A stretch of DNA of 64,000 bases, taken from positions 1 through 64,000 of the IMG/VR virus record IMGVR_UViG_3300048588_001019. One strand, written 5' to 3'. Below the pieces are notes generated by a model. It had not been told where the DNA came from. It searched no databases and was given only the letters and a program-made list of their open reading frames with translations. The stretch comes from a virus. This document shows positions 1 through 64,000 of the stretch, one piece after another (the first letter of the stretch is position 1; each line of letters starts with the position of its first letter). The position numbers were made by a program, and so were the translations under genes.

Positions 1-88
1 ATTTCATAAGACTGCTAAGCTCGCTTACCCAGTTGGACATTGAACCTCCATGTATGTCCCCTATGAAGGATGGTTTGCCAGCACACGA

Positions 89-184
89 TTTACAAACTTT
101 GCAAATTCGGAGGAAATAATTACAACGTTTGTAAAAATCATCGCTTGTAGCTTTTATCCTTCACAGCTTACAAAACTTTTGTAT
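89..184. promoter_or_regulatory. Three related palindromes (putative repressor operators) upstream of the replication gene
   Basis: TTTACAAACTTTGCAAA (89-105), ATTACAACGTTTGTAAA (119-135), TACAAAA-C-TTTTGTA (169-183). Confidence 0.5.
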
Positions 185-566
185 ATGCTCGCCGACAGCA
201 TTTTTAGGCTTACTCGTAAGCGATATCAAGAGGAGTTGTGTGAGAAAATATTTTTAGGCTTGAAACAGAAATATTGCAATTTTTTTGGTTAAATAATTTC
301 TTTTCGTTCTCGAGGAAAAATCAACCGCAGCGGATTACTATTAAGGAGATCGTAAATAACAGTGAGGGTTAAAATGGAATTCAGCGGCTGTTGACGCAGC
401 CGCCGAACTTTCTGTATGAGACAGAATTAAATCCAAACAACAAGTGGATTTGATATCCCCCAGTCTCGGCCTTCCTTGCAACAGAAAATTATTTCCATCT
501 CGATATTAAATCTGTTCTTCAAACTGTGATGGTATTTTCTCTTGTTATTATAGTTGGTTATAGGTC

Positions 567-2906
567 ATGGTGCCTAGGGAGTTTCCTCGGCTATTTGTTC
601 GCGTGACTCTCACAGAACACATTGAGGCTTGGTTAAATGAATATCAATCCTGTCAAGGCCGCGCCTACGACTTGCGTGGTCCGGGTTCTCAATTTAGTGG
701 GTTTCGCTTTGAATCGCATTCCCAATTTCCCGGAGGAATGGCGGTGAGCGAAAAGCAATTTTATGACGTTGATGCAACCCGGCGCATTCATCGTCGAGAC
801 TATATTTATTCACTTGAACGCGGTAAACGTTACACTGTTTTGCTTCGAAGGTTATTTTCGTGGCTGGACAGTGAAGAGGTGATGGTGCTTGGCTATCTAC
901 TCAGCCTTGCCAACCGCGAGCACCCATCTATTCACGATATGACCACAGATCTGGCCATGAGTTCCGATGTACTTAAGAGAACGCTCAGGAATCTGAAGTC
1001 CAAAGGCGTTCTGTTTCACGACAAGCTATCCGTAGGTGACCGGCAAAAGTCGCTGTGGCACATATCACATCCATGCCGCTGGTCATTTTCAAACGTGCCG
1101 CTTGCAGATTCAGTTGATCCATTTCTGCATGAACCTCGAATGTTTTCAAGCCATGTGCCTCGGATCAATGAAGCACGGGATTTTATCCTGGCACAATCCG
1201 ACACATTTCGCGTACCAAATCTTCTCTTCCGAGTTCGAATTGGCTGGAGAGCACGCTTTGTGTGGGCCTGGCTCAGCCAGCTTCCGCATGATGTAAACCC
1301 AACCATTTCTGGGCTATCAAAAAGCCTGAACCTTAATTGGAGGACCATCAGGCAGTGTCTGGATGCCCTCGACGAGGTGGGGATGATCGTCATTGAAGAG
1401 CATAAGCAACGGAAATTTGGTAGAGCAGTGAACCTTTATTTTCACCTAACTGATCTATCTGACTGGAAATTCAAAGTTGCTCAGGATCTCTATCCTGCTC
1501 CTAAAAGGCGTCCATCACGCGGGATCACCCGCTACACGGTTGAGGCAGGAAGACAGGAGAGGTGGGATTCCTTTAAACCTACGCTTCAGTCCTTCCCGAT
1601 TGATGAGCCTTCTGACGCCGTTACTCCGTCGAATAGCTCTGCATTTGAATCACGTAAATTGTACTTTCGCTCTGCAGAATCAGAGGGGGCTCTGCATTCC
1701 AATTCTGTATTTTCAGTTGGCATGACTGTATTTCAGCCATGGTTGACTGCATTTCAGCCATGCATGACTGCAAAAACGTCTTCCGATACCCCATTGAAAC
1801 CCTTGGTGGACAATGGTTCCAGCTCTTATAATAAAGCCTTTATAATAAAGCCTATAAAAGAAAGCATGGAAGAAGAAGACGCGCGCGACTTGCATTCGAC
1901 TGAGAGGGGGGATCTTGACCTCGAGGGTAGTAGGTTGCCGAAAGCACGCATCATCAGCATTGCCGATTCAGTCAGCCATGTTTTTGTCAGCAGCAGAAAC
2001 CGGAAATGTGATCCAGGTCTTTGGACGGACGCCGTAGCTGGCATCTTCAAATCTGGAGGAGAGTCCGCTGCGAGGCAGTTCGCGCGCTACGTGGCAGACG
2101 TGTATGCGGCCAGAGGGAATCGAGCCATAGCCTACAACTCGCTTGCCATTGAGGATCTATCAGCCGCATTTTTATCTGGACGCAGTCCTTCCGAGATTGC
2201 AGCCCAGGAAACAGCCAGTCAGAGCGAGTCTTTGTTGCATGCGCCCCATTCCCGCGAAAAGCCCCTTGTCGGGCTCGATAAGCTTGAGAGCGCCATCGAC
2301 CTGGGGCAGACATCTTTAGCGCAAACAGGGGCCAATTCCGAACGCGAGAGCCCTGGTTCCTCGGAGAAGGAGAGCGACCGGCTTCGTGACGTTCCATTAG
2401 ATCCGATCAGACAGCGCTGGCTCATCCACCGAATCTGGCCAAAGCTGACCAAGTCGCAAAAATCTTTGCTGCAGGACGCTTGGGCGAGATTTCCGGTTCA
2501 GAGTAATGCGATTCGAGCCTTTGCCGCTCAGGACGAAGACTGCTGCTTTAAGGTCATCTCGGTCTCCTTTGAGATCCTTCAAGACGAGCTTCTGGGCGAA
2601 ATTCCACTCTTGCCTTGGGAGACACAAGCCTTGGGGTGTGATTCAGTTCCCAATGTTCCATCGGAAGGCCGTTGCAAAGGGGGTGATAGGCATGTTGAGG
2701 ATGTACAGAAGTCTGATTGCGTATCAGAAGTGGCCCGCTCCCGGCTTGAAGCGGCTATACCGATACTTTGCCGTGCCTTAAAGCCGGCAACCCGGCTTTC
2801 GATGGAGAAGGGTTATTCGCGACTGAATGATGGGGATCTCTGGCGCTCACTTTGTGCCACGTTTTCTGAAAAGCGAGTTCGGGGGGTTCTTAGCATTATT
2901 TCCTGA
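567..2906 (+). CDS. Phage replication initiator-like protein with two winged-HTH-like segments (start may be ATG 738)
   Basis: Two repeated HTH-like blocks (PSIHDMTTDLAMSSDVLKRTLRNLKSKG; PTISGLSKSLNLNWRTIRQCLDALDEVG), internal iterons, position ahead of recombination genes; GGAGG just before 738. Confidence 0.6.
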   Translation: MVPREFPRLFVRVTLTEHIEAWLNEYQSCQGRAYDLRGPGSQFSGFRFESHSQFPGGMAVSEKQFYDVDATRRIHRRDYIYSLERGKRYTVLLRRLFSWLDSEEVMVLGYLLSLANREHPSIHDMTTDLAMSSDVLKRTLRNLKSKGVLFHDKLSVGDRQKSLWHISHPCRWSFSNVPLADSVDPFLHEPRMFSSHVPRINEARDFILAQSDTFRVPNLLFRVRIGWRARFVWAWLSQLPHDVNPTISGLSKSLNLNWRTIRQCLDALDEVGMIVIEEHKQRKFGRAVNLYFHLTDLSDWKFKVAQDLYPAPKRRPSRGITRYTVEAGRQERWDSFKPTLQSFPIDEPSDAVTPSNSSAFESRKLYFRSAESEGALHSNSVFSVGMTVFQPWLTAFQPCMTAKTSSDTPLKPLVDNGSSSYNKAFIIKPIKESMEEEDARDLHSTERGDLDLEGSRLPKARIISIADSVSHVFVSSRNRKCDPGLWTDAVAGIFKSGGESAARQFARYVADVYAARGNRAIAYNSLAIEDLSAAFLSGRSPSEIAAQETASQSESLLHAPHSREKPLVGLDKLESAIDLGQTSLAQTGANSERESPGSSEKESDRLRDVPLDPIRQRWLIHRIWPKLTKSQKSLLQDAWARFPVQSNAIRAFAAQDEDCCFKVISVSFEILQDELLGEIPLLPWETQALGCDSVPNVPSEGRCKGGDRHVEDVQKSDCVSEVARSRLEAAIPILCRALKPATRLSMEKGYSRLNDGDLWRSLCATFSEKRVRGVLSIIS
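1700..1860 (+). repeat. Putative replication origin: 21-bp iterons followed by AT-rich direct repeats inside the initiator gene
   Basis: GCATGACTGTATTTCAGCCAT (1720-1740), GGTTGACTGCATTTCAGCCAT (1741-1761), partial third copy from 1762; TTATAATAAAGCCT twice (1826-1853). Confidence 0.65.
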
Positions 2907-3029
2907 AAGCGACATTAGCCCATCATGCGTTTGCACTTCGGTCGCACGGTTCCTGTTGGGAAGTGAGTCTGATACCAGAAATAGACGGATTTTTCCCGGG
3001 CCTATGAGAGATAGGCTGGGAGATATTCG

Positions 3030-3530
3030 CTATTTTTGTTTCCACATCGATTCAATTTCTCGAACATATCCTTCGCACGTACTATCAAGCAAAGGCTTTG
3101 AGTGAGATTTTTTCAAGTACTTCGAGTACTTGCTCAACCACGGTCGTAGCAGCTTCGACTTGTGTCTTTCATTTGTATTATCGTCGTAGTAGCCTTTACA
3201 ACGGTTGGCTTCACACCGAATCGAAAGAGGAACTTTTCTGAGTGGCGGGTCAATTCCAGGGGCCTCGGAGCCACTGTAGCAAATAGGAAAAAGCCTTCTG
3301 CTCAAAGTATCAGAACATTGAGCTACAGCTGACAGACCTGATTTACTCACGATATGCCCACCTGCAAACGGCAAGTAATAACAGTCGTCCGCAATACTGC
3401 AGCTCAAATACTGGTTTGCGTCCTGTTCAACCATTTGGAACAGCTTTTCCATTCTTGCAGTCTCTTCGGGACTGGGAAAACTTGGGCATTCCCATCCAAT
3501 AGATGTGATCAATAAGAAGAAACTTATCAT
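3030..3530 (-). CDS. Secreted cysteine-rich hypothetical protein (moron)
   Basis: Hydrophobic N-terminus, several Cys, opposite strand to the backbone. Confidence 0.55.
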   Translation of the reverse strand: MISFFLLITSIGWECPSFPSPEETARMEKLFQMVEQDANQYLSCSIADDCYYLPFAGGHIVSKSGLSAVAQCSDTLSRRLFPICYSGSEAPGIDPPLRKVPLSIRCEANRCKGYYDDNTNERHKSKLLRPWLSKYSKYLKKSHSKPLLDSTCEGYVREIESMWKQK

Positions 3531-3691
3531 TTCAATGGCCTGCCTGCGTGAAGTTTTCCTATCTTACTTGAATAGGATACCACGTTATAGACCTGCTACT
3601 CCCTGGCAAATCATTCTGCAGAGTGGATTTACAGATCTAAAATACAATCAGCAGAAAAAAGTATATCAACATCGCTTTTCTTTGAACTTTT

Positions 3692-3718
3692 TAAATTCCT
3701 GAGTGTATAGTCCGATTC
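3692..3718 (+). promoter_or_regulatory. Possible sigma28 (FliA)-type promoter
   Basis: TAAA-N15-TCCGATTC upstream of the recombination operon. Confidence 0.35.
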
Positions 3719-3804
3719 GATAGTTCGGGGGCTCAGCAAGTGTCTCCATTTACCTGTGAATCTCTTCATTTAAAGACGTTCTAAGCTCTCATCCGGAGTA
3801 TTGA

Positions 3805-4677
3805 TTGCAACCAGGAATCTATCCCGATCTTGATATCAAGCATTACCACTCGTCGGGTGGTATCTCGAAGACAGGTCTTTGCAGGCTTGATCGATCGCCG
3901 CGGACTTACCAGGACTTTATCGACAATCCTGGGAAGTCCCGGCAGAGCAAATCACTTCATACCGGAAGTATCTTCCATATCGCAATGGAGGGTGCATTTG
4001 AGGAAGAGTGCCGAGTGGGACCCGGGGTCAGCGACAAGCGTTCGAAGGAATGGAAGGAATTCGTAAAGGCCCATCCCGGAAAAATTTGTGTGACTCCGGA
4101 TGAGGTTACGCAGGTAGTTGCCATGCGCAAGGCCATGTACGAATATGGCCCGGCACGTGAGGCTCTTGGAAAACCCGGGCGCTTTGAAGTTTCATATTAC
4201 TGGATCGACAGTGAAACGGGGCTGCTCTGCAAATGCCGCCCTGACTGGATCTCTGCGAACCAACTTACCATAATCGACTTCAAAACTGCTGCTGATGCCA
4301 CGGAGGAAGGGTTCGTCCGATCCGCCGGCAGACTTCACTATCACGTCTCAGCTGCGATGACAGTTGACGGCGTGCATAGAACGACGGGAATCCTGCCAGA
4401 GAGATACATTTTCCTCGTCATTGAGCCCCATGCGCCCTACCTCACCGCTGCTTATGAGGCGACGGTGGATGATCTTGCGGAAGGCCGTGAGTTCATCCGC
4501 CGCAACCTCTCCCTCCTTAAGCAGTGTGAGGCGACGGGAAACTGGCCGGGGCTAAAGGAGGAAATCAGGCCCCTTGGTGTCCGCCGCTTCATGCGCCGGC
4601 CAAGGGAGGAAGACGAAGGCGGTGCCGATGTCGAGGTCACACATTCAACGCCGGCAGCCGGCGAGTGGTGGGAGTGA
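3805..4677 (+). CDS. RecE/exonuclease VIII-like PD-(D/E)XK nuclease (DUF3799 type)
   Basis: YH..GISKT N-terminus, GSIFH, CKCRPDW, IIDFKT, YHVSAA motifs. Confidence 0.9.
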   Translation: MQPGIYPDLDIKHYHSSGGISKTGLCRLDRSPRTYQDFIDNPGKSRQSKSLHTGSIFHIAMEGAFEEECRVGPGVSDKRSKEWKEFVKAHPGKICVTPDEVTQVVAMRKAMYEYGPAREALGKPGRFEVSYYWIDSETGLLCKCRPDWISANQLTIIDFKTAADATEEGFVRSAGRLHYHVSAAMTVDGVHRTTGILPERYIFLVIEPHAPYLTAAYEATVDDLAEGREFIRRNLSLLKQCEATGNWPGLKEEIRPLGVRRFMRRPREEDEGGADVEVTHSTPAAGEWWE

Positions 4678-4680
4678 AGA

Positions 4681-5613
4681 GTGAAGCTTAGAAAAGCGGA
4701 ACGAAAGAAAGTCTTTGTCAAAGTCGGCATTACAGCCCCGAGTGGGCATGGAAAGACCTTTTCAAGTCTCAGGATCTCCCGAGGCCTTGCCAGCTCGTGG
4801 GATAGGGTTTGCCTCATCGACACCGAAGGGTCAGGGGACAAGTATGCCGGCCACAGGGACCTCGGCCCCTATCAGGTGATCAATCTATTCGAAAGTGAAG
4901 ACGACCACCGATTTTCCCCAGACCGCTGGATTGCAGCCATGAAAGTGGCCGCGGATGCCGGGATGGAAGTCGTGATCCTCGACTCAGCCAGCCATGAGTG
5001 GCAATGGTGTCTCGAGCAGAAGGAACGGATCAATAAATCCATCAATGACTGGAAGCAGATCACGCCCCATCATAACAAGTTCATTAGAGCCATCCTTCAA
5101 TGCCCCATGCACGTCATCGTCTGTACTCGCCGCAAGGTCGAGTATGTCCTCCACGAGGAAGGAGGTCGCAAGAGGGTCGAAAAAGCCGGTATGAGGTCCG
5201 AGATGCGTGAAGGCTTTGAATATGAGCTGGATGTGAATATCGGGCTCAATCACAACCACATGGCTACGATTGAGAAGGATAGAGCAGGCATCTTCCATGG
5301 CCGGCCTGAGTTCATTCCTTCTGAGGCGATTGGACGGGAGCTGCTCGCCTGGTCACGGGCTGAGGAGCTTAAACCGAATGGCGACCAGCAGGCGGCACCA
5401 GGGGATGCGCCGATTTCCGCGGACAATCCAAAGACCAAAGCCTGGATGGAACAGCGGCTTGCGCAGCTGAAAATTACGGAGGAGCTTTGGCCAGTAATCA
5501 TAAAACAGGTCGATGGCTGTCGGCGCAATGAACTCCGCGCACGTCTTGACGAAGCAGCTGCCGACGCCCAGAACGCCTTTGAAAGTGATTTCACAACGGA
5601 GGCCGTATGTTGA
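4681..5613 (+). CDS. AAA_24/Sak4-like P-loop ATPase (phage single-strand annealing protein)
   Basis: APSGHGKT Walker A, IDTEG, ILDSASHEW, REGFEYELD, KDR motifs. Confidence 0.85.
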   Translation: MKLRKAERKKVFVKVGITAPSGHGKTFSSLRISRGLASSWDRVCLIDTEGSGDKYAGHRDLGPYQVINLFESEDDHRFSPDRWIAAMKVAADAGMEVVILDSASHEWQWCLEQKERINKSINDWKQITPHHNKFIRAILQCPMHVIVCTRRKVEYVLHEEGGRKRVEKAGMRSEMREGFEYELDVNIGLNHNHMATIEKDRAGIFHGRPEFIPSEAIGRELLAWSRAEELKPNGDQQAAPGDAPISADNPKTKAWMEQRLAQLKITEELWPVIIKQVDGCRRNELRARLDEAAADAQNAFESDFTTEAVC

Positions 5614-5708
5614 TGACGCTAATTATTCTCGTCCTGATACCGTTTGCCGTCTTTGCCAGTGGATACGCCCTCGGCTACTTCTGCGGAAAGGCGGCCAGGA
5701 ACGCATGA
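5607..5708 (+). CDS. 33-aa single-pass membrane peptide (not in the ORF track)
   Basis: MLMTLIILVLIPFAVFASGYALGYFCGKAARNA; GGAGG RBS just upstream; stop overlaps the ssb start (ATGA). Confidence 0.6.
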   Translation: MLMTLIILVLIPFAVFASGYALGYFCGKAARNA

Positions 5709-6136
5709 GCGTGAATACCGTTATCCTCGTTGGAAAACTTGGCCGTGATCCTGAGCTGAAGCATACCCAGAGCGGGATCCCGTATTGCCGTCTGAGCCTG
5801 GCCACCAACACTCACTGGACTGACCAGTCCGGCCAGAACCAGGAGAAAACTGAATGGCACCGTATCACGGTTTGGAAAAAGCGGGCCGAGAACGTTGCAC
5901 GATACTCAAGCAAGGGTTCTCAGATCTATGTGCAGGGGCGTCTGGAAACGCGTTCCTGGGATCATAATGGACAGAAACGCTATGAGACGGATGTCGTCGC
6001 AGAGGATGTGAAGGTTCTGGGCCGGCGTCGTGATGCTGAGGAAAGCCCTCCAACCGAAAATCTGTCACGCAGCGGGCGTGGTTTGAATGTTGCCAGTGAT
6101 TTTGGTGATGGGAATCTTGGGGATCTACCGTATTGA
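5705..6136 (+). CDS. ssb: Single-stranded DNA-binding protein
   Basis: MSVNTVILVGKLGRDPELKHT...TEWHRITVW...KGSQIYVQGRLETRSW, acidic DLPY tail; true start 5705 rather than 5513. Confidence 0.95.
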   Translation: MSVNTVILVGKLGRDPELKHTQSGIPYCRLSLATNTHWTDQSGQNQEKTEWHRITVWKKRAENVARYSSKGSQIYVQGRLETRSWDHNGQKRYETDVVAEDVKVLGRRRDAEESPPTENLSRSGRGLNVASDFGDGNLGDLPY

Positions 6137-6167
6137 AAAATCCCGCCCTTGTGCGAATAGGGCGGGA
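6136..6167. terminator. Stem-loop after ssb, possibly a terminator
   Basis: TCCCGCCCT/AGGGCGGGA stem with an A-tract on the left. Confidence 0.5.
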
Positions 6168-6196
6168 ACCGCTCCAGTCAAAAGACAGGATATAGA

Positions 6197-6601
6197 GTGC
6201 CTTTAAAGTTTACCATACCGATCGAGCCTGAGGGTAAAAAAGAAGCCCGAAGAACCTTGCGTGGGCATGTTTTCAAGCACCCGGACTCCCGCAAGGTGAT
6301 GGAGGAGATCGCAGCTCATGTCCGTGCTCAGTATAAGGGTGAGCCGCTGGATGGTCCCCTTCAGGTTAAGATCATGGCTTATAAGTCTCGACCAAAGTCC
6401 AAGCGGACTGAAGTCTATGCAGCTACGAAACCGGACTATGACAACATTGAAAAGCTGCTCGGGGATGCCCTCGAGGGAATTCTCTGGGTGAACGACAGCC
6501 GGATTGTCGATGGCCGCTGCATCAAATTTTATGCGCCACCTGAAGCCCCTGGTTGGATTGAGATCGAAGTTTCGCACTGCCTGGATGCAGTGATTTGCTA
6601 A
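6197..6601 (+). CDS. rusA: RusA-family Holliday junction resolvase
   Basis: TKPDYDNIEKLLGDALEGILWVNDSRIV motif. Confidence 0.9.
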   Translation: MPLKFTIPIEPEGKKEARRTLRGHVFKHPDSRKVMEEIAAHVRAQYKGEPLDGPLQVKIMAYKSRPKSKRTEVYAATKPDYDNIEKLLGDALEGILWVNDSRIVDGRCIKFYAPPEAPGWIEIEVSHCLDAVIC

Positions 6602-6621
6602 CAGGTCATGGAGCCCTCTCA

Positions 6622-7611
6622 ATGAGTGAACCGAATATTATTCGTAAGAAGTGTCAGCCCGATAAGGATCCAACGGAGCTCATCGATATCAAGGTCATTC
6701 CGCAGGAGCTTTTTGTTGAAGGTCAGCATTCGATAATAAAGGTCATTAGGAGTGGCGATTTGGAGGGACTTACTGTGTCCCAGATTGCCGAAATGACGAA
6801 TATCGGTGAAAGAGCCGTCTGGAAGCACATCTACAGATACGCCATCACTACTGTTCCTCTGGGTCAGCAGTCTTTGCGTAGCTTGAAGGACGCAGGCATC
6901 CTCCTTCTGCACGCCCGCCGTGCAATCTTGGTACCCAAAGCGAGTGTTCAGCAGCTGCTGAAGCTTATCAGTACGCGCGAGTCATGGGCCATTTACTACC
7001 AGCTTTGGAATAACTCAGAAAAGCTCATTGATGTTGAAGCAAAGCTGCTGGATACGGCTGGAAAACTAAAAGCTGTTCTGGATGAGTCTGCGATTCAAAA
7101 AGCGAACCTGCGCATCAAGGATCAGCAAATCGCTGAATTCACAATCAAGCTTGGGCAGCAGGATCAGCAAATCGCTGAATTCACAATCAAGCTTGGGCAG
7201 CAGGATCAGCAAATCGCGGAACTTAACGCGAGACTGGAAGCAGCAGATCACCATATCGCCCTCGGAGGAAACAAGAAGTCTCCAAAATTCAGCATCCCTA
7301 TCTATCGCAGGGAGCCAAACGACATCTTCAATAATCCTGTCTATTCGATTGAGATCGTGAAGAAGACGCGGGATGAAATGAACCCGGATGAGCAGCATCG
7401 ATTCCAGACCTATCATTCTACGCGAACGATTGTGGGGCTCTCGCGAGGACTTGAAAAGACCTTCGATAAACTCGGTGTCACCAATGATGAAGCCCGCTCG
7501 ATGCTCACTACGGTCAAGGAGTCGGCCCTTGCGCTAAAGGAGCATCTCGAGCCGAACGCCCAAGGGCTCTTTGCCTTAAACAGACTCGAACCGCAAATTT
7601 ATCTCAACTGA
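6622..7611 (+). CDS. ORF6N/KilA-N-like antirepressor with coiled coil
   Basis: LTVSQIAEM...KLISTRESWAIYYQL resembles ORF6N; heptad repeats follow. Confidence 0.5.
   Translation: MSEPNIIRKKCQPDKDPTELIDIKVIPQELFVEGQHSIIKVIRSGDLEGLTVSQIAEMTNIGERAVWKHIYRYAITTVPLGQQSLRSLKDAGILLLHARRAILVPKASVQQLLKLISTRESWAIYYQLWNNSEKLIDVEAKLLDTAGKLKAVLDESAIQKANLRIKDQQIAEFTIKLGQQDQQIAEFTIKLGQQDQQIAELNARLEAADHHIALGGNKKSPKFSIPIYRREPNDIFNNPVYSIEIVKKTRDEMNPDEQHRFQTYHSTRTIVGLSRGLEKTFDKLGVTNDEARSMLTTVKESALALKEHLEPNAQGLFALNRLEPQIYLN
7118..7217 (+). repeat. Perfect 42-bp tandem repeat, 2.4 copies (14-aa unit)
   Basis: AGGATCAGCAAATCGCTGAATTCACAATCAAGCTTGGGCAGC twice plus 16 bp. Confidence 0.95.
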
Positions 7612-7631
7612 CAGGTTCCACCAAATATGGG

Positions 7632-7892
7632 ATGGAAATGGACCTTAATATAGACACACTGCAATCTCTCGCAGTAGGCGCATCAGGCGGCATACCGCTC
7701 TCGCTGCTGCTCTTGAATTCCATGAAATCCCTGCGCGAGAGCTTCGATTCCTTCAAGGGGCAGCTCGACAATGTATCCAGCCGGCTGCAGAAGCTGGAGG
7801 TAGTCTTCGAGCTGACGTATCAGGGTGAGGTGAAGAGCCTTCAGTCGCGGATTGAAAAACTGGAAAAATTTATTTTTGAGAAGGATCGCTGA
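7632..7892 (+). CDS. Membrane-anchored coiled-coil protein (possible holin-like/lysis accessory)
   Basis: N-terminal hydrophobic segment, coiled coil, upstream of the endolysin. Confidence 0.5.
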   Translation: MEMDLNIDTLQSLAVGASGGIPLSLLLLNSMKSLRESFDSFKGQLDNVSSRLQKLEVVFELTYQGEVKSLQSRIEKLEKFIFEKDR

Positions 7893-8197
7893 TGGAAACT
7901 CTGGATCAGATCAATGACCAATCGAATGCTTACTCGGGCATCAGCAGGGACGAGCTGATAGCAATGAGTACCGATGAGATTCAGGCGCGCATGTCGCGTT
8001 CCCTTGTACAGCTCGAAGAGGCCGAGGATAACAGGAAGGCCTATAGCTCCGCCTATGGCAGCCTCATCAAAAAGATCAAGGCTGACGTCAGGACGCTGAA
8101 TCGTGAGATCCGGGAACGGAACACCAATGCTGAGGGCGACAACGCAATTACTGTGGAGAATATCCAGTCAAGGCTTGCCGGTGGTTTGGCAGGCTGA
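7892..8197 (+). CDS. Hypothetical phage protein (coiled coil)
   Basis: TGATG coupling with upstream gene. Confidence 0.6.
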   Translation: METLDQINDQSNAYSGISRDELIAMSTDEIQARMSRSLVQLEEAEDNRKAYSSAYGSLIKKIKADVRTLNREIRERNTNAEGDNAITVENIQSRLAGGLAG

Positions 8198-8231
8198 GTC
8201 TGGTCACTAGATTGAAAGATGGGAACTAAAT

Positions 8232-8519
8232 ATGGCTGACAAAAAAGGAACACAGGAAACGATCGAGGTTCTTCAGCTCGTGCTTACATTAGTCGAGCTG
8301 CTGGCGAAAGAGATCAAAGGTGATGGACTTCAATGGACTGACGCTGTCAAGGTCGTGATGTCTTCCGAATTCCAGGAAAAGCTCGGGAAGGCCGTAGCTG
8401 GTTTCACCGAAATTCCTGGCGAGGTGGATGACCTGTCCGGGATCGAAGTTATTGACCTCGCAGAATTTACGCTTCGCGCAACAAAGACTGCGCTGCTGAA
8501 CATCGGGCGGGTAGCCTGA
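8232..8519 (+). CDS. Hypothetical phage protein coupled to the endolysin
   Basis: TGATG overlap with the GH108 gene. Confidence 0.65.
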   Translation: MADKKGTQETIEVLQLVLTLVELLAKEIKGDGLQWTDAVKVVMSSEFQEKLGKAVAGFTEIPGEVDDLSGIEVIDLAEFTLRATKTALLNIGRVA

Positions 8520-9016
8520 TGGAATTTCAGGACGCGGTTCGCTTCGTCCTGGAAATCGAGGGTGGGGGACAGCTGGTCTCCCACCCCAATGATCCGGGCG
8601 GGCTCACGAAATATGGAATCTCCCTGCGGGCTCACCCGGAACTCGGCGCGGACGGGATCCGAGACCTTACCGAGGAACAGGCCATCGGGATTTACCGGGC
8701 GAAATACTGGATCCCCTTGCGACTCAGCAGGTTTTCCCCGCGGCTTTCCCTGCCGCTTTTCGACGCGGCCGTGAACCACGGGATGCGCGCAGCGGGAGAA
8801 CTCCTGCAAAAAGCCCTGAATCGACTCGGGGCAGGCCTTGTGGTGGATGGCATCATGGGTGAAAGGACCGTCAAAGCTGCCAAGAGTTATGCTCCAAAGC
8901 GTGTCCTGGCGGCGTTTCTTGTCGAGCGGCTTCGCTTTTACCGGACCCTTGAAACTTATGAGATTTTTGGAACCGGCTGGGAAAAACGTATAATCAACAT
9001 CGCAATTTCCACATGA
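8519..9016 (+). CDS. Glycoside hydrolase family 108 endolysin
   Basis: EGG...HPNDPGGLTKYGI, FDAAVNHG, LQKALN..VDGIMG, FGTGWEKRI. Confidence 0.93.
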   Translation: MEFQDAVRFVLEIEGGGQLVSHPNDPGGLTKYGISLRAHPELGADGIRDLTEEQAIGIYRAKYWIPLRLSRFSPRLSLPLFDAAVNHGMRAAGELLQKALNRLGAGLVVDGIMGERTVKAAKSYAPKRVLAAFLVERLRFYRTLETYEIFGTGWEKRIINIAIST

Positions 9017-9213
9017 GGCCAGACATGAAAGAGGATCTAAAAACAAGGCTGCTCGCCAATGTGCTTTTTGGTGCCAGTAAGGAGCCTCCGGTTTTCAAAC
9101 CTGCAGGTCGTTCAACGTCATCACTGCATGCAATCATCGCCGTGGCCTTTGCAGCCATATCGGTGGCAGGTCTTTTATTTCTGGTAGTTGAGAAACTTAA
9201 ACCTCTTTTTTGA
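9013..9213 (+). CDS. Small membrane protein in the lysis cluster
   Basis: ATGA overlap; C-terminal TM helix. Confidence 0.55.
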   Translation: MRPDMKEDLKTRLLANVLFGASKEPPVFKPAGRSTSSLHAIIAVAFAAISVAGLLFLVVEKLKPLF

Positions 9214-9220
9214 GGTGTAA

Positions 9221-9451
9221 ATGGACCTCGGAAACTGTTTGAAAGCCATCCGTGAGGATCGCGGTTATTCGGTTCGCGCTCTGGCGAGGAAGGCCGGGTA
9301 CTCGCGAGGATACATTTCAGATATTGAGTCTGGAAGACGTCTGCCAAAGTCGTTTGTTCTGGAGTGCATTCTGTCCGCATTATCCGCTCGTGAAAGAAAG
9401 CAGGAGATCTTTGCGATCTATTTTGATGCGATAATCAAGAGTGTCCGCTGA
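9221..9451 (+). CDS. XRE-family HTH regulator
   Basis: LKAIREDRGYSVRALARKAGYSRGYISDIESGRRLP. Confidence 0.9.
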   Translation: MDLGNCLKAIREDRGYSVRALARKAGYSRGYISDIESGRRLPKSFVLECILSALSARERKQEIFAIYFDAIIKSVR

Positions 9452-9498
9452 TAATAAGTTTTTAGCAGTATTTCTTAAATACAAAGGAAGTTAAGATT

Positions 9499-9530
9499 CC
9501 TGCGCCGCATCCTATGCGGGGCAGGCTTTC
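9499..9530 (+). terminator. Putative terminator hairpin
   Basis: CCTGCGCCGCAT-CCT-ATGCGGGGCAGG followed by CTTTC. Confidence 0.45.
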
Positions 9531-9644
9531 ACTGTGCATAATTTCGATCATAATTATATAGAACTTTGATAAGATTTTAAATGTCGAATACTTGGGGCGG
9601 AAGTCAAATGCACGCTGCTTCAACGGCGTTAATAAAAGCCGACA

Positions 9645-9863
9645 TTAATCAAAGGCACTGATTATCTTTTTTATTATAAGAAGGATTGCTATGACGTCAT
9701 CGATAAAACCGCTTGCTTCATCCTGCCAAATTTTAAACGCCTGTCTTAAAGCATTGGCAATTTCTGTTCTCCCTCTCGGATCTAAGTGCTTTTTTATTTC
9801 ATATTTAGAAAGGCCAGTTTTTTTCGATGCGAAAATTATAAACCCATTTTTAGTCTTATTCAT
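9645..9863 (-). CDS. Small basic Cro-like/HTH protein
   Basis: ASKKTGLSKYEIKKHL; divergent from 10092 across an AT-rich gap. Confidence 0.4.
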   Translation of the reverse strand: MNKTKNGFIIFASKKTGLSKYEIKKHLDPRGRTEIANALRQAFKIWQDEASGFIDDVIAILLIIKKIISAFD

Positions 9864-10091
9864 TGCAAGTCCTTTCGTACGAACGGCTTTTTTGTGATAG
9901 ATGAAAATAAATATTCCTTTTGTTTTTTATGTAATAAATAGTTGTTAATCGTTCAGAAGCATTTTTCCATCCTCCTTTCAAAGAACCTATCGGCATTCCT
10001 CGGCCAGACTTTAGGAGAAATTTTTCAGAACCAATCTGAAACATCTCGAACCAAAAATGATCTAGAAAGAATGTCTTAAATTGTTTAAATT

Positions 10092-10613
10092 ATGGAGTTA
10101 ATTCAGAATTCGATATTTTTCGATCCGGATCGTGTTAAAATTAAAACGAATTCATACGAACCAAGTCGTGTCATGCAGGGGAACGGTATGGAAGAAAATG
10201 GAAACAACATTACTAAGGTAAAAGATAGATACGGTTTGACTTTGGAGAGTCTCGCGGCTCTCTTAGATGACAATAAATCGAAGATATCACGGTGGATGAA
10301 GGCATACACAGACGAAAAAATTCCGGATATATACACAGAGGCTGATGAAATTTTGACTGCATTGGGAAGTGTTCACGAAGATCGCGCTGTGATCATCGGG
10401 CGATCACTCAACGCAGACAAATGCCAAACGATAGGAAAAATTCTAACCGCAGTACGCGAGTTTGGAGAAAAGGAAGCCTATCTGGCAGGATACCTTCTAG
10501 GCAAGATTTCGCAAGGTGAAGATAAGAAAACGATAGCGCTAAACTTTGAAAGCTTTAAAAAAGGTTTTTCGGAAGCATTCGATTCACAAAAAAGCTTAGC
10601 CCAAACTCCTTGA
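10092..10613 (+). CDS. HTH repressor-like protein (start may be 10188)
   Basis: VKDRYGLTLESLAALLDDNKSKISRWM HTH. Confidence 0.6.
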   Translation: MELIQNSIFFDPDRVKIKTNSYEPSRVMQGNGMEENGNNITKVKDRYGLTLESLAALLDDNKSKISRWMKAYTDEKIPDIYTEADEILTALGSVHEDRAVIIGRSLNADKCQTIGKILTAVREFGEKEAYLAGYLLGKISQGEDKKTIALNFESFKKGFSEAFDSQKSLAQTP

Positions 10614-11030
10614 TGCTTTCATTGCGGGATAAGCAAAGATCAAATGGATAGTTTAAAACCTTTCTTGTCCCGTCGAATCAGACAAGTGCGAAGGCGATTT
10701 TTCCAAAAATAGCTCCTGTTCACCGCCTACTGAAATTGATCTAAACAGACTAGGGATCGGTCGCGGTCATCTCTTCTTCGCTATTTTTACTATCAGTGGG
10801 ACATACTTCTTTCCTCTGGCCAACCGTTGGACAGATATCTCAAGCGCTCCTCATTGGGGATTTTGGAGTTTTGGAATAGGATAGGATTTTAGTTGAAGAA
10901 CGCATCATTCTGAAATTCAAGCCCGCAAGCGACGTGTCCGCTTATCTGCGGACAGCGACTTTCTTCCACATCGACGTTTCAGGAGTTATCCTTCCAAAAG
11001 CCCAATCTATGGGCATTTGATAAGGAAAAC

Positions 11031-11783
11031 ATGATGACGGAACGCAGAATACTTGGCTGGATCCCTGACAAGGTTGATGAACGGGACCACATTTATAGAG
11101 CAAATAAGTCGAGGGGAAGATTCCCTGCAACGATCGACCACAGAAAGCGCTTTTTCCGCGCCTGGGATCAGGGCGATCTCGGATCCTGCACGGCTCAGGC
11201 CACAGGAGCAGCCTGCATGTTTCTTGATATTTACGATCGGGACATGCCTGTCGTTGTTCCTTCAAGGCTCTTTGTTTACTATGCGACCAGGACGCTCGAA
11301 GGCACCAAAAACGTTGATTCGGGTGCGACCATCCGCAACACAATCAAGGCCATTGCGAACTGGGGCTATCCACCTGAGAGCAAGTGGCCCTATGATGTCA
11401 AAAAATTCACGACACGCCCTTCGGAGGACGTTATTGCCGAGGCTGCGAAGGAGAGAATCAACTCCTACCAGCGTCTTGATCGGGACCTTGGTCAGTTTCG
11501 CGAAGTCCTTTGCGAAGGCTATCCGATCATTCTTGGCTTTGGAGTTTATTCGTCCGTTTACGACCGCAGCGTGAAGAAAACCGGCCATATTCCTGTGCCC
11601 AATGCTGGAGAGAAGCGGGAGGGCGGACATGCTGTTCTTGTGGTCGGATACGATGACACAAAGGAGGCTTTGATCATCCGTAACTCATGGGGTGAGGATT
11701 GGGGCGAGGAAGGCTATGGATACCTGCCCTATGTTTTCATCGAGGATCCGAAGTTGTCTGGGGATTTCTGGACCATCCGTTAA
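11031..11783 (+). CDS. Papain-like C1 cysteine peptidase
   Basis: [10 protein letters not shown] (Q/C), [10 protein letters not shown] (H), [14 protein letters not shown] (N). Confidence 0.95.
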
Positions 11784-11799
11784 ATCTGTCGAGGCCGAC

Positions 11800-12429
11800 A
11801 TGCTGATCATTGATGTGATTGACGACAATCGAGCCGACAACTGGTCAGCATCCGAGATGATTGAAGAGATCAAGCGGATCCAAGACGCTTTGAATGAGAC
11901 GGCCCGGAAGGCAACCCATTCCCTTAAGGCGGATATGCCTTCACGTTTCACCTTGCGCAAAAACTGGGCGCAAAAAGGGATCCGGTTTGAGCGGGCCACC
12001 CGAGACTCCCTTCAGGCTCGCGTCTTCTCTTTGGACTCCTGGCTTTTGAAGCAGGAAGAGGGGCAAGTGTGGAAGCCCCAGGGGCATGTGGCGATCCCGA
12101 AAGCTGCCCGCCCATCGGAGAGGTCTCTCATCCCGAGGTCAATGTTTCCAAATGCCTTGCGTGATCGCAAGGATGTCTTCGCGTTCGACTTTTCCAAAAA
12201 TGCTTCATGGAAGCCGTTTCCTCACCACGGGATTTTTCAGCGTGTGAGGGGTGGGCAGCACCTGCGGGTGCTCTATTTGCTCAAGGATAAAAAGACAACC
12301 CCGGCACGATGGAGATTCAGCGAGCAGGTCGCGGACGTGGTCAATCAGTATTTTGATCGCTACTATGACGAAGATGAACTCGATGACTTTTATTGGAGTC
12401 GCGAGAGTTACGCTACTGATTTCAGGTAG
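11800..12429 (+). CDS. Phage protein, lambda GpZ/minor tail-like (intact template of repeated fragments)
   Basis: ALNETARKA...RFTLRKNW...GIFQR; GAGG RBS before ATG 11800; genes of this type are often found upstream of cos/TerS. Confidence 0.6.
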   Translation: MLIIDVIDDNRADNWSASEMIEEIKRIQDALNETARKATHSLKADMPSRFTLRKNWAQKGIRFERATRDSLQARVFSLDSWLLKQEEGQVWKPQGHVAIPKAARPSERSLIPRSMFPNALRDRKDVFAFDFSKNASWKPFPHHGIFQRVRGGQHLRVLYLLKDKKTTPARWRFSEQVADVVNQYFDRYYDEDELDDFYWSRESYATDFR

Positions 12430-12573
12430 CAGCTCATAAAAAAGGGACCACTTTGCAGCGATCCCTCACGCCAGCTCTCCCAAGCTGTCCCGGCAATACT
12501 CCGGCGAAGCCAGATTGATGTCAACATCATTGGCTGACTTCGATGGGAAGCGGACACTTTTTAGGGAGAACCT

Positions 12574-13347
12574 ATGGAAAAAATCAAGTTTGGCGATCTT
12601 ATCAAAATCGGACGACACACCCTTCTTTGCGGTGATAGCTCCGAGCGCGCGATGCTTGCCCCGCTATTCGAGAATCGGTTTCCTGTCCTGATGGTTACTG
12701 ACCCACCCTATGGCGTGAATTTCAAAGTTAGGGACAGGCAGGAGCCTTCAACCGTCCTCGCTCAGGGGACGAAGCTGGAAGAACTCGGGATCCGGAACGA
12801 TCATCGCGCGTCCTGGTCGCGGGCGTTTCATCTCTCCCAGGCCAGGGTCGCCTATATCTGGCATGCTTCGACCGCGACTGACGTGGCCCTTCAGGCCATT
12901 CGCGATGGGGACTACGAGCCGAGGCAGGTCATTGTCTGGGCAAAGAACCGTGCTACCTTAAGTCGGGCCGCGTATCATTGGAAGCACGAAAGCTGCGTTT
13001 ATGCCGTCCGCTTTGGTGAGACCGCCAACTGGAAGGGCGACCGGAAGCAGACCACACTTTGGGCTGCCGATATTCCGCCAGCAAAAGACCGGATTCACCC
13101 CACTCAAAAGCCGATTGAACTCTATGTCCGTCCAATTCTGAATCATACCGAAAGAGGGGATGTGATTTATGACCCGTTCGCCGGTTCAGGAGTGATCTTC
13201 GCAGCTGCTCAGGAAGCAGGTCGTGAGGCGTTCGGAGTTGAAATTGAGCCTTTATTTTGCGAAAAGATAATTGCGCGAATGGAAAGCCAGTATCAATTAA
13301 AGCCCAGGGTGATCGGCAATGTATTTCTTCCGAGTGCGAAGGCTTGA
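12574..13347 (+). CDS. Beta-class N6-adenine/N4-cytosine DNA methyltransferase
   Basis: HTLLCGDS, TDPPY, HPTQKP, DPFAGSG order. Confidence 0.93.
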   Translation: MEKIKFGDLIKIGRHTLLCGDSSERAMLAPLFENRFPVLMVTDPPYGVNFKVRDRQEPSTVLAQGTKLEELGIRNDHRASWSRAFHLSQARVAYIWHASTATDVALQAIRDGDYEPRQVIVWAKNRATLSRAAYHWKHESCVYAVRFGETANWKGDRKQTTLWAADIPPAKDRIHPTQKPIELYVRPILNHTERGDVIYDPFAGSGVIFAAAQEAGREAFGVEIEPLFCEKIIARMESQYQLKPRVIGNVFLPSAKA

Positions 13348-13368
13348 TCAATTGCCTGAGTCGCCTTT

Positions 13369-13776
13369 TTAAGGGCCTGTCGAGATGATCACTTCAATTT
13401 TTCCAGGCTTTTTAACCTCAGAGTAGGGCTTAGGCACTTGAGAGACAATGGCTCCCTTTTTAACAGAGCGGCTGGCTATATACCCGACTATCTTGATTGA
13501 AAACCCTGTGCCAGCTATGAATTCCTCGATAACGGCAGGATCATTTGGATCCTTGCCTTCCAAAGGGGGAACCCACTCCATGGGCTTATCCATTTCCAAC
13601 GAGCCTCCTCTCCCACCAAGTGGTGGTTTAATATCCGAATTTTTCGCTAGGGTAACCTCGGAGGTAACAGCAGATCCACCATGGGCTTCCTGTAAGGTTA
13701 AACCTGTGAAACTTGCATAAAGCATTGCTGCCGAAACAAGAGACCTTATATTCGTCCACATTATCTGTAGCCTCAC
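13369..13776 (-). CDS. Secreted PASTA-domain protein
   Basis: Signal-like N-terminus; SRSVKKGAIVSQVPKPYSEVKKPGKIEVIISTGP. Confidence 0.75.
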   Translation of the reverse strand: MRLQIMWTNIRSLVSAAMLYASFTGLTLQEAHGGSAVTSEVTLAKNSDIKPPLGGRGGSLEMDKPMEWVPPLEGKDPNDPAVIEEFIAGTGFSIKIVGYIASRSVKKGAIVSQVPKPYSEVKKPGKIEVIISTGP

Positions 13777-13857
13777 GGTTACGGGGCATTCATCCCGGTT
13801 ATTGCAACTTCTGTTAGACTTGACTTTTAACTTTGAATCATAAGCGGCGCCATCCTG

Positions 13858-14077
13858 AATGCAGGGTAGCCAGTACCTAAGGATTCTCTATTTCCTCGAG
13901 GACAAAAACAGCACTCTGGCTCGTTGGTAATTCAGCGAGCAGGTGGAGGACGTGGTCGATGAATAAATTGATCCCTACTACGGTGAGGATGAACTCGATA
14001 TTCCATTGGGACCGTGAATGCCAAGCGGCCAATCTCAGATAACATCCCACAAAAAAGGGACCACATACTCGATCCCT
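13858..14077 (+). pseudogene. Degenerate copy of the 3' end of the GpZ-like gene plus downstream hairpin
   Basis: Aligns with ~12245-12466 (TTCAGCGAGCAGGT, GATGAACTCGAT, AAAAAAGGGACCAC); in-frame stops. Confidence 0.9.
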
Positions 14078-14133
14078 TTCCTTCTAACTACTTTCCTTGA
14101 TTTAGAAGCCTGCTAGACATTTTCCAACTTTCT

Positions 14134-14592
14134 TTACTTTCTCGATTTCGGTAATTCATAGCATTTGGGTATTCTTGATACTAAATCATTCTCGCTAGTC
14201 TTGTTGAAATGTGCTGCGGTTCTGATTGCCCATTCAAACTTCCCCGAAAGTTTATTCAAAGTATTTTTCGACAAAGAAGCGCAGGCTATGTTCAGTTCCT
14301 TAGAGTGTCTATGAATTATCGTACCGAGCTGATCAGTTAGAGTCTCATCAACACTTGCTGTCTTGAATGCCAATGCTTTAAGATATTCACTCAAGCAATC
14401 TTTGCACTGACCTTTAGCCAAAAGCGGGATCATTTTGGCGACTGTTGGGAGAAATTCGTTCTCATGAAACTCATTTCTTGTGACAGCGTCTTCTTTAGAC
14501 TCATTTTGACTAGTTTTATGAAACACGGTGATAACTTCTTTTTCTCCTGATAGACTTAATTGGGCCAGGATGAGCAAAGTCGATATCATCAT
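14134..14592 (-). CDS. Secreted hypothetical protein, putative immunity protein
   Basis: Signal peptide; starts 21 bp after a toxin-tip remnant. Confidence 0.6.
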   Translation of the reverse strand: MMISTLLILAQLSLSGEKEVITVFHKTSQNESKEDAVTRNEFHENEFLPTVAKMIPLLAKGQCKDCLSEYLKALAFKTASVDETLTDQLGTIIHRHSKELNIACASLSKNTLNKLSGKFEWAIRTAAHFNKTSENDLVSRIPKCYELPKSRK

Positions 14593-14612
14593 TTAGGAAC
14601 CTCGATCCATTC

Positions 14613-14777
14613 TTATTTGACTTTAAGCTTAATGTAAGGCGTCTGAGGTTGGCGATATATTTTTCTGAGTATGTCGCCTAGGGCATCAGAACCGTTACTC
14701 AGAGAGCATTTGACCCCAAGACATCCTAAGGTGCCCGGCACGCCGCGATCAGGATGGATCCTGAGTCGAAGGCGGGT
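14613..14777 (-). pseudogene. Orphan C-terminal fragment of an L,D-transpeptidase-fold (YkuD/Tlde1-like) toxin
   Basis: Translates TRLRLRIHPDRGVPGTLGCLGVKC...KLKVK*; His...GC catalytic pattern; no start codon. Confidence 0.6.
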
Positions 14778-15004
14778 CTAATGTTTGATGTTCTTGCGAC
14801 CAATTTAAGCTCGTTTTGATCTCGTATGTGAATCTAGATTGAAATAATCCTGGCTAACGCGGTTAAGATTTCTTAACCTATTTTAAATGAGAAAATAGAA
14901 TATCCGAGGCTACTTTTTGTAGCAGATACTCATCTAATAATTTCAATTTCAAATTTTTATGAAACGATTGCGAAGTTTCTGCCAGTCCGCAACAAGAAAC
15001 GCTG

Positions 15005-15133
15005 GCTCAGGAAGCAGACCGTGAGGCGTTTGGTGTCGAAATTGAGCATTTGCTTTGCGAGAAGATCATTGCGCGAATGGAAAATCAGTATAGTTTGAAA
15101 GCCAAACTCATCGGCAATGTTTTTGCCCTGTAA
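15005..15133 (+). pseudogene. Degenerate copy of the methyltransferase 3' end
   Basis: GCTCAGGAAGCAG...ATTGCGCGAATGGAAA...ATCGGCAATGT aligns with 13207-13326. Confidence 0.9.
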
Positions 15134-15219
15134 TCAGTGGCCGCTGGAATGGACTGTCCGCAGCCCTAAGTGAGTTTCGAAATGCTGCAGTGTAAGGCTT
15201 GCCCTGCTTGCAGTAGGGA

Positions 15220-15252
15220 CAAAAAAGAGCAGGTTTGAAAGCCTGCCCTTTA
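15220..15252 (-). terminator. Rho-independent terminator
   Basis: A-tract plus GCAGGT-TTGAAA-GCCTGC hairpin just past the stop of 15260. Confidence 0.6.
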
Positions 15253-15259
15253 ATCTGAT

Positions 15260-15703
15260 TTATTGTGTTGCTTCCCGGATCAGCATTCTGCGGTCTTTGA
15301 GAATCACTGAATCAAGCGTATCGCCTTCACTCACTTCGTAAGAAAGGTTGCCGCCACTTGGCCCAACTGTCCCGACAGGTTTTTTCCAGTCACGGAGGAT
15401 GCGAATGTCTTCGGGGGAGAATCTAAGTACAGGAGGATTTACGCCGCCAGTACCAGCATCAAGTTCCGACAAGGGAGTTCCGGTGCCGATTGAGCCCGCG
15501 CTCACCAGGATATGCGGCTGGAGCTTTGTTTTAGTGAGAAGGCCGAGATCGCCCTTCAAATCATAAAGACCACCATCAAGCTCGGGACTGAGATTAAGAA
15601 TCTGTTCCAAATCCTTGATGGCTGGAGGGGTGCCGCCACTCATTCCGCTCCCGCCAAAAGCTTGAGATGAGGCAAGCACTATAGTCAGTAATGTCTTTTT
15701 CAT
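15260..15703 (-). CDS. Secreted hypothetical protein
   Basis: MKKTLLTIVLASSQAFGG signal peptide with GGAG RBS; true start 15703. Confidence 0.7.
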   Translation of the reverse strand: MKKTLLTIVLASSQAFGGSGMSGGTPPAIKDLEQILNLSPELDGGLYDLKGDLGLLTKTKLQPHILVSAGSIGTGTPLSELDAGTGGVNPPVLRFSPEDIRILRDWKKPVGTVGPSGGNLSYEVSEGDTLDSVILKDRRMLIREATQ

Positions 15704-15707
15704 CGTA

Positions 15708-16403
15708 TCACTCCACTGGCCCGGCGATAAGCGAACCGACGATAACATTGTTGCCTTTTCGTTTATCCAGAACCTCATGAATCTTCTCTTTGTATTCGGA
15801 TGTAATGCGATAGATTTCTCGCACTCCATCATCATCAACTGCACCGCGAAAGTTCTCCAACGATGTCCCTGGCGTATCAAGTGAGACGATATCGAAATGA
15901 TGCACCGAAACAAGCTTCAGGATCTCCTCGCTTGGGAAAGCGATACCTTTAAGGTTATCGAGATACATTCCATCGACTTCAGACAGGATGCCAAGCTCAA
16001 CCAGCTTTTCGACTCGCTTCATTCCGTCTGAGCCAAATTTCTCTTTTATCTGGGTGATCCTTGCATTCAACGTTGCTGCAAATACAAACACGCGATAAAG
16101 TTGGGCATCCTTTGCGAGATATCCGATAAGCACCTCGGTTTTATCCGAACCAACGGCCACATATTCTTTTGATTCCACCGGATAAAAATCCGCGAGCACG
16201 TTCAAATAGCTCTGGGGCTCAAGAACTTTCAGGATCTTACTTGCGTTGAGAAATGACAAGTTTTTTTGACTGCCATCCACAAGTCGATAGATCGTCGTGT
16301 TGTCTACCCCTGTTTGCCGTGAAAACCAACGAAAACTTTCGCTTCGAGAGTCCACGTACTCTTTGATTTTCGGCTTTAGAAAGGCGCATATAGTATGAGC
16401 CAC
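15708..16403 (-). CDS. HTH/winged-helix regulator, TIGR02147/DUF4423-like
   Basis: SFRWFSRQTGVDNTTIYRL HTH, VEKLVELGIL wHTH, HH...EIYRITSEYKEKI C-domain. Confidence 0.65.
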   Translation of the reverse strand: MAHTICAFLKPKIKEYVDSRSESFRWFSRQTGVDNTTIYRLVDGSQKNLSFLNASKILKVLEPQSYLNVLADFYPVESKEYVAVGSDKTEVLIGYLAKDAQLYRVFVFAATLNARITQIKEKFGSDGMKRVEKLVELGILSEVDGMYLDNLKGIAFPSEEILKLVSVHHFDIVSLDTPGTSLENFRGAVDDDGVREIYRITSEYKEKIHEVLDKRKGNNVIVGSLIAGPVE

Positions 16404-16535
16404 TTAGACACCCCACTTGCATCTACTATATAGTTACGAGCGTTGATTACCATGATCTGCGGGATTTCGGAAATGTGAATGACCCGTCCTGGGTAAATTT
16501 TCCTTAACTATTACTGTCAAAATAGCTTGGATGGA

Positions 16536-16592
16536 CTATTTCATTTGAAACAAACAGCAATTTCGATTCACTCCTTGTTTCAAATGAAACAA
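16536..16592. promoter_or_regulatory. Twin palindromic operators TTGTTTCA-N2-TGAAACAA
   Basis: CTATTTCATTTGAAACAA (16536-16553) and TTGTTTCAAATGAAACAA (16575-16592) between divergent genes. Confidence 0.6.
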
Positions 16593-16890
16593 CTCCTGTT
16601 CCTTTTTTTTCGATAGTTTACGGGGCGAATGACCTCATCTGAAAGAAAACCTGATTCATCTGCCGAATCATTTTCCTTTCGTTCTCTGCAAGTCGTTGCC
16701 TGCTCTCAATTCGTTGCGTATTCCGACTTCTGAAAATGAACCGAGATGGATAACTTTCAAGGTCAGTCGAGTTTTCTCTCAAAGTCATTCTCGTCCCTGT
16801 GTAATGCCACGCGGCTCCCACCACTCGGGCGATTAAATCTTTTGAAGGCGGGCTTCTTTGGAAGCTCCGCCTGATTTCAAATTCTAAGAG

Positions 16891-18105
16891 ATGTTATTGG
16901 AGAGAAATATGAGGAATTTAAGAATGTTTCGAACGCTTTTGGGCGCATGTGCTCTCTTAGCATTTACGTCGGTGACTGGATTTGGTTTCACTCAGCAAAC
17001 GAGACGAGACGAGCTCTGCGGCGTTGAGCTTTACGAAGAGAGAAGCGATCGTCCGGACGTTTGTGGCAATAGACACGCCGTGAAGGCATCGCCTGCATGC
17101 CCTTTTGATAGATTCGAGTCTGGCACCGACCTAGCCTGCCCTGGTGCAGATGCAGGTGGCCGGAAAGTTAAGCCCCAGGCCAGGTTTTTCGGCAATACCG
17201 CAGTGACAATCGACTGGGGCAGAGCCCAGGGCGGCTCGATCGTACAAGGCGACGAGAACTTGAGTCAGCTCGTAGGATCCTCCTACGCTGACTATAAGAC
17301 CTTTGGCACCCCCGCTAGCGGCGGCGGCGGTTATAGGTGGGTAAAAGAGAGCAGGTATTGGAGCTGCGTGCTGGAAGCTCAGAAAAATCCTCAGTTCAGT
17401 TATGTCTCGGTTGAATGCACAGCCAAGCCGTACGCAACGACCTGCGAAGCGGAAAGGTTCGGAAAGATATACAAATCTTGCGAATCCACGACTCACGAAA
17501 TCGTCGGGGCGAAGACCTGCAGAAGCGATCAATTCCGACCTGAGCTTTATAAGAGCTGCAGCTTTTACAAGACGAGAGATGAACTCAATGTTTACCTCAC
17601 TGAGGTCAGTTCATCTGCTGATAACTATATCATGATCCTCCCGACTCGACAGGCGGACCTTTATAGCAAACTCCGCGACGAGGCGTCTTTCAAATGCCTA
17701 ATTGAAAAATATGACGGGACACCATTCATGGATGAAGTTGTAGTGGATCTGAAGGAAAAATTCTTCCTAATCTTCGGATTGCAGTACGACGAGTCCGAGG
17801 TGGATTGCAAAAACGTTTCTATCAACGTCAATCCAGAGGTTACGGCAGGCAAATTGAATTGCAAAAATTACACCTACGATAGCTTGAAAGCTCTCATTCT
17901 TCCAGAGGGCATGAGCAAGGGGCTATTCGATAGTTTCGTTAAGAAATGTCAGTCAAAAATAGTATACGACAATCTCTCCAGCTGGTTTGAGACCAAAAAG
18001 GATGAAATCTCACTTCTGGAAGATGACTTAGCGGCTCAAAAGGACACCGGATTGCGTAACAGGCTTCTTGAATTGAAAACCAGGCTTGATGACGCCACCA
18101 AATAA
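16891..18105 (+). CDS. Secreted cysteine-rich protein with C-terminal helical region
   Basis: Signal peptide, many Cys; first gene of the toxin operon. Confidence 0.75.
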   Translation: MLLERNMRNLRMFRTLLGACALLAFTSVTGFGFTQQTRRDELCGVELYEERSDRPDVCGNRHAVKASPACPFDRFESGTDLACPGADAGGRKVKPQARFFGNTAVTIDWGRAQGGSIVQGDENLSQLVGSSYADYKTFGTPASGGGGYRWVKESRYWSCVLEAQKNPQFSYVSVECTAKPYATTCEAERFGKIYKSCESTTHEIVGAKTCRSDQFRPELYKSCSFYKTRDELNVYLTEVSSSADNYIMILPTRQADLYSKLRDEASFKCLIEKYDGTPFMDEVVVDLKEKFFLIFGLQYDESEVDCKNVSINVNPEVTAGKLNCKNYTYDSLKALILPEGMSKGLFDSFVKKCQSKIVYDNLSSWFETKKDEISLLEDDLAAQKDTGLRNRLLELKTRLDDATK

Positions 18106-18130
18106 CGCGATGAATCGGGAGCGCTGTCCT

Positions 18131-19390
18131 ATGAAAAGCAGGTTCATTTTAGGGGTATTGGCCCTGGTGCTAAGTATGAATGTGCGTCCGGTTACTGTTT
18201 TGGGCCAAGGTATCGAGATACCTTCATGCACGATGAGCTATGGAATGGATGCCTTTCCTTTAGAGAGCCTTCGTGCGACAAAATATTATGTTAGCTTTTG
18301 CGCCCAAAAACTCCAGAAAGCGAAGCAATGTTTCGAAAAGGCTGAGCGTGTCACTGCTGATCTTCAGCGGATTTCAGAAAGCTTTGCAAAAAGGCTAGAG
18401 CAGGGTGGGGTTGGCACCGGCAACATCTGGAATCGGTATCTTTCTTTGAAACAATCCACTCTCCAGAACCAGGAGAGAATAGGTTTATTGATAAGAGATT
18501 TTAAGGATGTTCCGACCGACGAGGCGCGTATCCTGCAGCAGATGTCGAATCTTCATACGAGGTTTGCGGCTGATATAGAGTCCCTGAACTCGGTATACAA
18601 TGCCGAAAGTCAGCTTCTCGGGGCTTTGGACGAACTTCAGGCAGAGCTTGAGTCCGCGGGTCTCTCCGATGGCATGAAACTTCAGGCAAATGACGGATCT
18701 GCATGCGATCAAAAGGAATTCAGTCCGACAGCAACAAAGCTTGAACAGTTGCCTCGTCAGATGTACTCCGACTCCGTTATCATAAAAGATTCTATCACGA
18801 AGACCAGGCAAGCTCGAGAAGCGCTTGTTCAATACGCTTTCTTCTACTTTAAGCTGGCATTGGAGAATGCGTATAAGAACGCAATCAACGGCGGTCTGTC
18901 CGATCTGGGAGGAAAACTGGATGCAGTACTGCAGGCTAAGACCGTAGGCGCTGAGTTCGAAGCCTGGGTCACCTATACAGCCACGGAGAATGACCGGAAC
19001 TATCTTGAGTCGGTCTACCTTCAGTTTACAAAGCCTTTTGCCCTGGCTGTCTTGGATCAGAAAACCGCCCAAAACTTTCTCGACAGGATGCGTGTCATTA
19101 GAGATGCGTACCCTGAGGTAGCGGCACCCTACGTCACCAGAATCGAAAGTATGATCAAGTTTTTTGGTGATAAAGTGGCCCGTATCGAGAAAAAAGGCTG
19201 GAACGGGTATCTGAGTAGCCAAAAATCCTGGGCTGACAGATACGTAGCAAACCCAGCACAAGTCTCCAAAGAGTGTGTCGCTGCAATGAGCGAATATTTG
19301 AAATCCTATTCGGCCGTCGAGAGTTTTGACGTATTTCAGCAAGCTGAAGACGCTTACAAAGCTGCCGCCACAATTTGCAGAAGGAAATAA
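18131..19390 (+). CDS. Secreted long helical/coiled-coil protein
   Basis: MKSRFILGVLALVLS signal; GGAG RBS; heptad-rich. Confidence 0.75.
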   Translation: MKSRFILGVLALVLSMNVRPVTVLGQGIEIPSCTMSYGMDAFPLESLRATKYYVSFCAQKLQKAKQCFEKAERVTADLQRISESFAKRLEQGGVGTGNIWNRYLSLKQSTLQNQERIGLLIRDFKDVPTDEARILQQMSNLHTRFAADIESLNSVYNAESQLLGALDELQAELESAGLSDGMKLQANDGSACDQKEFSPTATKLEQLPRQMYSDSVIIKDSITKTRQAREALVQYAFFYFKLALENAYKNAINGGLSDLGGKLDAVLQAKTVGAEFEAWVTYTATENDRNYLESVYLQFTKPFALAVLDQKTAQNFLDRMRVIRDAYPEVAAPYVTRIESMIKFFGDKVARIEKKGWNGYLSSQKSWADRYVANPAQVSKECVAAMSEYLKSYSAVESFDVFQQAEDAYKAAATICRRK

Positions 19391-19392
19391 GA

Positions 19393-20865
19393 ATGAGATC
19401 CCTTTTTATTCTTATCGTATCTATTCTGATTTCAAGCTGCACCCCAGGCGTTCAATCGGTATCGACTCTTAAGGATATTGATTGTGCGGGATTGGTGATT
19501 CAGCCGGGGCAGCCACCTGCGGTCTGTAACGGTTCGATTGTTTATATAGACCCCGAAACAGGACAGCTCAAATTTTCAAACTTGGTCGCCACCGTCACAC
19601 AGCAAGCGGCCCAGGACATGACCAAAGACGAAATCGTTTATGCGGCTGTCGCCCCATACCTACCACCCCTGGCCGATGGTCTGTACAAGGCAGCTATCAA
19701 AAAGAATTACAGGGACGCCTGCGAGAAAGAGCGGGACGAGATCGCGGTGAAAGAGGCAGAGGTTAAAAAACTAACAGCTGACACGAACGTCCTGCTTGCC
19801 ACTGCCAACACTGAATTGCCTCGCCTCGAAAATAGTGCGAGCCAAAACGGTTTCGGACTACGAGAGAATCACGCCAGTGAGCTCGCTTCCTTCGAGCAGG
19901 CGTCGAAAGAACAGCTTGCGTCTTTGGCACAACAACTTCCGCCACCGAGCGATATTCCAGACGTAGGCCAAACCCCTGGCCAGCAATTCCCTGAGCAGGC
20001 GAAGGTCGAAAGAGGACAGGCCCTCATAGATAACGCCGAAGCAAAAATCGGAGCGTTCCGCGGACAAAGCGATTTCGAGACGAGAAGAGGATTACTTGCT
20101 TTGGCCAAGGAGGCCATGGGAGCGGCGCGTTTATCGTACCGAAACGGGCAAGTCGCACAGGGAGACTATCTCTACAACATCGCTGTTGCGGCAGCCGACA
20201 TAACTATGTCCATTGCACCGGTATTTGGTTGGGGCAAAGATTTCTACGAGGCACGATACGGCATAAATGCTTTGACTGGTAAGGAGCTGACCAAATTCGA
20301 AAGAACCATGGCCTGGGTGGGGGTAGTAACCGCAGGCATCGGTAGTAAGGTTGTGCTGGCAGTTAAGCTGGGGGCCTTCATAAAAATAGGCAAGAATGGT
20401 CTTCAGGAGCTAGCGGAAGCGGAGAAGTTCATTAGGGCTGCAGAATCATTAGGTTTAAGAAGCACCAGTGAGATAAAAGCCTTTAGTGATGTTGCTGATA
20501 AGATGGGAAAATCTGCCGAGGAGCTTGCCGACGCCATAAAAACTGGTGTAGGTAAATCAGGCCAAGATTTCGAACAGCACCTGATGAAAAAGCTTGGCGG
20601 TGAGCCGCCCTTCAAAGTTTCCAATTCTCGCGGTACTAGAGAATTCGACGGTAGGGTGGGAAAAGCTTGGTACGAGGCAAAGACTGGCTGGGAAGACCTT
20701 AACTTGGAAAAGTTCAAGTCAGACATGGGGAAAGGTTTATCTATATCGTCGGACGAAGGGGCTTCTTACCATTTGCTCACCAACTCAACCATTCCTGTAG
20801 ATTTACAGGAATGGCTTACGAAAAAAGGTATAACGTTCGTTCATTACACTGAGGTTCCCAAATGA
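19393..20865 (+). CDS. Lipoprotein polymorphic toxin: coiled coil, pre-toxin TG domain, restriction-endonuclease-fold tip
   Basis: Lipobox ISSC; PVFGWGKDFYEARYGINALTGKELTKFER (PT-TG); GQDFE..REFDG..WYEAKTG. Confidence 0.8.
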   Translation: MRSLFILIVSILISSCTPGVQSVSTLKDIDCAGLVIQPGQPPAVCNGSIVYIDPETGQLKFSNLVATVTQQAAQDMTKDEIVYAAVAPYLPPLADGLYKAAIKKNYRDACEKERDEIAVKEAEVKKLTADTNVLLATANTELPRLENSASQNGFGLRENHASELASFEQASKEQLASLAQQLPPPSDIPDVGQTPGQQFPEQAKVERGQALIDNAEAKIGAFRGQSDFETRRGLLALAKEAMGAARLSYRNGQVAQGDYLYNIAVAAADITMSIAPVFGWGKDFYEARYGINALTGKELTKFERTMAWVGVVTAGIGSKVVLAVKLGAFIKIGKNGLQELAEAEKFIRAAESLGLRSTSEIKAFSDVADKMGKSAEELADAIKTGVGKSGQDFEQHLMKKLGGEPPFKVSNSRGTREFDGRVGKAWYEAKTGWEDLNLEKFKSDMGKGLSISSDEGASYHLLTNSTIPVDLQEWLTKKGITFVHYTEVPK

Positions 20866-21326
20866 ATTCTTCTATGAGTGTCACGCAACTCAAGAGTGGC
20901 ATGGACTTTGTTGAACTGCTGAAGTGCTTTCTTTCAGCCTCCTGGGCGTTGGAGTATCAAGGCAAGGTCAACTTTACTCCAGTTGGGGGAGATTTTGGTG
21001 ATTGGGTGTCGGAACCTTTTGTTTCTAACGAAAAGGTTTTCGAAATCATCGCAAAGAAATTATCACTCAAAGAAGACATTGCAGTTACAATCTTTTATAA
21101 CGGATCTACCCACGGCGCCGATTTGCTTTTTAATCCTGCAAAAAATCAATTGACCATTAGCTGGGATGTTGATCGGGTCTTGGATAAAGCAGGCAATTTG
21201 GATTTTCCTTGGTATATAGAAAAAGTTAAGGTCGCATTATCGGGCAGATTCGCAGGATTGGTGTTACGCTCGGAAGAGCATGATTCTGGAGGTCGCTCTT
21301 TACAAGCCAGAGAAGACGTTCTTTAA
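20862..21326 (+). CDS. Putative cognate immunity protein
   Basis: ATGA overlap with the toxin stop; small, no signal peptide. Confidence 0.7.
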   Translation: MNSSMSVTQLKSGMDFVELLKCFLSASWALEYQGKVNFTPVGGDFGDWVSEPFVSNEKVFEIIAKKLSLKEDIAVTIFYNGSTHGADLLFNPAKNQLTISWDVDRVLDKAGNLDFPWYIEKVKVALSGRFAGLVLRSEEHDSGGRSLQAREDVL

Positions 21327-21356
21327 GAGTGGAAAATATGAGCGTCGGATTCATTC

Positions 21357-21695
21357 TTGGTAAACATGACGAAAAAAGAACGACTATCTTGGTCGCACCT
21401 TTCAATTAATTCCAAGCAGGAAATCCTGCATAGCCCTGTAGGTCGCGCCCTTGTAACAGGTTACGTGCTCGATAACACTGGAGATTCGATCGTTTTCGTG
21501 CCTGAACTAGTTGAATTAGGTTGGCCTGAAGGCCTCGACAACAAAACGTTACGGTCGTTCAGCGATGTCACCGAAGCCCAGCTGGAAAAATTAGAAAAGC
21601 AGGGACTTTTAACCGGCCGTCGGAAGCGCATAATAGACGAAGAACAAAATGCTTATGTTTGGGATTTTGATCAGGATTCGGGAGCCCTGCGATGA
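21357..21695 (+). CDS. Hypothetical protein, possible orphan immunity
   Basis: Small co-oriented ORF after the immunity gene. Confidence 0.5.
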   Translation: MVNMTKKERLSWSHLSINSKQEILHSPVGRALVTGYVLDNTGDSIVFVPELVELGWPEGLDNKTLRSFSDVTEAQLEKLEKQGLLTGRRKRIIDEEQNAYVWDFDQDSGALR

Positions 21696-22041
21696 CGTTC
21701 GTTGCCGCAAGGAATTGAAATAAATTTTCTTTGAGCGTTACCCACCTCAAGAATGGAAGAGTGATTCTTTAGGTCGCTCATTGCAGTCCAGGAAAGACGT
21801 TGTTAAGACATTCCGCGGATCAGACAGCACACGGCTGAAAGAGTTCGAACTCGATGGCTTCGAAATAAACCTTAGAAATCTGCAATTTGGATACAAGGCT
21901 TCCCTGCGGTCTCATACATAGTCACGACGGATTGAGAATTCTGGTGAAGCTTGAGTCTCCATATACCACAGCCATTGTGCCATCTTCATACAGCAAAAGC
22001 GATCCCATCCAAAACAAAGAATTCGCCAGGGGAAGGGCACT

Positions 22042-22290
22042 GTGAAATATCTGGACAAAATGTTGTTTATAATGTGCCTAGCGTTTTATGCCTGGGGAAT
22101 GATCGACGGCCGCGCTAAGTTTTGGGGAATGATCGGTGGAAATTCCACCTTCATATTTTATATTTTACTGTTGCGCAAACGGAAGGGGCAACGCCTCGTT
22201 GATGTGAGTGTTATGGTATTGATCGTATGCGTAGTCCTCCTTCTAGGCTTGCAGATCCTCGACTATATGAGAGATTTGCAGAAGGCCTGA
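22042..22290 (+). CDS. Small three-TM membrane protein, possible orphan immunity
   Basis: Three hydrophobic segments. Confidence 0.5.
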   Translation: MKYLDKMLFIMCLAFYAWGMIDGRAKFWGMIGGNSTFIFYILLLRKRKGQRLVDVSVMVLIVCVVLLLGLQILDYMRDLQKA

Positions 22291-22416
22291 ACGTTGACTA
22301 TTCTGCGACTCCGTATTTTTGTTAAAGACCTTTTTCAGGGGAGAAGCTGAGGCATGCTGAGTTGTCATGCCTTCTGCTTATGAGAGCCTGTTGACGTTTG
22401 TCATGCTTTCGTGGAC

Positions 22417-22890
22417 TTACTGAAACAGAGTTTGAATCATTCGTATTGTCTCTCTCTGATTCTCGATTTCAATCTGGCGCTGCTCCATTTCAAGCCGCCC
22501 TTTTTGTATATCGATCTGAGCCTCGGCACCCTTGCGATGCAGCTCGACCTGCTCTTCTTGAAGGGCAAGATATTCTTCTTCGGCTTTGGCTTTGCGTTCT
22601 TCCTGCATTTTCTTTGCCTTTTCTTCCTCGTCTTTGGCACTATTTGCTGCGACCATTGGAGCCAATTTAAGGCGAACTAATCTGCAAAATTTTGGGGTGC
22701 TTAGGCAGTCCTCACTCGCATCTGCAAGCCTTTTGCATGAAATCTGGATTTGGGAGTTACATTCCTCGGCGAGAAGGGCTACCCCCTTCTCATAGAGCTG
22801 AGAGGAAAGACGGCCATTTTTTACCTTAATGCGAAGGGTGTCGGCGCTTTTTGCAGCTTCCACACATGCAGCGCCGTCAAGCGTCCCCAT
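22417..22890 (-). CDS. Hypothetical Cys/coiled-coil protein, possibly the frameshifted C-terminal half of 22908-23585
   Basis: Reading frame stays open upstream of the ATG into the end of the neighbouring ORF. Confidence 0.5.
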   Translation of the reverse strand: MGTLDGAACVEAAKSADTLRIKVKNGRLSSQLYEKGVALLAEECNSQIQISCKRLADASEDCLSTPKFCRLVRLKLAPMVAANSAKDEEEKAKKMQEERKAKAEEEYLALQEEQVELHRKGAEAQIDIQKGRLEMEQRQIEIENQRETIRMIQTLFQ

Positions 22891-22907
22891 GCAAAGTATT
22901 CCTGCTG

Positions 22908-23585
22908 CTAAAAGCTCGTTTCTGGTGTCCTGGTTTGGCTGGCCACACTAAGCGCTTCACTACAGTTCTTCTTAATTGCAGCGATTCCCTGATCCTTTTG
23001 TGCTGCAATACAGAGACCAATACGAGCCCTGGTTCTAAAGGAGTTCGCCCCTGGTCCAGAGTATGTTTCAAGAATCTTGAGTGCGTTTGAACAGTGGTCA
23101 GCATATTCGCTTTTCTGCGGCACCATACGACACTTTTGTGACAGCTCTGTCAGAAGTTTTTCTTCTTCCAGAACCTTGGCGTTGTCCGTGACACCATTCT
23201 TGCTTGGAGACAAAGGGGAGCTGATTGCGGCTTGATAAGCTTCGTATGATGGCTCAATACACTGAATTACGAGCTTGGCTTGAACCCAACGATTGAAGGT
23301 ATTAGGGTCAATTTTTCGCTCAGTAACTACTGAGTCAAAGAGCTTGGATCCTTTTGGGCAGATTGCGTCGATTTTCGGCTTTAGCGATGCCTGCGCGGAT
23401 GCAAGAATCTGTTCTTTATTGAACTCAGTATGAAGATTCTGGATAGTGGTTTCGACCTCATAACGCCGCGGCTTTACAACTTCGGGAGGCAGCGACTCAT
23501 GCCAGCTAATCTCAGAAATACTGTCAGTCGCGCAAGAGAGCTGAGTGAAAGCAGTCAATAAAAATAGGTGCTGTAAACACTTCAT
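22908..23585 (-). CDS. Lipoprotein
   Basis: MKCLQHLFLLTAFTQLSC lipobox. Confidence 0.7.
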   Translation of the reverse strand: MKCLQHLFLLTAFTQLSCATDSISEISWHESLPPEVVKPRRYEVETTIQNLHTEFNKEQILASAQASLKPKIDAICPKGSKLFDSVVTERKIDPNTFNRWVQAKLVIQCIEPSYEAYQAAISSPLSPSKNGVTDNAKVLEEEKLLTELSQKCRMVPQKSEYADHCSNALKILETYSGPGANSFRTRARIGLCIAAQKDQGIAAIKKNCSEALSVASQTRTPETSF

Positions 23586-23654
23586 GAATGAGTCTCATCA
23601 GGATTGTTCGCCTCGCCCGATGTGAAGCGAGCTTCAATAGTAGTTGCAAGGTAA

Positions 23655-23939
23655 TCAGCTGGCTTTTGCCATCCCCGTCTTTGCAGTAGCTTGATTCCTA
23701 GCCTTTTTCTTTAACTTTTTTGCTTCCGATGTTTCTAAATTTTTCTGAATGACGCTTAAACCGCCTCCGCACTTTGCGCTTAATTGAGTGCCGTCGCAGC
23801 ATTGATTGGAGCAGACGCCTCCTTGGTGAGAACAGCATCCTCGTCGACCTTCCGCGACTTGCGATATCGGAAGTAAGACTGCGGTGGCGAATATGAATCT
23901 CTTCAACAGCTTCATAAGTAACCTCAAATTTTTGAGCAA
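23655..23939 (-). CDS. Small secreted Cys-rich protein (RRGCCSHxGGVC type)
   Basis: Signal peptide then RRGCCSHQGGVCSNQCCDGTQLSAKC. Confidence 0.7.
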   Translation of the reverse strand: MLKNLRLLMKLLKRFIFATAVLLPISQVAEGRRGCCSHQGGVCSNQCCDGTQLSAKCGGGLSVIQKNLETSEAKKLKKKARNQATAKTGMAKAS

Positions 23940-24268
23940 CCTATCACTTCCACCAGACCTGTAAAGACCATTCTCTACGAAAATCGAATGTTCGGCGAGT
24001 TGGGCATTTATCCGAACAATAAATGAGCAATAGTAGCAAGAAAATGTCCATCATGCCTTGGCGATATCCTGCAAATGACGGAATTTATGTAACTTTGAAA
24101 GTTAAGAGGTGCTTGGACGCCGGGACCTTAAGCGCGGAACTATCAAGTTTTCTATTATGCCTTAGGGGCTAGGCCACCAAATGGCCTTATAGGAGAAGCA
24201 TCGTGAAAGCATTTCCTCTGACAATGCTAATCCGACGAAGACTGATTTGCTGGTTGAGATGGTAGGGC

Positions 24269-24540
24269 AGTAAAGAAATCTTAACCTTTGGATGCCATCG
24301 AGGTGATGCTTCAAGTGTGCGCAGCCACTTCCTATATCATGGGTCAGTGGTTTGTGATTGACCATCGCAATGAGGGCAGCGGTCAATAGATCCCCAGATA
24401 GCCAAGGATAGTGTTCCGCACTCTGAACACGCAGCGGCAATTTCCATTTGTTCCAGGATAGTAAAAACCAGTGCTTCAAATTCGGGTTTCGATGATTTCC
24501 TTTTGGCGAAGGTTAATGGTGACACTCCTAATCAATCATC
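24269..24540. repeat. Backbone repeat: 18-bp motif plus degenerate minus-strand zinc-ribbon gene, copy 1
   Basis: Aligns with 29276-29545 and 29650-29791; CSECGTLSLAIWG..CPHCDGQSQ. Confidence 0.9.
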
Positions 24541-24779
24541 TTCAGAAGTGTTGAGCTAGGGAGGTGGATCATTACAGTATGTCAGACCCAAAGGGTAGGA
24601 AATTGATTTCATCCGCGGAATTGTGAGTTGCTTACCAAAGAAGTATCCAGGCAACGTCTTGTATTTCGCTCAGCACAGAACATAGCCCCTACAGAGTATT
24701 TATTAAACAATCGAAAGTATTGACAATATTCAGCTGATGAAGGGGCGTGGTACCCAGGAAATATCTCAGTCGGAATTGC

Positions 24780-24806
24780 TAAAGCTTTCATCCGCTTCAC
24801 CGATCC
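24780..24806 (+). promoter_or_regulatory. Possible sigma28-type promoter
   Basis: TAAA-N15-ACCGATCC just upstream of 24844. Confidence 0.45.
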
Positions 24807-24843
24807 TTCTCTCAGATGGGTTTGCGCAAACGAGGCTTAAAAG

Positions 24844-27159
24844 ATGAAGAGTCTTCTGATATTCCTGATAGCGACCGTGATAACTTCATGCGGAGTGGAC
24901 AAAAAGTCCAGTAGCGAAACGAGCGATGGATTGTCGTGCCCATCAGCGATAGTCAGTCCCGCTGTCCCGGCAGCCGCAGGTCAATTGGTTTTCACTCTTC
25001 CCGAAACTATTGATAGCTGTTCAGTGGAAGGTTATGTCGTTGGCTATGAAGGTACTCTTAAAGTTGAGAGAACTAATGAAGGTTTTTTTGTTCTAAACAA
25101 TATTCCCGCAGGCCAGCTCGACATTATTATCACAGGTAACGACGTTGGAGCAGGTTTATGGCTCGACAAGAAGGAAAAAGAGCGTGGCAAGAGGATCAAG
25201 AAAACCAAAATCCTAAATGGTGTTAAAACAGACGGCGGTGAAATCGATCTTCCTAGAATGGGCATAATTGTAGGCAAAGCAGTACTTAATGGCCAAACAG
25301 ATCATGCCGGTATTGATGTTTATGTTCCTGGTACTGAATACACTGCAAAGACAGATACTGAGGGAAAATTCTCGTTCACTGCAGTTCCAGTAGGTGAACA
25401 TAACCTTTATTTTGAAAAAGATGGGTATCACCGTGGCCAGATTGAAGGGATTAAAGTTGCAGAGTCGATCGAGACGAAGCTCGATGATTTGACATTGGTT
25501 TTGTCGACTGGAGCTGAAGGTTTCATTATTATTGAAAACGGTGCAGCTTTAGTGAATTCCAGAACTGTAAACCTCAATATTGGTGCTACGGAAGATGCTG
25601 TGCTGATGAAAATATCTGAATCAAACGTGTTCGAAGGCGTTTCTTGGAAACCAGTGAAAAGCTCCCTGCAATATGTTTTTGATAGCCAAGGTGAAAAAAA
25701 GCTATATGTAAAATTTGCAAATGCCAATGGTCTTGAAAGTTCCCCGTTCACAGATGAAGTAATTGTAGATATTTTTTCGAATGGCAGCGCGATATTTGCA
25801 CCATCATATTCAGTGTCGTCTGTTGTTCCTCCCTCTAGTACCTTTACTCTTTCAAATATCGCATTGCCTGGAAATGCAACTGAAATGATGGTTTCTACAT
25901 CATCGACTTTTTCGGGAGCATCATGGGAAACGCCGACAACGAACAAACAGATTGTTTTTCCGGCAAACTATTCCAGTTGTGGCACCAAAAAGTTCTACCT
26001 GAAATTTAAGGATTCGGATGGTTACGAGAGTCCTACTACAAGCAAAAGTGCTGATTTATTGTGCTGGGAAAGTATGTCATCGTCCGGTGCGCCAATTGTC
26101 AGTAGCGGTATTAATGGAGCGAACGGGTATCAACCCAATCCTTTACCGTGGACGGGTTCTGAGGTTTTGTTGGTTGGTTACAACTCTGGAATGTTGGGGG
26201 GGAATACCATTGGTGCAGGAGCATATAACCCTGAAACTGATACGTGGCGAAGCTTGTCTACAACCGGACACACGGGTACTTTGTTCGGCTATGTTTCGGT
26301 GCTCACTAACACTGGAAAGCTAATAACATGGGGCGGCAGTGATCTTGATGGAACGCCTCTTCATAGCGATGGAGCAATATTTTCCATTGGCAGTAATTCT
26401 TGGACTCCAATGTCAAATATCAATTCGCCCTCTGCTAGATACAACCTGTCCGGTATTTGGACTGGTGAAACAGGTAATGCTATTACAAGCAATCGCCTAA
26501 TTTTGTGGGGTGGACAATCATATTCTTATCCAACAGATGGCTTCATATATCGAGCTGATAATGATAGTTGGTCGTCAATCAATTCTACAAATGCTCCTCA
26601 AGCAAGGTCATCAGCGAATATTACCTGGGCCAGTAATAACATGATCGTTTGGGGTGGGTATAGCACGTGTCCTGGTTGTCAACCAATTAACGATGGGGGT
26701 CTGTATGATCCGTCAAATGACACCTGGACAGCGACTGCTATCGGGCCGACAGCAAGATACGGTCATGCATTTGTGAAGACTTCCGATGATGAAATATTTG
26801 TGTGGGGTGGATTCGCGCCAAATGGCCTCTCAGTTTTTGCCGATGGAATGATCTTTACGCCATCTACAAATTCTTGGAGATCAATTTCAAGTACTGGGGC
26901 ACCTTTGCCAAGAGGTAATGTTGCAGCAGTCGCATTGGACAATGGGAGAGTTTTCGTGTTCGGTGGTCAAGATGCTGCCAGCGGTTGCTTCAATACGACT
27001 GGTGCAATTTATGATTCAAGAGCCAACACATGGACTTCGGTCACCTACGGAGACACAGCACTCGATAGATCGGGGTGTGCGCAGTATTACTTATCTTGGA
27101 CCGGGTCAAAGGTGGTGATTTGGGCATTGGATCGTGGGGTTATTTTTAGTCCTTTTTGA
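24844..27159 (+). CDS. Lipoprotein with carboxypeptidase-regulatory-like/Ig domains and Kelch beta-propeller
   Basis: Lipobox ITSC; AKTDTEGKFSFTAVPVGEH; repeated WGG...G..Y.P....W. Confidence 0.85.
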   Translation: MKSLLIFLIATVITSCGVDKKSSSETSDGLSCPSAIVSPAVPAAAGQLVFTLPETIDSCSVEGYVVGYEGTLKVERTNEGFFVLNNIPAGQLDIIITGNDVGAGLWLDKKEKERGKRIKKTKILNGVKTDGGEIDLPRMGIIVGKAVLNGQTDHAGIDVYVPGTEYTAKTDTEGKFSFTAVPVGEHNLYFEKDGYHRGQIEGIKVAESIETKLDDLTLVLSTGAEGFIIIENGAALVNSRTVNLNIGATEDAVLMKISESNVFEGVSWKPVKSSLQYVFDSQGEKKLYVKFANANGLESSPFTDEVIVDIFSNGSAIFAPSYSVSSVVPPSSTFTLSNIALPGNATEMMVSTSSTFSGASWETPTTNKQIVFPANYSSCGTKKFYLKFKDSDGYESPTTSKSADLLCWESMSSSGAPIVSSGINGANGYQPNPLPWTGSEVLLVGYNSGMLGGNTIGAGAYNPETDTWRSLSTTGHTGTLFGYVSVLTNTGKLITWGGSDLDGTPLHSDGAIFSIGSNSWTPMSNINSPSARYNLSGIWTGETGNAITSNRLILWGGQSYSYPTDGFIYRADNDSWSSINSTNAPQARSSANITWASNNMIVWGGYSTCPGCQPINDGGLYDPSNDTWTATAIGPTARYGHAFVKTSDDEIFVWGGFAPNGLSVFADGMIFTPSTNSWRSISSTGAPLPRGNVAAVALDNGRVFVFGGQDAASGCFNTTGAIYDSRANTWTSVTYGDTALDRSGCAQYYLSWTGSKVVIWALDRGVIFSPF

Positions 27160-27500
27160 TACTCAACGGGATTACGTGCGAGCTGATAAACTCAGAAAAA
27201 ATGCGCGAAATCAAATCCATTGTATGCCTTGATAAGAAATGTTGTGTGGGCTTTAGTGATCTGTATGTATTGTCGTATTTTCTATCTGATGGTTGAATAG
27301 CGTGTATCGCCTTCATATCTGCGACTACAATATATTAATAGAAATATCTAAACTGCACAATAACCGGGCATCGTATGGGTAACAACCCTATTTGGGTCCT
27401 TCATGGCAGGGGGGCCTCACTAGCTGGCTGATTCCTTTTCTTTGCGGAAGAAAATCAGGGGTATGTTCGGTGGCATTAAGAGGATTTGTCGAACCACAGC

Positions 27501-28829
27501 TTAGCCGGCAGAATCAAGATCCCAATGTTCTGCAAGAAAGGCATCTCTGACTTTTTCTCGCTCTCGCTCGTATGCTCTGAACTTTTCAACATCCTCCAAG
27601 ACACTGCGCATTCCGTGAGCCCGTATAGAAACGAGCAACGATCTGCCCCAGAACAATATCTGCATAGCAAACCCAATCCCAAAAGAACCCAAAAGGCAGA
27701 CGCTTGTGTATTGTTTTAGCCCAAGATTAGGCAAGTTCAATGCAATTATCGAGCCTGCTGTGAAGGCTGCTGTTGAAGCCATGCTGCCAAGCCAGACAGC
27801 CCAAGGGAATCGTTTGTCAGAGTCGACGATCCATGCCGACAAATGAGCATGCGCAAATCCAAGTCCGCGAGTAAGGATATCGTCCTTGGTTGTCAAATTG
27901 AATGCACTTCCACAAAGGGCATAGGAGTATGCTACACCGGGTGCAGAGTTGAATCCCAACGATACACACCTTTCTGCGATCGATGCTGAAACCATTGAAA
28001 TTCCGCCGCCAAGGCTATGTCCGACAGTAAGAATAAATTCCGCCGCCTCAGAATCACATTTTTTTAGGATTTCCCTCGTTGCAACTTCATAACGATGATG
28101 ACGCGTTACCAAAGAAGGAAATCTGAAAGCCAATTCATTCCAAAAAAGATGAAATACGTACGTCACGGCTATCATCCAGAGGAGTATGAAGAAAGTCTTC
28201 TTAAAATCGGAGACTGAATAACTTGAATAGTATAGACCAGTTGCCAGGATAAAACTCGACACCACAAGAAGAGTAGTGCACATCAAGATCGGGAGGACAG
28301 GTATCAAGCGCATAGCATTGGTGAACGAAATCTCGCCCCGGAGCAGCATCAAATTTTGCCTCCAATTTGAAATAGAAGGCACGGTGCCTCGGACTACCAC
28401 AATCCTATGTCTGCCCCCATTGGCTTTAAAAACCCACGCTTTCAACTTCTTCTCTGGAATGTAGCATCGCGAAAAACTTTCGGGAATTTTTTCAATCAGT
28501 TCCTTATCGAGTTCATCATAGTATACGGCATCAGACAGCAATGCACAGCGTTCAACGACATCCAGATTCTCTCGTTTGAATTTGTTGACAATCCATCTCA
28601 ACTCTTCTCTTCGCTCTGCAAAGGAGAGTTTAGTTAAACGCTCTTGTTGTGGTTTCTCCGTTCTCAAAGCGTTTCTACTAAGCACTTCCTCGATTGTTCG
28701 GAAATGCCCGACTATGTCGTCGGCTATGTACGGCATGTTCTCTCCAGGCGAGAAATTGAATGTAAGAGATAATTGTAAGCCACCTAGCCAAAGTCGGTAG
28801 TAAAGATTTTCGGTTTTCAAACTCTGCAT
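27501..28829 (-). CDS. Membrane-associated lipase class 3 (alpha/beta hydrolase)
   Basis: IVVVRGT, VGHSLGGG, terminal His (AHGM), inserted TM segments. Confidence 0.75.
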   Translation of the reverse strand: MQSLKTENLYYRLWLGGLQLSLTFNFSPGENMPYIADDIVGHFRTIEEVLSRNALRTEKPQQERLTKLSFAERREELRWIVNKFKRENLDVVERCALLSDAVYYDELDKELIEKIPESFSRCYIPEKKLKAWVFKANGGRHRIVVVRGTVPSISNWRQNLMLLRGEISFTNAMRLIPVLPILMCTTLLVVSSFILATGLYYSSYSVSDFKKTFFILLWMIAVTYVFHLFWNELAFRFPSLVTRHHRYEVATREILKKCDSEAAEFILTVGHSLGGGISMVSASIAERCVSLGFNSAPGVAYSYALCGSAFNLTTKDDILTRGLGFAHAHLSAWIVDSDKRFPWAVWLGSMASTAAFTAGSIIALNLPNLGLKQYTSVCLLGSFGIGFAMQILFWGRSLLVSIRAHGMRSVLEDVEKFRAYEREREKVRDAFLAEHWDLDSAG

Positions 28830-29342
28830 TCATATAATTAACCATACCCCAGTATATTGGCTTTCCAGGCACCTGCATTCTTACAGACCAGAGGATTGTG
28901 ATGGGATGAAGTTTTCGAGTTGATGAGCGTTTGATCACCACGTGTGCGACAACTACTGAACCAAGACTCAACTCCGATAGGATCCCTTAGCTCAGACGGC
29001 ACCGGATGACAGCTGCGGCCCGACAGTCTAAATGGGTAGCAAAAAATGCGGGTCTTAACACACTGATTCTATGAATAAAAAAAACTTCTCTGTGACGGTA
29101 GTCGGGTGGATTTAGTGAGGGCGCTTTTCCTAAGTGTTCTGTGAATCCTAGTGAATGTGGGCTTCAGGATAGTTTGTTGAGAAGGCCTTTTGGGATGAGC
29201 ATCGTGGTGCATATCCCCCTGACAACACGAATCCGAGCAAGACTCATTTTGTTAAGCAGCAGGCAGGGTTATGGCGGTAAAGGATTCTTAACCTGCGAAA
29301 GGATGTCGGAGCCACGCCTCAAGCTTCCACAGGTTGTCTTCA

Positions 29343-29540
29343 TCACGGGTTTGTTGATTGCGACTGACCATCGCAATGTGGACAAGGTCCTGTTGCTCCC
29401 CAGATTGCCAGTGATAGCTTCCCGCAGTCGGGGCACGCTGCATCGAATTGCATTTGTTCGAGGAGCGATGTTACTTGCTTTTCATGGTCGATCATCATTT
29501 TATTTCCTTTGAAAGGGTTATCGTTGACCCATTCAATCAA
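29343..29540 (-). CDS. Small double-CxxC zinc-ribbon protein (copy 2 of repeat)
   Basis: CPDCGKLSLAIWGATGPCPHCDG; 18-bp motif at 29276. Confidence 0.6.
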   Translation of the reverse strand: MIEWVNDNPFKGNKMMIDHEKQVTSLLEQMQFDAACPDCGKLSLAIWGATGPCPHCDGQSQSTNP

Positions 29541-29649
29541 TCATTTTCCGCCTCGGTCTTCCACGGAGATGAACTGGCAATAAAATGTCTCTTGCTAAGT
29601 GACTTTCAACAAAACCCACTCTGCCTTTGAGTGTGGAATGCAGCCTGGC

Positions 29650-29791
29650 CGTAAAGAAATCTTAACCGTGCATTAGGGCCATCGAGGCGATGCTTCAAGC
29701 TTCCGCATGGCCTTGCCTCTACCGCCTATATCATGGGTTTGCAGTTTGTGATTGACCATCACAATATGGGCAATGGCCTGTGGATCCCCAG
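29650..29791. repeat. Backbone repeat copy 3 (motif plus truncated zinc-ribbon gene)
   Basis: TAAAGAAATCTTAACC...GCCATCGAGG.GATGCTTCAAG...TTTGTGATTGACCATC aligns with 24269-24400. Confidence 0.9.
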
Positions 29792-29970
29792 GCATGTTGG
29801 CCTTACTGCTAAGTTGATAGGGATTGACCGAGGTGCTTACTTCAGATCGGGGCAACTCAATCAGGCATGGAGGACGACGTTGCAAGAAAACTATATTAGA
29901 TAAGGGATATGGTAGCGATAAATCGCTAGTCCAAAATTCCGATCTATTATAGCGTAATCTCGCTTTTTCC

Positions 29971-30297
29971 TTAGATTTCCGACGGATTGTTTCCAGGATA
30001 GTTGGGATTGACTCGCATAAGCCCTTCCGCATCCACATAAACCATGTTCCTGTCTTCCATCGAGCTGATTGCGCTACGCAAATTGGAGATTGCTTTGTCT
30101 TCCTTCATAACTTGCAGAATATAATTCATAAATATTACCTCCTCTTCTATGCTCATAGCTTCAATAATGTCACGCTTGTAATAAGGTGAAGGATAATAGT
30201 CAGTATAACTGCCCTGGATAGAGTCGGACATCTTGCGCTTAAATTGTTCTTTGAAAAGTTTGCACTTATGACTATAAGAAGCATTTCCTCTATTCAT
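29971..30297 (-). CDS. Hypothetical protein (possible winged helix)
   Basis: Last gene of a low-GC three-gene operon. Confidence 0.55.
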   Translation of the reverse strand: MNRGNASYSHKCKLFKEQFKRKMSDSIQGSYTDYYPSPYYKRDIIEAMSIEEEVIFMNYILQVMKEDKAISNLRSAISSMEDRNMVYVDAEGLMRVNPNYPGNNPSEI

Positions 30298-30331
30298 ATT
30301 TTTGCCTCACAATTCGGATTGATTTTTAGTG

Positions 30332-31612
30332 CTATTCTCTCGAATGTCTAGCATATTCCCAATCCAGAGTTGTCTCGCCTTTTGACCACCAGAATGTTCT
30401 GAAAGCACGTTCAGTAAGGTTCTTAATTGTTGCGCTCCTGCTGCTTTGAATATTGTCGAGCTCTCTGTAGTAAGATTCCAACTGAAAAACATCCTCGCCT
30501 GCCTTGATTAGGTCTATTATCTTTCTAATTGACTTTGTTATGAGTTGGTTGTCGCCTTTTTTTTCCACATAGCTTCCTAGAGATGCCATCATAGGAATCA
30601 AAAACGTACTGGTGCTGTTTGGCAGGATGTTCATGTACTTTGGTTCTTCAGTGTCTTCATAGAATCGATGAATGACCGGGTGAAGCTCATTTGTAATCAT
30701 GGCGACTGCTTTGCAAACTTCGTCAAGCTTCTCGTCGACTATATCCTCTTCTTCCTTTATGCTCCAAAATAAAGAATCCGTCGAAGTGCTCTTAGAAAGC
30801 ATATGATTTCTTTCCAAGAACGCTTGAATAGCCATAATAAGCTCAGCACCTACAAATTGATTTCTCTTCGATCCTGTATGCGAGTCTTTCAAGAAAGTTG
30901 CACCATGGCTCTTCTCGAGGTTCTGAAGTATGTTATGCTGCATTATTTCAAGTTGGTGGTTGAGAGACATGCGCTTTTGCGCGGTGTTGAAAATTATCAT
31001 ATATTTCAATAAATCTTTGATTTCTAGGTTATAATATACTTCCAATCTGATGTGCGCATTCAATACACGGTCTAAGACGCCTTTGTCCAAATGGGGCTGA
31101 AACTCTTCGAACTCAACGGGTTTCAAAATACCTTGCTCAATTATCTTTTCTTTGTGAATAGCAAGATAGAAAGCTATCAAAAAGCACGCATATCTTTGCA
31201 AACCGTCAATGATGGATACTTTGTAATCACCACGTGCAAAAGCCTGAATATCAAATTTAGATAGCTTAGCGGAATCCTTGAGAACGGCTACTCGTAATTC
31301 TGGTATTAGATGTCCATCGAGAATTGAGATTACAAGCTTTTTGTAGATCTTATCCGTCAAATGGTTTTGGAGCTTGCGTTGAAAGAAATTTTCCTTCAAG
31401 CTGGCAATTGGAATGAGTGCATGTAGATAAGTATGAACATGGGTTACAATGGCCCCAGTTCTTATATCCCTGAGATTTCTGTCTGTGCTGATCTCCCAAA
31501 AATCAACTGTATTCCGCGATCTCTTGGACGGCGAAGGTACGTTCTGGGTAGTTTGCTCAATCAACGAAAATAATGCTCTTTGCTTTTCATCAGATGTAAG
31601 ATTTTTTTTCAT
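30332..31612 (-). CDS. ParB/Srx-superfamily protein with a DGQHR/DndB-like motif
   Basis: FFQRKL, IPEL, SIIDGLQR, FNTAQKRMS. Confidence 0.7.
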   Translation of the reverse strand: MKKNLTSDEKQRALFSLIEQTTQNVPSPSKRSRNTVDFWEISTDRNLRDIRTGAIVTHVHTYLHALIPIASLKENFFQRKLQNHLTDKIYKKLVISILDGHLIPELRVAVLKDSAKLSKFDIQAFARGDYKVSIIDGLQRYACFLIAFYLAIHKEKIIEQGILKPVEFEEFQPHLDKGVLDRVLNAHIRLEVYYNLEIKDLLKYMIIFNTAQKRMSLNHQLEIMQHNILQNLEKSHGATFLKDSHTGSKRNQFVGAELIMAIQAFLERNHMLSKSTSTDSLFWSIKEEEDIVDEKLDEVCKAVAMITNELHPVIHRFYEDTEEPKYMNILPNSTSTFLIPMMASLGSYVEKKGDNQLITKSIRKIIDLIKAGEDVFQLESYYRELDNIQSSRSATIKNLTERAFRTFWWSKGETTLDWEYARHSRE

Positions 31613-31623
31613 TGCTAAACCTT

Positions 31624-32025
31624 TTAAAGAAATTTCCTGTTATTAAATTCCTCTACTAACGAGCCGATGATATCGAGGCTTTTCCGGATAGCATTAATAT
31701 CAATACCGCCTGCGCTAACAAAATACTGGTTCTTGATCCATTTTACAGGAGTCCGTTGATATCCATCCACAATGCAATACCACGGAGCATTTATTAGACG
31801 AGCATACAATTGGGGTTGAAATATCGACGATGATCGATTTATTTTTAGTTCTACTACAGCGGCTGTAACTATTTTGCGTCCTATAAGTGCTTCTATTTCA
31901 AGATCGGGAAATAGATATCCAGAGCAATAACGAATTCTGTGACCCTTGACTAGCCACATGTTCAGGCAATTAGGAATTGTTATGCTATTTAACAAAGCCT
32001 CGCAGTAGTCTACCTCTCGCATCAA
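31624..32025 (-). CDS. Small PD-(D/E)XK restriction-endonuclease-fold protein (HsdR_N-like)
   Basis: FPDLE...VVELK...QPQLYARLINAPWYCIVDG. Confidence 0.6.
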   Translation of the reverse strand: MMREVDYCEALLNSITIPNCLNMWLVKGHRIRYCSGYLFPDLEIEALIGRKIVTAAVVELKINRSSSIFQPQLYARLINAPWYCIVDGYQRTPVKWIKNQYFVSAGGIDINAIRKSLDIIGSLVEEFNNRKFL

Positions 32026-32647
32026 AACATCTCCATGAAAACCCTAGCTGGCAATAGATATGAGGTTTAACTAATGCTGTCAATGATAAGTTGTGCTATG
32101 TAAATTGATAGCATGAAGTTTTCTAATAGCCAGCCAGAGGTCCAATTATCAAGGGTTTCATGAACCTGGTTAGGATCATAAAAACGTCTTTTGATATTCG
32201 GTAGATAGAAAATAGTTGCGCGAGATATGCAGGTGACTGCCTCTTGAGTTACAGCCATGGACGAAAATCACAAGGAGTTCGGAGGCAGCGGCAGTATTCC
32301 TGGTCGAGTTAAACGTTGCGGAACAACAGCCGGAATATCAAGTCCTGAGGCTATAAGGAGATGGCCAAGAAGAAGCCAACTTCGACTCAGGGAACTTTCC
32401 CTAATTCGAAGGTGGCAGATTTCAAGAACAGCTAGAAATCCTCGAGATGCTAATGACTTCCACGGTCAAGGGTGCAGAAGTGCATCGAAAGCCCTGGGCC
32501 ATTACCTCACGAGCCATGCGTTTGCATGGTATTGCGAGGTATGGCTTTGGTCAAGCAACAGGGTGGAGGTCCATGTGCGGCTGATTGGCGTTAGGCGTAG
32601 GAATCAAAACGCCAAGTAGAAAATCACTAGCAAATGCCCTTGTGTCG

Positions 32648-32815
32648 ATTCTTGCCTCAATATCGTCGTGTCTTCAGGGTCCTCGTCGTGCATTGTCAAA
32701 GCCAAGGAGGACCTTATGGAAGACACGAAGACCCAACAGCCCCCCAGAAAAGAAGCAATTGCAACCTCTCCAGGTAATTCACTGTACCGATGCTTACGCC
32801 TGCCTGCGGTTCTGA
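32648..32815 (+). repeat. Backbone repeat: MEDTKT small gene, frameshifted copy
   Basis: CCAAGGAGGACCTTATGGAAGACAC shared with 51406-51430; homology to the 51420 copy shifts frame in a C-run. Confidence 0.8.
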
Positions 32816-33179
32816 TCGATGACGGCCTTATGAGCTGACGTTTTTGTTTTGGAAGAACGTAGAACATGGACGCTTAACGGCGAAATCGAATAAGAGCAGG
32901 AGAGCATTGTTGGTTAGAAGTCGAAATAGATTCCAGCTCTCCAACTCGCACACAGAAGAAGCCTTTCGCCGAAAAGAGGAGTTATCTGAAATCTTGATCT
33001 GATAAAGGAGTGCTTGTTAGAAGCAACTTTACTATTCCGAAATAATTGTCTTGATTAGTCGTAATCAGACGAAAACATTAATAGTAGGAGAGGTTTGTGA
33101 CTTGTATTAAAGATACTATTTTAGCTCGTTGATCTAGTTCCGATAGTTGCACTGCGTTAAAAATATCCAAGGAATTGCC

Positions 33180-35216
33180 ATGCACAACGATCTTCGAACT
33201 TCCTTAACCCGTAGCGCCATTGAGAAAGCATTGAGCTACATCGATGGTGGTGGAACGTCTCGATTAGACCGGACAAGTGATTATGTGCTGCAGTCGCGAC
33301 ATAATTCATACCAGCTTACCCAAGTCATAGGCATTGCTTCGAAATGGGCCATAGGAGAATACCTTCAGGATGAGGATTTGCCAGAAGACCTAGATAAATG
33401 GTGTGTTAGCACGTTACGCATGCTGGGCTATTCGATTAGGAAGACCTCAGGAACAGATAATCAAAAAATATGGATAGAAAATGTATTGGATTGCCACGAG
33501 CAACTATCCCCGTTCTGGAGAATAGGGGAGCGGCTCATTGCCCCAATTAATCTCGAATCCAATTCAGCTAACCTTATTAAGAATATAAAATCCGGAGACC
33601 TTGTATTGCATTGCCAAGGTGGAGAATTTGTCGGGCTTTCTGAAGTTGCGCTAGAGTGCCTGCCTGTTATTTGCTCAGCGCCACAAAAAGGCCAATGGAA
33701 AGGATGTCGAGCATTTTTCGAGGTTACTTTGAGGGATTTTCGAAGGTTTTCAAAGCCAGTTCCAAATCCAGGTGGTGAAGCGAATGATTATATATGCGTG
33801 AGTAGCTTAGATGCCTTAGATCATGTTTCGAGTGCTGCATGGTCACGTGAATCGGATGAGATCAGTGATTCAATGAACGTGTGGTTGGTTTCGATAGGAA
33901 GAAATAGAAAAGCGTGGCATGAATTTTCGGAGAAGTCCATCGTCGCGTTAGCAGCAGATCATCTTGGAGACCTTAGTCACTACCCCAGTGCTTCGAGTAT
34001 AGAGGAATCCCTTGTGGCAGAGGGTATCTGTGACAGTCGTGACTTGAAAAAGCTCACAGATGCTTACTTCAGTTTTCGTTCAGGGATGGTTGTCGGTTCG
34101 TGGATCGCTCTAAGGACGGGTGGCAATGAAATTGTGGGCCTAGGCAGGGTTACGTCGGACTACTTTTTCGATTCGACTGAACGTAGGCATGTACGTTCGG
34201 TTGAGTGGCTATCGTCAGAAAAAAGAGTAATACCCAACTTTGAGTTAAGCGAAGATGATTCTGTACAGAAAGTTGAACTAAATAGGTACCTGCATCCTGG
34301 CATTAGGAATGTTCTTAATGCAAGTGGATTGGAGTTTAGTCCAAACATTGTTACAAAGAGTCAGTGCATTTCGAATATCTTCATTCCTAAGGGGTCTTTT
34401 GATGAAATAGTTGCGTCGTTGGAAATGAAGAAAAACATCATTCTTCAAGGGCCTCCAGGAGTCGGGAAGACCTTTGTTGCAAGAGTGATCGCAAATTGTC
34501 TGATGGGTGTAGATGATAATGGAAAAGTTGAATTGGTCCAGTTTCACCAATCTTATGCTTACGAAGATTTCATTCAAGGATGGAAGCCCAACAAAAATGG
34601 TGGATTTGAAATTAGGAACGGAATTTTTTATGAATTCTGCAATAGGGCGAGGTTGCAGCCGAAGAAGCGGCATGTCTTCATAATTGACGAGATTAATCGA
34701 GGGAACCTTAGTAGGATTTTTGGAGAATTGTTACTTCTCATCGAGGCAGATAAGCGTGGCTATAAGCATGCGATACCTCTAACTTATGCGCCATCGGAAG
34801 TCTTCTGCGTACCTCCCAATGTTTTCATAATTGGATTGATGAATACCGCAGATAAATCTGTATCATCATTTGACTACGCTTTAAGAAGGCGGTTTACGTT
34901 TTTTACAGTAGACCCCTGTTTCAGCTCACCTGAAGGAGCTGAAAAATTTAAGAGCTACCTCATATCTAAGAATGTGACGGAAACATGCGTCGAAAAAATT
35001 ATTCGAGTCATGACAGATCTCAATCAACATATTGCTAGTAAAAAGTACGCGAAGAGACTTGGGAAAGGTTTTCAGATAGGGCACAGCTACTTTTGTCCTT
35101 CGGATGATCGTAGCAAGGACGACACTTGGTTTGAGCAAATATGGCAGCATGAAATCATCCCAATTCTGCAGGACTATGGTATCGATGATGACGAAATTAA
35201 GAAAGTAGCTGGATGA
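33180..35216 (+). CDS. mcrB: McrB-family AAA+ GTPase with a multidomain N-terminal DNA-recognition region
   Basis: GPPGVGKT, VQFHQSYAYEDFIQG, IIDEINRGNLSRIFGE, MNTAD, DYALRRRF, IGHSYF. Confidence 0.93.
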   Translation: MHNDLRTSLTRSAIEKALSYIDGGGTSRLDRTSDYVLQSRHNSYQLTQVIGIASKWAIGEYLQDEDLPEDLDKWCVSTLRMLGYSIRKTSGTDNQKIWIENVLDCHEQLSPFWRIGERLIAPINLESNSANLIKNIKSGDLVLHCQGGEFVGLSEVALECLPVICSAPQKGQWKGCRAFFEVTLRDFRRFSKPVPNPGGEANDYICVSSLDALDHVSSAAWSRESDEISDSMNVWLVSIGRNRKAWHEFSEKSIVALAADHLGDLSHYPSASSIEESLVAEGICDSRDLKKLTDAYFSFRSGMVVGSWIALRTGGNEIVGLGRVTSDYFFDSTERRHVRSVEWLSSEKRVIPNFELSEDDSVQKVELNRYLHPGIRNVLNASGLEFSPNIVTKSQCISNIFIPKGSFDEIVASLEMKKNIILQGPPGVGKTFVARVIANCLMGVDDNGKVELVQFHQSYAYEDFIQGWKPNKNGGFEIRNGIFYEFCNRARLQPKKRHVFIIDEINRGNLSRIFGELLLLIEADKRGYKHAIPLTYAPSEVFCVPPNVFIIGLMNTADKSVSSFDYALRRRFTFFTVDPCFSSPEGAEKFKSYLISKNVTETCVEKIIRVMTDLNQHIASKKYAKRLGKGFQIGHSYFCPSDDRSKDDTWFEQIWQHEIIPILQDYGIDDDEIKKVAG

Positions 35217-36280
35217 AGCTGCCTCTAAAAACTCTTTTCTACATGTTATCTTATGCTGGCAACATGCTCGATGAAGCTGATGCGATTGATCTTGAGCTGT
35301 CCGACGACTGTGGTGCAAACGATTTGCTCGCAGATATACTTTGTGGCGGAATAGAGCTGCTGATCCGACGTGGAATGAGTCAATCCTATCTCGAATACTT
35401 GGAGAAAACAGCAACACCAAGAGGGAAGATTGACTTTTCTGCAACGATAAATTCCTCGGCGCTTCAAGTTGGGCAACTCATTTGTGCAGTGGAATGTTTG
35501 TCTTTGAATTCAATCAAACACCAAATTTTGAAAGAGTCACTATATCTCTTATGCGCTAAGGGCCTGCTTTCTAGCAAAATTAGGAAACGGGTTGAGCATG
35601 TTTTGCATGCGTTGAGTGAAGTCGATCGCATAATGCTGAGTGAGCAGATTTGTCTTGATGCTCTAAGGGAGCCTGCACAGCCAATTTATCGCTTCCTACT
35701 AGAAATTTCATTCCTGATATTTGTGTCGTCAAAAGTGGGTGATGCAGGATCAGAAGTAAAACTTGTTGATTTTACCCAAAATGATCGTCTGATGCGAAGA
35801 GTTTATGAAGCATTTGTCAGAAATTTCTTTAGATATGAAACCGACTTCCTAATCCAGGGGCGCCAGACTCCATGGCAGAACCTACTTGCTAGGGGGTCTA
35901 AGGCCGATCTGAAGCTCTTTCCAAAGCTTGAGGCTGACATTAGATTGGCTAGTAAGGATGGTGCACGCAGAATCATTATTGAAACAAAGTATATGTGGAG
36001 GCATTTTCAGATATACAAAGAAAAGAAATCGTTTATATCAGCTCATTTAAATCAGCTCTTTGCTTATTTAGCAAATTTCCAAATTCAAGATCCCGGTCCG
36101 ATGTATGAGGGAATTCTTCTGTACCCTACAAACGGAGAAGTGAGCTTTAACCACTCGTATAATCTTCATGGATTCACGCTAAGAATCGCTACAGTAAACT
36201 TGTTTCAATCGCCTATGGAAATTGAAGAAGAACTTCTTGGTATAGCGAATTGTGAAAAATCAATACGCAGGGTTTCATAA
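35213..36280 (+). CDS. mcrC: McrC-family nuclease
   Basis: ATGA overlap; FYMLSYA, RGKIDF, ADIRL..IIIETKY, HLNQLFAY, GILLYP. Confidence 0.9.
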   Translation: MKLPLKTLFYMLSYAGNMLDEADAIDLELSDDCGANDLLADILCGGIELLIRRGMSQSYLEYLEKTATPRGKIDFSATINSSALQVGQLICAVECLSLNSIKHQILKESLYLLCAKGLLSSKIRKRVEHVLHALSEVDRIMLSEQICLDALREPAQPIYRFLLEISFLIFVSSKVGDAGSEVKLVDFTQNDRLMRRVYEAFVRNFFRYETDFLIQGRQTPWQNLLARGSKADLKLFPKLEADIRLASKDGARRIIIETKYMWRHFQIYKEKKSFISAHLNQLFAYLANFQIQDPGPMYEGILLYPTNGEVSFNHSYNLHGFTLRIATVNLFQSPMEIEEELLGIANCEKSIRRVS

Positions 36281-36287
36281 TTGCAGG

Positions 36288-37106
36288 CTAAGCAGAAATC
36301 TGGTGTTTGCCTTTTACCATTGAATTCGAAAGATTTCTCATATTTGCATAAATTCTAATGCCATCGTTGCTCTGAGCGAGGTATCCAGAGGAAAGGGCCG
36401 ATTTAAGTGTCAAGTCTAATGGTTCATTTGAAAGGAAGAGCGATACAGCTGTGTTGGTCCACTTTAGGTCATTAAGCGAATATTCGAAAGTTGTATCCAC
36501 TGTTGAGCTGAATTGGCTATCACCCAAGCATAGTCCATACGCTAGTGCCTGGGGGGCAATTTCACCATGGCGACGCATCTCGACCACAACTGTTGATTCG
36601 TTTGCTTTTATCGTAGCTAGGTCAGATCCAAGGCGAGCTTCCTTTAGCCATCTCGCTAACGGCCCTCGGGATGTATTATCGACGCCTTTTGAAATCCATG
36701 CAAAAAACATGCTTTCAAACCTTGGACCGAAAACTACGAGTTCACCTTGTGACCGTGTTACTTCGCGATAGAGCCCGCGTATTGCTTCGAGAGCTTTAGC
36801 AGTGCCGAATACATAATCAATCCACAAACATTGCCTGAGAGCAAGTGAGTCTTTGCCTGCTAGTAATGCGATTGGATATACTTCACGATCTGCCTTTGGT
36901 AATGACAGCCATAAAAAAAAGCGGCGTACAAAAGCGTCCCTGGAGCGCGAATCGCCCAAGTCTTCTGGATGGTCTTTAAGTAAAGCGATTGAAGTGCGTA
37001 AGTCAATCCCCTCATTTATTTCCTCATGTTGCCAGATAGTTTTCCAGTGCTCTAGAAGATGGAAAACTGAAGAATAATGAGTTTTTTTTCCAAACGAGTC
37101 AGCCAT
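36288..37106 (-). CDS. Hypothetical protein co-transcribed with the C5 methyltransferase
   Basis: GGGAG RBS; 15 bp after dcm; no recognised motif. Confidence 0.7.
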   Translation of the reverse strand: MADSFGKKTHYSSVFHLLEHWKTIWQHEEINEGIDLRTSIALLKDHPEDLGDSRSRDAFVRRFFLWLSLPKADREVYPIALLAGKDSLALRQCLWIDYVFGTAKALEAIRGLYREVTRSQGELVVFGPRFESMFFAWISKGVDNTSRGPLARWLKEARLGSDLATIKANESTVVVEMRRHGEIAPQALAYGLCLGDSQFSSTVDTTFEYSLNDLKWTNTAVSLFLSNEPLDLTLKSALSSGYLAQSNDGIRIYANMRNLSNSMVKGKHQISA

Positions 37107-37121
37107 TCATCGGCTCCCGGA

Positions 37122-38297
37122 TCAAATTGACCGCTTTAGTGACATTCTTTTGGAATCCAGTCCTTGAAGAAACTCTAGAAGACTTCTTGCGTATGCCTCA
37201 GCTAATCGCACTGGCACTGCGTTACCAACTAAGCGATGTTGTGTTGAAATGCTTCCTCGGAAAATAAAATTATCGGGGAAACTTTGCAGTCTCGCAGCTT
37301 CTCTGGGTGTCACTCGCCTAGCGGGAACTGGAGATGTGTAAACATCTTTTTTTGTATACTTTTCGCTTTCAATGGGTGATGCGCCTTGATCGGTATAGCG
37401 AAGGTCAGGTGCAAGTACTCCACCTAGCGAGGGGTTGGTATCTGCGGGTATAGTTTGAGATGGTAAATAAGGGTCTGGTTTTGGAAATAGTCTAGGGCTT
37501 CTATACTTTGCAGGATTATCTAATATTCTTTGGAGGCGTTCTGGAAGTGTATCTCTGGGAGCATCTCTGAAACAGCCGCCATTGGGTACATGACGCATAA
37601 ATGCTTGTACGCTCAGAGGAAGAGACTTGTAGATATGTGCGTTAATTATAGGAGTAATGTCAAGGGAGCCCTCAGGATCTTGCTTTACTGGGGGAGGAAG
37701 ATTTCCAATGGCGTCCAGAATCGATTTATCTGACTTTTTGACTTTGCATGCTTTTGCTGATGAGATGTCGTAGTCAACTGTTATATCGTTGCGAACTCCA
37801 ACAATGATTAAGCGCTCACGACGTTGCGCGACACCAAAATCGACGGCATTTGCGATACTCACATTAATCCGATATCCTGCAGAAGTAAATGCTGCCTTTA
37901 CTTCATCTAGAGCCATTGCCTGCATTCCACGGACATTTTCCATCAAGAACATTCGAGGTTGTTTGCGTTTAACAATTTGTACAAAATTAAGATACAGTTT
38001 ATTTCTCGGATCATCTAGAAACTGTCGGCCGGCAAAGGAGAAGCCTTGACAAGGGGGGCCGCCTACTATTACTTCGCTCCAAGGAAGATCATCAATTGCC
38101 AATTCGCGGTCAGCTAAGTCAAGACTTTTATTAAGTATATCACTGCCGCCAAACAGTTTGGCGTTGGCCTTGTATGTTTCAACAGCAGGTTTCCAATTGT
38201 CAATCGCGGACACAATATGAAATCCTGCCTGTACGAAACCAAGATCCATACCGCCGCAGCCGCTGAACAAGGATAGTACTGAGCGACGCATAGACAT
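37122..38297 (-). CDS. dcm: DNA (cytosine-5) methyltransferase
   Basis: LFSGCGG, GGPPCQGFS, ENV, QRRER, REAARLQSFPD, GNAV. Confidence 0.95.
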   Translation of the reverse strand: MSMRRSVLSLFSGCGGMDLGFVQAGFHIVSAIDNWKPAVETYKANAKLFGGSDILNKSLDLADRELAIDDLPWSEVIVGGPPCQGFSFAGRQFLDDPRNKLYLNFVQIVKRKQPRMFLMENVRGMQAMALDEVKAAFTSAGYRINVSIANAVDFGVAQRRERLIIVGVRNDITVDYDISSAKACKVKKSDKSILDAIGNLPPPVKQDPEGSLDITPIINAHIYKSLPLSVQAFMRHVPNGGCFRDAPRDTLPERLQRILDNPAKYRSPRLFPKPDPYLPSQTIPADTNPSLGGVLAPDLRYTDQGASPIESEKYTKKDVYTSPVPARRVTPREAARLQSFPDNFIFRGSISTQHRLVGNAVPVRLAEAYARSLLEFLQGLDSKRMSLKRSI

Positions 38298-38650
38298 CGT
38301 TTTCTTCCTGTCAAGAATTCTGAAAGTAGCTTTGCTATTTCATTCTATCATCAACGGAATGCTAAGAAAGGAAGTGGGCATTTTATTCCTACTGTTTATG
38401 CTTGGCTTTGTGTGGTGCGTTAGAAGGAATTGATTGTTTCGATTCCGTAATTGACTGAAAGGAAAAGCAAAATTTAAAGGCAGCCTTAAACGTTTCACGC
38501 ATATAGTCGTGGAGCTCAAGGACACGATGAATTAGCCCTCTTCCTGTGCGCTACGCTGAACTTCGCCCGAGAATAAGCCATTTGCTGGATGCCTGTTTTT
38601 TAAAGAATGTTTTGGATTTGGCGATGATGGTGCAAGAGAATAAGTATTAA

Positions 38651-38802
38651 GGGTCCTTCCTTGGGCTATATTTGCAAGGTTGACGATCAACCGCCCGCTC
38701 CCGCTTGGTTTCAAAAAAAATTTGCGTCACCGGCACCACTTGCCTTCGTGAACGTCTTCAGCTGAAAGACTTCCAGATTAATTCCTGGTAAATTTGTGGA
38801 CA
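38651..38802 (+). repeat. Second, internal copy of the cos-like region
   Basis: GGGTCCTTCC...TGACGATCAACCGCCC...TTTCAAAAAAAATTTGCGTCACCGGCACC...AAATTTGTGGACA closely matches 60269-60419. Confidence 0.9.
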
Positions 38803-38991
38803 CTGCGTCTACCTGCTGGATGCTTTGAGTGGACAGAGAATGCTCGGTTGAGCCAAACACCGGGACGTCAAAAGCAATCGGCCTGATAGCCATGGCGCTG
38901 CTACGAAGGCTAGTGATAAGCGCAGAGGAGGTCCTGCAGTGTTGCAGTTGAATACGATGATTCAACAGAGGCTCTGATTATCCGCAACACC

Positions 38992-39088
38992 TGGAGGTGA
39001 GGATTGGGGCGAATACGGCTATGGATACCTGCACTATGCCTTCATCGAGCATCCGAAGCGGTCCGGAGATTTCTGGACCATCCGTTAA
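38992..39088 (+). pseudogene. 3' fragment of the C1 peptidase gene
   Basis: GGTGAGGATTGGGGCGA...GATTTCTGGACCATCCGTTAA matches 11690-11783. Confidence 0.9.
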
Positions 39089-39549
39089 ATCTGTCGAGGC
39101 CTGTATGCTGATAATCGTTGTGATTGACGACAATCGTACTGACAACTGGTCAGTGGCTGAGATGATCGAGGAGATCAATCGTCTCAGGCAGGCTTTGAAT
39201 CAAACGACTCAGCAGGCAACCAAATCCCTCAAGGCAGACATGCAATCCCGTTTCACCCTGCGCAAAAACTGGGCTCAAAAAGGGATTCGATTCGATCGGG
39301 CAAATCAGGATAGTCTTCAGTCCCGGGTCTTCTCAATAGATCCCTGGCTTGTGAAACAGGAGGAGGGCGAGACGTATAAGCCCTCTGGCCATGTTGCGAT
39401 CCCGAAAGCGGCCCGTCTGTCAGATAAGTCCCTTATTCCGAGCTCCATGTTTCCAAATGCTTTGCGCGGCCGTAAGGATGTCTTCGCATTCGACTTCTCG
39501 AAGAACTTATCCTGGAAGCCTTGGAGTTGCCCCCGGCAAAACATACACA

Positions 39550-40302
39550 TCAATCAGCTGATATAGTTCGGCGATATTCTCGCGGTGACATCATCTTTAG
39601 GCCCTTGTGCGGGGCGTTTTCGTTGTAATCTTCAAACCATGCCGGCAGTTGACAGAGGATATCCTCTTCAGACTTCAGGTCACTAAGATAGGCGTAATCG
39701 CGCTTGAAAGTCTTGACGAACGCTTCGGCCATTCCATTGCTTTCAGGGCTATAAGGGGCTGTTGTGCAGACTTCAAAGCCAAGTCGCCTGCCGAATTCAA
39801 CCGTGTCCCTGGCAACGTAACAAGGCCCATTGTCGCTGAGCCACTGCAGGGCGCGAGGAACTCTGGTCAGGCCTTGAAATCTCTTCTCAAGCGCTTCAGT
39901 CATGAGATCCCGGATCATTTCACCGGAGATGCCCTTCGTTGATGCGATCCAGGTTATGACTTCGCGATCGTGGCAGTCAAGTACAAACGCGATTTGAACG
40001 AGATCTCCGTTCCAGCAGCGCAGCCCGAAGGTATCTGAACACCATCGCAGATTGCTTTTCAGAGTAATGATTTTGCCATCATGAGTGCGGGTTGGTCTTG
40101 TTCCGTGCCTAGCCAATAGCATCCCGCTGGCCTTCATTATTCGATAAACCCGCTTGTGATTGACGGACTGGAATCCTGACGACTGAAGCTCCTTGGAGAG
40201 AAGTCGGGTTACGCGTCGATAACCATAGGACGATTTACGGGAGACAATTTCCTTGATCAAAGGCAATAGGCGAGCATCGTCAGCTCTTTGAACTGGCTTC
40301 AT
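39550..40302 (-). CDS. IS2-like transposase OrfB (DDE)
   Basis: YGYRRV, RWCSD, WLSDNG, SPESNGMAEAFVKTFKRDY. Confidence 0.95.
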   Translation of the reverse strand: MKPVQRADDARLLPLIKEIVSRKSSYGYRRVTRLLSKELQSSGFQSVNHKRVYRIMKASGMLLARHGTRPTRTHDGKIITLKSNLRWCSDTFGLRCWNGDLVQIAFVLDCHDREVITWIASTKGISGEMIRDLMTEALEKRFQGLTRVPRALQWLSDNGPCYVARDTVEFGRRLGFEVCTTAPYSPESNGMAEAFVKTFKRDYAYLSDLKSEEDILCQLPAWFEDYNENAPHKGLKMMSPREYRRTISAD

Positions 40303-40373
40303 AGCGGTCTCTTCCTGATTGAGACGATGGATTAAGTTTGAACGGGATACTTCGAGAGTGTCAGAGATTCGCT

Positions 40374-40763
40374 TTACTCGAAATCGTCCACCCCTTGCAA
40401 TGGCATGCGCGAGATCAGTTTTTTTTCACGACCGATTCGGACGGCTTCCTTAAGAATCTCAACCTCTTCAGTCTTGCGTCCAAGAAGGCGTTCAAGCCGC
40501 TTGACGCGGTCCTCGAGCTTCTTCATTTCGCTCTCTGGAATCACACGCTCCTCGGATCCCACACCTGTCAAAGCTCCATTTTCCATCGCTCGCCTCCAAC
40601 TGAAGAGCTGGTTGGGAGCTATACCATGCTTGCGGGCAACCAAGGAAACCGACATTGCGGGTTGGTAAGTCTCATCCACGATTGCCTTTTTCTCTTCGGG
40701 GGACCAGCGACGACGACGTTGGGGACTGGTCAGAACTTCAACCCGGGACTTGGTGTTAGTCAT
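40374..40763 (-). CDS. IS2-like transposase OrfA
   Basis: RRRRWSPEEK..SVSLVARKHG; A-run slippery site near 40419-40426. Confidence 0.95.
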   Translation of the reverse strand: MTNTKSRVEVLTSPQRRRRWSPEEKKAIVDETYQPAMSVSLVARKHGIAPNQLFSWRRAMENGALTGVGSEERVIPESEMKKLEDRVKRLERLLGRKTEEVEILKEAVRIGREKKLISRMPLQGVDDFE

Positions 40764-41164
40764 AGTGTTGGTCTTACTCCTAGTTGTTAGGAGCTGACCG
40801 AAGTGTATGGTCTAAACAGGGGCTACTACAAGCCTTATCATCATAATGGAATTTTTCAGCGGCTGAGGGGCAGCAAACATTTGCGGTTTCTCTATCTGCT
40901 CAAAGACAAAAAGACGACGTTAGCACGCTGGCAATTCAGCGAGCAGGTAGAGGGCGTGGTCGATGAATACTTCGAAAAATACTCTGCAATGGAAGTGGAA
41001 TTAGTCGCGGACCGCAAAGCTTATTCTAAATGGGAGAGGATATAAACGACGGTAGTTCTAACTGAGAAACGAAAGGTTAATCAAGAAGATTAGGCCACAC
41101 ATCTAACCCTGGAATGTAAGACGTGTGGCACTCTGAATTCAAATTTCCGAACTTAGAATGACTT

Positions 41165-41356
41165 CTAGTCGATTTTATCGACAGAATTCATTGATTCGGG
41201 ACGCATCGGAGTAGATGAATTGATTCGCATATTAGTGTGTGGACGTTCAGGATCAGTTTTTCCAATTCCTTTAGGGGCGCGAAAATACCATATAATAAAG
41301 AGTACAACGCTTAGAATCACACCCAATCCAATTAATATCTGATAAATATCTGACAT
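41165..41356 (-). CDS. Small single-TM protein, putative immunity to the Rhs tip
   Basis: Directly downstream of the Rhs gene. Confidence 0.55.
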   Translation of the reverse strand: MSDIYQILIGLGVILSVVLFIIWYFRAPKGIGKTDPERPHTNMRINSSTPMRPESMNSVDKID

Positions 41357-44300
41357 ACTCTTAGCTCCCTAACAGATCTTTGAAGTTAAGTATTCGGAAC
41401 AGGCCCTGGTATGGGAATTCTTGGCGTGGAGGGCGGTACAACGCTTGGACTCGGAATTAAAATCGGCCCTCTCGGATAACCATAATATTTTTCGTCTACA
41501 GGTTCGCCTGGATTTGTCAAAACGGGTACTTTAGGGCCATATGTAGGCTGTGCGTTGCGAATATTTTCAATGGCTTGATCCAGTTCAGTTTTAGTCTTGA
41601 TTTGTTTCATAACGTCTTTGACGGCTTCCCCCATGGGTCCATAATTGGGCGAATATCGAGGAACAGGGGGTAATGGACGTGCAGACGGCACCATCGGAAT
41701 ACATTGCATCCCATCCGGATCTATTTTGTTAATTGGGTCATTGTCCGCATACACATAAAAATTGGAGCCTGCATCAAACCGAAGTGGGTCTTTGTTCAAC
41801 CATCTTCCTATTGAAGGGTCGTAGTCTCGTGCTCCGAACTTGATTAGACCAGTTTCTCCGTCATAAATTCCACCTGCAAATCCAAACGGTTGAAAACCGG
41901 GGTTGGAGTCACTCAAAACGTTACCCCACATATCATAAACAATCTTTTGAACAATCTCACCATTTTCTGAATTGATTACATATATAGGACTGCCGACATG
42001 ATCATGTATGATACGATAAGTTACATTATTTTTTATGATCAAGTCTGGACTATTGGTTTTTGTTCCGTAAACAAAGGTCGCGCTAACTGAACCGTCTTCT
42101 GCAAGTTGAGCCACTGGCCTAAGAGCATCTTGGTAGAGAAATGCATATGTGAAGATTCCATTGACTTTACGACTCAGCCTGTGATTTTCCGTGTCCGTAT
42201 CATATGCTACCGTACTCCCAGAGGAGTCAGTTACTGAAAGCAAATTTCCCACAGCATCGTAATTGTAGGAGATCTTTCTTCCACTTGGGTCAGTCTTTTC
42301 TTCGAGATTTCCATTCAAGTTGTATTTATAGACCCATTCGCTTGAGGATACTAAGCGATCGTGGCTGTCATATTGCTCTCCTTTCCCTTTTTGAAAGCGA
42401 TTTCCGTTCGCGTCGTAACTGTAGGATGCAATTAGAGTTCCGTTAGATCTTTCAGATATCAACTGGCCAATAGCGTCGTATCCAAACTTCTTGAGTTCAA
42501 CTCCATTTGGATCCGAGCTCTCTCTTGAGACTATATTTCCAAGAAGGTTGCGTGTATAGACCTGTTTATTTAGCTGAATGCCATTCGAGCTAGTCTCTTG
42601 AGAAATGAGCTCTCCGAAATTATTATAGGTCATAGCTGTTGTAACAACTCCAACCGAGCTGGAACTGATAAGGCCATTAATTTCGGATCTATTGATAGTC
42701 AAAGTATTTGCGCTAACAATTTCGTTTTCTGTATTGTAGGTATAGCTAACCGCTGGTTGCCCATTTACTGAGATCGAAGACAGAGTATAGTAAGGAGTCC
42801 ACGACAGGTTTACTTTTCCTTTCACGGGGCCATTCCACTCTCTTCCAGTAATTAGACTGCCGTCGTATTCATAACTCAAAAATTGTTCACCGGATTGAGC
42901 ATAAATCAATCTATCGGTGGCGATGTCATACTGAAAGGTTTGAGCGACTGACTTACCTTGCACTGAGTATAATTTCCCGACTGTTTGATCATATCCCATT
43001 ACAATGGCAGTGCCATCAGGTTGATTAATTCTGATAGGTTCATCGTCCAGCGAGTATTCCCAACTCCATGTAGGTCTGTCACTACCGAGCCGGGGCTCGA
43101 GAGATTGACTGAGGAGATTTTTCTGATCGAATGTAAAATCATAGGTCTTATCGATAGGGACAGAAACTTGGGTTCTATTACCGTTGTTATCGAATTGCAT
43201 CTTCACAACTTGACCATTCGCTAGAGTTTGCGAAGTGAGGCGACGATTAGCATCATATGCAAATTGTGTGGTTTGGCCCAAAGGGTTACTTAGAGATGTC
43301 AATAGGCCTGTACTATCGTAGGTTAATGTATAGGTCCGGGGTCCACGTGTAATCGATGTTAGTTGACCTCTCTCGTTATAGGTATTCAAAGTTGCTGCTA
43401 GCCCGCCTGAAGTTATTTTTGTTGGATCGCCTTTATTATTAAGTGCAATGGTTGTTTTTCTGCCACTTGGGCTGACAATCGTATACTGCATGTTTGCCTT
43501 CGAGAATCTCGTCCTGGTGATTCCAAGGCCCAGTTTGTTGAAAGTTTTATTGAAAACGATGAGGCTAAGAGGGTTTGTAGCATCCTCATAATTAGCTGCC
43601 TCAGAAATGGTTGTTTGCGCTGTCAGGCCTGAAGGAAGTCTTTCTATGATGTTACTTAAAAAAACTCTTTGGGGGAAAAGTGGACTGGATTTGTAATCCA
43701 TGCTTGTCTCTGTCCCATCCCTTGTTCTGGATATCTTTTGTTTGCCATTGATAGATGACCTTAGAATATTGCCGCGATCATTTTCGTGATTTCGCACGAT
43801 AGTGTCTGTTGTTCCATCGTGATTACTGACAGTTTGGAAGTAACGATTGCGGTTCAGTGGAGAGGTGACTCGTATTTCTTCCATATACGGGCTGGTATTG
43901 CTGAATGTTCTACTTGAAGTGCTTTCAACGAATTTTCTGATTAGTCCTTTCGCATCGGTAGTCTGGCTTAAAAGCCCCTGGCTGTCATAGGTATATACTT
44001 TGGTCGAATTGTTGGGGTATGTGTAGGTTAGCATCAGGCCCAGGCTTGGTCCTTCGCCATATGTAAACTTAGTGATGTTTCCGACAGGATCCTGTAGATC
44101 ATAGATATAGCCGTTCTCATTTATGTTGACTTTTGTTAGCTCACCGTGAGGACTTAGAATACCTGTCAGTTGCCCAGTCGCTGATCGCTGCAGAGTCGTA
44201 GTGTTGCCATATTTGTCTGTGATGCTAATAAGTCTGTTTAAATCGTCGTGTTCAAAGATTGTTGTAGCGATGTTGGATATTGCATCAAATGTCTTGAGGT

Positions 44301-45364
44301 GGAGCCCTCTTGGTGAGAACAAATAGATTTCAGTGGCGTCACTGGACGGAATGTAGATATTGCCTTCAGCGTCAGTTTTCCAAACTGGAGTTGTGTTGAG
44401 GTTTAGAAGCGGCATCCTTTGTCCAAAGCCCGTAAACACAAGGTTGCTTGCGCTGTCAAAGCTGTGATAGTGACTTATTGACCACCCTCCTAAATTGAAG
44501 CGGTCAGAGTAGGTACTATTGTTCATTACAAATCTAAATAGCTTGGCGATGGTTCCATTTCCGTCACCGCCAGGATTGAATTCCGTTTTTATTACAATCC
44601 GAGTTGTTCCTTGAACGGAGCCTTTCACAAGCTGACCTGCAGCATCAAGGCCGTCCCAAACGACCCTTTGTGAGACTGAGTCGCTCTCTTGTATGTAAGT
44701 CCTGTTTATCGGTATGCTTTTGGAATAGGTTCGGTCGCCAATTTTTGTAATAAAATTAACTTTCAGAATCTTGCCATAGTGGGGCTGCGGATAGAACTGT
44801 CTAATTGATTTTGTGACGATTCGGTCGGCATAGGAACCGCCGATTGTATTTCGTGAGGAGTAGGTGAGCGAGTACGGAGTACCGACGATTTCATAGCTCT
44901 GACTCACACTTCTATCTCTACATTCTATCTTTGATCCAGACACACTTGTGGGTAAGTCTGAGGTCCCGTCGCACGAGCCTCCTTTAGGCATTGGATCGCC
45001 TGGGCCAGAGCCACCACCCGAGCCGGAGTCATCGTCGCCGCTATCACCAACAGCTGGAGTATCTTCAAAACAGACGGGATCTGTTGGATGTTGCGGGCAA
45101 TAGTCTGTTCTAACTTGAGCTCTAAACTCTTCAAGAGGTGTACTCTCGTTGCCATCAGAGTAGCAGCTCTCCGATCCGCCGCCAGAAAATTTGCAGTACT
45201 GAAACCTATAGGTCGATCCGCACTCAAATGGCACCGATGATCGCGAATCATAGTTCTTAGACGCATCTGTTGCGCATGACCAAGTAGACCAAGTTGGGAT
45301 ACCTGTTCCGGATTCTTTGTATGTCCCGAGCATACCCCTGTTTTTCTTCCAGAAAGAAATTGAA

Positions 45365-46144
45365 TCAGCCTGCTAGACGTAATCCCTTTGTCTCTGCAAA
45401 TTTGCTTGGCGTCATTCCTCCCAGAGAGGTGTGAGGCCTTCTTTCGTTGTAATCGATCCGCCAGTCTTCGATGATGCCTCGGGCATCTTTCAGATTCGAA
45501 AACCAGTACATGTTCAGGCATTCATCCCGAAGGCGTCCATTAAAGCTCTCGATAAACGCGTTCTCGTTTTTCTCTCCAGGGCTTGCGAAGTGAAGCCTAA
45601 CTCCGTTGTCCAAAGCCCATTTTGTGAGAGCTTTGCTGATGAATTCCGGGCCCTGGTCAACGCCGATTTCCTCCGGCAATCCCCGTTCGGCTTTCAACTT
45701 CTCCAGGACGCGAACAACGCGATGCCCGGAAAGGGATGTATCAATTTCCATCGCTGGACACTCGCGCGACCATTCGTCGATGATCGTGAGAATCCTGAAC
45801 GACCGACCGCTTGCAAGATTGTCGTGCACGAAGTCCATCGACCAACGGGAATTGGCTTTGGTAAGCGGCGGCAGCGGGTTCTCGGGCTTATAAACCCGAC
45901 GCTTTGGCTTTCGCTTCTTGAGCTGCAACCCGTTTCCATAATATATGCGCTCGGTGCGCTTATGATTTTTGACAAGGCCTTCACTTCGCAGTACGAGGTG
46001 TACGCGGGGGCATCCGAATCGCGGACGCTCTTCGAGCAGATTCTTCATCCTATCAAGGATTTGGTGGTCCTCGGCCGGCTTTTTCTCATATCGAACGGTG
46101 GAACGGTCTGCGCCCACTATCTTACAGGCCCGACGCTGGCTCAT
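45365..46144 (-). CDS. IS407-like transposase OrfB
   Basis: WSMDFVHD, DQGPEF, NAFIESFNGRLRDECLN. Confidence 0.95.
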   Translation of the reverse strand: MSQRRACKIVGADRSTVRYEKKPAEDHQILDRMKNLLEERPRFGCPRVHLVLRSEGLVKNHKRTERIYYGNGLQLKKRKPKRRVYKPENPLPPLTKANSRWSMDFVHDNLASGRSFRILTIIDEWSRECPAMEIDTSLSGHRVVRVLEKLKAERGLPEEIGVDQGPEFISKALTKWALDNGVRLHFASPGEKNENAFIESFNGRLRDECLNMYWFSNLKDARGIIEDWRIDYNERRPHTSLGGMTPSKFAETKGLRLAG

Positions 46145-46194
46145 GCCGAAGGCTTCCTGGACAAGCTCAACGGCTTTGCGCTCCTCGTCAGGCC

Positions 46195-46461
46195 CTAGAA
46201 CTTTTTTTCGAGGAGAAACTTGATGGCTTGGATGTCAAGTGCCTGATCCGCCACGATTTGCTTCAATCGACGGTTTTCATCTTCCAGTGCCTTAAGCTTC
46301 TGGGCTTCTGAGACTTCCAGGCCTCCGTATTTGGCCTTCCACTTGTAAAAAGCCTGCTGGCTGATACCAAGGTCGCGGCAGATGTCCTGAACCTTCTCGC
46401 CCGCTTCCTGGCGCTTCAGAGCTTTGATAATTTGTTCTTCCGTGAAACGACTCTTCTTCAT
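46195..46461 (-). CDS. IS407-like transposase OrfA
   Basis: MKKSRFTEEQII..WKAKYGG; A7G slippery site at the 3' end. Confidence 0.95.
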   Translation of the reverse strand: MKKSRFTEEQIIKALKRQEAGEKVQDICRDLGISQQAFYKWKAKYGGLEVSEAQKLKALEDENRRLKQIVADQALDIQAIKFLLEKKF

Positions 46462-46907
46462 ACGAATCTCCCTGCTGTGCTCAGTGACACAGGAGATTCA
46501 ACTTATCAATGGAGGAATTTGACGGGGTACCCTCGGTCCGGCATGCACATCCTATACTCGGTAAAATGGTCTCCACCCAAATGTATTCAGGAGAAGTCAG
46601 GCGCAGGGGGGTGCTGAGTGATTCACTGTCGGAGTTAAGTGAATATTTTTCGTTGTCGGAATTCGTGCTTTCTGTGCGATTGAAGCAGCTAAAGTGGAGA
46701 ATCACAAAGAATCCTGGAAACCAAAACTTTTTAATAAACATATTGCCGCCTTTAAACCGTATATGAGGACGGTTCGGGCGAGAGTCTTTTCTGATAAACT
46801 TACAATTTCGTATTTATAAGGGGTACTGGGGAGTCCACTAAACAGGATGGCCTAAAGTCGGGTAATCATGAAATATTGGTTTTGTTCAGATCATAGCAAC
46901 CCTTGTC

Positions 46908-47305
46908 GGTAAAGGAATCTTAACTGCGAAATCCCAGCGTGGCGATGCCTCAGGCCTCCGCAGGAACTTCCCCACCGATAAGTCTCTCATTCCCCGGTCG
47001 ATGTTTCCAAATGCGTTGCGCGGCCGTAAGGATGTCTTCGCGTTAGACTTCTCGAAGAGCTCATGCTGGAAGTCTTATCCTCACAATGGGATCTTTCAGC
47101 GCGTGAGGGGCGGGCAGCAAGTTAGGATTCTTTTTCTGCTCAAGGATAAAAAGACGACGCCGACTCGCTGGCAATTCAGCGAGCGGGTGGAGAAGGTGGT
47201 CGATGAATACTTTGATCGCTACTACGATGACGATGAACTCGATAGTCCATTAAGGCCGTGAGAGCTAGGCGACCAATCTCAGATAGCAGTCCATAAAAAA
47301 GGGCC
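46908..47305 (+). pseudogene. 18-bp motif plus 3' half of the GpZ-like gene
   Basis: MFPNALRGRKDVFA...RYYDDDELD matches 12142-12385; downstream AAAAAAGGG retained. Confidence 0.9.
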
Positions 47306-47354
47306 CGCATCAAAAGCCGATTAAGCTATACACTCGGCCGATTCTGAGCCACAG

Positions 47355-47612
47355 GGATGTTGGCGACGTCGTTTATGATCCTTTCGCGGGATCCGGAGTG
47401 ATCTTTAGAGCTGCGTAGGTGACCGGACGGATTGCGCTGGGTTTCGAGATCGAGCCGCACTTTTGCGGAAGGATCATTGAGCGCCTGAAAGTGCAGTACA
47501 GCCTTAGAGCAAAAATTGTTGGAAGCGTGTTTGACTGCAAAAGCCTGCCTAGGGCCGGTAAAGAATTCTTAACCAACGAAAGGTCGTCGGGGCAGTGCCT
47601 CAAGCTTCCGGT
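47355..47612 (+). pseudogene. Methyltransferase 3' fragment followed by the 18-bp motif and CCTCAAGCTTCC
   Basis: GDVVYDPFAGSGVIFRAA*...GFEIEPHFC..IIER with an in-frame TAG. Confidence 0.9.
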
Positions 47613-48050
47613 AAGTTGAATTCAGGAGAGTGTCTCCTATGCGGTCTATCGTTAATCTCCAAAGTCACCCATCTGACTGGTCACGTTTATCTCGAAATTT
47701 TTCTTAACCCAAGGCATTAAATTGACCGTATACTGATACAATGGAAGTATTTCTGGAAGATAACATGCGCTTCGCCTGTTTAAGCAATTCTTGGCAGATG
47801 CAGATGCAGGTACAGCCGAAATCAAAACGGACTTCAGGTACGCACTTTGGGCCCGATCTGTTGTATTTAACAACTTCAGGAGGTTCGCAATCCTGTCGGT
47901 TAATGCTAGCTGCTTTTTCCGCCATACATTCGGTGAAAAATACGCGGATATCTACCTCCCGAGCATATCAGAAAGCCGAACCGTTCAGGTGACATTTGTT
48001 TGTTAGATAAACTCCGCGACTGAACTGAAACCTATTGAGTGGATGATGTG

Positions 48051-49931
48051 ATGAGCAAAGTATTTCTTCGCAATTTGCGCTTCTTCTTAATTCTAATTTG
48101 TGCAGTCAAGCCCTCACTGGGGTCTGCCTTCGCTGAGGCTCAGCCAATTCGTAACTTTCATATGGCAGAGATCAAAGATGAATCACTTTCTATCGAAGCC
48201 ATTATAAGGGAAAAGGACTCCCTGTCCTGGAACAAAGTCAGTGATACGGCTGCGAATTTTTATAGAGGGGACACACGAAATGTCGTCAGATTTAAGTTAC
48301 AACAACTCGAGTATGATGAGATTGTAATAAGGGTTTTTTATGCCCATATTCAAAACACTCAAGCTTTCGCGGTTGATGGAGATAATGCTCGAGAACTTAA
48401 AGCTCTCCCTGATAGATATGCAGCCTTTCTAGTTCCTCGGGAATACATAGGTAAGGACATTTTTGTTATTCAGAAATTTTCAGGGTTTTCCATGTTTGGG
48501 CCTAGGCCTATCTTTTTTATGGATCGATATGCGTACCAAATCGACGCTGAGATGGATCGAATGTATATAGGCATAGTGTTCGGTATTATCTTCATCATGA
48601 TCGTGTACAATATAGGAATGTTCCTATTATTTCGAAAAGTCTACTTGTTACTTTACATTCTCTACTGTTTATCGGCAGCGTTTCAGTTTTCGTTCACAAG
48701 TGGTTTGACGTTAAGAGGCTCTCTTGAGGTGGGTCTGTTTTATTACATAGCATCATTTTCAAGCGGATCTTTCGCTGTATTGTTCTCGATGCATGTCTTG
48801 AACATCAAGCGAGAATCAATCTCGCTGTACCGGATTGGACTTTTTGTTCTCACGATCTCTTTTATAAGCCTGATTGGTTCCCTATTGGGTCATCATTTTT
48901 TCGTCAAGTACTTCGTATCCCTCGCGTTTCCTGTTTTAGGATATTCCACTTTTCTTGCCGTTCGCGCAGCGTACAACGGCTATAGACCAGCATATGCCAT
49001 GCTTCTGGGTTGGTCCGGCCTTTGGCTGTCATTTGTTTTGGTCGCTATGCAGTTCTTAATATCAGGATTTCCAAATATGGGGTGGGGGCCACCTATCGCG
49101 ATTTCATTTGAAATCGCTACATTTTCTTTTGCAATGGGCCAGAAGCTGAGGATGAGCGAACTCAAATTCATGAAGGAAAATCAGCACGCTTTCGCAGAAA
49201 TGGCAAAGATGGTGTACTCACATCAACTGTCGGATATCAGGCTTGGAAAGCCTTTAGAAGAAACCATGCCGACCACCACATCTCAGGCTTGTGTTCTATC
49301 TTTTGATATTATTGGATCAAGCAAAATCCAGCACGTAAACGCCAAGATATTTTTCAGAAACACGTTTACTAAGTGCAATGAAATCATTTCTGAGGGCTAC
49401 GATGGCAAGAACCTAAGAGCCAATGCTTATCGCATTAAAGAAATGGGTGACGGTTTCTTGTGCTCTATTGGGTACCCTTTTCAAGCCATGAGCAATAATC
49501 TGGCCCATGATGCAGTTGATTTGGCTAAGAGATTCGCAAAGGTCCTCCATGAAGAGCAAAAAATGCTTCATACCGAAATTCCCACTACATGCGGGATTGG
49601 TATTGCACTGGACACAATCACGGGTTTTTATCCAGAAGCAGGAACCAAAGAATATGACCTTTATGGTCAGGCCATTGTCCTCGCTACTCGTTACGAAGGA
49701 ATGAGAAAGACGCTTTTTGAAGCGGATAAAGGTCGTTCGGTTCTTATTATTCAAGAAAAGGTTTTTCTAAGCCTGGATCCTTCGCATAGATGTGGATTTG
49801 CTTCAATTGATCTGAAAGAACTCGGAGTCGTCGTCAGAGACGATCCCGCAGCCACTAAGCTCTACTATCAATATCTGGATCAGGATTCGGTTGGCGAAGA
49901 GCGACCAGGAGGTCATTTAAAGGTTGTGTGA
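48051..49931 (+). CDS. 7TM-DISM receptor fused to a class III adenylate/guanylate cyclase
   Basis: GIVFGIIFIMIVYN...YLLY; SFDIIGSS; RIKEMGDG; YDLYG..LATRYE. Confidence 0.85.
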   Translation: MSKVFLRNLRFFLILICAVKPSLGSAFAEAQPIRNFHMAEIKDESLSIEAIIREKDSLSWNKVSDTAANFYRGDTRNVVRFKLQQLEYDEIVIRVFYAHIQNTQAFAVDGDNARELKALPDRYAAFLVPREYIGKDIFVIQKFSGFSMFGPRPIFFMDRYAYQIDAEMDRMYIGIVFGIIFIMIVYNIGMFLLFRKVYLLLYILYCLSAAFQFSFTSGLTLRGSLEVGLFYYIASFSSGSFAVLFSMHVLNIKRESISLYRIGLFVLTISFISLIGSLLGHHFFVKYFVSLAFPVLGYSTFLAVRAAYNGYRPAYAMLLGWSGLWLSFVLVAMQFLISGFPNMGWGPPIAISFEIATFSFAMGQKLRMSELKFMKENQHAFAEMAKMVYSHQLSDIRLGKPLEETMPTTTSQACVLSFDIIGSSKIQHVNAKIFFRNTFTKCNEIISEGYDGKNLRANAYRIKEMGDGFLCSIGYPFQAMSNNLAHDAVDLAKRFAKVLHEEQKMLHTEIPTTCGIGIALDTITGFYPEAGTKEYDLYGQAIVLATRYEGMRKTLFEADKGRSVLIIQEKVFLSLDPSHRCGFASIDLKELGVVVRDDPAATKLYYQYLDQDSVGEERPGGHLKVV

Positions 49932-50133
49932 TTATTACTTTGGCAATCCTCTGAGCGAGTAAGAGCCGAGTCACAGAGAAGATTAGCTGTTATCTGACGT
50001 CTAGTTCTGTTTCCGCAATTCTATCAACTATCTTTGTCTCTCAATATCGCGGGCTAGAGATCTCCGTAGTTAGAATGCGAGGAGTTGAAGGTCGGCGAAT
50101 TAATCGAACTAGGTGGATCAGGGAGGTCCTATA

Positions 50134-50373
50134 ATGAAACTAAACGAACTAAGGGCCAAGCTTGAAGCGGAGAATTTTCCTAACGATACTTTCAATCTCG
50201 ACGGTAACACACCGAAAAATAATGATGGAGTTTACGTTCTATCCAAAGTAGAGGATATATGGATCATACTGCTGATCGATAGGGGGAATCGCATAGAGAG
50301 ATTTTCAAGCTTTTCCGAGGAGGAGGCTTGTTCGGAGTTCTATAGGCTAATGAAGAGAGACATTGGCTTCTAA
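50134..50373 (+). CDS. Orphan immunity-like protein (type found after TNT NADase toxins)
   Basis: ELRAKLEAEN...YVL..W...DRG..F.SEEEAC; TAATG overlap with a remnant reading VGELIELG/WIREVL*. Confidence 0.55.
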   Translation: MKLNELRAKLEAENFPNDTFNLDGNTPKNNDGVYVLSKVEDIWIILLIDRGNRIERFSSFSEEEACSEFYRLMKRDIGF

Positions 50374-50772
50374 CCTGCAGCCTCCGGAGGTCGACGGTAT
50401 ATTTCCCGCGGCAAACCCTGAACTGTTGGCGGAAATTTTGTCGCGGCATGGGTTTATCTTAGCCGTGCAAACTGAAAGGATTAACAAGCGAGGGCGTGAG
50501 TTCTGAGAGGGATCGGTGGTTGATCGGATAATCCTCTGAGTCGATCGAAACCGAAATCCAGCCGAAAATATTTTGTCGATTGAAATCCTCATAGCATATA
50601 ATCCGGCCAAACTCGGATCGATAGTGCGGATGACCCTGGCCTTGGTCCACACGCGGTACCGACGTACTTCCATAAAATGTGCAGTCAGGTCGATTAACAA
50701 AGCCCATTTCCTCCGTTGCTGGGACGAAAGAGCGAGGAAAACATTGCATCGAAGTCCTGAATTAGATCACGC

Positions 50773-51159
50773 TCATAGTTTTAACCGGATCAGCTTGCCG
50801 TTCTTCATCTGATACCCGTCCTTTGCCAAGTACTCGTCCAGCTTTCTTGGGATATGCAGCATGGTGTTGGGAATCTTGCTGTGTACGAATTCCAGGGTTG
50901 GAATAATCGGGAGTATTGAATGGCGGTCGGTCCAGTTGATAGTGGCATAGGAGCGGCATAAGGCTTCATCGAGTGTTGAGATACCCGCAAGATCACACAT
51001 GACTTTGTATTTCACCCAGTCGTCAGTTACGAGGCGCGCGCCAAGCGCGAACAGATCGCGAGTTTCCTTGCTTAGCAACTCCCTTTTTGACGCATTTTCC
51101 ATTCCCTGCCCCATTAACCATTCATTTGTATGGTATGTGACGCGGTAGTGATTGGTCAA
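50773..51159 (-). CDS. Hypothetical protein
   Basis: 128-aa ORF, no recognised motif. Confidence 0.45.
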   Translation of the reverse strand: MTNHYRVTYHTNEWLMGQGMENASKRELLSKETRDLFALGARLVTDDWVKYKVMCDLAGISTLDEALCRSYATINWTDRHSILPIIPTLEFVHSKIPNTMLHIPRKLDEYLAKDGYQMKNGKLIRLKL

Positions 51160-51419
51160 GTGGTCGATTAAACGCGTTAAAGTGGTGTGGCAAAATGGAA
51201 AGGTCTTGAAGTGTCTCGCTCATTTTCAAAACTTGCTTCAGGTGAGCGTGGTCCTTCGCTGCGAAGAAGATTCTGCGGGTGCCAAGTCAGGTGTTCAGCC
51301 TCGCGCCCTGAACTCCGAACAGAAAAACAGTCGTCAGAGCCTTTTTGTTGTTCTTAGGCTCAATATTCTCGGGTCTTCCGACTCCTGCTCAGGCATTGTC
51401 TCGATCCAAGGAGGACCTT

Positions 51420-51569
51420 ATGGAAGACACAAAGACCCAACCAGTCGCAAATGAGAAGCAGGAGCAGCCTACCCAAGTTATCCATGCTTCCGATGGATGG
51501 ATTGCCGTTTTCAGAAAGAGCATTCAAGTTGGCTCTGGAGAGTTTCCTTGGAAGGTAAAGGAATCTTAA
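51420..51569 (+). CDS. MEDTKT small protein (second copy of repeat), ending in the 18-bp motif
   Basis: AAGGAGG RBS; homologous to 32648-32815. Confidence 0.5.
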   Translation: MEDTKTQPVANEKQEQPTQVIHASDGWIAVFRKSIQVGSGEFPWKVKES

Positions 51570-51611
51570 CCCCAAGCTGAGCCCCTAAGGCTTTGAAAGG
51601 TCCCAAGCCTG

Positions 51612-52044
51612 ATCGTCCACCCCTTGCAATGGCATGCGCGAGATCAGTTTTTTTCACGACCGATTCGAACGGCTTCCTTCAGAATCTCGACCTCTACAGT
51701 CTTGCGTTCAACGCACTTGATGCGATCCACAAGCTTCTTCATCTCGCTTTCTGGAACCCCACGCGCTCCTCGGATCATGCACCTGTCAAAGGTCCATTTT
51801 CCATAGCTCGCCTCCAACTGAATAGACGGTCGGGAGCCATACTATTGTGGGTAACCAGAGAAACCGACATTGCGTGCTGGTAAGTCTCGTCCACGATTGC
51901 CTTTTTCTCTTTAGGTGTCCATCGACGGCGACATTGGGGGCTGGTCAGAACCTCAACCCGGGATTTGTGTTAGCCATGCTGTTGGTTCTAATCCTGGTTG
52001 TTAGGAGCTGACCGAGTTATATGGGCTAAACGGAGGCTACTACA
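51612..52044 (-). mobile_element. Degenerate truncated IS2-like remnant (left end and orfA)
   Basis: Aligns with ~40384-40830, ends GGCTACTACA; deletions and stops. Confidence 0.9.
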
Positions 52045-52123
52045 ACAAATAGCAAAGAAAATTCTACAATACATAGACACTGGCAGTGGGATTTATTTGA
52101 ACGAACGTACCTGAATGCCTGCC

Positions 52124-53443
52124 TTATACCGCTGACAGAGTATTTATCTGAATTTTTGAGGAAGGAGCTGTTTTTTGCCAGACAGTACATTGTATGCCAG
52201 CAACGTCTTTTGTATCAGCAGTCAAAACCTCAGAATGCCCTGTCTTATAGCAGTCCATGTTAGAGGCCAGCATAGACAACTCTTGGTCTAAAACCACTAT
52301 TGGAAACGTGTATTCGTCTTTATCTTGCCCATATCCGGTAATTCTAAGGGCTTTTGCTTGCATTTCGAGCCTCTTCGCCACTCCGGCCATTTCTCCGGAA
52401 ATCGTTGTTTTCATTCGTTTTTGAGGCCCTTGAAGACCAATAAATCCGATCCCAGCTGACATTCCAATGTCAAAGTTTAAGGAGATATTCAATTTCGATT
52501 GAATTTCTTCATGGATTTTTGTGGCTAAGGCATTCGCGAACTCTAGGGCATGTAAAACGACTTCTCCCCTGCTTTCACCTTCTTCGAAAAAAATCACGAA
52601 CAGTTCATCGGCCCACCAATCGGCGTAGTAGCAACCGGACGGTACATTACGGTCCAGTTGCTCCCAGACAATGTCATAATATATTCTGAAAAGTTCGGAT
52701 ATTTGGGCGGGTGTATGAGTCTTGGCAAGGGACTGATACCCTCGCCAGTCCGAAGACAGGCAAACTGCAAAGCGATCTTTGGCCTCAAAGACCTTTCTCA
52801 AATCACGGCTCTTCTCTTGCATCAGGGCTAAATGCCAAGCAAGTTTTGGCGGAACTAGAGCCCGAAAGTTTTCATAGCGAACCTGTATTCCACTGAAAAA
52901 TTCCCGTCGCAAATAAAACATTATTCCGTAGCTAAACAAGTGGCAGAGAATATAATGTAGGATTTCATTTTGTTGAGTCGATTGTGATAAATAGTTTGTT
53001 AGTAAAGCTCCTGCTGTTGATAATGCGAGAAGTATGGTGTTGGCCTGTCCGAAGCGATGGGTGATAAATGACGAAAAGAATGCAATTAGGAGTGAGCCAG
53101 TGGACACGGTTTGAATATAATCTTTTCCCGTGATTTGTAAAAACACCATAAACAGCCAGTTAATACCGACTACTGGCACTACTAGCAAAACGAGGTCTCT
53201 TAATCGACTCTTGGGGAGTAGTTTTTCGCCTATAAGAACTCCGGCACAAAAGAGTAAAAAGGCCACCCGCCAGGGAAGATAAGGCGCTGCGCCGCCTTGC
53301 TTGAAAGTAACGTGGTCTAGCGGAATCTGAATAGCCATATTAATCAGACCTATCCAGCCGATGACCTTGATGTAGCGAGGAGCATGTAAATCGGCCCATT
53401 CCCGAGCCAGCGATTTCGCTCCCAATCTAGACAAAATAGACAT
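52124..53443 (-). CDS. Membrane-bound class III cyclase-like protein with divergent active site
   Basis: About six TM; SSDWRGY, ADWWADEL, DIGMSAG, VAKRLE. Confidence 0.75.
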   Translation of the reverse strand: MSILSRLGAKSLAREWADLHAPRYIKVIGWIGLINMAIQIPLDHVTFKQGGAAPYLPWRVAFLLFCAGVLIGEKLLPKSRLRDLVLLVVPVVGINWLFMVFLQITGKDYIQTVSTGSLLIAFFSSFITHRFGQANTILLALSTAGALLTNYLSQSTQQNEILHYILCHLFSYGIMFYLRREFFSGIQVRYENFRALVPPKLAWHLALMQEKSRDLRKVFEAKDRFAVCLSSDWRGYQSLAKTHTPAQISELFRIYYDIVWEQLDRNVPSGCYYADWWADELFVIFFEEGESRGEVVLHALEFANALATKIHEEIQSKLNISLNFDIGMSAGIGFIGLQGPQKRMKTTISGEMAGVAKRLEMQAKALRITGYGQDKDEYTFPIVVLDQELSMLASNMDCYKTGHSEVLTADTKDVAGIQCTVWQKTAPSSKIQINTLSAV

Positions 53444-53476
53444 CCACCATGCTCCTAATAAATAATCGGGTTTAGG

Positions 53477-53815
53477 TTAAAATAACCCGACTTCTTTGCA
53501 GGTCCACATCAACCCGCACTTTCTTGGCTGTTCGCACTCAACAATCATCTGACTTGGTATCCTCTGAGGATAGGGGAGTCTGAGGCCTTCCTGGCAATCA
53601 CACTTCCAGCTATAAAAAGCAAGAATTGCTTCGCACTGTTCAAGTGCAGACTTATAGGTTGACCCATAGAACGATATCGAATCGTACTCTTTTTTGCCAG
53701 AATCCTTCCATGTGTAATATAGGTCGACTCGTTTTTGGCAGCCGCCGAAAAATATAGCCAATAAAAATAGCACTGAGATTGAACGAAAGCTCTGGATATC
53801 GAGATGGATTCGCAA
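53477..53815 (-). CDS. Small Cys-containing lipoprotein
   Basis: FLLAIFFGGC lipobox. Confidence 0.55.
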   Translation of the reverse strand: MRIHLDIQSFRSISVLFLLAIFFGGCQKRVDLYYTWKDSGKKEYDSISFYGSTYKSALEQCEAILAFYSWKCDCQEGLRLPYPQRIPSQMIVECEQPRKCGLMWTCKEVGLF

Positions 53816-53845
53816 AGAATGTTCCTCTAGGTTGGTGAGTGTTGT

Positions 53846-55189
53846 TTAACCAGCTTTTGATTTGGCAGCCAAAGCTTCTGCCCAGTAGTAAACAGAAGAA
53901 GCTGAGGGTGCATCTCTTACCTTTTCTGAGGTAAGGCTAAAGCTGTTATAGTCAGTCTTGTGCGATGCCGAAAGATTGCTAAAAAATTCTTCAGAAACAA
54001 TTATTATATTTCCTTCTGCCCCCAAAAGCGGAAGGAGGGTCTTTCTAAACGACTCATAACGAGTTGCCAAAACAATTCCATTTCCAAATAAGTCGTATTC
54101 TTGAGCTCCAGTGGCTGGAAATCCACCAATTACTGTGTCATAGACTATGCCGATGCCGCAGTATATATTCCCATTTTTACTCGTAAAATATCGCTCGACT
54201 TCACTATTAAATACCTGCACAAAACTCATAGCTAAAGAATGAGCTTCGTCAAACATGGAAGCTCCACTTACTTTGAAAGGGAATCCGACTGAGCAAAGAA
54301 AGCCGTCGCCCATCTCTTTTATTCTGAAGGCCGAGGCGAACACATCCGTGCCCTCGAATCTATATCCCGTCATCATAAGCTTGTGGCATCGCTTCATAAC
54401 ATTTTCAAAGAAGAGGTGGTTCTCTTTGTGACCGATTTTTGAGGAATTTTGAATATCAAATGAAATAATGCAGCATTTTGATTCGCCGCTAGGCATGGTT
54501 GATTGAAGTTTAACCCCGTCTTCAATCATGTTGACTTGGTGTTTGTAGAGGATTTTTGATATTTCCTCGTAAGCGTGAACTTTCGCGTCATTTGCTAATC
54601 CAGATACATAGAACTTGTATCGCATTAAAATAGCCGCGAACACTGAAAGAGCCAATGCCATGGAAAGATATGCAATTGTCTCGATGGAATTTTTTAGCAG
54701 AGCTTCGATATTAAAAATAATGAAAATAAGAGAATTAAGGAATATACATATCGTTTGGCGAATAAAAAGGTTTTTAAGCCAAGGATGAAATGCGAAGGCC
54801 ACAGTGAAGAATATGTTCATGCCAAGATAATTGTGGTTAAGGAAGTCCTCGTGTCTCAGTGCAGAATAGACGGAAACAATCCAGGCGGTTTCGATAATAA
54901 AAACGGAGCAAATTATTTCCCAGAATATCCAAGGCCTTTCTTGAATGAGTTTGAAATGCTTGGCGAATAAAGAGTATGAGAAAAACAGTAACGCTGTTGT
55001 AAAGTGACTGAGGCATAGTACTGGTGTTTTGGTTTCAATTCCGCATATTACACCAACAATCAAAATCGCTGCGCCACCAAACCGATAGGGCATTGCCGCA
55101 GCGTAGTATTGATGATAGTCACGAGCGAAAGCTTTAAGATATCGCTGCTTGTGGTTTTTGCAATACTTGGTGACTTCAAGTCTGTCCAT
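53846..55189 (-). CDS. Membrane-bound class III adenylate/guanylate cyclase
   Basis: TM region; SFDIQNSS, RIKEMGDG, YDLFG..LATRYE; paralogous to 48051. Confidence 0.85.
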   Translation of the reverse strand: MDRLEVTKYCKNHKQRYLKAFARDYHQYYAAAMPYRFGGAAILIVGVICGIETKTPVLCLSHFTTALLFFSYSLFAKHFKLIQERPWIFWEIICSVFIIETAWIVSVYSALRHEDFLNHNYLGMNIFFTVAFAFHPWLKNLFIRQTICIFLNSLIFIIFNIEALLKNSIETIAYLSMALALSVFAAILMRYKFYVSGLANDAKVHAYEEISKILYKHQVNMIEDGVKLQSTMPSGESKCCIISFDIQNSSKIGHKENHLFFENVMKRCHKLMMTGYRFEGTDVFASAFRIKEMGDGFLCSVGFPFKVSGASMFDEAHSLAMSFVQVFNSEVERYFTSKNGNIYCGIGIVYDTVIGGFPATGAQEYDLFGNGIVLATRYESFRKTLLPLLGAEGNIIIVSEEFFSNLSASHKTDYNSFSLTSEKVRDAPSASSVYYWAEALAAKSKAG

Positions 55190-55511
55190 TTTAGATTTTC
55201 CAATATGTCTGGATATTTGCTCTTATTATAACGGCAAGGTTAAGGGATTCACAATGTAGTGAACCGAGCGAGAGGTGAGAAATTAAGCAGTAGGCGGGGT
55301 TCCACTTTATTGTGAATCAAAATGAGGTCTGAAAGAGTGGTTGTGGGGTCCGCGATGGGGACTATGAGCCGCGGCAGGTTATTATCTATATTTGCTCTCA
55401 ACCGACCAAGCAGAGTGTTTTGATGATGGGGGATTGTTCGCTTTTCGGATGGCTGGTATACAAAGGGGCTGGTTTTCTCACCGATCCAGCGGACCGGCCA
55501 AAGGGAGGCGA

Positions 55512-55946
55512 ATGCGGACTTATCCATGGGCAAAGGTTAAAGAGCTGATTGATAAGGGTCTCGTGACCATCCCTGGTTCCTGTCAAGCTCGGTATATGCT
55601 CGACCGCGGCATCTTAAATTCCGCGTCTGGCAGAGTGCAAGCTAAGCAAGAGATGAAAGCTGGAATCCGGCTCCTTGAAAACGAACTTTTTAGCCACGTC
55701 TTCTCACCAGAACCTACTAAAAAATTCGATGTCTATGGTCTACCAAATTATCTTAGTTGGGATTGGTATGTTAAAGTTACAATAATGGATTTCGATGATG
55801 GCCAGGGCGACATTGTTGTTAATGCTTCGTTTCATCTCCCTGAACGCGATCTGCATAACGAGGCTAAAACAAAAATAATCTGTATGTGCGAGGATAAGCA
55901 GAGGCAGCGCAAGGTCGAGTTAGGCGAAATTGATGGTGATTTATAG
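55512..55946 (+). CDS. MqsR-like RelE-fold toxin
   Basis: GGGAGG RBS; DVYG...WYVK...ASFH pattern; upstream of a Zn-finger/HTH gene. Confidence 0.6.
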   Translation: MRTYPWAKVKELIDKGLVTIPGSCQARYMLDRGILNSASGRVQAKQEMKAGIRLLENELFSHVFSPEPTKKFDVYGLPNYLSWDWYVKVTIMDFDDGQGDIVVNASFHLPERDLHNEAKTKIICMCEDKQRQRKVELGEIDGDL

Positions 55947-55976
55947 AGCTAGTCATTTCAGTGTATTAATGACATA

Positions 55977-56015
55977 CTTGACATTATGTCAAGTTTTTCC
56001 TGGAAATGCCGATAG
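55977..56015 (+). promoter_or_regulatory. Palindromic operator overlapping a sigma28-type promoter of the antitoxin
   Basis: CTTGACAT-T-ATGTCAAG (55977-55993); TCAA-N15-GCCGATAG (55989-56015). Confidence 0.55.
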
Positions 56016-56045
56016 AATCTGTGTTATGAGGACCTCGGAGGATCT

Positions 56046-56756
56046 ATGGCTATCTCTTGCACAAATTGCGATGGTAATATCCTGAAACGACAGGCAAAAG
56101 GAGAATTCTTCTCTTTTGGTGAATTTGGCAAGGTTAGACTTACTCAAGATCTCGAAATTCGATTTTGCGACAAATGTCATGAAACTTACCTACTTATGGA
56201 TGATTCTAGTCTTGACGACGCGTTAGAAGCATCCTTATCTGAAAATGTCCGTGAAGTGTTGGAAGAAATAAAGTCACGACATTCTATCAAAGCAAAAGAA
56301 ATTGCGAATTTCTGCGGAATCACACCTGAAACGCTTTCCCGCTTTAAACAAAGTGGAGAAAATGGAAGGCTTGTTCCTTCTGAAATATTCCTGATTCTAA
56401 AAAGAATTGCAATTGAAGGTCGGTCCTTTATAGACAAAGCCCTCAATGAAACATGGGAACGGAAAGAAAATCCTCGCGCTGTTCGGCCTTATGCTGATAA
56501 TCCACAGAATTCAAGGTTCGATCTTGATCTTGTTGTCTATAGTAGACATGGGCATATAGTGGCTTTTGAAGCAAAAAATGCCGGCTGGAGCCAGGGGACC
56601 AATCAAACCCGCACTTCTATCAACCGAATGAAATATGTTTTCGATAATGAACGCGAATCGTTGTGGCATGCTTCTCGGTTTTCTACTTTTAATAATAGTG
56701 AACTATTGCCTGTCAGCCGTCTAGAATGTAAATCCCGGAATCAACGCGCTAAGTGA
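56046..56756 (+). CDS. MqsA-like antitoxin (Zn ribbon plus HTH) with a C-terminal extension
   Basis: CTNC..CDKCHETY; AKEIANFCGITPETLSRF; DLDLVVY..VAFEAK. Confidence 0.7.
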   Translation: MAISCTNCDGNILKRQAKGEFFSFGEFGKVRLTQDLEIRFCDKCHETYLLMDDSSLDDALEASLSENVREVLEEIKSRHSIKAKEIANFCGITPETLSRFKQSGENGRLVPSEIFLILKRIAIEGRSFIDKALNETWERKENPRAVRPYADNPQNSRFDLDLVVYSRHGHIVAFEAKNAGWSQGTNQTRTSINRMKYVFDNERESLWHASRFSTFNNSELLPVSRLECKSRNQRAK

Positions 56757-56772
56757 TTCCCATTCAACGCTC

Positions 56773-57202
56773 CTAATCACCCATCCTAATTTTTGTATTG
56801 CGTGTCCGAATCTTCTGCTGGACTGAATGCAAGCGTGTCCATTAGCTCGTCCACACTCATGACTTCGCTAATATCTTTGAGGCACTCTAAATCTAAAGTA
56901 AATGGATCGTCTAAAAGGCAGTTCATTTTGCTGAATAGGACCGTAGTTCTCTTTCATGCTGATACCCAATATCTTTTACGAATCCCAGCTCTTGATCGCT
57001 GATATGGACCTTGGTCCCTTTAAGTGGTCTGTAGTCCACAAGCCTTGCTTCAATATCGATTCCAAATGATTGGGCTGCCCGCTTTGGTCTGACATTGAAC
57101 TGGGTCCAACCAAACATAAGGCTTTTCGTGCCTTCCGAAACTATTCATTCTTTTTGAAATACTTAGTGTGCTAACAAACTGGGCAATATTTTCATCAGTC
57201 AT
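56773..57202 (-). pseudogene. Frameshifted DUF2971-like remnant
   Basis: FVKDIGYQHERELR motif; coding-like sequence spread over three frames. Confidence 0.4.
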
Positions 57203-57228
57203 GGGCTCGCTGCCCCAAAAGGCGATAT

Positions 57229-58266
57229 TCAAGTTGGTATGACTTCTACCCCAGGTCCTGGAACTTCTAGCGAACGGATTGGTGGAGTATTTGGCAACGA
57301 GAGAATCTCTCCTAAATATGTTAGCGTTTGAATGAATAACGCTTGTGCTTCAGACCCGGTCACATCACTATGCACGCCTGTCGATACCCTTTCATATAGA
57401 TTCGAAAGTGCCTGCCGGAATTTTTTCCTCCTAGAATCACTCGTTACTCTCGCCCGAATATACGCATTGAGCCGATTTAAGTGATTGGACGGACCTAACT
57501 TGACCTCATTGTCATCCATCTCCATTGTTTCTGCTTGCGGGGGGAAGATTGCGTCAGAGAAGGAATCAATAATTCTTCGGCAGGAAGATAAAGCTTGGCT
57601 TATAGCTTCCGCATCGCCATCCGCAAGCCTTTCGTATACTGCAGGAATTTTTTTGAGAACGTCAGCAGAGATTGATGCTAGCCTCTTATCAAGCTCAATC
57701 TTGTATCTTTCAAATATGCTCTCTGCGACAGCACTAAATTTCCGTTCATAATAGATCCTTGAAGTAAAATCATGAATCAACCCAATTACTTTAGATCGAA
57801 TGCCGGCAGCCTTTACAATATAGTCTCCCAACCCACGCCTTTCCAGGGCTTGGGAACTCAAATGGCTTTGAATTTGGGCAAAACCGTCGGTAACTCGTTC
57901 ATGTGGATTCGCACTGGTTGGAGCCCAATTGATGCTTAAGGTGCTGATAGTGTTTAGCCGTGTTTGACTGGTTTCCATCGACGCAAGTATTTCAGATAGC
58001 GAACCCCAGTAACCAGTATTCTTGGAAGCATCAATCCATCTGCCTGTGAATCCCATGTATCGCTTACCGGTTTCGTCTGCTCGGAAGCCCATCACTTCAT
58101 ATTGCAACCATGTTAGAGTTTCAGACGTGTCGGTGATACGGGCAAGGCGGGTTGCTTTAAGAACGATTTGGGTAGGAGTAATACGGCTAAGTTCTATGTC
58201 GTCTAAGATTTCTTGGGCTAATGAGATTACGTGCTGACCTTTGTTCTCGATAGCTTTGTCGCTCAT
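57229..58266 (-). CDS. AbiTii-domain protein
   Basis: ILDDIELS..IVLKATRLAR..WLQYEVMG; C-terminal SCRRII...STGVH. Confidence 0.75.
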   Translation of the reverse strand: MSDKAIENKGQHVISLAQEILDDIELSRITPTQIVLKATRLARITDTSETLTWLQYEVMGFRADETGKRYMGFTGRWIDASKNTGYWGSLSEILASMETSQTRLNTISTLSINWAPTSANPHERVTDGFAQIQSHLSSQALERRGLGDYIVKAAGIRSKVIGLIHDFTSRIYYERKFSAVAESIFERYKIELDKRLASISADVLKKIPAVYERLADGDAEAISQALSSCRRIIDSFSDAIFPPQAETMEMDDNEVKLGPSNHLNRLNAYIRARVTSDSRRKKFRQALSNLYERVSTGVHSDVTGSEAQALFIQTLTYLGEILSLPNTPPIRSLEVPGPGVEVIPT

Positions 58267-58479
58267 ATTGGAATCACCATAATGCAAGGATTAGTGAGTT
58301 TTAGAAGTATAGTAGCGATTTTTTTGCTTACTATGCTGAATTTCAACTAATGTCGTGGCACGGAGCTCTTAACCAACATTCATATCAAAAATTTGCCTCG
58401 GAAATCAATAAAATGCGCGACGCATTCTCGATTTTTAGGAGAATATAGAATTTGAAGTGCGAAACCAGCGCCGCATTCA

Positions 58480-58720
58480 CTTTCTTAAAAAGGCAGGTTA
58501 TAGTGGCGTCTGAATTGAAGGAAGGCTATATGCGACGCGTATTTGCAGACATCGAAGATTGAGAGATAGACAGCTTGGGCTTTCATTGCCTGTACTGCAA
58601 AAGTCCACCTGATTGAAGAAAAGCCTACGGCGAGTTCCATTGGTGCTCTCCGTGCTGACTGCGACGCAGGATTTTTGTTACGCTTTTAGAAAATGAACGG
58701 AATCATATCGCAATGTGAAT
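58480..58720 (+). pseudogene. Degenerate small zinc-finger gene, copy A
   Basis: GAAGGAAG RBS, ATGCGACGCGTATTTGCAGACATCGAAGAT..., in-frame stop; aligns with 59987-60222. Confidence 0.85.
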
Positions 58721-58790
58721 TCAGAGGGATTTCATGTGAGATAAAATGCCTGAAGTCTTCTTTGATATTTTGTCAGTTTTTCTCGTCAGC

Positions 58791-59834
58791 CTATCGCTTT
58801 GCGATGTATGTGGTCATAGATTGAATGCCGGTAAGTACACTCTGAAGTAATGTCTGCTGAAATGCTTTTGCATAGTCTGGTAGTTCATGCATACAGAATG
58901 TGCCCTTGAGAATCCAGCTGCACGATGAGGCTGCTAAATCTGCACCCTGAATTCCTTTGGACTTATTTGAACTCAGGAAATCAACTTGACCATTAAAGAA
59001 TGGACCCACTGTTATTCCACGACTTGGGTCATCGTCATACGGATTTGAAATGTGTTTGCTTTTCTCTCCATTTACAGCTTTAGCCACCCAAGAGAATGAT
59101 TTTTGATACTGAAGTTGCTCATCGAAATACAGCTTTCCATGCGAAAAATCTTCTCTAACGAATAATCTTGATAGACATTGAATCATCATCGAAAAGGCAT
59201 GGAAATTTGGACTGCAATGCTCGATAAATGGATGCTCGATCCCTCCAGGATCGGGGGGTATAGTACACTCAAGGAACTCTTCTTCACGCAACCTAAGAAT
59301 CCAGGAAAACACTTCTTCTTTCAATTTTGAGTCAATGATGTATCTATCAATGTCCATCTTGGCTTTCAAAAGTTTATCTTTGTTTGAGGCTGCTAGCGCA
59401 TGAATAAAATTTTGACGCAATGTGATAGGTATTTTTTCGCAAATCGTAGCAGTTAAGCTCTGCTTTATGTCAGGAGTAAAGAATGTTTCATACGGCACAT
59501 TTTCATTGTAGGCCGAATCGAGTAAGTATTCTGTACACATTATACCGCCGAAGAAGTCCTTCTCAATAATGCTATAGCAGAGTTCAATACTATTCCTTTT
59601 GAGTTCGGACATCAGAAGCTCAAATGTTGGAAAGTTTCGTCTTCTCTTTAAGGAACCAAATTTAAGCTCTTCGAGACCATTTCTTGCGTTTAAAATCATG
59701 TGTTCGATTAAATCGACTTTCGATTCTCTGAATGCAAAAGCCGCGATCACAAAATATGGCTGTTCTTGATCAAGGATGTTTGATCCTGTATTGCCTGACT
59801 CGTCCATGAATATTACTAGGTCGTCATTATTCAA
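58791..59834 (-). CDS. DUF3800-domain protein
   Basis: FMDESGNTG, ELKF, FDEQ, GIQGADL. Confidence 0.85.
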   Translation of the reverse strand: MNNDDLVIFMDESGNTGSNILDQEQPYFVIAAFAFRESKVDLIEHMILNARNGLEELKFGSLKRRRNFPTFELLMSELKRNSIELCYSIIEKDFFGGIMCTEYLLDSAYNENVPYETFFTPDIKQSLTATICEKIPITLRQNFIHALAASNKDKLLKAKMDIDRYIIDSKLKEEVFSWILRLREEEFLECTIPPDPGGIEHPFIEHCSPNFHAFSMMIQCLSRLFVREDFSHGKLYFDEQLQYQKSFSWVAKAVNGEKSKHISNPYDDDPSRGITVGPFFNGQVDFLSSNKSKGIQGADLAASSCSWILKGTFCMHELPDYAKAFQQTLLQSVLTGIQSMTTYIAKR

Positions 59835-59986
59835 TTTCTAAGCTCCGGCTTGGATGGCTTGTCTAAATAGCTGACCAAAAAGATCTGATCGAAGCAAGTT
59901 AATTTTTTATGTCACATTGTTTGAACGCAAAGACTTCCCTCATTCCGCGGCAGGCACTTCACGTGCGGAAGTTGTCCCGCATTACC

Positions 59987-60222
59987 TTTCGAAAAAAGCT
60001 GGTTTATAGTCGCTTCTGAACTGAAGGAAAGACTTATGCAACGTGTATTTGCCGACATCGAAGATAGATAATCAGATAGCCGGGGCTGCCATTGTCCCTA
60101 GTGTAAAGTTTACTTGACTGAAGATAAGTCAACGAGAGTTCCATTGATACCCGATGCAGAGATTGCGATGCAGATTTTCTTGTTACCTTTTTTGACGAGA
60201 AAGGGAACGATGCCGCATGTGA
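59987..60222 (+). pseudogene. Degenerate small zinc-finger gene, copy B
   Basis: ATGCAACGTGTATTTGCCGACATCGAAGAT..., in-frame stops; direct repeat of 58480-58720. Confidence 0.85.
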
Positions 60223-60268
60223 TTTCTTGCAAATTAGTTGCGCACGAATTCAAGATCTTTCGCCGCAC

Positions 60269-60419
60269 GGGTCCTTTCCCCAATAAAAACGCGAGGGTGA
60301 CGATCAACCGCCCCCTCCCGCTTGGTTTCAAAAAAAATTTGCGTCACCGGCACCACTTGCCTTCGTGAACGCCTTTAGCTGAAAGACTTCCAGATTAGGT
60401 CCTGGTAAATTTGTGGACA
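60269..60419 (+). other. Lambda-like cos packaging region
   Basis: GGGTCCTTTCC (lambda cosQ context), GGGTGACGATCA at 60295 (8/12 match to the lambda cohesive end), A-tract, directly upstream of TerS. Confidence 0.7.
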
Positions 60420-60531
60420 TTACGATGCCCCTGCCCACCGGATGAAGCCGGACCGTCAAGGGATTTATGCATTCCCTGCGTCCGCAAATTTGCGGACACT
60501 CACAAACTTTCTGGTGGATCAGATATGAGTT

Positions 60532-61182
60532 ATGAATCGATTCTGCCGGATAAGCCGGCTCAGGAGTCATGCTTTGGATTTGCCAACAGCTTCGATCAGA
60601 GAATTTGCCCGGATAGTTGGGGTCAACCATTCGGCTGTGCTGAGGGCGATCAAGAATGGGACAAGGCTTGAGGGAGCGGTCATTCAGGATAAGGATGGCA
60701 CTCGAATCATAATTTCGCTTGGGTGCCACGCCTGGATTCAGAACAAGGATCATAGAAAGGACAATCGGCCGGCGGATACAGCATCTGACTGGTCCCATGA
60801 TGAAATGAGCGTGACCGAGGCCAACCGGGTCAAGCGACACTATGAAGCCCTGCTGGAGAAACTGACCTTTGAGCGGGAGGCCGGGAGGCTGACAAGCATT
60901 GATAAGTTCCGTACCGAGGCATTTACCGTCGCCCGTGGCGCGAGGGACAGCCTCCTCAATATCCCCAATGAAAGTGAAAATGAGTTGAAGCGACTTATCG
61001 TGGAATTTCTCCGAAAAAGGCATGGGGACGATTCGGTGACAGTTCATGCGAAGGATCTTGATGAGATGGGACTCGCATTCCGCACCTTTCAAAAGGCCAC
61101 GATCAAAAAAGCACTAAGAGATATGCTCCACGAACGCTTTGGTGCTGCGGTGCTCTCATCGGAGAAGTCCGTTGAAGCGTGA
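60532..61182 (+). CDS. Terminase small subunit (start probably TTG ~60580)
   Basis: SIREFARIVGVNHSAVLRAI HTH; ARDSLLNIP; overlaps TerL. Confidence 0.8.
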   Translation: MNRFCRISRLRSHALDLPTASIREFARIVGVNHSAVLRAIKNGTRLEGAVIQDKDGTRIIISLGCHAWIQNKDHRKDNRPADTASDWSHDEMSVTEANRVKRHYEALLEKLTFEREAGRLTSIDKFRTEAFTVARGARDSLLNIPNESENELKRLIVEFLRKRHGDDSVTVHAKDLDEMGLAFRTFQKATIKKALRDMLHERFGAAVLSSEKSVEA

Positions 61183-63025
61183 CCTGATCACTTCAAACCT
61201 CGGATCGGTGGTTCCCGACTTTTATTACGGTTTGATGCCAAACCCTGACATCAGTATTGCTGAATATGCCGAAAAAAACCTTTATCTCGTATCCGGCAAA
61301 AACCCCTTCCCGGGCCTCGTCGATTTTTCTCGAACTCCCTATCTCTGCGAGCTCATGGAAGCACTTATGCCCGATAACGGCATCGAGCGTGTTGTTCTGA
61401 TGAAAGGCTGGCAGACAGGAGGAACACTCACAATCCTCGCCTGGATGCTTTGGGTGATGGGGGTGGCGCCAGCTCCCATGATCATCGTGCAGCCGACCGA
61501 TGAGCTTCGTGAAAAGTTTTCCAAGCAGAGGATCAATCCCATTATTGCAAACTGCAAGGATCTTCGTGAAAAGGTCGCAGAGCATCAAAAACAGGTGCCC
61601 GATAGCAAAAGAGAAAAGGACACCTTGATCTCAAAGCAATTTCCAGGCGGACATATCAACCTTGCAACATCCACCTCGGAACCATCCCTGCGCTCGGAGT
61701 CGGCCCAATACTTGGCGTTCGATGAGGTTTCTGCTTACGACGAGGACTGCCAGGGGCATGGGGATCCCTGTGGGCTTGCTCTTGGCCGCACGTCGGCCTA
61801 TGACGGCCGCAAAAAGATTTTCTATAACTCCACGCCTACCATTCGGGACCACTGCCGGATAGAGCGGGAATACCTGACCACCGATCAGCGAAAGCTCTTT
61901 GTGCCTTGCCTCAGCTGCAGTGAAATGCAGGTTTTGGTGTGGGCGAATTTTGATCTTTCTACGGATGATCCCGCCTATCCTTGCATCCTCTGTGGCTATC
62001 GGCATTTCGAGCAGGACAAAACCCGGATGCTGGCCCGCGCGGAGTGGCGCCCTACTGCCACTTCGGTGGATGGGGGTCGAGGCTATCACTTGCCGGCCCT
62101 CTATGCTCCGCCGGGCATGTGGTCATGGAAAAGCAGCCTCCAGCAGTTTCGCAAGGGGCTGGCAAATCCCGTCGAAATGAAGGTCTTTGTCAATAATTGC
62201 CTGGGCGAACCCTACGAGGATGACACAATTACAAGCTGCGATCCGAACGACCTGATGCAGCTGCGTGAAAATTATTGGCCAGCAGCGAGGCTTCCGGATG
62301 GGATAGGCGTAATTACTGCTGGGGTCGATACCCACCCGACTCATGTTGATATCGTGGTCGTGGGCTGGGGACGCGGCAATGAAAGCTGGGTGCTCGATTA
62401 CTGGATTGAACCGGGGGATTCGAACGCTCCAGAGCTCTGGGCCCGGGTTCACAGAAGGCTGAAGGCCTCCTATCCGCACAGCAACGGCATATCAAGGCTT
62501 CGTATTGCAACAACGTGCGTCGATACCGGTGGTCACAACACCGGAGCGGTTTATGACTTCTGCAGCCGGCACATCAAGCAAAGGATCCTGCCGATCAAAG
62601 GCGCCAAAGGCCCGGCCGCTCCCTATATCGATCATCCCACAGTGAAAAAGGAGGCCAAGGTCTTCCTTTTCCCGGTTGGAAAGCTTGCGACCCATGGCCG
62701 CCTTTTTTCGTCCCTGGAGCGCTCGATGGAGAGAATGAAGGAGTATCGGGAGGCCCTCAGCACCAATCCAAAGGCCAGGTATCGTGATGCGGAGATCATC
62801 CACTTTCATAAAAACCTTCCCGATTCCTTTTTCAAGGAGCTTGCGGCTCCCAAGAAAATCTGGCGAAAGGTCGAAGGGAAGTTTCAGATGGTCTATGAAA
62901 CCGTTGCGGGTGTTGCGGATCATGCTCATGACTGCCTGAGATACGCGCATGCAGCACGCGAAAACATGGATGGAATTGATATCGATCTGGTCTGTGACAA
63001 CTTTGAGAAAAAGGCGAGGATATGA
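61139..63025 (+). CDS. Terminase large subunit, lambda GpA family
   Basis: RTPY, MKGWQTG, FDEVS, STPT, CxxC pairs, AGVD, CVDTGG, HDCLRY. Confidence 0.95.
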   Translation: MVLRCSHRRSPLKRDLITSNLGSVVPDFYYGLMPNPDISIAEYAEKNLYLVSGKNPFPGLVDFSRTPYLCELMEALMPDNGIERVVLMKGWQTGGTLTILAWMLWVMGVAPAPMIIVQPTDELREKFSKQRINPIIANCKDLREKVAEHQKQVPDSKREKDTLISKQFPGGHINLATSTSEPSLRSESAQYLAFDEVSAYDEDCQGHGDPCGLALGRTSAYDGRKKIFYNSTPTIRDHCRIEREYLTTDQRKLFVPCLSCSEMQVLVWANFDLSTDDPAYPCILCGYRHFEQDKTRMLARAEWRPTATSVDGGRGYHLPALYAPPGMWSWKSSLQQFRKGLANPVEMKVFVNNCLGEPYEDDTITSCDPNDLMQLRENYWPAARLPDGIGVITAGVDTHPTHVDIVVVGWGRGNESWVLDYWIEPGDSNAPELWARVHRRLKASYPHSNGISRLRIATTCVDTGGHNTGAVYDFCSRHIKQRILPIKGAKGPAAPYIDHPTVKKEAKVFLFPVGKLATHGRLFSSLERSMERMKEYREALSTNPKARYRDAEIIHFHKNLPDSFFKELAAPKKIWRKVEGKFQMVYETVAGVADHAHDCLRYAHAARENMDGIDIDLVCDNFEKKARI

Positions 63026-63228
63026 CACTTGAAGAACAATTGAAATCTGTGCAGCAGGCGATCGCCAGGATCGAGGAGAACGGTCAGGAGACCGACATTG
63101 AAGTCAATCAGAATCGCCGAAGGGTTTCAAGGGCGGATCTTCAGGACCTCTATCGTCGGGAAGCCCAACTGAAACTGGCGATTACACGCCGGATGGGTGG
63201 AGGCGCGGTTGATGCGATACCCCGATAA
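63022..63228 (+). CDS. gpW-like head-tail joining protein
   Basis: ATGA overlap; RRVSRADLQDL; between TerL and portal. Confidence 0.8.
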   Translation: MTLEEQLKSVQQAIARIEENGQETDIEVNQNRRRVSRADLQDLYRREAQLKLAITRRMGGGAVDAIPR

Positions 63229-64000
63229 GGCCCGAAAGCTATCATTTGCAGCCCGGCTCAAGGGATTTTTTACCGGGGAATCCTCCTGGTCCAAGGCGAT
63301 GGCCGATGCTCCGTATCGATCAACTTCCCGGCGCAGTATGGCGTCTTCCGAGTGGTTCCCTGCCTCTGCAAGCGCTGATGAGGCGCTGATTGGAGCCATA
63401 CCCACTCTTCGTGATCAGTCGCGCGATCTTGATCGGAACGAGGGCATCGCCCGGGGTGCCGTGGAAAATTTTGTTACCAACGTAGTGTCTGATGGTATCA
63501 GGCCTCAGGCCAGGATTGACCATGAGCTGATCGGGATTCCTGAGTCCAAAGCGCGGGAGTTTGAGCGGCGGGCTGAGAAAATTTTTGAGCTGCATATGAA
63601 ATCGGATACGGCCGACTTTCATGGAAAGGCCAGCTTCCCGATGATGCAGGCTCAGGTGCTGCGAGCGGCCTTTCTTGATGGGGATTGCGTGGCCATCCGA
63701 AGGCATGCGATGCGCCCAGGCGCCATACTATCGACCACAGTTCAGCTGATCGATGGCGCAAGACTTCAGAATCCCGACCGCTGCACTGATCCGAATATTG
63801 ATATACGCGAAGGAGTGGAGCTGAGGGATGGCTTTCCGGTCGCCTATCACATCGTAAAGGCCGGTCCTGATCGTTTTGTAGGCAGGGAAACTGTTCGTGT
63901 GCCGCGCTTTGATGATGCAGGAATGCCTCTGGTTCTTCACGTCTATCATCAAAGGCTCCTCGGGCAGAGTCGTGGCGAGCCGGCCCTGGCTCCGATAATT
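63212..64000 (+). CDS. Lambda-family portal protein (truncated by window end; not in the ORF track)
   Basis: SADEAL..TLRDQSRDLDRNEGIARGAVENFVTNVVSDGIRP...GQSRGEPALAP. Confidence 0.93.
   Translation, partial: MRYPDKARKLSFAARLKGFFTGESSWSKAMADAPYRSTSRRSMASSEWFPASASADEALIGAIPTLRDQSRDLDRNEGIARGAVENFVTNVVSDGIRPQARIDHELIGIPESKAREFERRAEKIFELHMKSDTADFHGKASFPMMQAQVLRAAFLDGDCVAIRRHAMRPGAILSTTVQLIDGARLQNPDRCTDPNIDIREGVELRDGFPVAYHIVKAGPDRFVGRETVRVPRFDDAGMPLVLHVYHQRLLGQSRGEPALAPII

Follow-up and report, generated by a model that had tools for sequence, protein, structure and literature searches.

Several described systems resemble parts of the locus reported here. In the hotspots of P2 and P4, cargo that includes defence systems occupies a fixed place between conserved genes near cos and is swapped among close relatives (PMC9122126; PMC13586616), and small pseudogene remnants, some of them of core genes, have been read as scars of intense recombination (PMC13586616). 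In the case of lambdoid mosaicism, related temperate phages and prophages exchange DNA at short diverged homologies, the exchange being promoted by phage recombinases, which recombine diverged sequences and are encoded in the same genome (De Paepe et al. 2014, PMC3945230). The orphan cassette arrays of rhs and cdiA hold co-oriented 3' fragments downstream of an intact gene, each followed by different cargo and providing homology for later recombination, with an in-frame fusion between the conserved gene and the variable part, a toxin tip plus immunity (Koskiniemi et al. 2014, PMC3967940). Integron cassette arrays are ordered series of unrelated cargo units at one place. The eukaryotic association module of phage WO, an accessory region of very large size that encodes toxin-like and repeat proteins, adjoins the packaging and head genes of a temperate phage.

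The present locus, from a lambda-like temperate phage of Oligoflexus, has something in common with each of them. Like the P2/P4 hotspots it has a fixed place near cos, exchanged content, defence genes and remnants of core genes; however, the elements there measure 11-33 kb, carry a single system or a few and have almost no transposable elements, whereas here about ten slots extend over 47 kb and include IS3 copies. Compared with P2/P4, layered and ordered 3' relics of several backbone genes are found only here, together with a duplicated right arm and a second cos-like element. The lambdoid recombinases are Rad52-like and replace segments, whereas the candidate enzyme here is Sak4-type (AAA_24, Rad51-like class) and the outcome is a net addition that leaves displaced gene ends. 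Co-oriented 3' fragments followed by different cargo recall the Rhs/CDI arrays, but the cargo here consists of separate genes, often on the opposite strand, and there are several anchor genes. An ordered series of unrelated cargo is shared with integrons, although we find neither an integron integrase nor attC-type sites, and the separators are phage-gene relics. As in phage WO, a large accessory module lies beside the packaging and head genes, and the WO terminase is among the best database matches to TerL of the Oligoflexus phage (33-35%); to our knowledge, the WO module has not been described as containing backbone relics, and the two modules are not known to share cargo or architecture.

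A hypervariable cargo region before the packaging genes

The record (IMGVR_UViG_3300048588_001019) is an 80,485-nt viral contig rather than a prophage flanked by host DNA; the window analysed is its first 64,000 nt. The capsid protein is 98% identical to that of a related prophage in G073, a closed single-contig 7.57-Mb Oligoflexus genome. Homology to another sibling, G066, ends at 9451, after the conserved late/lysis block, and an intact anchor block and the packaging genes enclose the variable region:

3805-4677, +: DUF3799 PD-(D/E)XK exonuclease (Pfam; recombination module, 3805-6601)
4681-5613, +: AAA_24 (Sak4-type) ATPase (Pfam; same module)
5513-6136, +: SSB (Pfam; same module)
6197-6601, +: RusA (Pfam; same module)
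8519-9016, +: GH108 endolysin, closing part of the late/lysis block
9221-9451, +: small HTH regulator, last gene of that block
10941-13347, +: intact anchor block, conserved in G001, G066 and G073
11031-11783, +: Peptidase_C1, intact (anchor block)
11800-12429, +: GpZ-like (phrog_1924 minor tail protein), full copy 1 (anchor block)
12574-13347, +: N6_N4 DNA methyltransferase (MTase), full copy (anchor block)
60532-61182, +: terminase small subunit (TerS)
61139-63025, +: terminase large subunit, gpA-type (TerL)
from 63197, +: lambda-family portal, 3' of TerL

Between these flanks, ~47 kb are filled with toxin, defence and signalling genes, among which broken ends of the phage's own backbone genes are interspersed. 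The cargo has a GC content of 39-46%, against 50-55% in the backbone, and its ORFs are mostly long and intact:

9452-10924, +: slot 0, 1.47-kb insert, with ~48 nt in its place in G066
13369-13776, -: slot 1, PASTA-domain protein, common to this phage and G066
14085-15004: slot 2, with ORF 14134-14592 (-) and a perfect 18-bp palindrome at 14861-14878
15260-24180: slot 3, with the next two entries and small ORFs
15260-16403, -: two-gene cassette, homologues in L068, G073 and L048
16891-21326: PT-TG polymorphic-toxin operon
24844-27159: slot 4 (24844-28829), Kelch/beta-propeller protein
27501-28829, -: slot 4, 442-aa protein
30332-31612, -: slot 5 (30332-32025), DzbA-like (Dazbog) protein (PADLOC E 3e-28)
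31624-32025, -: slot 5, neighbour of the DzbA-like gene
33147-35216: slot 6 (33147-38297), McrB-like AAA_5
35213-36280: slot 6, McrC
36288-37106, -: slot 6, ORF
37122-38297, -: slot 6, C5 cytosine methyltransferase
41165-41356, -: slot 7 (41165-46535), small ORF downstream of the RHS toxin
41386-45333, -: slot 7, RHS toxin
48039-49931: slot 8 (47741-50700), 7TMR-DISM/cyclase protein, plus small ORFs
50773-51571: semi-conserved island, with ORF 50773-51159 (-; 61-71% to G073) and the intact MEDTKT gene
52124-53443, -: slot 9 (52124-58287), cyclase-domain protein
53846-55189, -: slot 9, second cyclase-domain protein
55392-56756: slot 9, ORFs
57229-58287, -: slot 9, AbiTii
58791-59834, -: DUF3800 gene

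The siblings have these anchors in common and differ in cargo, with almost no overlap. The distance from GpZ to TerS/TerL rises from ~3 kb (L053), 3.7 kb (G002:C57) and 9 kb (G003:C297) to 13 kb (G002:C238), 14 kb (G001), 30 kb (G073) and 47 kb here. The region from protease/GpZ-like/MTase to cos-TerS is, in short, a hypervariable hotspot. The slot 0 ORF at 10092-10613 has a homologue in no sibling, and the sibling loci yielded no donor phage for any of the large blocks (PT-TG operon, Kelch, McrBC, cyclases), so that we infer their sibling origin only from the attached relics.

Relics of backbone genes between the slots

Self-blastn, a repeat search and a tblastn comparison of the record with all its ORFs recovered every repeat family listed by an earlier, sequence-only reading, at the positions given there, at 67-95% identity and with E-values of 1e-8 to 1e-134, and thus not by chance. 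The order protease, GpZ, MTase, motif, MEDTKT, cos was likewise found twice, with all copies direct. The relics of anchor genes are 3' ends only, in the same orientation as the intact gene and downstream of it; the repeats termed cos are cos-like by sequence, the inner one being a putative cos:

13859-14084, +: GpZ-like 3' relic, copy 2, 73% (self-comparison), internal stops, also in G066
15005-15159, +: MTase 3' relic 1 (15005-15124 81%), with its downstream flank 95.5% identical in G066
24183-24525 (repeat 24183-24458), -: Zn-ribbon 1 copy a, 62 aa, CxxC...CPHC, with a ~60-nt downstream unit and 18-bp motif at 24273
29343-29540 (repeat 29184-29464), -: Zn-ribbon 1 copy b, with motif unit
29647-29791, -: Zn-ribbon 1 C-terminal relic c, with motif unit
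32618-32815 (repeat 32618-32737), +: MEDTKT copy 1, frameshifted relic
38650-38807, +: inner cos-like element, copy 1 (38674-38802 against 60291-60419, 94.6%)
38870-39087, +: Peptidase_C1 3' relic, last 72 codons (38952-39087 against 11648-11783, 86%; protein-level match from 38870)
39105-39521 and 40830-41045, +: GpZ-like copy 3, interrupted by an IS3 element
39522-40829: this IS3, with orfB 39550-40302 (-), orfA 40374-40763 (-) and a 5-bp target duplication AGCCT
~45323-46535, -: second IS3 (slot 7), missing from contigs of runs X2 and X3
46977-47310, +: GpZ-like 3' relic, copy 4, 77% (self-comparison), fused directly to MTase relic 2
47310-47533, +: MTase 3' relic 2
51420-51569 (repeat 51321-51441): intact MEDTKT, ending in the 18-bp motif
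51612-52045, -: truncated IS3 (orfA end and terminus), 84% to 40383-40831 in the IS3 of GpZ copy 3
58455-58722 (repeat 58471-58722), +: Zn-finger 2 pseudogene, first
59964-60226 (repeat 59977-60226), +: Zn-finger 2 pseudogene, second
60255-60424, +: outer cos-like element, copy 2, 108 nt upstream of TerS

The two Zn-finger 2 pseudogenes, both with nonsense or frameshift changes, bracket the DUF3800 gene. The array has also been reshaped by IS3 elements. In runs X2 and X3, contigs pass directly from 45322 to 46536, an IS-free form of the site, and the repeat between 40383-40831 and 51612-52045 is an IS3 orfA fragment and no backbone piece. An 18-bp quasi-palindrome, GGTWAAGRAWTCTTAACC, with a ~60-nt unit, is enriched at slot borders, which lies outside what the layered capture proposed below accounts for.

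The history of the layers can be followed in an independent genome, G066:C142, which shares protease, GpZ, MTase, PASTA and GpZ relic at 85%, and the MTase relic with the cassette at 95.5%. Between the GpZ and MTase relics it holds 4.15 kb of unrelated DNA, against 0.92 kb here. The relic layers are inherited, and the slot bounded by two relics has been swapped between this phage and G066. The same cargo also occurs at the same anchor in a sibling contig, L068, where the full-length MTase precedes homologues of 15260-16403, the cassette found after MTase relic 1 here.

Origin of the copies and competing explanations

The copies could have arisen by tandem duplication of backbone pieces in situ and decayed thereafter, the cargo having come in later and by unrelated routes, with no contribution of sibling alleles. 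The sequence-only reading had taken them for diverged alleles instead, and the GpZ tree upholds it: each copy is at least as close to sibling alleles (G001, G066, G003) as to the resident one, the own copies fall in one clade with the G001, G003_C321 and G066 alleles (93/88 support), and a clade of the four own copies is rejected by the AU test (p 0.0071). The G066 and G001 alleles are nearer to relics 2 and 4 than the resident gene is (copy 4: 78% to G001, 71% to copy 1), MTase relic 2 shares 79% identity with the L066 allele and 68% with the resident MTase, and the content of the slot between two relics is wholly different in G066. Duplication would nevertheless agree with the monophyly of copies 1 and 3 alone, which is not rejected (p 0.19), and with the two GpZ copies of G073, each the nearest relative of the other (80%), so that duplication and divergence or gene conversion are enough in that genome. 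The large second round is itself a segmental duplication; as an account of the whole array we consider this alternative improbable. The two collinear rounds had been attributed to serial capture, and their order is kept, but they did not arise that way in this phage: positions 2,067,065-2,067,928 of G073 align continuously at 66% to 38631-39522, covering the cos-like element, the junction, the protease 3' end and GpZ, a junction found among 95 genomes of the order in G073 only. On this alignment, the second round comes from one older segmental duplication, which predates this phage. The same junction in a single contig speaks against an assembly chimera, in which co-occurring siblings would have been stitched at shared backbone sequence, and so do the first-round layers in the independent G066 assembly. 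A join of the cos-like element to the protease 3' end is a path in no normal sibling genome, exact-word joins are not expected at relics only 67-95% identical, and parts of the second round recur in other assemblies: in the unrelated run X2 the 5' end of the RHS gene is joined to the region of GpZ relic 4, with 2 mismatches over 515 nt, and short identical contigs from runs X1 and X5 lie across 39-55 kb. Nonetheless, the record comes from a metagenome and its contig lacks end repeats, the same IMG sample series contains many siblings, the IS3 copies share a 43-nt exact repeat, no run was found that holds the whole stretch, and most junctions in slots 3-6 and 8-10 are seen in this record's assembly alone. 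We regard a chimera as the least probable of the explanations.

Hardly more probable is a site-specific cassette system, integron-like, in which GGTWAAGRAWTCTTAACC and its ~60-nt unit would be recombination sites for a dedicated enzyme. The motif has 12 matches in the 64-kb window against 2.24 expected, occurs nine times in this record and never in 780 kb of sibling loci, and its units at 46912 and 47561 flank the block of GpZ relic 4 and MTase relic 2. Yet the record encodes no tyrosine integrase, its sole transposases being IS3 DDE enzymes, and the motif is not at the relic borders shared with G066; three units coincide with the downstream flanks of Zn-ribbon 1 copies and one with the MEDTKT 3' end, so that they may be gene-end relics like the others. 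The strongest competitor, which we still think unlikely, accepts the same accretion but places it in a grounded, decaying prophage, free of the packaging constraint, as a neutral graveyard and not a selected library. It would explain the broken anchors (two GpZ relics, one IS-split GpZ, two MTase relics, two Zn-finger 2 pseudogenes, one frameshifted MEDTKT and one truncated IS3) and the length of the record, which at 80.5 kb or more exceeds by 19-25% the siblings that are complete or nearly so (67.6 and 64.1 kb) and makes packaging of the whole record uncertain. However, all the replication, lysis, head and tail genes align full-length and stop-free to G073 at 84-98%, CheckV completeness is 97%, the cargo ORFs are largely intact, and at least two unrelated samples contain identical sequence.

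A proposed model of layered capture

All together, foreign alleles, shared anchors and the slot swap with G066 support serial, homology-anchored capture from sibling phages, of which at least eight contigs from one IMG sample series form a donor pool. The plain single crossover of the sequence-only reading did not hold up, since it would integrate a whole donor genome, and the relics are 3' ends only. These would fit one homologous and one illegitimate end, or unequal exchange. In the model we propose, cargo would be added layer by layer by recombination with sibling-phage DNA, in which one end falls within a backbone gene common to both (GpZ-like, MTase, Zn-ribbon or Zn-finger) and the other is non-homologous. 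The incoming DNA would bring its own 3' gene end and downstream cargo, and the resident 3' end would be displaced further downstream as a relic; relics, once there, would delimit slots open to renewed exchange of content. The protease 3' end, GpZ, cargo and cos-like element of the second round come from one older duplication of the right arm, which most likely arose when two copies of the genome, lying in a concatemer or as a tandem double lysogen, were joined unequally or illegitimately. It was passed down to this phage and to the G073 prophage, with IS3 insertions and decay altering the array afterwards. The DUF3799 exonuclease, the Sak4-like ATPase, SSB and RusA, whose genes are present, are candidate enzymes for the capture.

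We put the probability of this explanation as a whole, a late-region cargo hotspot between the protease/GpZ-like/MTase genes and cos-TerS-TerL filled by layered capture, at about 0.7. The cargo array may be of benefit to the host, and could act as the library, able to contract or reshuffle, that the sequence-only reading proposed. Core-gene pseudogenes in P4/P2 hotspots have been read as recombination remnants (PMC13586616), and the backbone leftovers described here would be a record of repeated recombination with sibling phages, a known process that in this phage has reached an exceptional scale.

A cargo hotspot upstream of the small terminase

The phage record G000 (IMGVR_UViG_3300048588_001019), whose first 64 kb make up the window, is a single contig of 80,485 nt without end repeats, classed by IMG/VR as linear at its ends and estimated by CheckV to be 97% complete. 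Its gene order, as obtained from Pfam and PHROG scans, is listed below.

Gene order of G000
Early genes: DnaD-like replication protein, first
Recombination module, after the DnaD-like gene: DUF3799 PD-(D/E)XK exonuclease, AAA_24/Sak4-type ATPase, SSB, RusA
Lysis end, after the recombination module: GH108 endolysin and small HTH regulator (9221-9451)
Anchor block: papain-family protease, 209-aa GpZ-like protein, N6/N4 DNA methyltransferase (MTase)
Accessory block: ~47 kb between the methyltransferase and the small terminase
Packaging and structural genes, to 80 kb: small terminase (TerS), gpA-type large terminase (TerL), lambda-family portal, head and tail genes

No close cultured phage was found, the top TerL identity being 33-35% (Acidithiobacillus phage AcaML1 and Wolbachia phage WO), and the TerL search returned no annotated close relative. 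Oligoflexus MAGs contain homologues of the 209-aa GpZ-like protein, which places the host lineage in Oligoflexus (Bdellovibrionota). A close sibling is found as a prophage at ~2.033-2.097 Mb of G073, a single-contig 7.57-Mb genome, with 95% identity in TerL, 98% in the capsid protein, 84-90% in structural DNA and ~72% in early DNA. In spite of this capsid identity the lengths differ, with 80.5 kb in G000, 67.6 kb in the sibling phage G001 (probably complete, given a 158-nt near-identical overlap of its ends) and 64.1 kb (64,137 nt by IMG/VR limits) in the G073 prophage. The tyrosine recombinase family PF00589 gave no match across the whole 80.5 kb of G000, with positive controls; it is missing from both G000 and G001, two near-complete phage records, though a close sibling occupies a bacterial chromosome. 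No RNA genes were found in the window by Rfam (gathering threshold) and ARAGORN, and PDB sequences, searched with a profile, yielded no hit at E up to 1. Two further repeats were observed outside the array: an exact tandem of three 42-nt units (7118-7243) within a 338-aa HTH/sigma-region-4-like ORF (6595-7611), and diverged tandem repeats (72335-72885) internal to a 404-aa tail-region ORF past the window (71987-73201), which are also present in G001.

The position of the accessory block is constant among siblings (loci of G001, G073, L053, G002 and G003), with the GpZ-like gene upstream and Zn-finger 2, a cos-like element and TerS downstream. The flanking genes are common to all, whereas the sibling loci hold homologues of almost none of the G000 cargo proteins, and the distance separating GpZ and TerS/TerL ranges between 3 and 47 kb.

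Gap between GpZ and TerS/TerL
Sibling locus L053: ~3 kb (GpZ, Zn-finger 2, cos-like element, TerS)
Assembly G002, contig C57: 3.7 kb
Assembly G003, contig C297: 9 kb
Assembly G002, contig C238: 13 kb
G001: 14 kb
G073 prophage: 30 kb
G000: 47 kb

Cargo of G000
Toxins, predicted: PT-TG toxin operon, RHS toxin
Predicted defence: McrBC with a C5 methyltransferase, AbiTii
30332-32025, minus strand: DzbA-like protein (PADLOC E 3e-28) and an adjacent 133-aa gene
Other: a Kelch protein, DUF3800 and three cyclase-domain proteins

The DzbA-like gene and its 133-aa neighbour are possibly a Dazbog-type defence pair. The GC content of the cargo (39-46%) is lower than that of the backbone (50-55%). Judged from sequence, the region fits a P2/P4-type cargo and defence hotspot near cos, with its fixed position, variable content and predicted defence or competition genes. 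In the round-2 cargo of the G073 prophage, three tandem paralogues of ~260-290 aa (68-78% nucleotide identity) lie at 8660-12010 of L039, its prophage piece (2,068,660-2,072,010 of the chromosome).

Displaced gene ends and the layers they bound

The sequence-only reading had described families of backbone fragments repeated along the array, with the backbone order kept twice. Both descriptions hold: self-blastn, a repeat finder and all-ORF tblastn recovered every family at its place, in all cases as direct repeats (67-95% identity, E 1e-8 to 1e-134), as well as the doubled order, here called round 1 (~11-38.8 kb) and round 2 (~39-60.4 kb).

Backbone copies and insertions in the array
11800-12429: resident GpZ-like gene (copy 1)
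13859-14084: GpZ relic (copy 2)
15005: MTase relic
38650-38807: inner cos-like element
38870: protease relic
39105-41045: GpZ copy 3, interrupted by a 1,308-bp IS3 element at 39522-40829 (target duplication AGCCT)
~45323-46535: second IS3
46977-47310: GpZ relic (copy 4)
47310: MTase relic
58455-58722 and 59964-60226: Zn-finger 2 copies, just upstream of the outer cos-like element, both with in-frame stops and one also frameshifted
60255-60424: outer cos-like element

For GpZ, MTase and protease, every relic is a 3' end, co-oriented with the intact gene, downstream of it and followed by different cargo each time. The relics stop at the normal stop codon of the gene; the cargo genes are separate from them, and many lie on the minus strand. 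Zn-ribbon 1 is a genuine minus-strand gene for a 62-65-aa CxxC...CPHC protein, present as two intact copies and one relic; a frameshift disrupts MEDTKT copy 1, and Zn-finger 2 is intact in two siblings, the G073 prophage and L053. The repeat 40383-40831/51612-52045 is a truncated IS3 rather than backbone. Many anchors have decayed, and part of the array may be a graveyard; a selected library that reshuffles its genes finds no direct support. As for the name GpZ-like, it is reasonable, given a match of the 209-aa protein to phrog_1924 'minor tail protein' (E 1.6e-17) and the DUF6441 or Minor_tail_Z assignment of a minority of its protein-atlas neighbours, but it is not proven; an AlphaFold2 model from nine sequences was unusable (mean pLDDT 42). 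In two more distant siblings, L051 (7584-8114 and 13601-14350) and L052 (9791-10351 and 13144-13893), the protease, rather than directly preceding GpZ, follows it at a distance of 3-5 kb, which indicates that the protease is itself a movable piece of the region.

Contig C142 of an independent genome assembly, G066, shows that these layers are inherited. It aligns with G000 5649-9451 (88% identity), has no counterpart of 9452-10924, and aligns again over 10925-14084 (85%), a block comprising protease, GpZ, MTase, a PASTA gene and the GpZ 3' relic. Beyond this relic it carries 4.15 kb of unrelated DNA, against 0.92 kb in G000, and the alignment restarts exactly at the MTase 3' relic and continues through the next cassette at 95.5%. 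The layers therefore persist over roughly 5-15% divergence, with a variable slot bounded precisely by two relics, and, being shared, they are not an assembly artefact of the G000 contig. A metagenome contig (L068) has a full MTase and, downstream of it, homologues of the two-gene cassette found behind the MTase relic in G000, presumably the older state. Outward from the anchor, round 1 looks like a series of strata: GpZ-MTase-PASTA, the newest, then the GpZ 3' end with its slot, and then the MTase 3' end with its cassette. Relics are absent from G001, G002:C238 and most IMG/VR siblings, so the layering is not universal in the lineage.

The whole stretch was not found in any one public sequencing run, the best having at most 22% of the sampled words of 38000-47900. 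Run contigs are short and cover few of the junctions of the array; those from four runs give identical short pieces across 39-55 kb in two unrelated samples, one of sludge and the other an algal metagenome. Contigs of two unrelated runs join 45322 to 46536, which indicates that the second IS3 is a recent insertion and that near-identical IS-free relatives exist, and one run connects the RHS 5' end with the GpZ relic 4 region (2 mismatches in 515 nt). A contig of run X3 joining 39425 to 46980 was considered as a contracted form of G000, but it differs at 21 of 263 positions and more probably comes from a sibling whose GpZ gene is uninterrupted.

Origin of the copies and of the two rounds

After simple tandem duplication and decay, the copies should resemble each other more than they resemble sibling alleles, and this is not what we find in G000. 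A protein tree of 20 GpZ sequences places the four G000 copies in one clade with alleles of G001, G003:C321 and G066 (support 93/88), unresolved inside; by identity each copy is closer to these siblings than to the resident gene (for copy 4, 78% to G001 against 71% to copy 1). With the DNA alignment, the AU test rejects monophyly of the four G000 copies (p 0.0071) but not of copies 1 and 3 alone (p 0.19). Likewise, the second MTase relic is 79% identical to the allele of sibling locus L066, against 68% to the resident MTase. The two GpZ copies of G073, on the other hand, do have each other as nearest relatives. Tandem duplication and decay is therefore unlikely for the G000 GpZ set, and allele comparison marks the G000 copies as foreign alleles, in agreement with the capture from sibling phages that had been proposed.

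The doubling of the order is a single, older duplication. The G073 prophage has the layout of G000 (protease, GpZ, cargo, cos-like element, protease 3' end, GpZ, cargo, Zn-finger 2, cos-like element, TerS), and its DNA across the inner junction aligns continuously with G000 38631-39522 at 66%. Among 95 genomes of the order searched, the linked junction is present in G073 only, so the segment from the protease 3' end to the cos-like element was duplicated once, before the two phages diverged; the cargo was then turned over in each round separately. Precisely this doubled layout would arise if two copies of the genome, within a concatemer or a tandem double lysogen, were joined once at unequal or illegitimate positions.

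The repeat that closes each round has a core of ~63 nt, nearly invariant in all four copies (two each in G000 and G073), in which a GC-rich run lies between A/T-rich flanks, with a second short conserved island after it. In both phages with an inner copy the core is better conserved than the flanking genes, and it is also found upstream of TerS in the more distant siblings G002:C57, G003:C250 and L053. A promoter reading found no support, since a scan of both copies for sigma-70 promoters and terminators gave nothing above shuffles, and a sigma-54 candidate within the core (GGCAC...TTGC) has, by eye, a spacing 2 nt shorter than the consensus. In lambda-like phages cosQ, cosN and cosB lie within ~200 bp; initiation requires cosN and cosB, termination cosQ and cosN (PMC4669245). 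The position and conservation of the element fit such a region. The outer copy lies 108 nt before TerS; the inner copy lacks these 108 nt, where by analogy cosB would be expected. If the inner copy were an efficient cos, round 2 would be lost in every lytic cycle; the doubling has been kept in two diverged phages, so the inner copy is probably weak or not a cos. We consider it unlikely that the inner copy is instead a working packaging signal kept by selection, with the genome packaged through two cos sites either whole or without the inter-cos module (21.6 kb in G000, 9.5 kb in G073), and we know of no natural cos phage of this design. If it were true, round 2 would be a facultative cargo unit, shed or kept, that escapes the capsid size limit. 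The array also makes one ask how a putative cos phage copes with 47 kb of extra load and with a second cos-like element.

Relation to known systems

Two routes could lead to co-oriented relics that are 3' ends only: an event with one end in a shared gene and the other end non-homologous, or an unequal exchange between siblings already differing in copy number. Phage recombinases recombine short, diverged homologies (PMC3945230), and the phage's own recombination enzymes are a candidate set for the capture events. In P4/P2 hotspots near cos, pseudogenes of core genes were recently described and taken for remnants of recombination (PMC13586616). In structure, the nearest parallel is found in the rhs/cdiA orphan-cassette arrays (PMC3967940), where co-oriented 3' fragments also lie downstream of an intact gene, each with different cargo; there, however, the variable module is fused in frame to the conserved fragment, whereas the G000 cargo is unfused. 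An integron would have a tyrosine recombinase beside the array, a family without a match here, and attC-like inverted repeats at every border, whereas G000 has only an 18-bp quasi-palindrome at ~9 sites.

This motif, GGTWAAGRAWTCTTAACC, occurs in the window at 9489, 14861-14878, 24273, 29276-29293, 29654, 46912, 47557-47574, 51558 and 58201. It gives 12 matches against 2.24 expected, and 9 in G000 against none in 780 kb of sibling loci. It lies within a ~60-nt unit at slot borders, and such units flank the GpZ/MTase relic block; the relic borders common to G000 and G066 do not have it. Three units are the downstream flanks of the Zn-ribbon 1 copies and one is the MEDTKT gene end, so the units may be gene-end relics too, although the motif could still be a putative binding or recombination site.

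The class of mechanism is already known; what sets the array apart is the scale, the layered order, the inherited slots bounded by relics, and the duplicated right arm with its second cos-like element. The array extends hotspot biology to phages of Bdellovibrionota, for which it points to the G073 prophage as a culturable experimental system, and links phage hotspots with the orphan-cassette arrays of polymorphic toxins. In it one can read, layer by layer, how a temperate phage builds up its accessory-gene arsenal, each event being marked by displaced 3' gene ends, and it suggests that core-gene relics are, beyond mere scars, reusable homology for later exchange.
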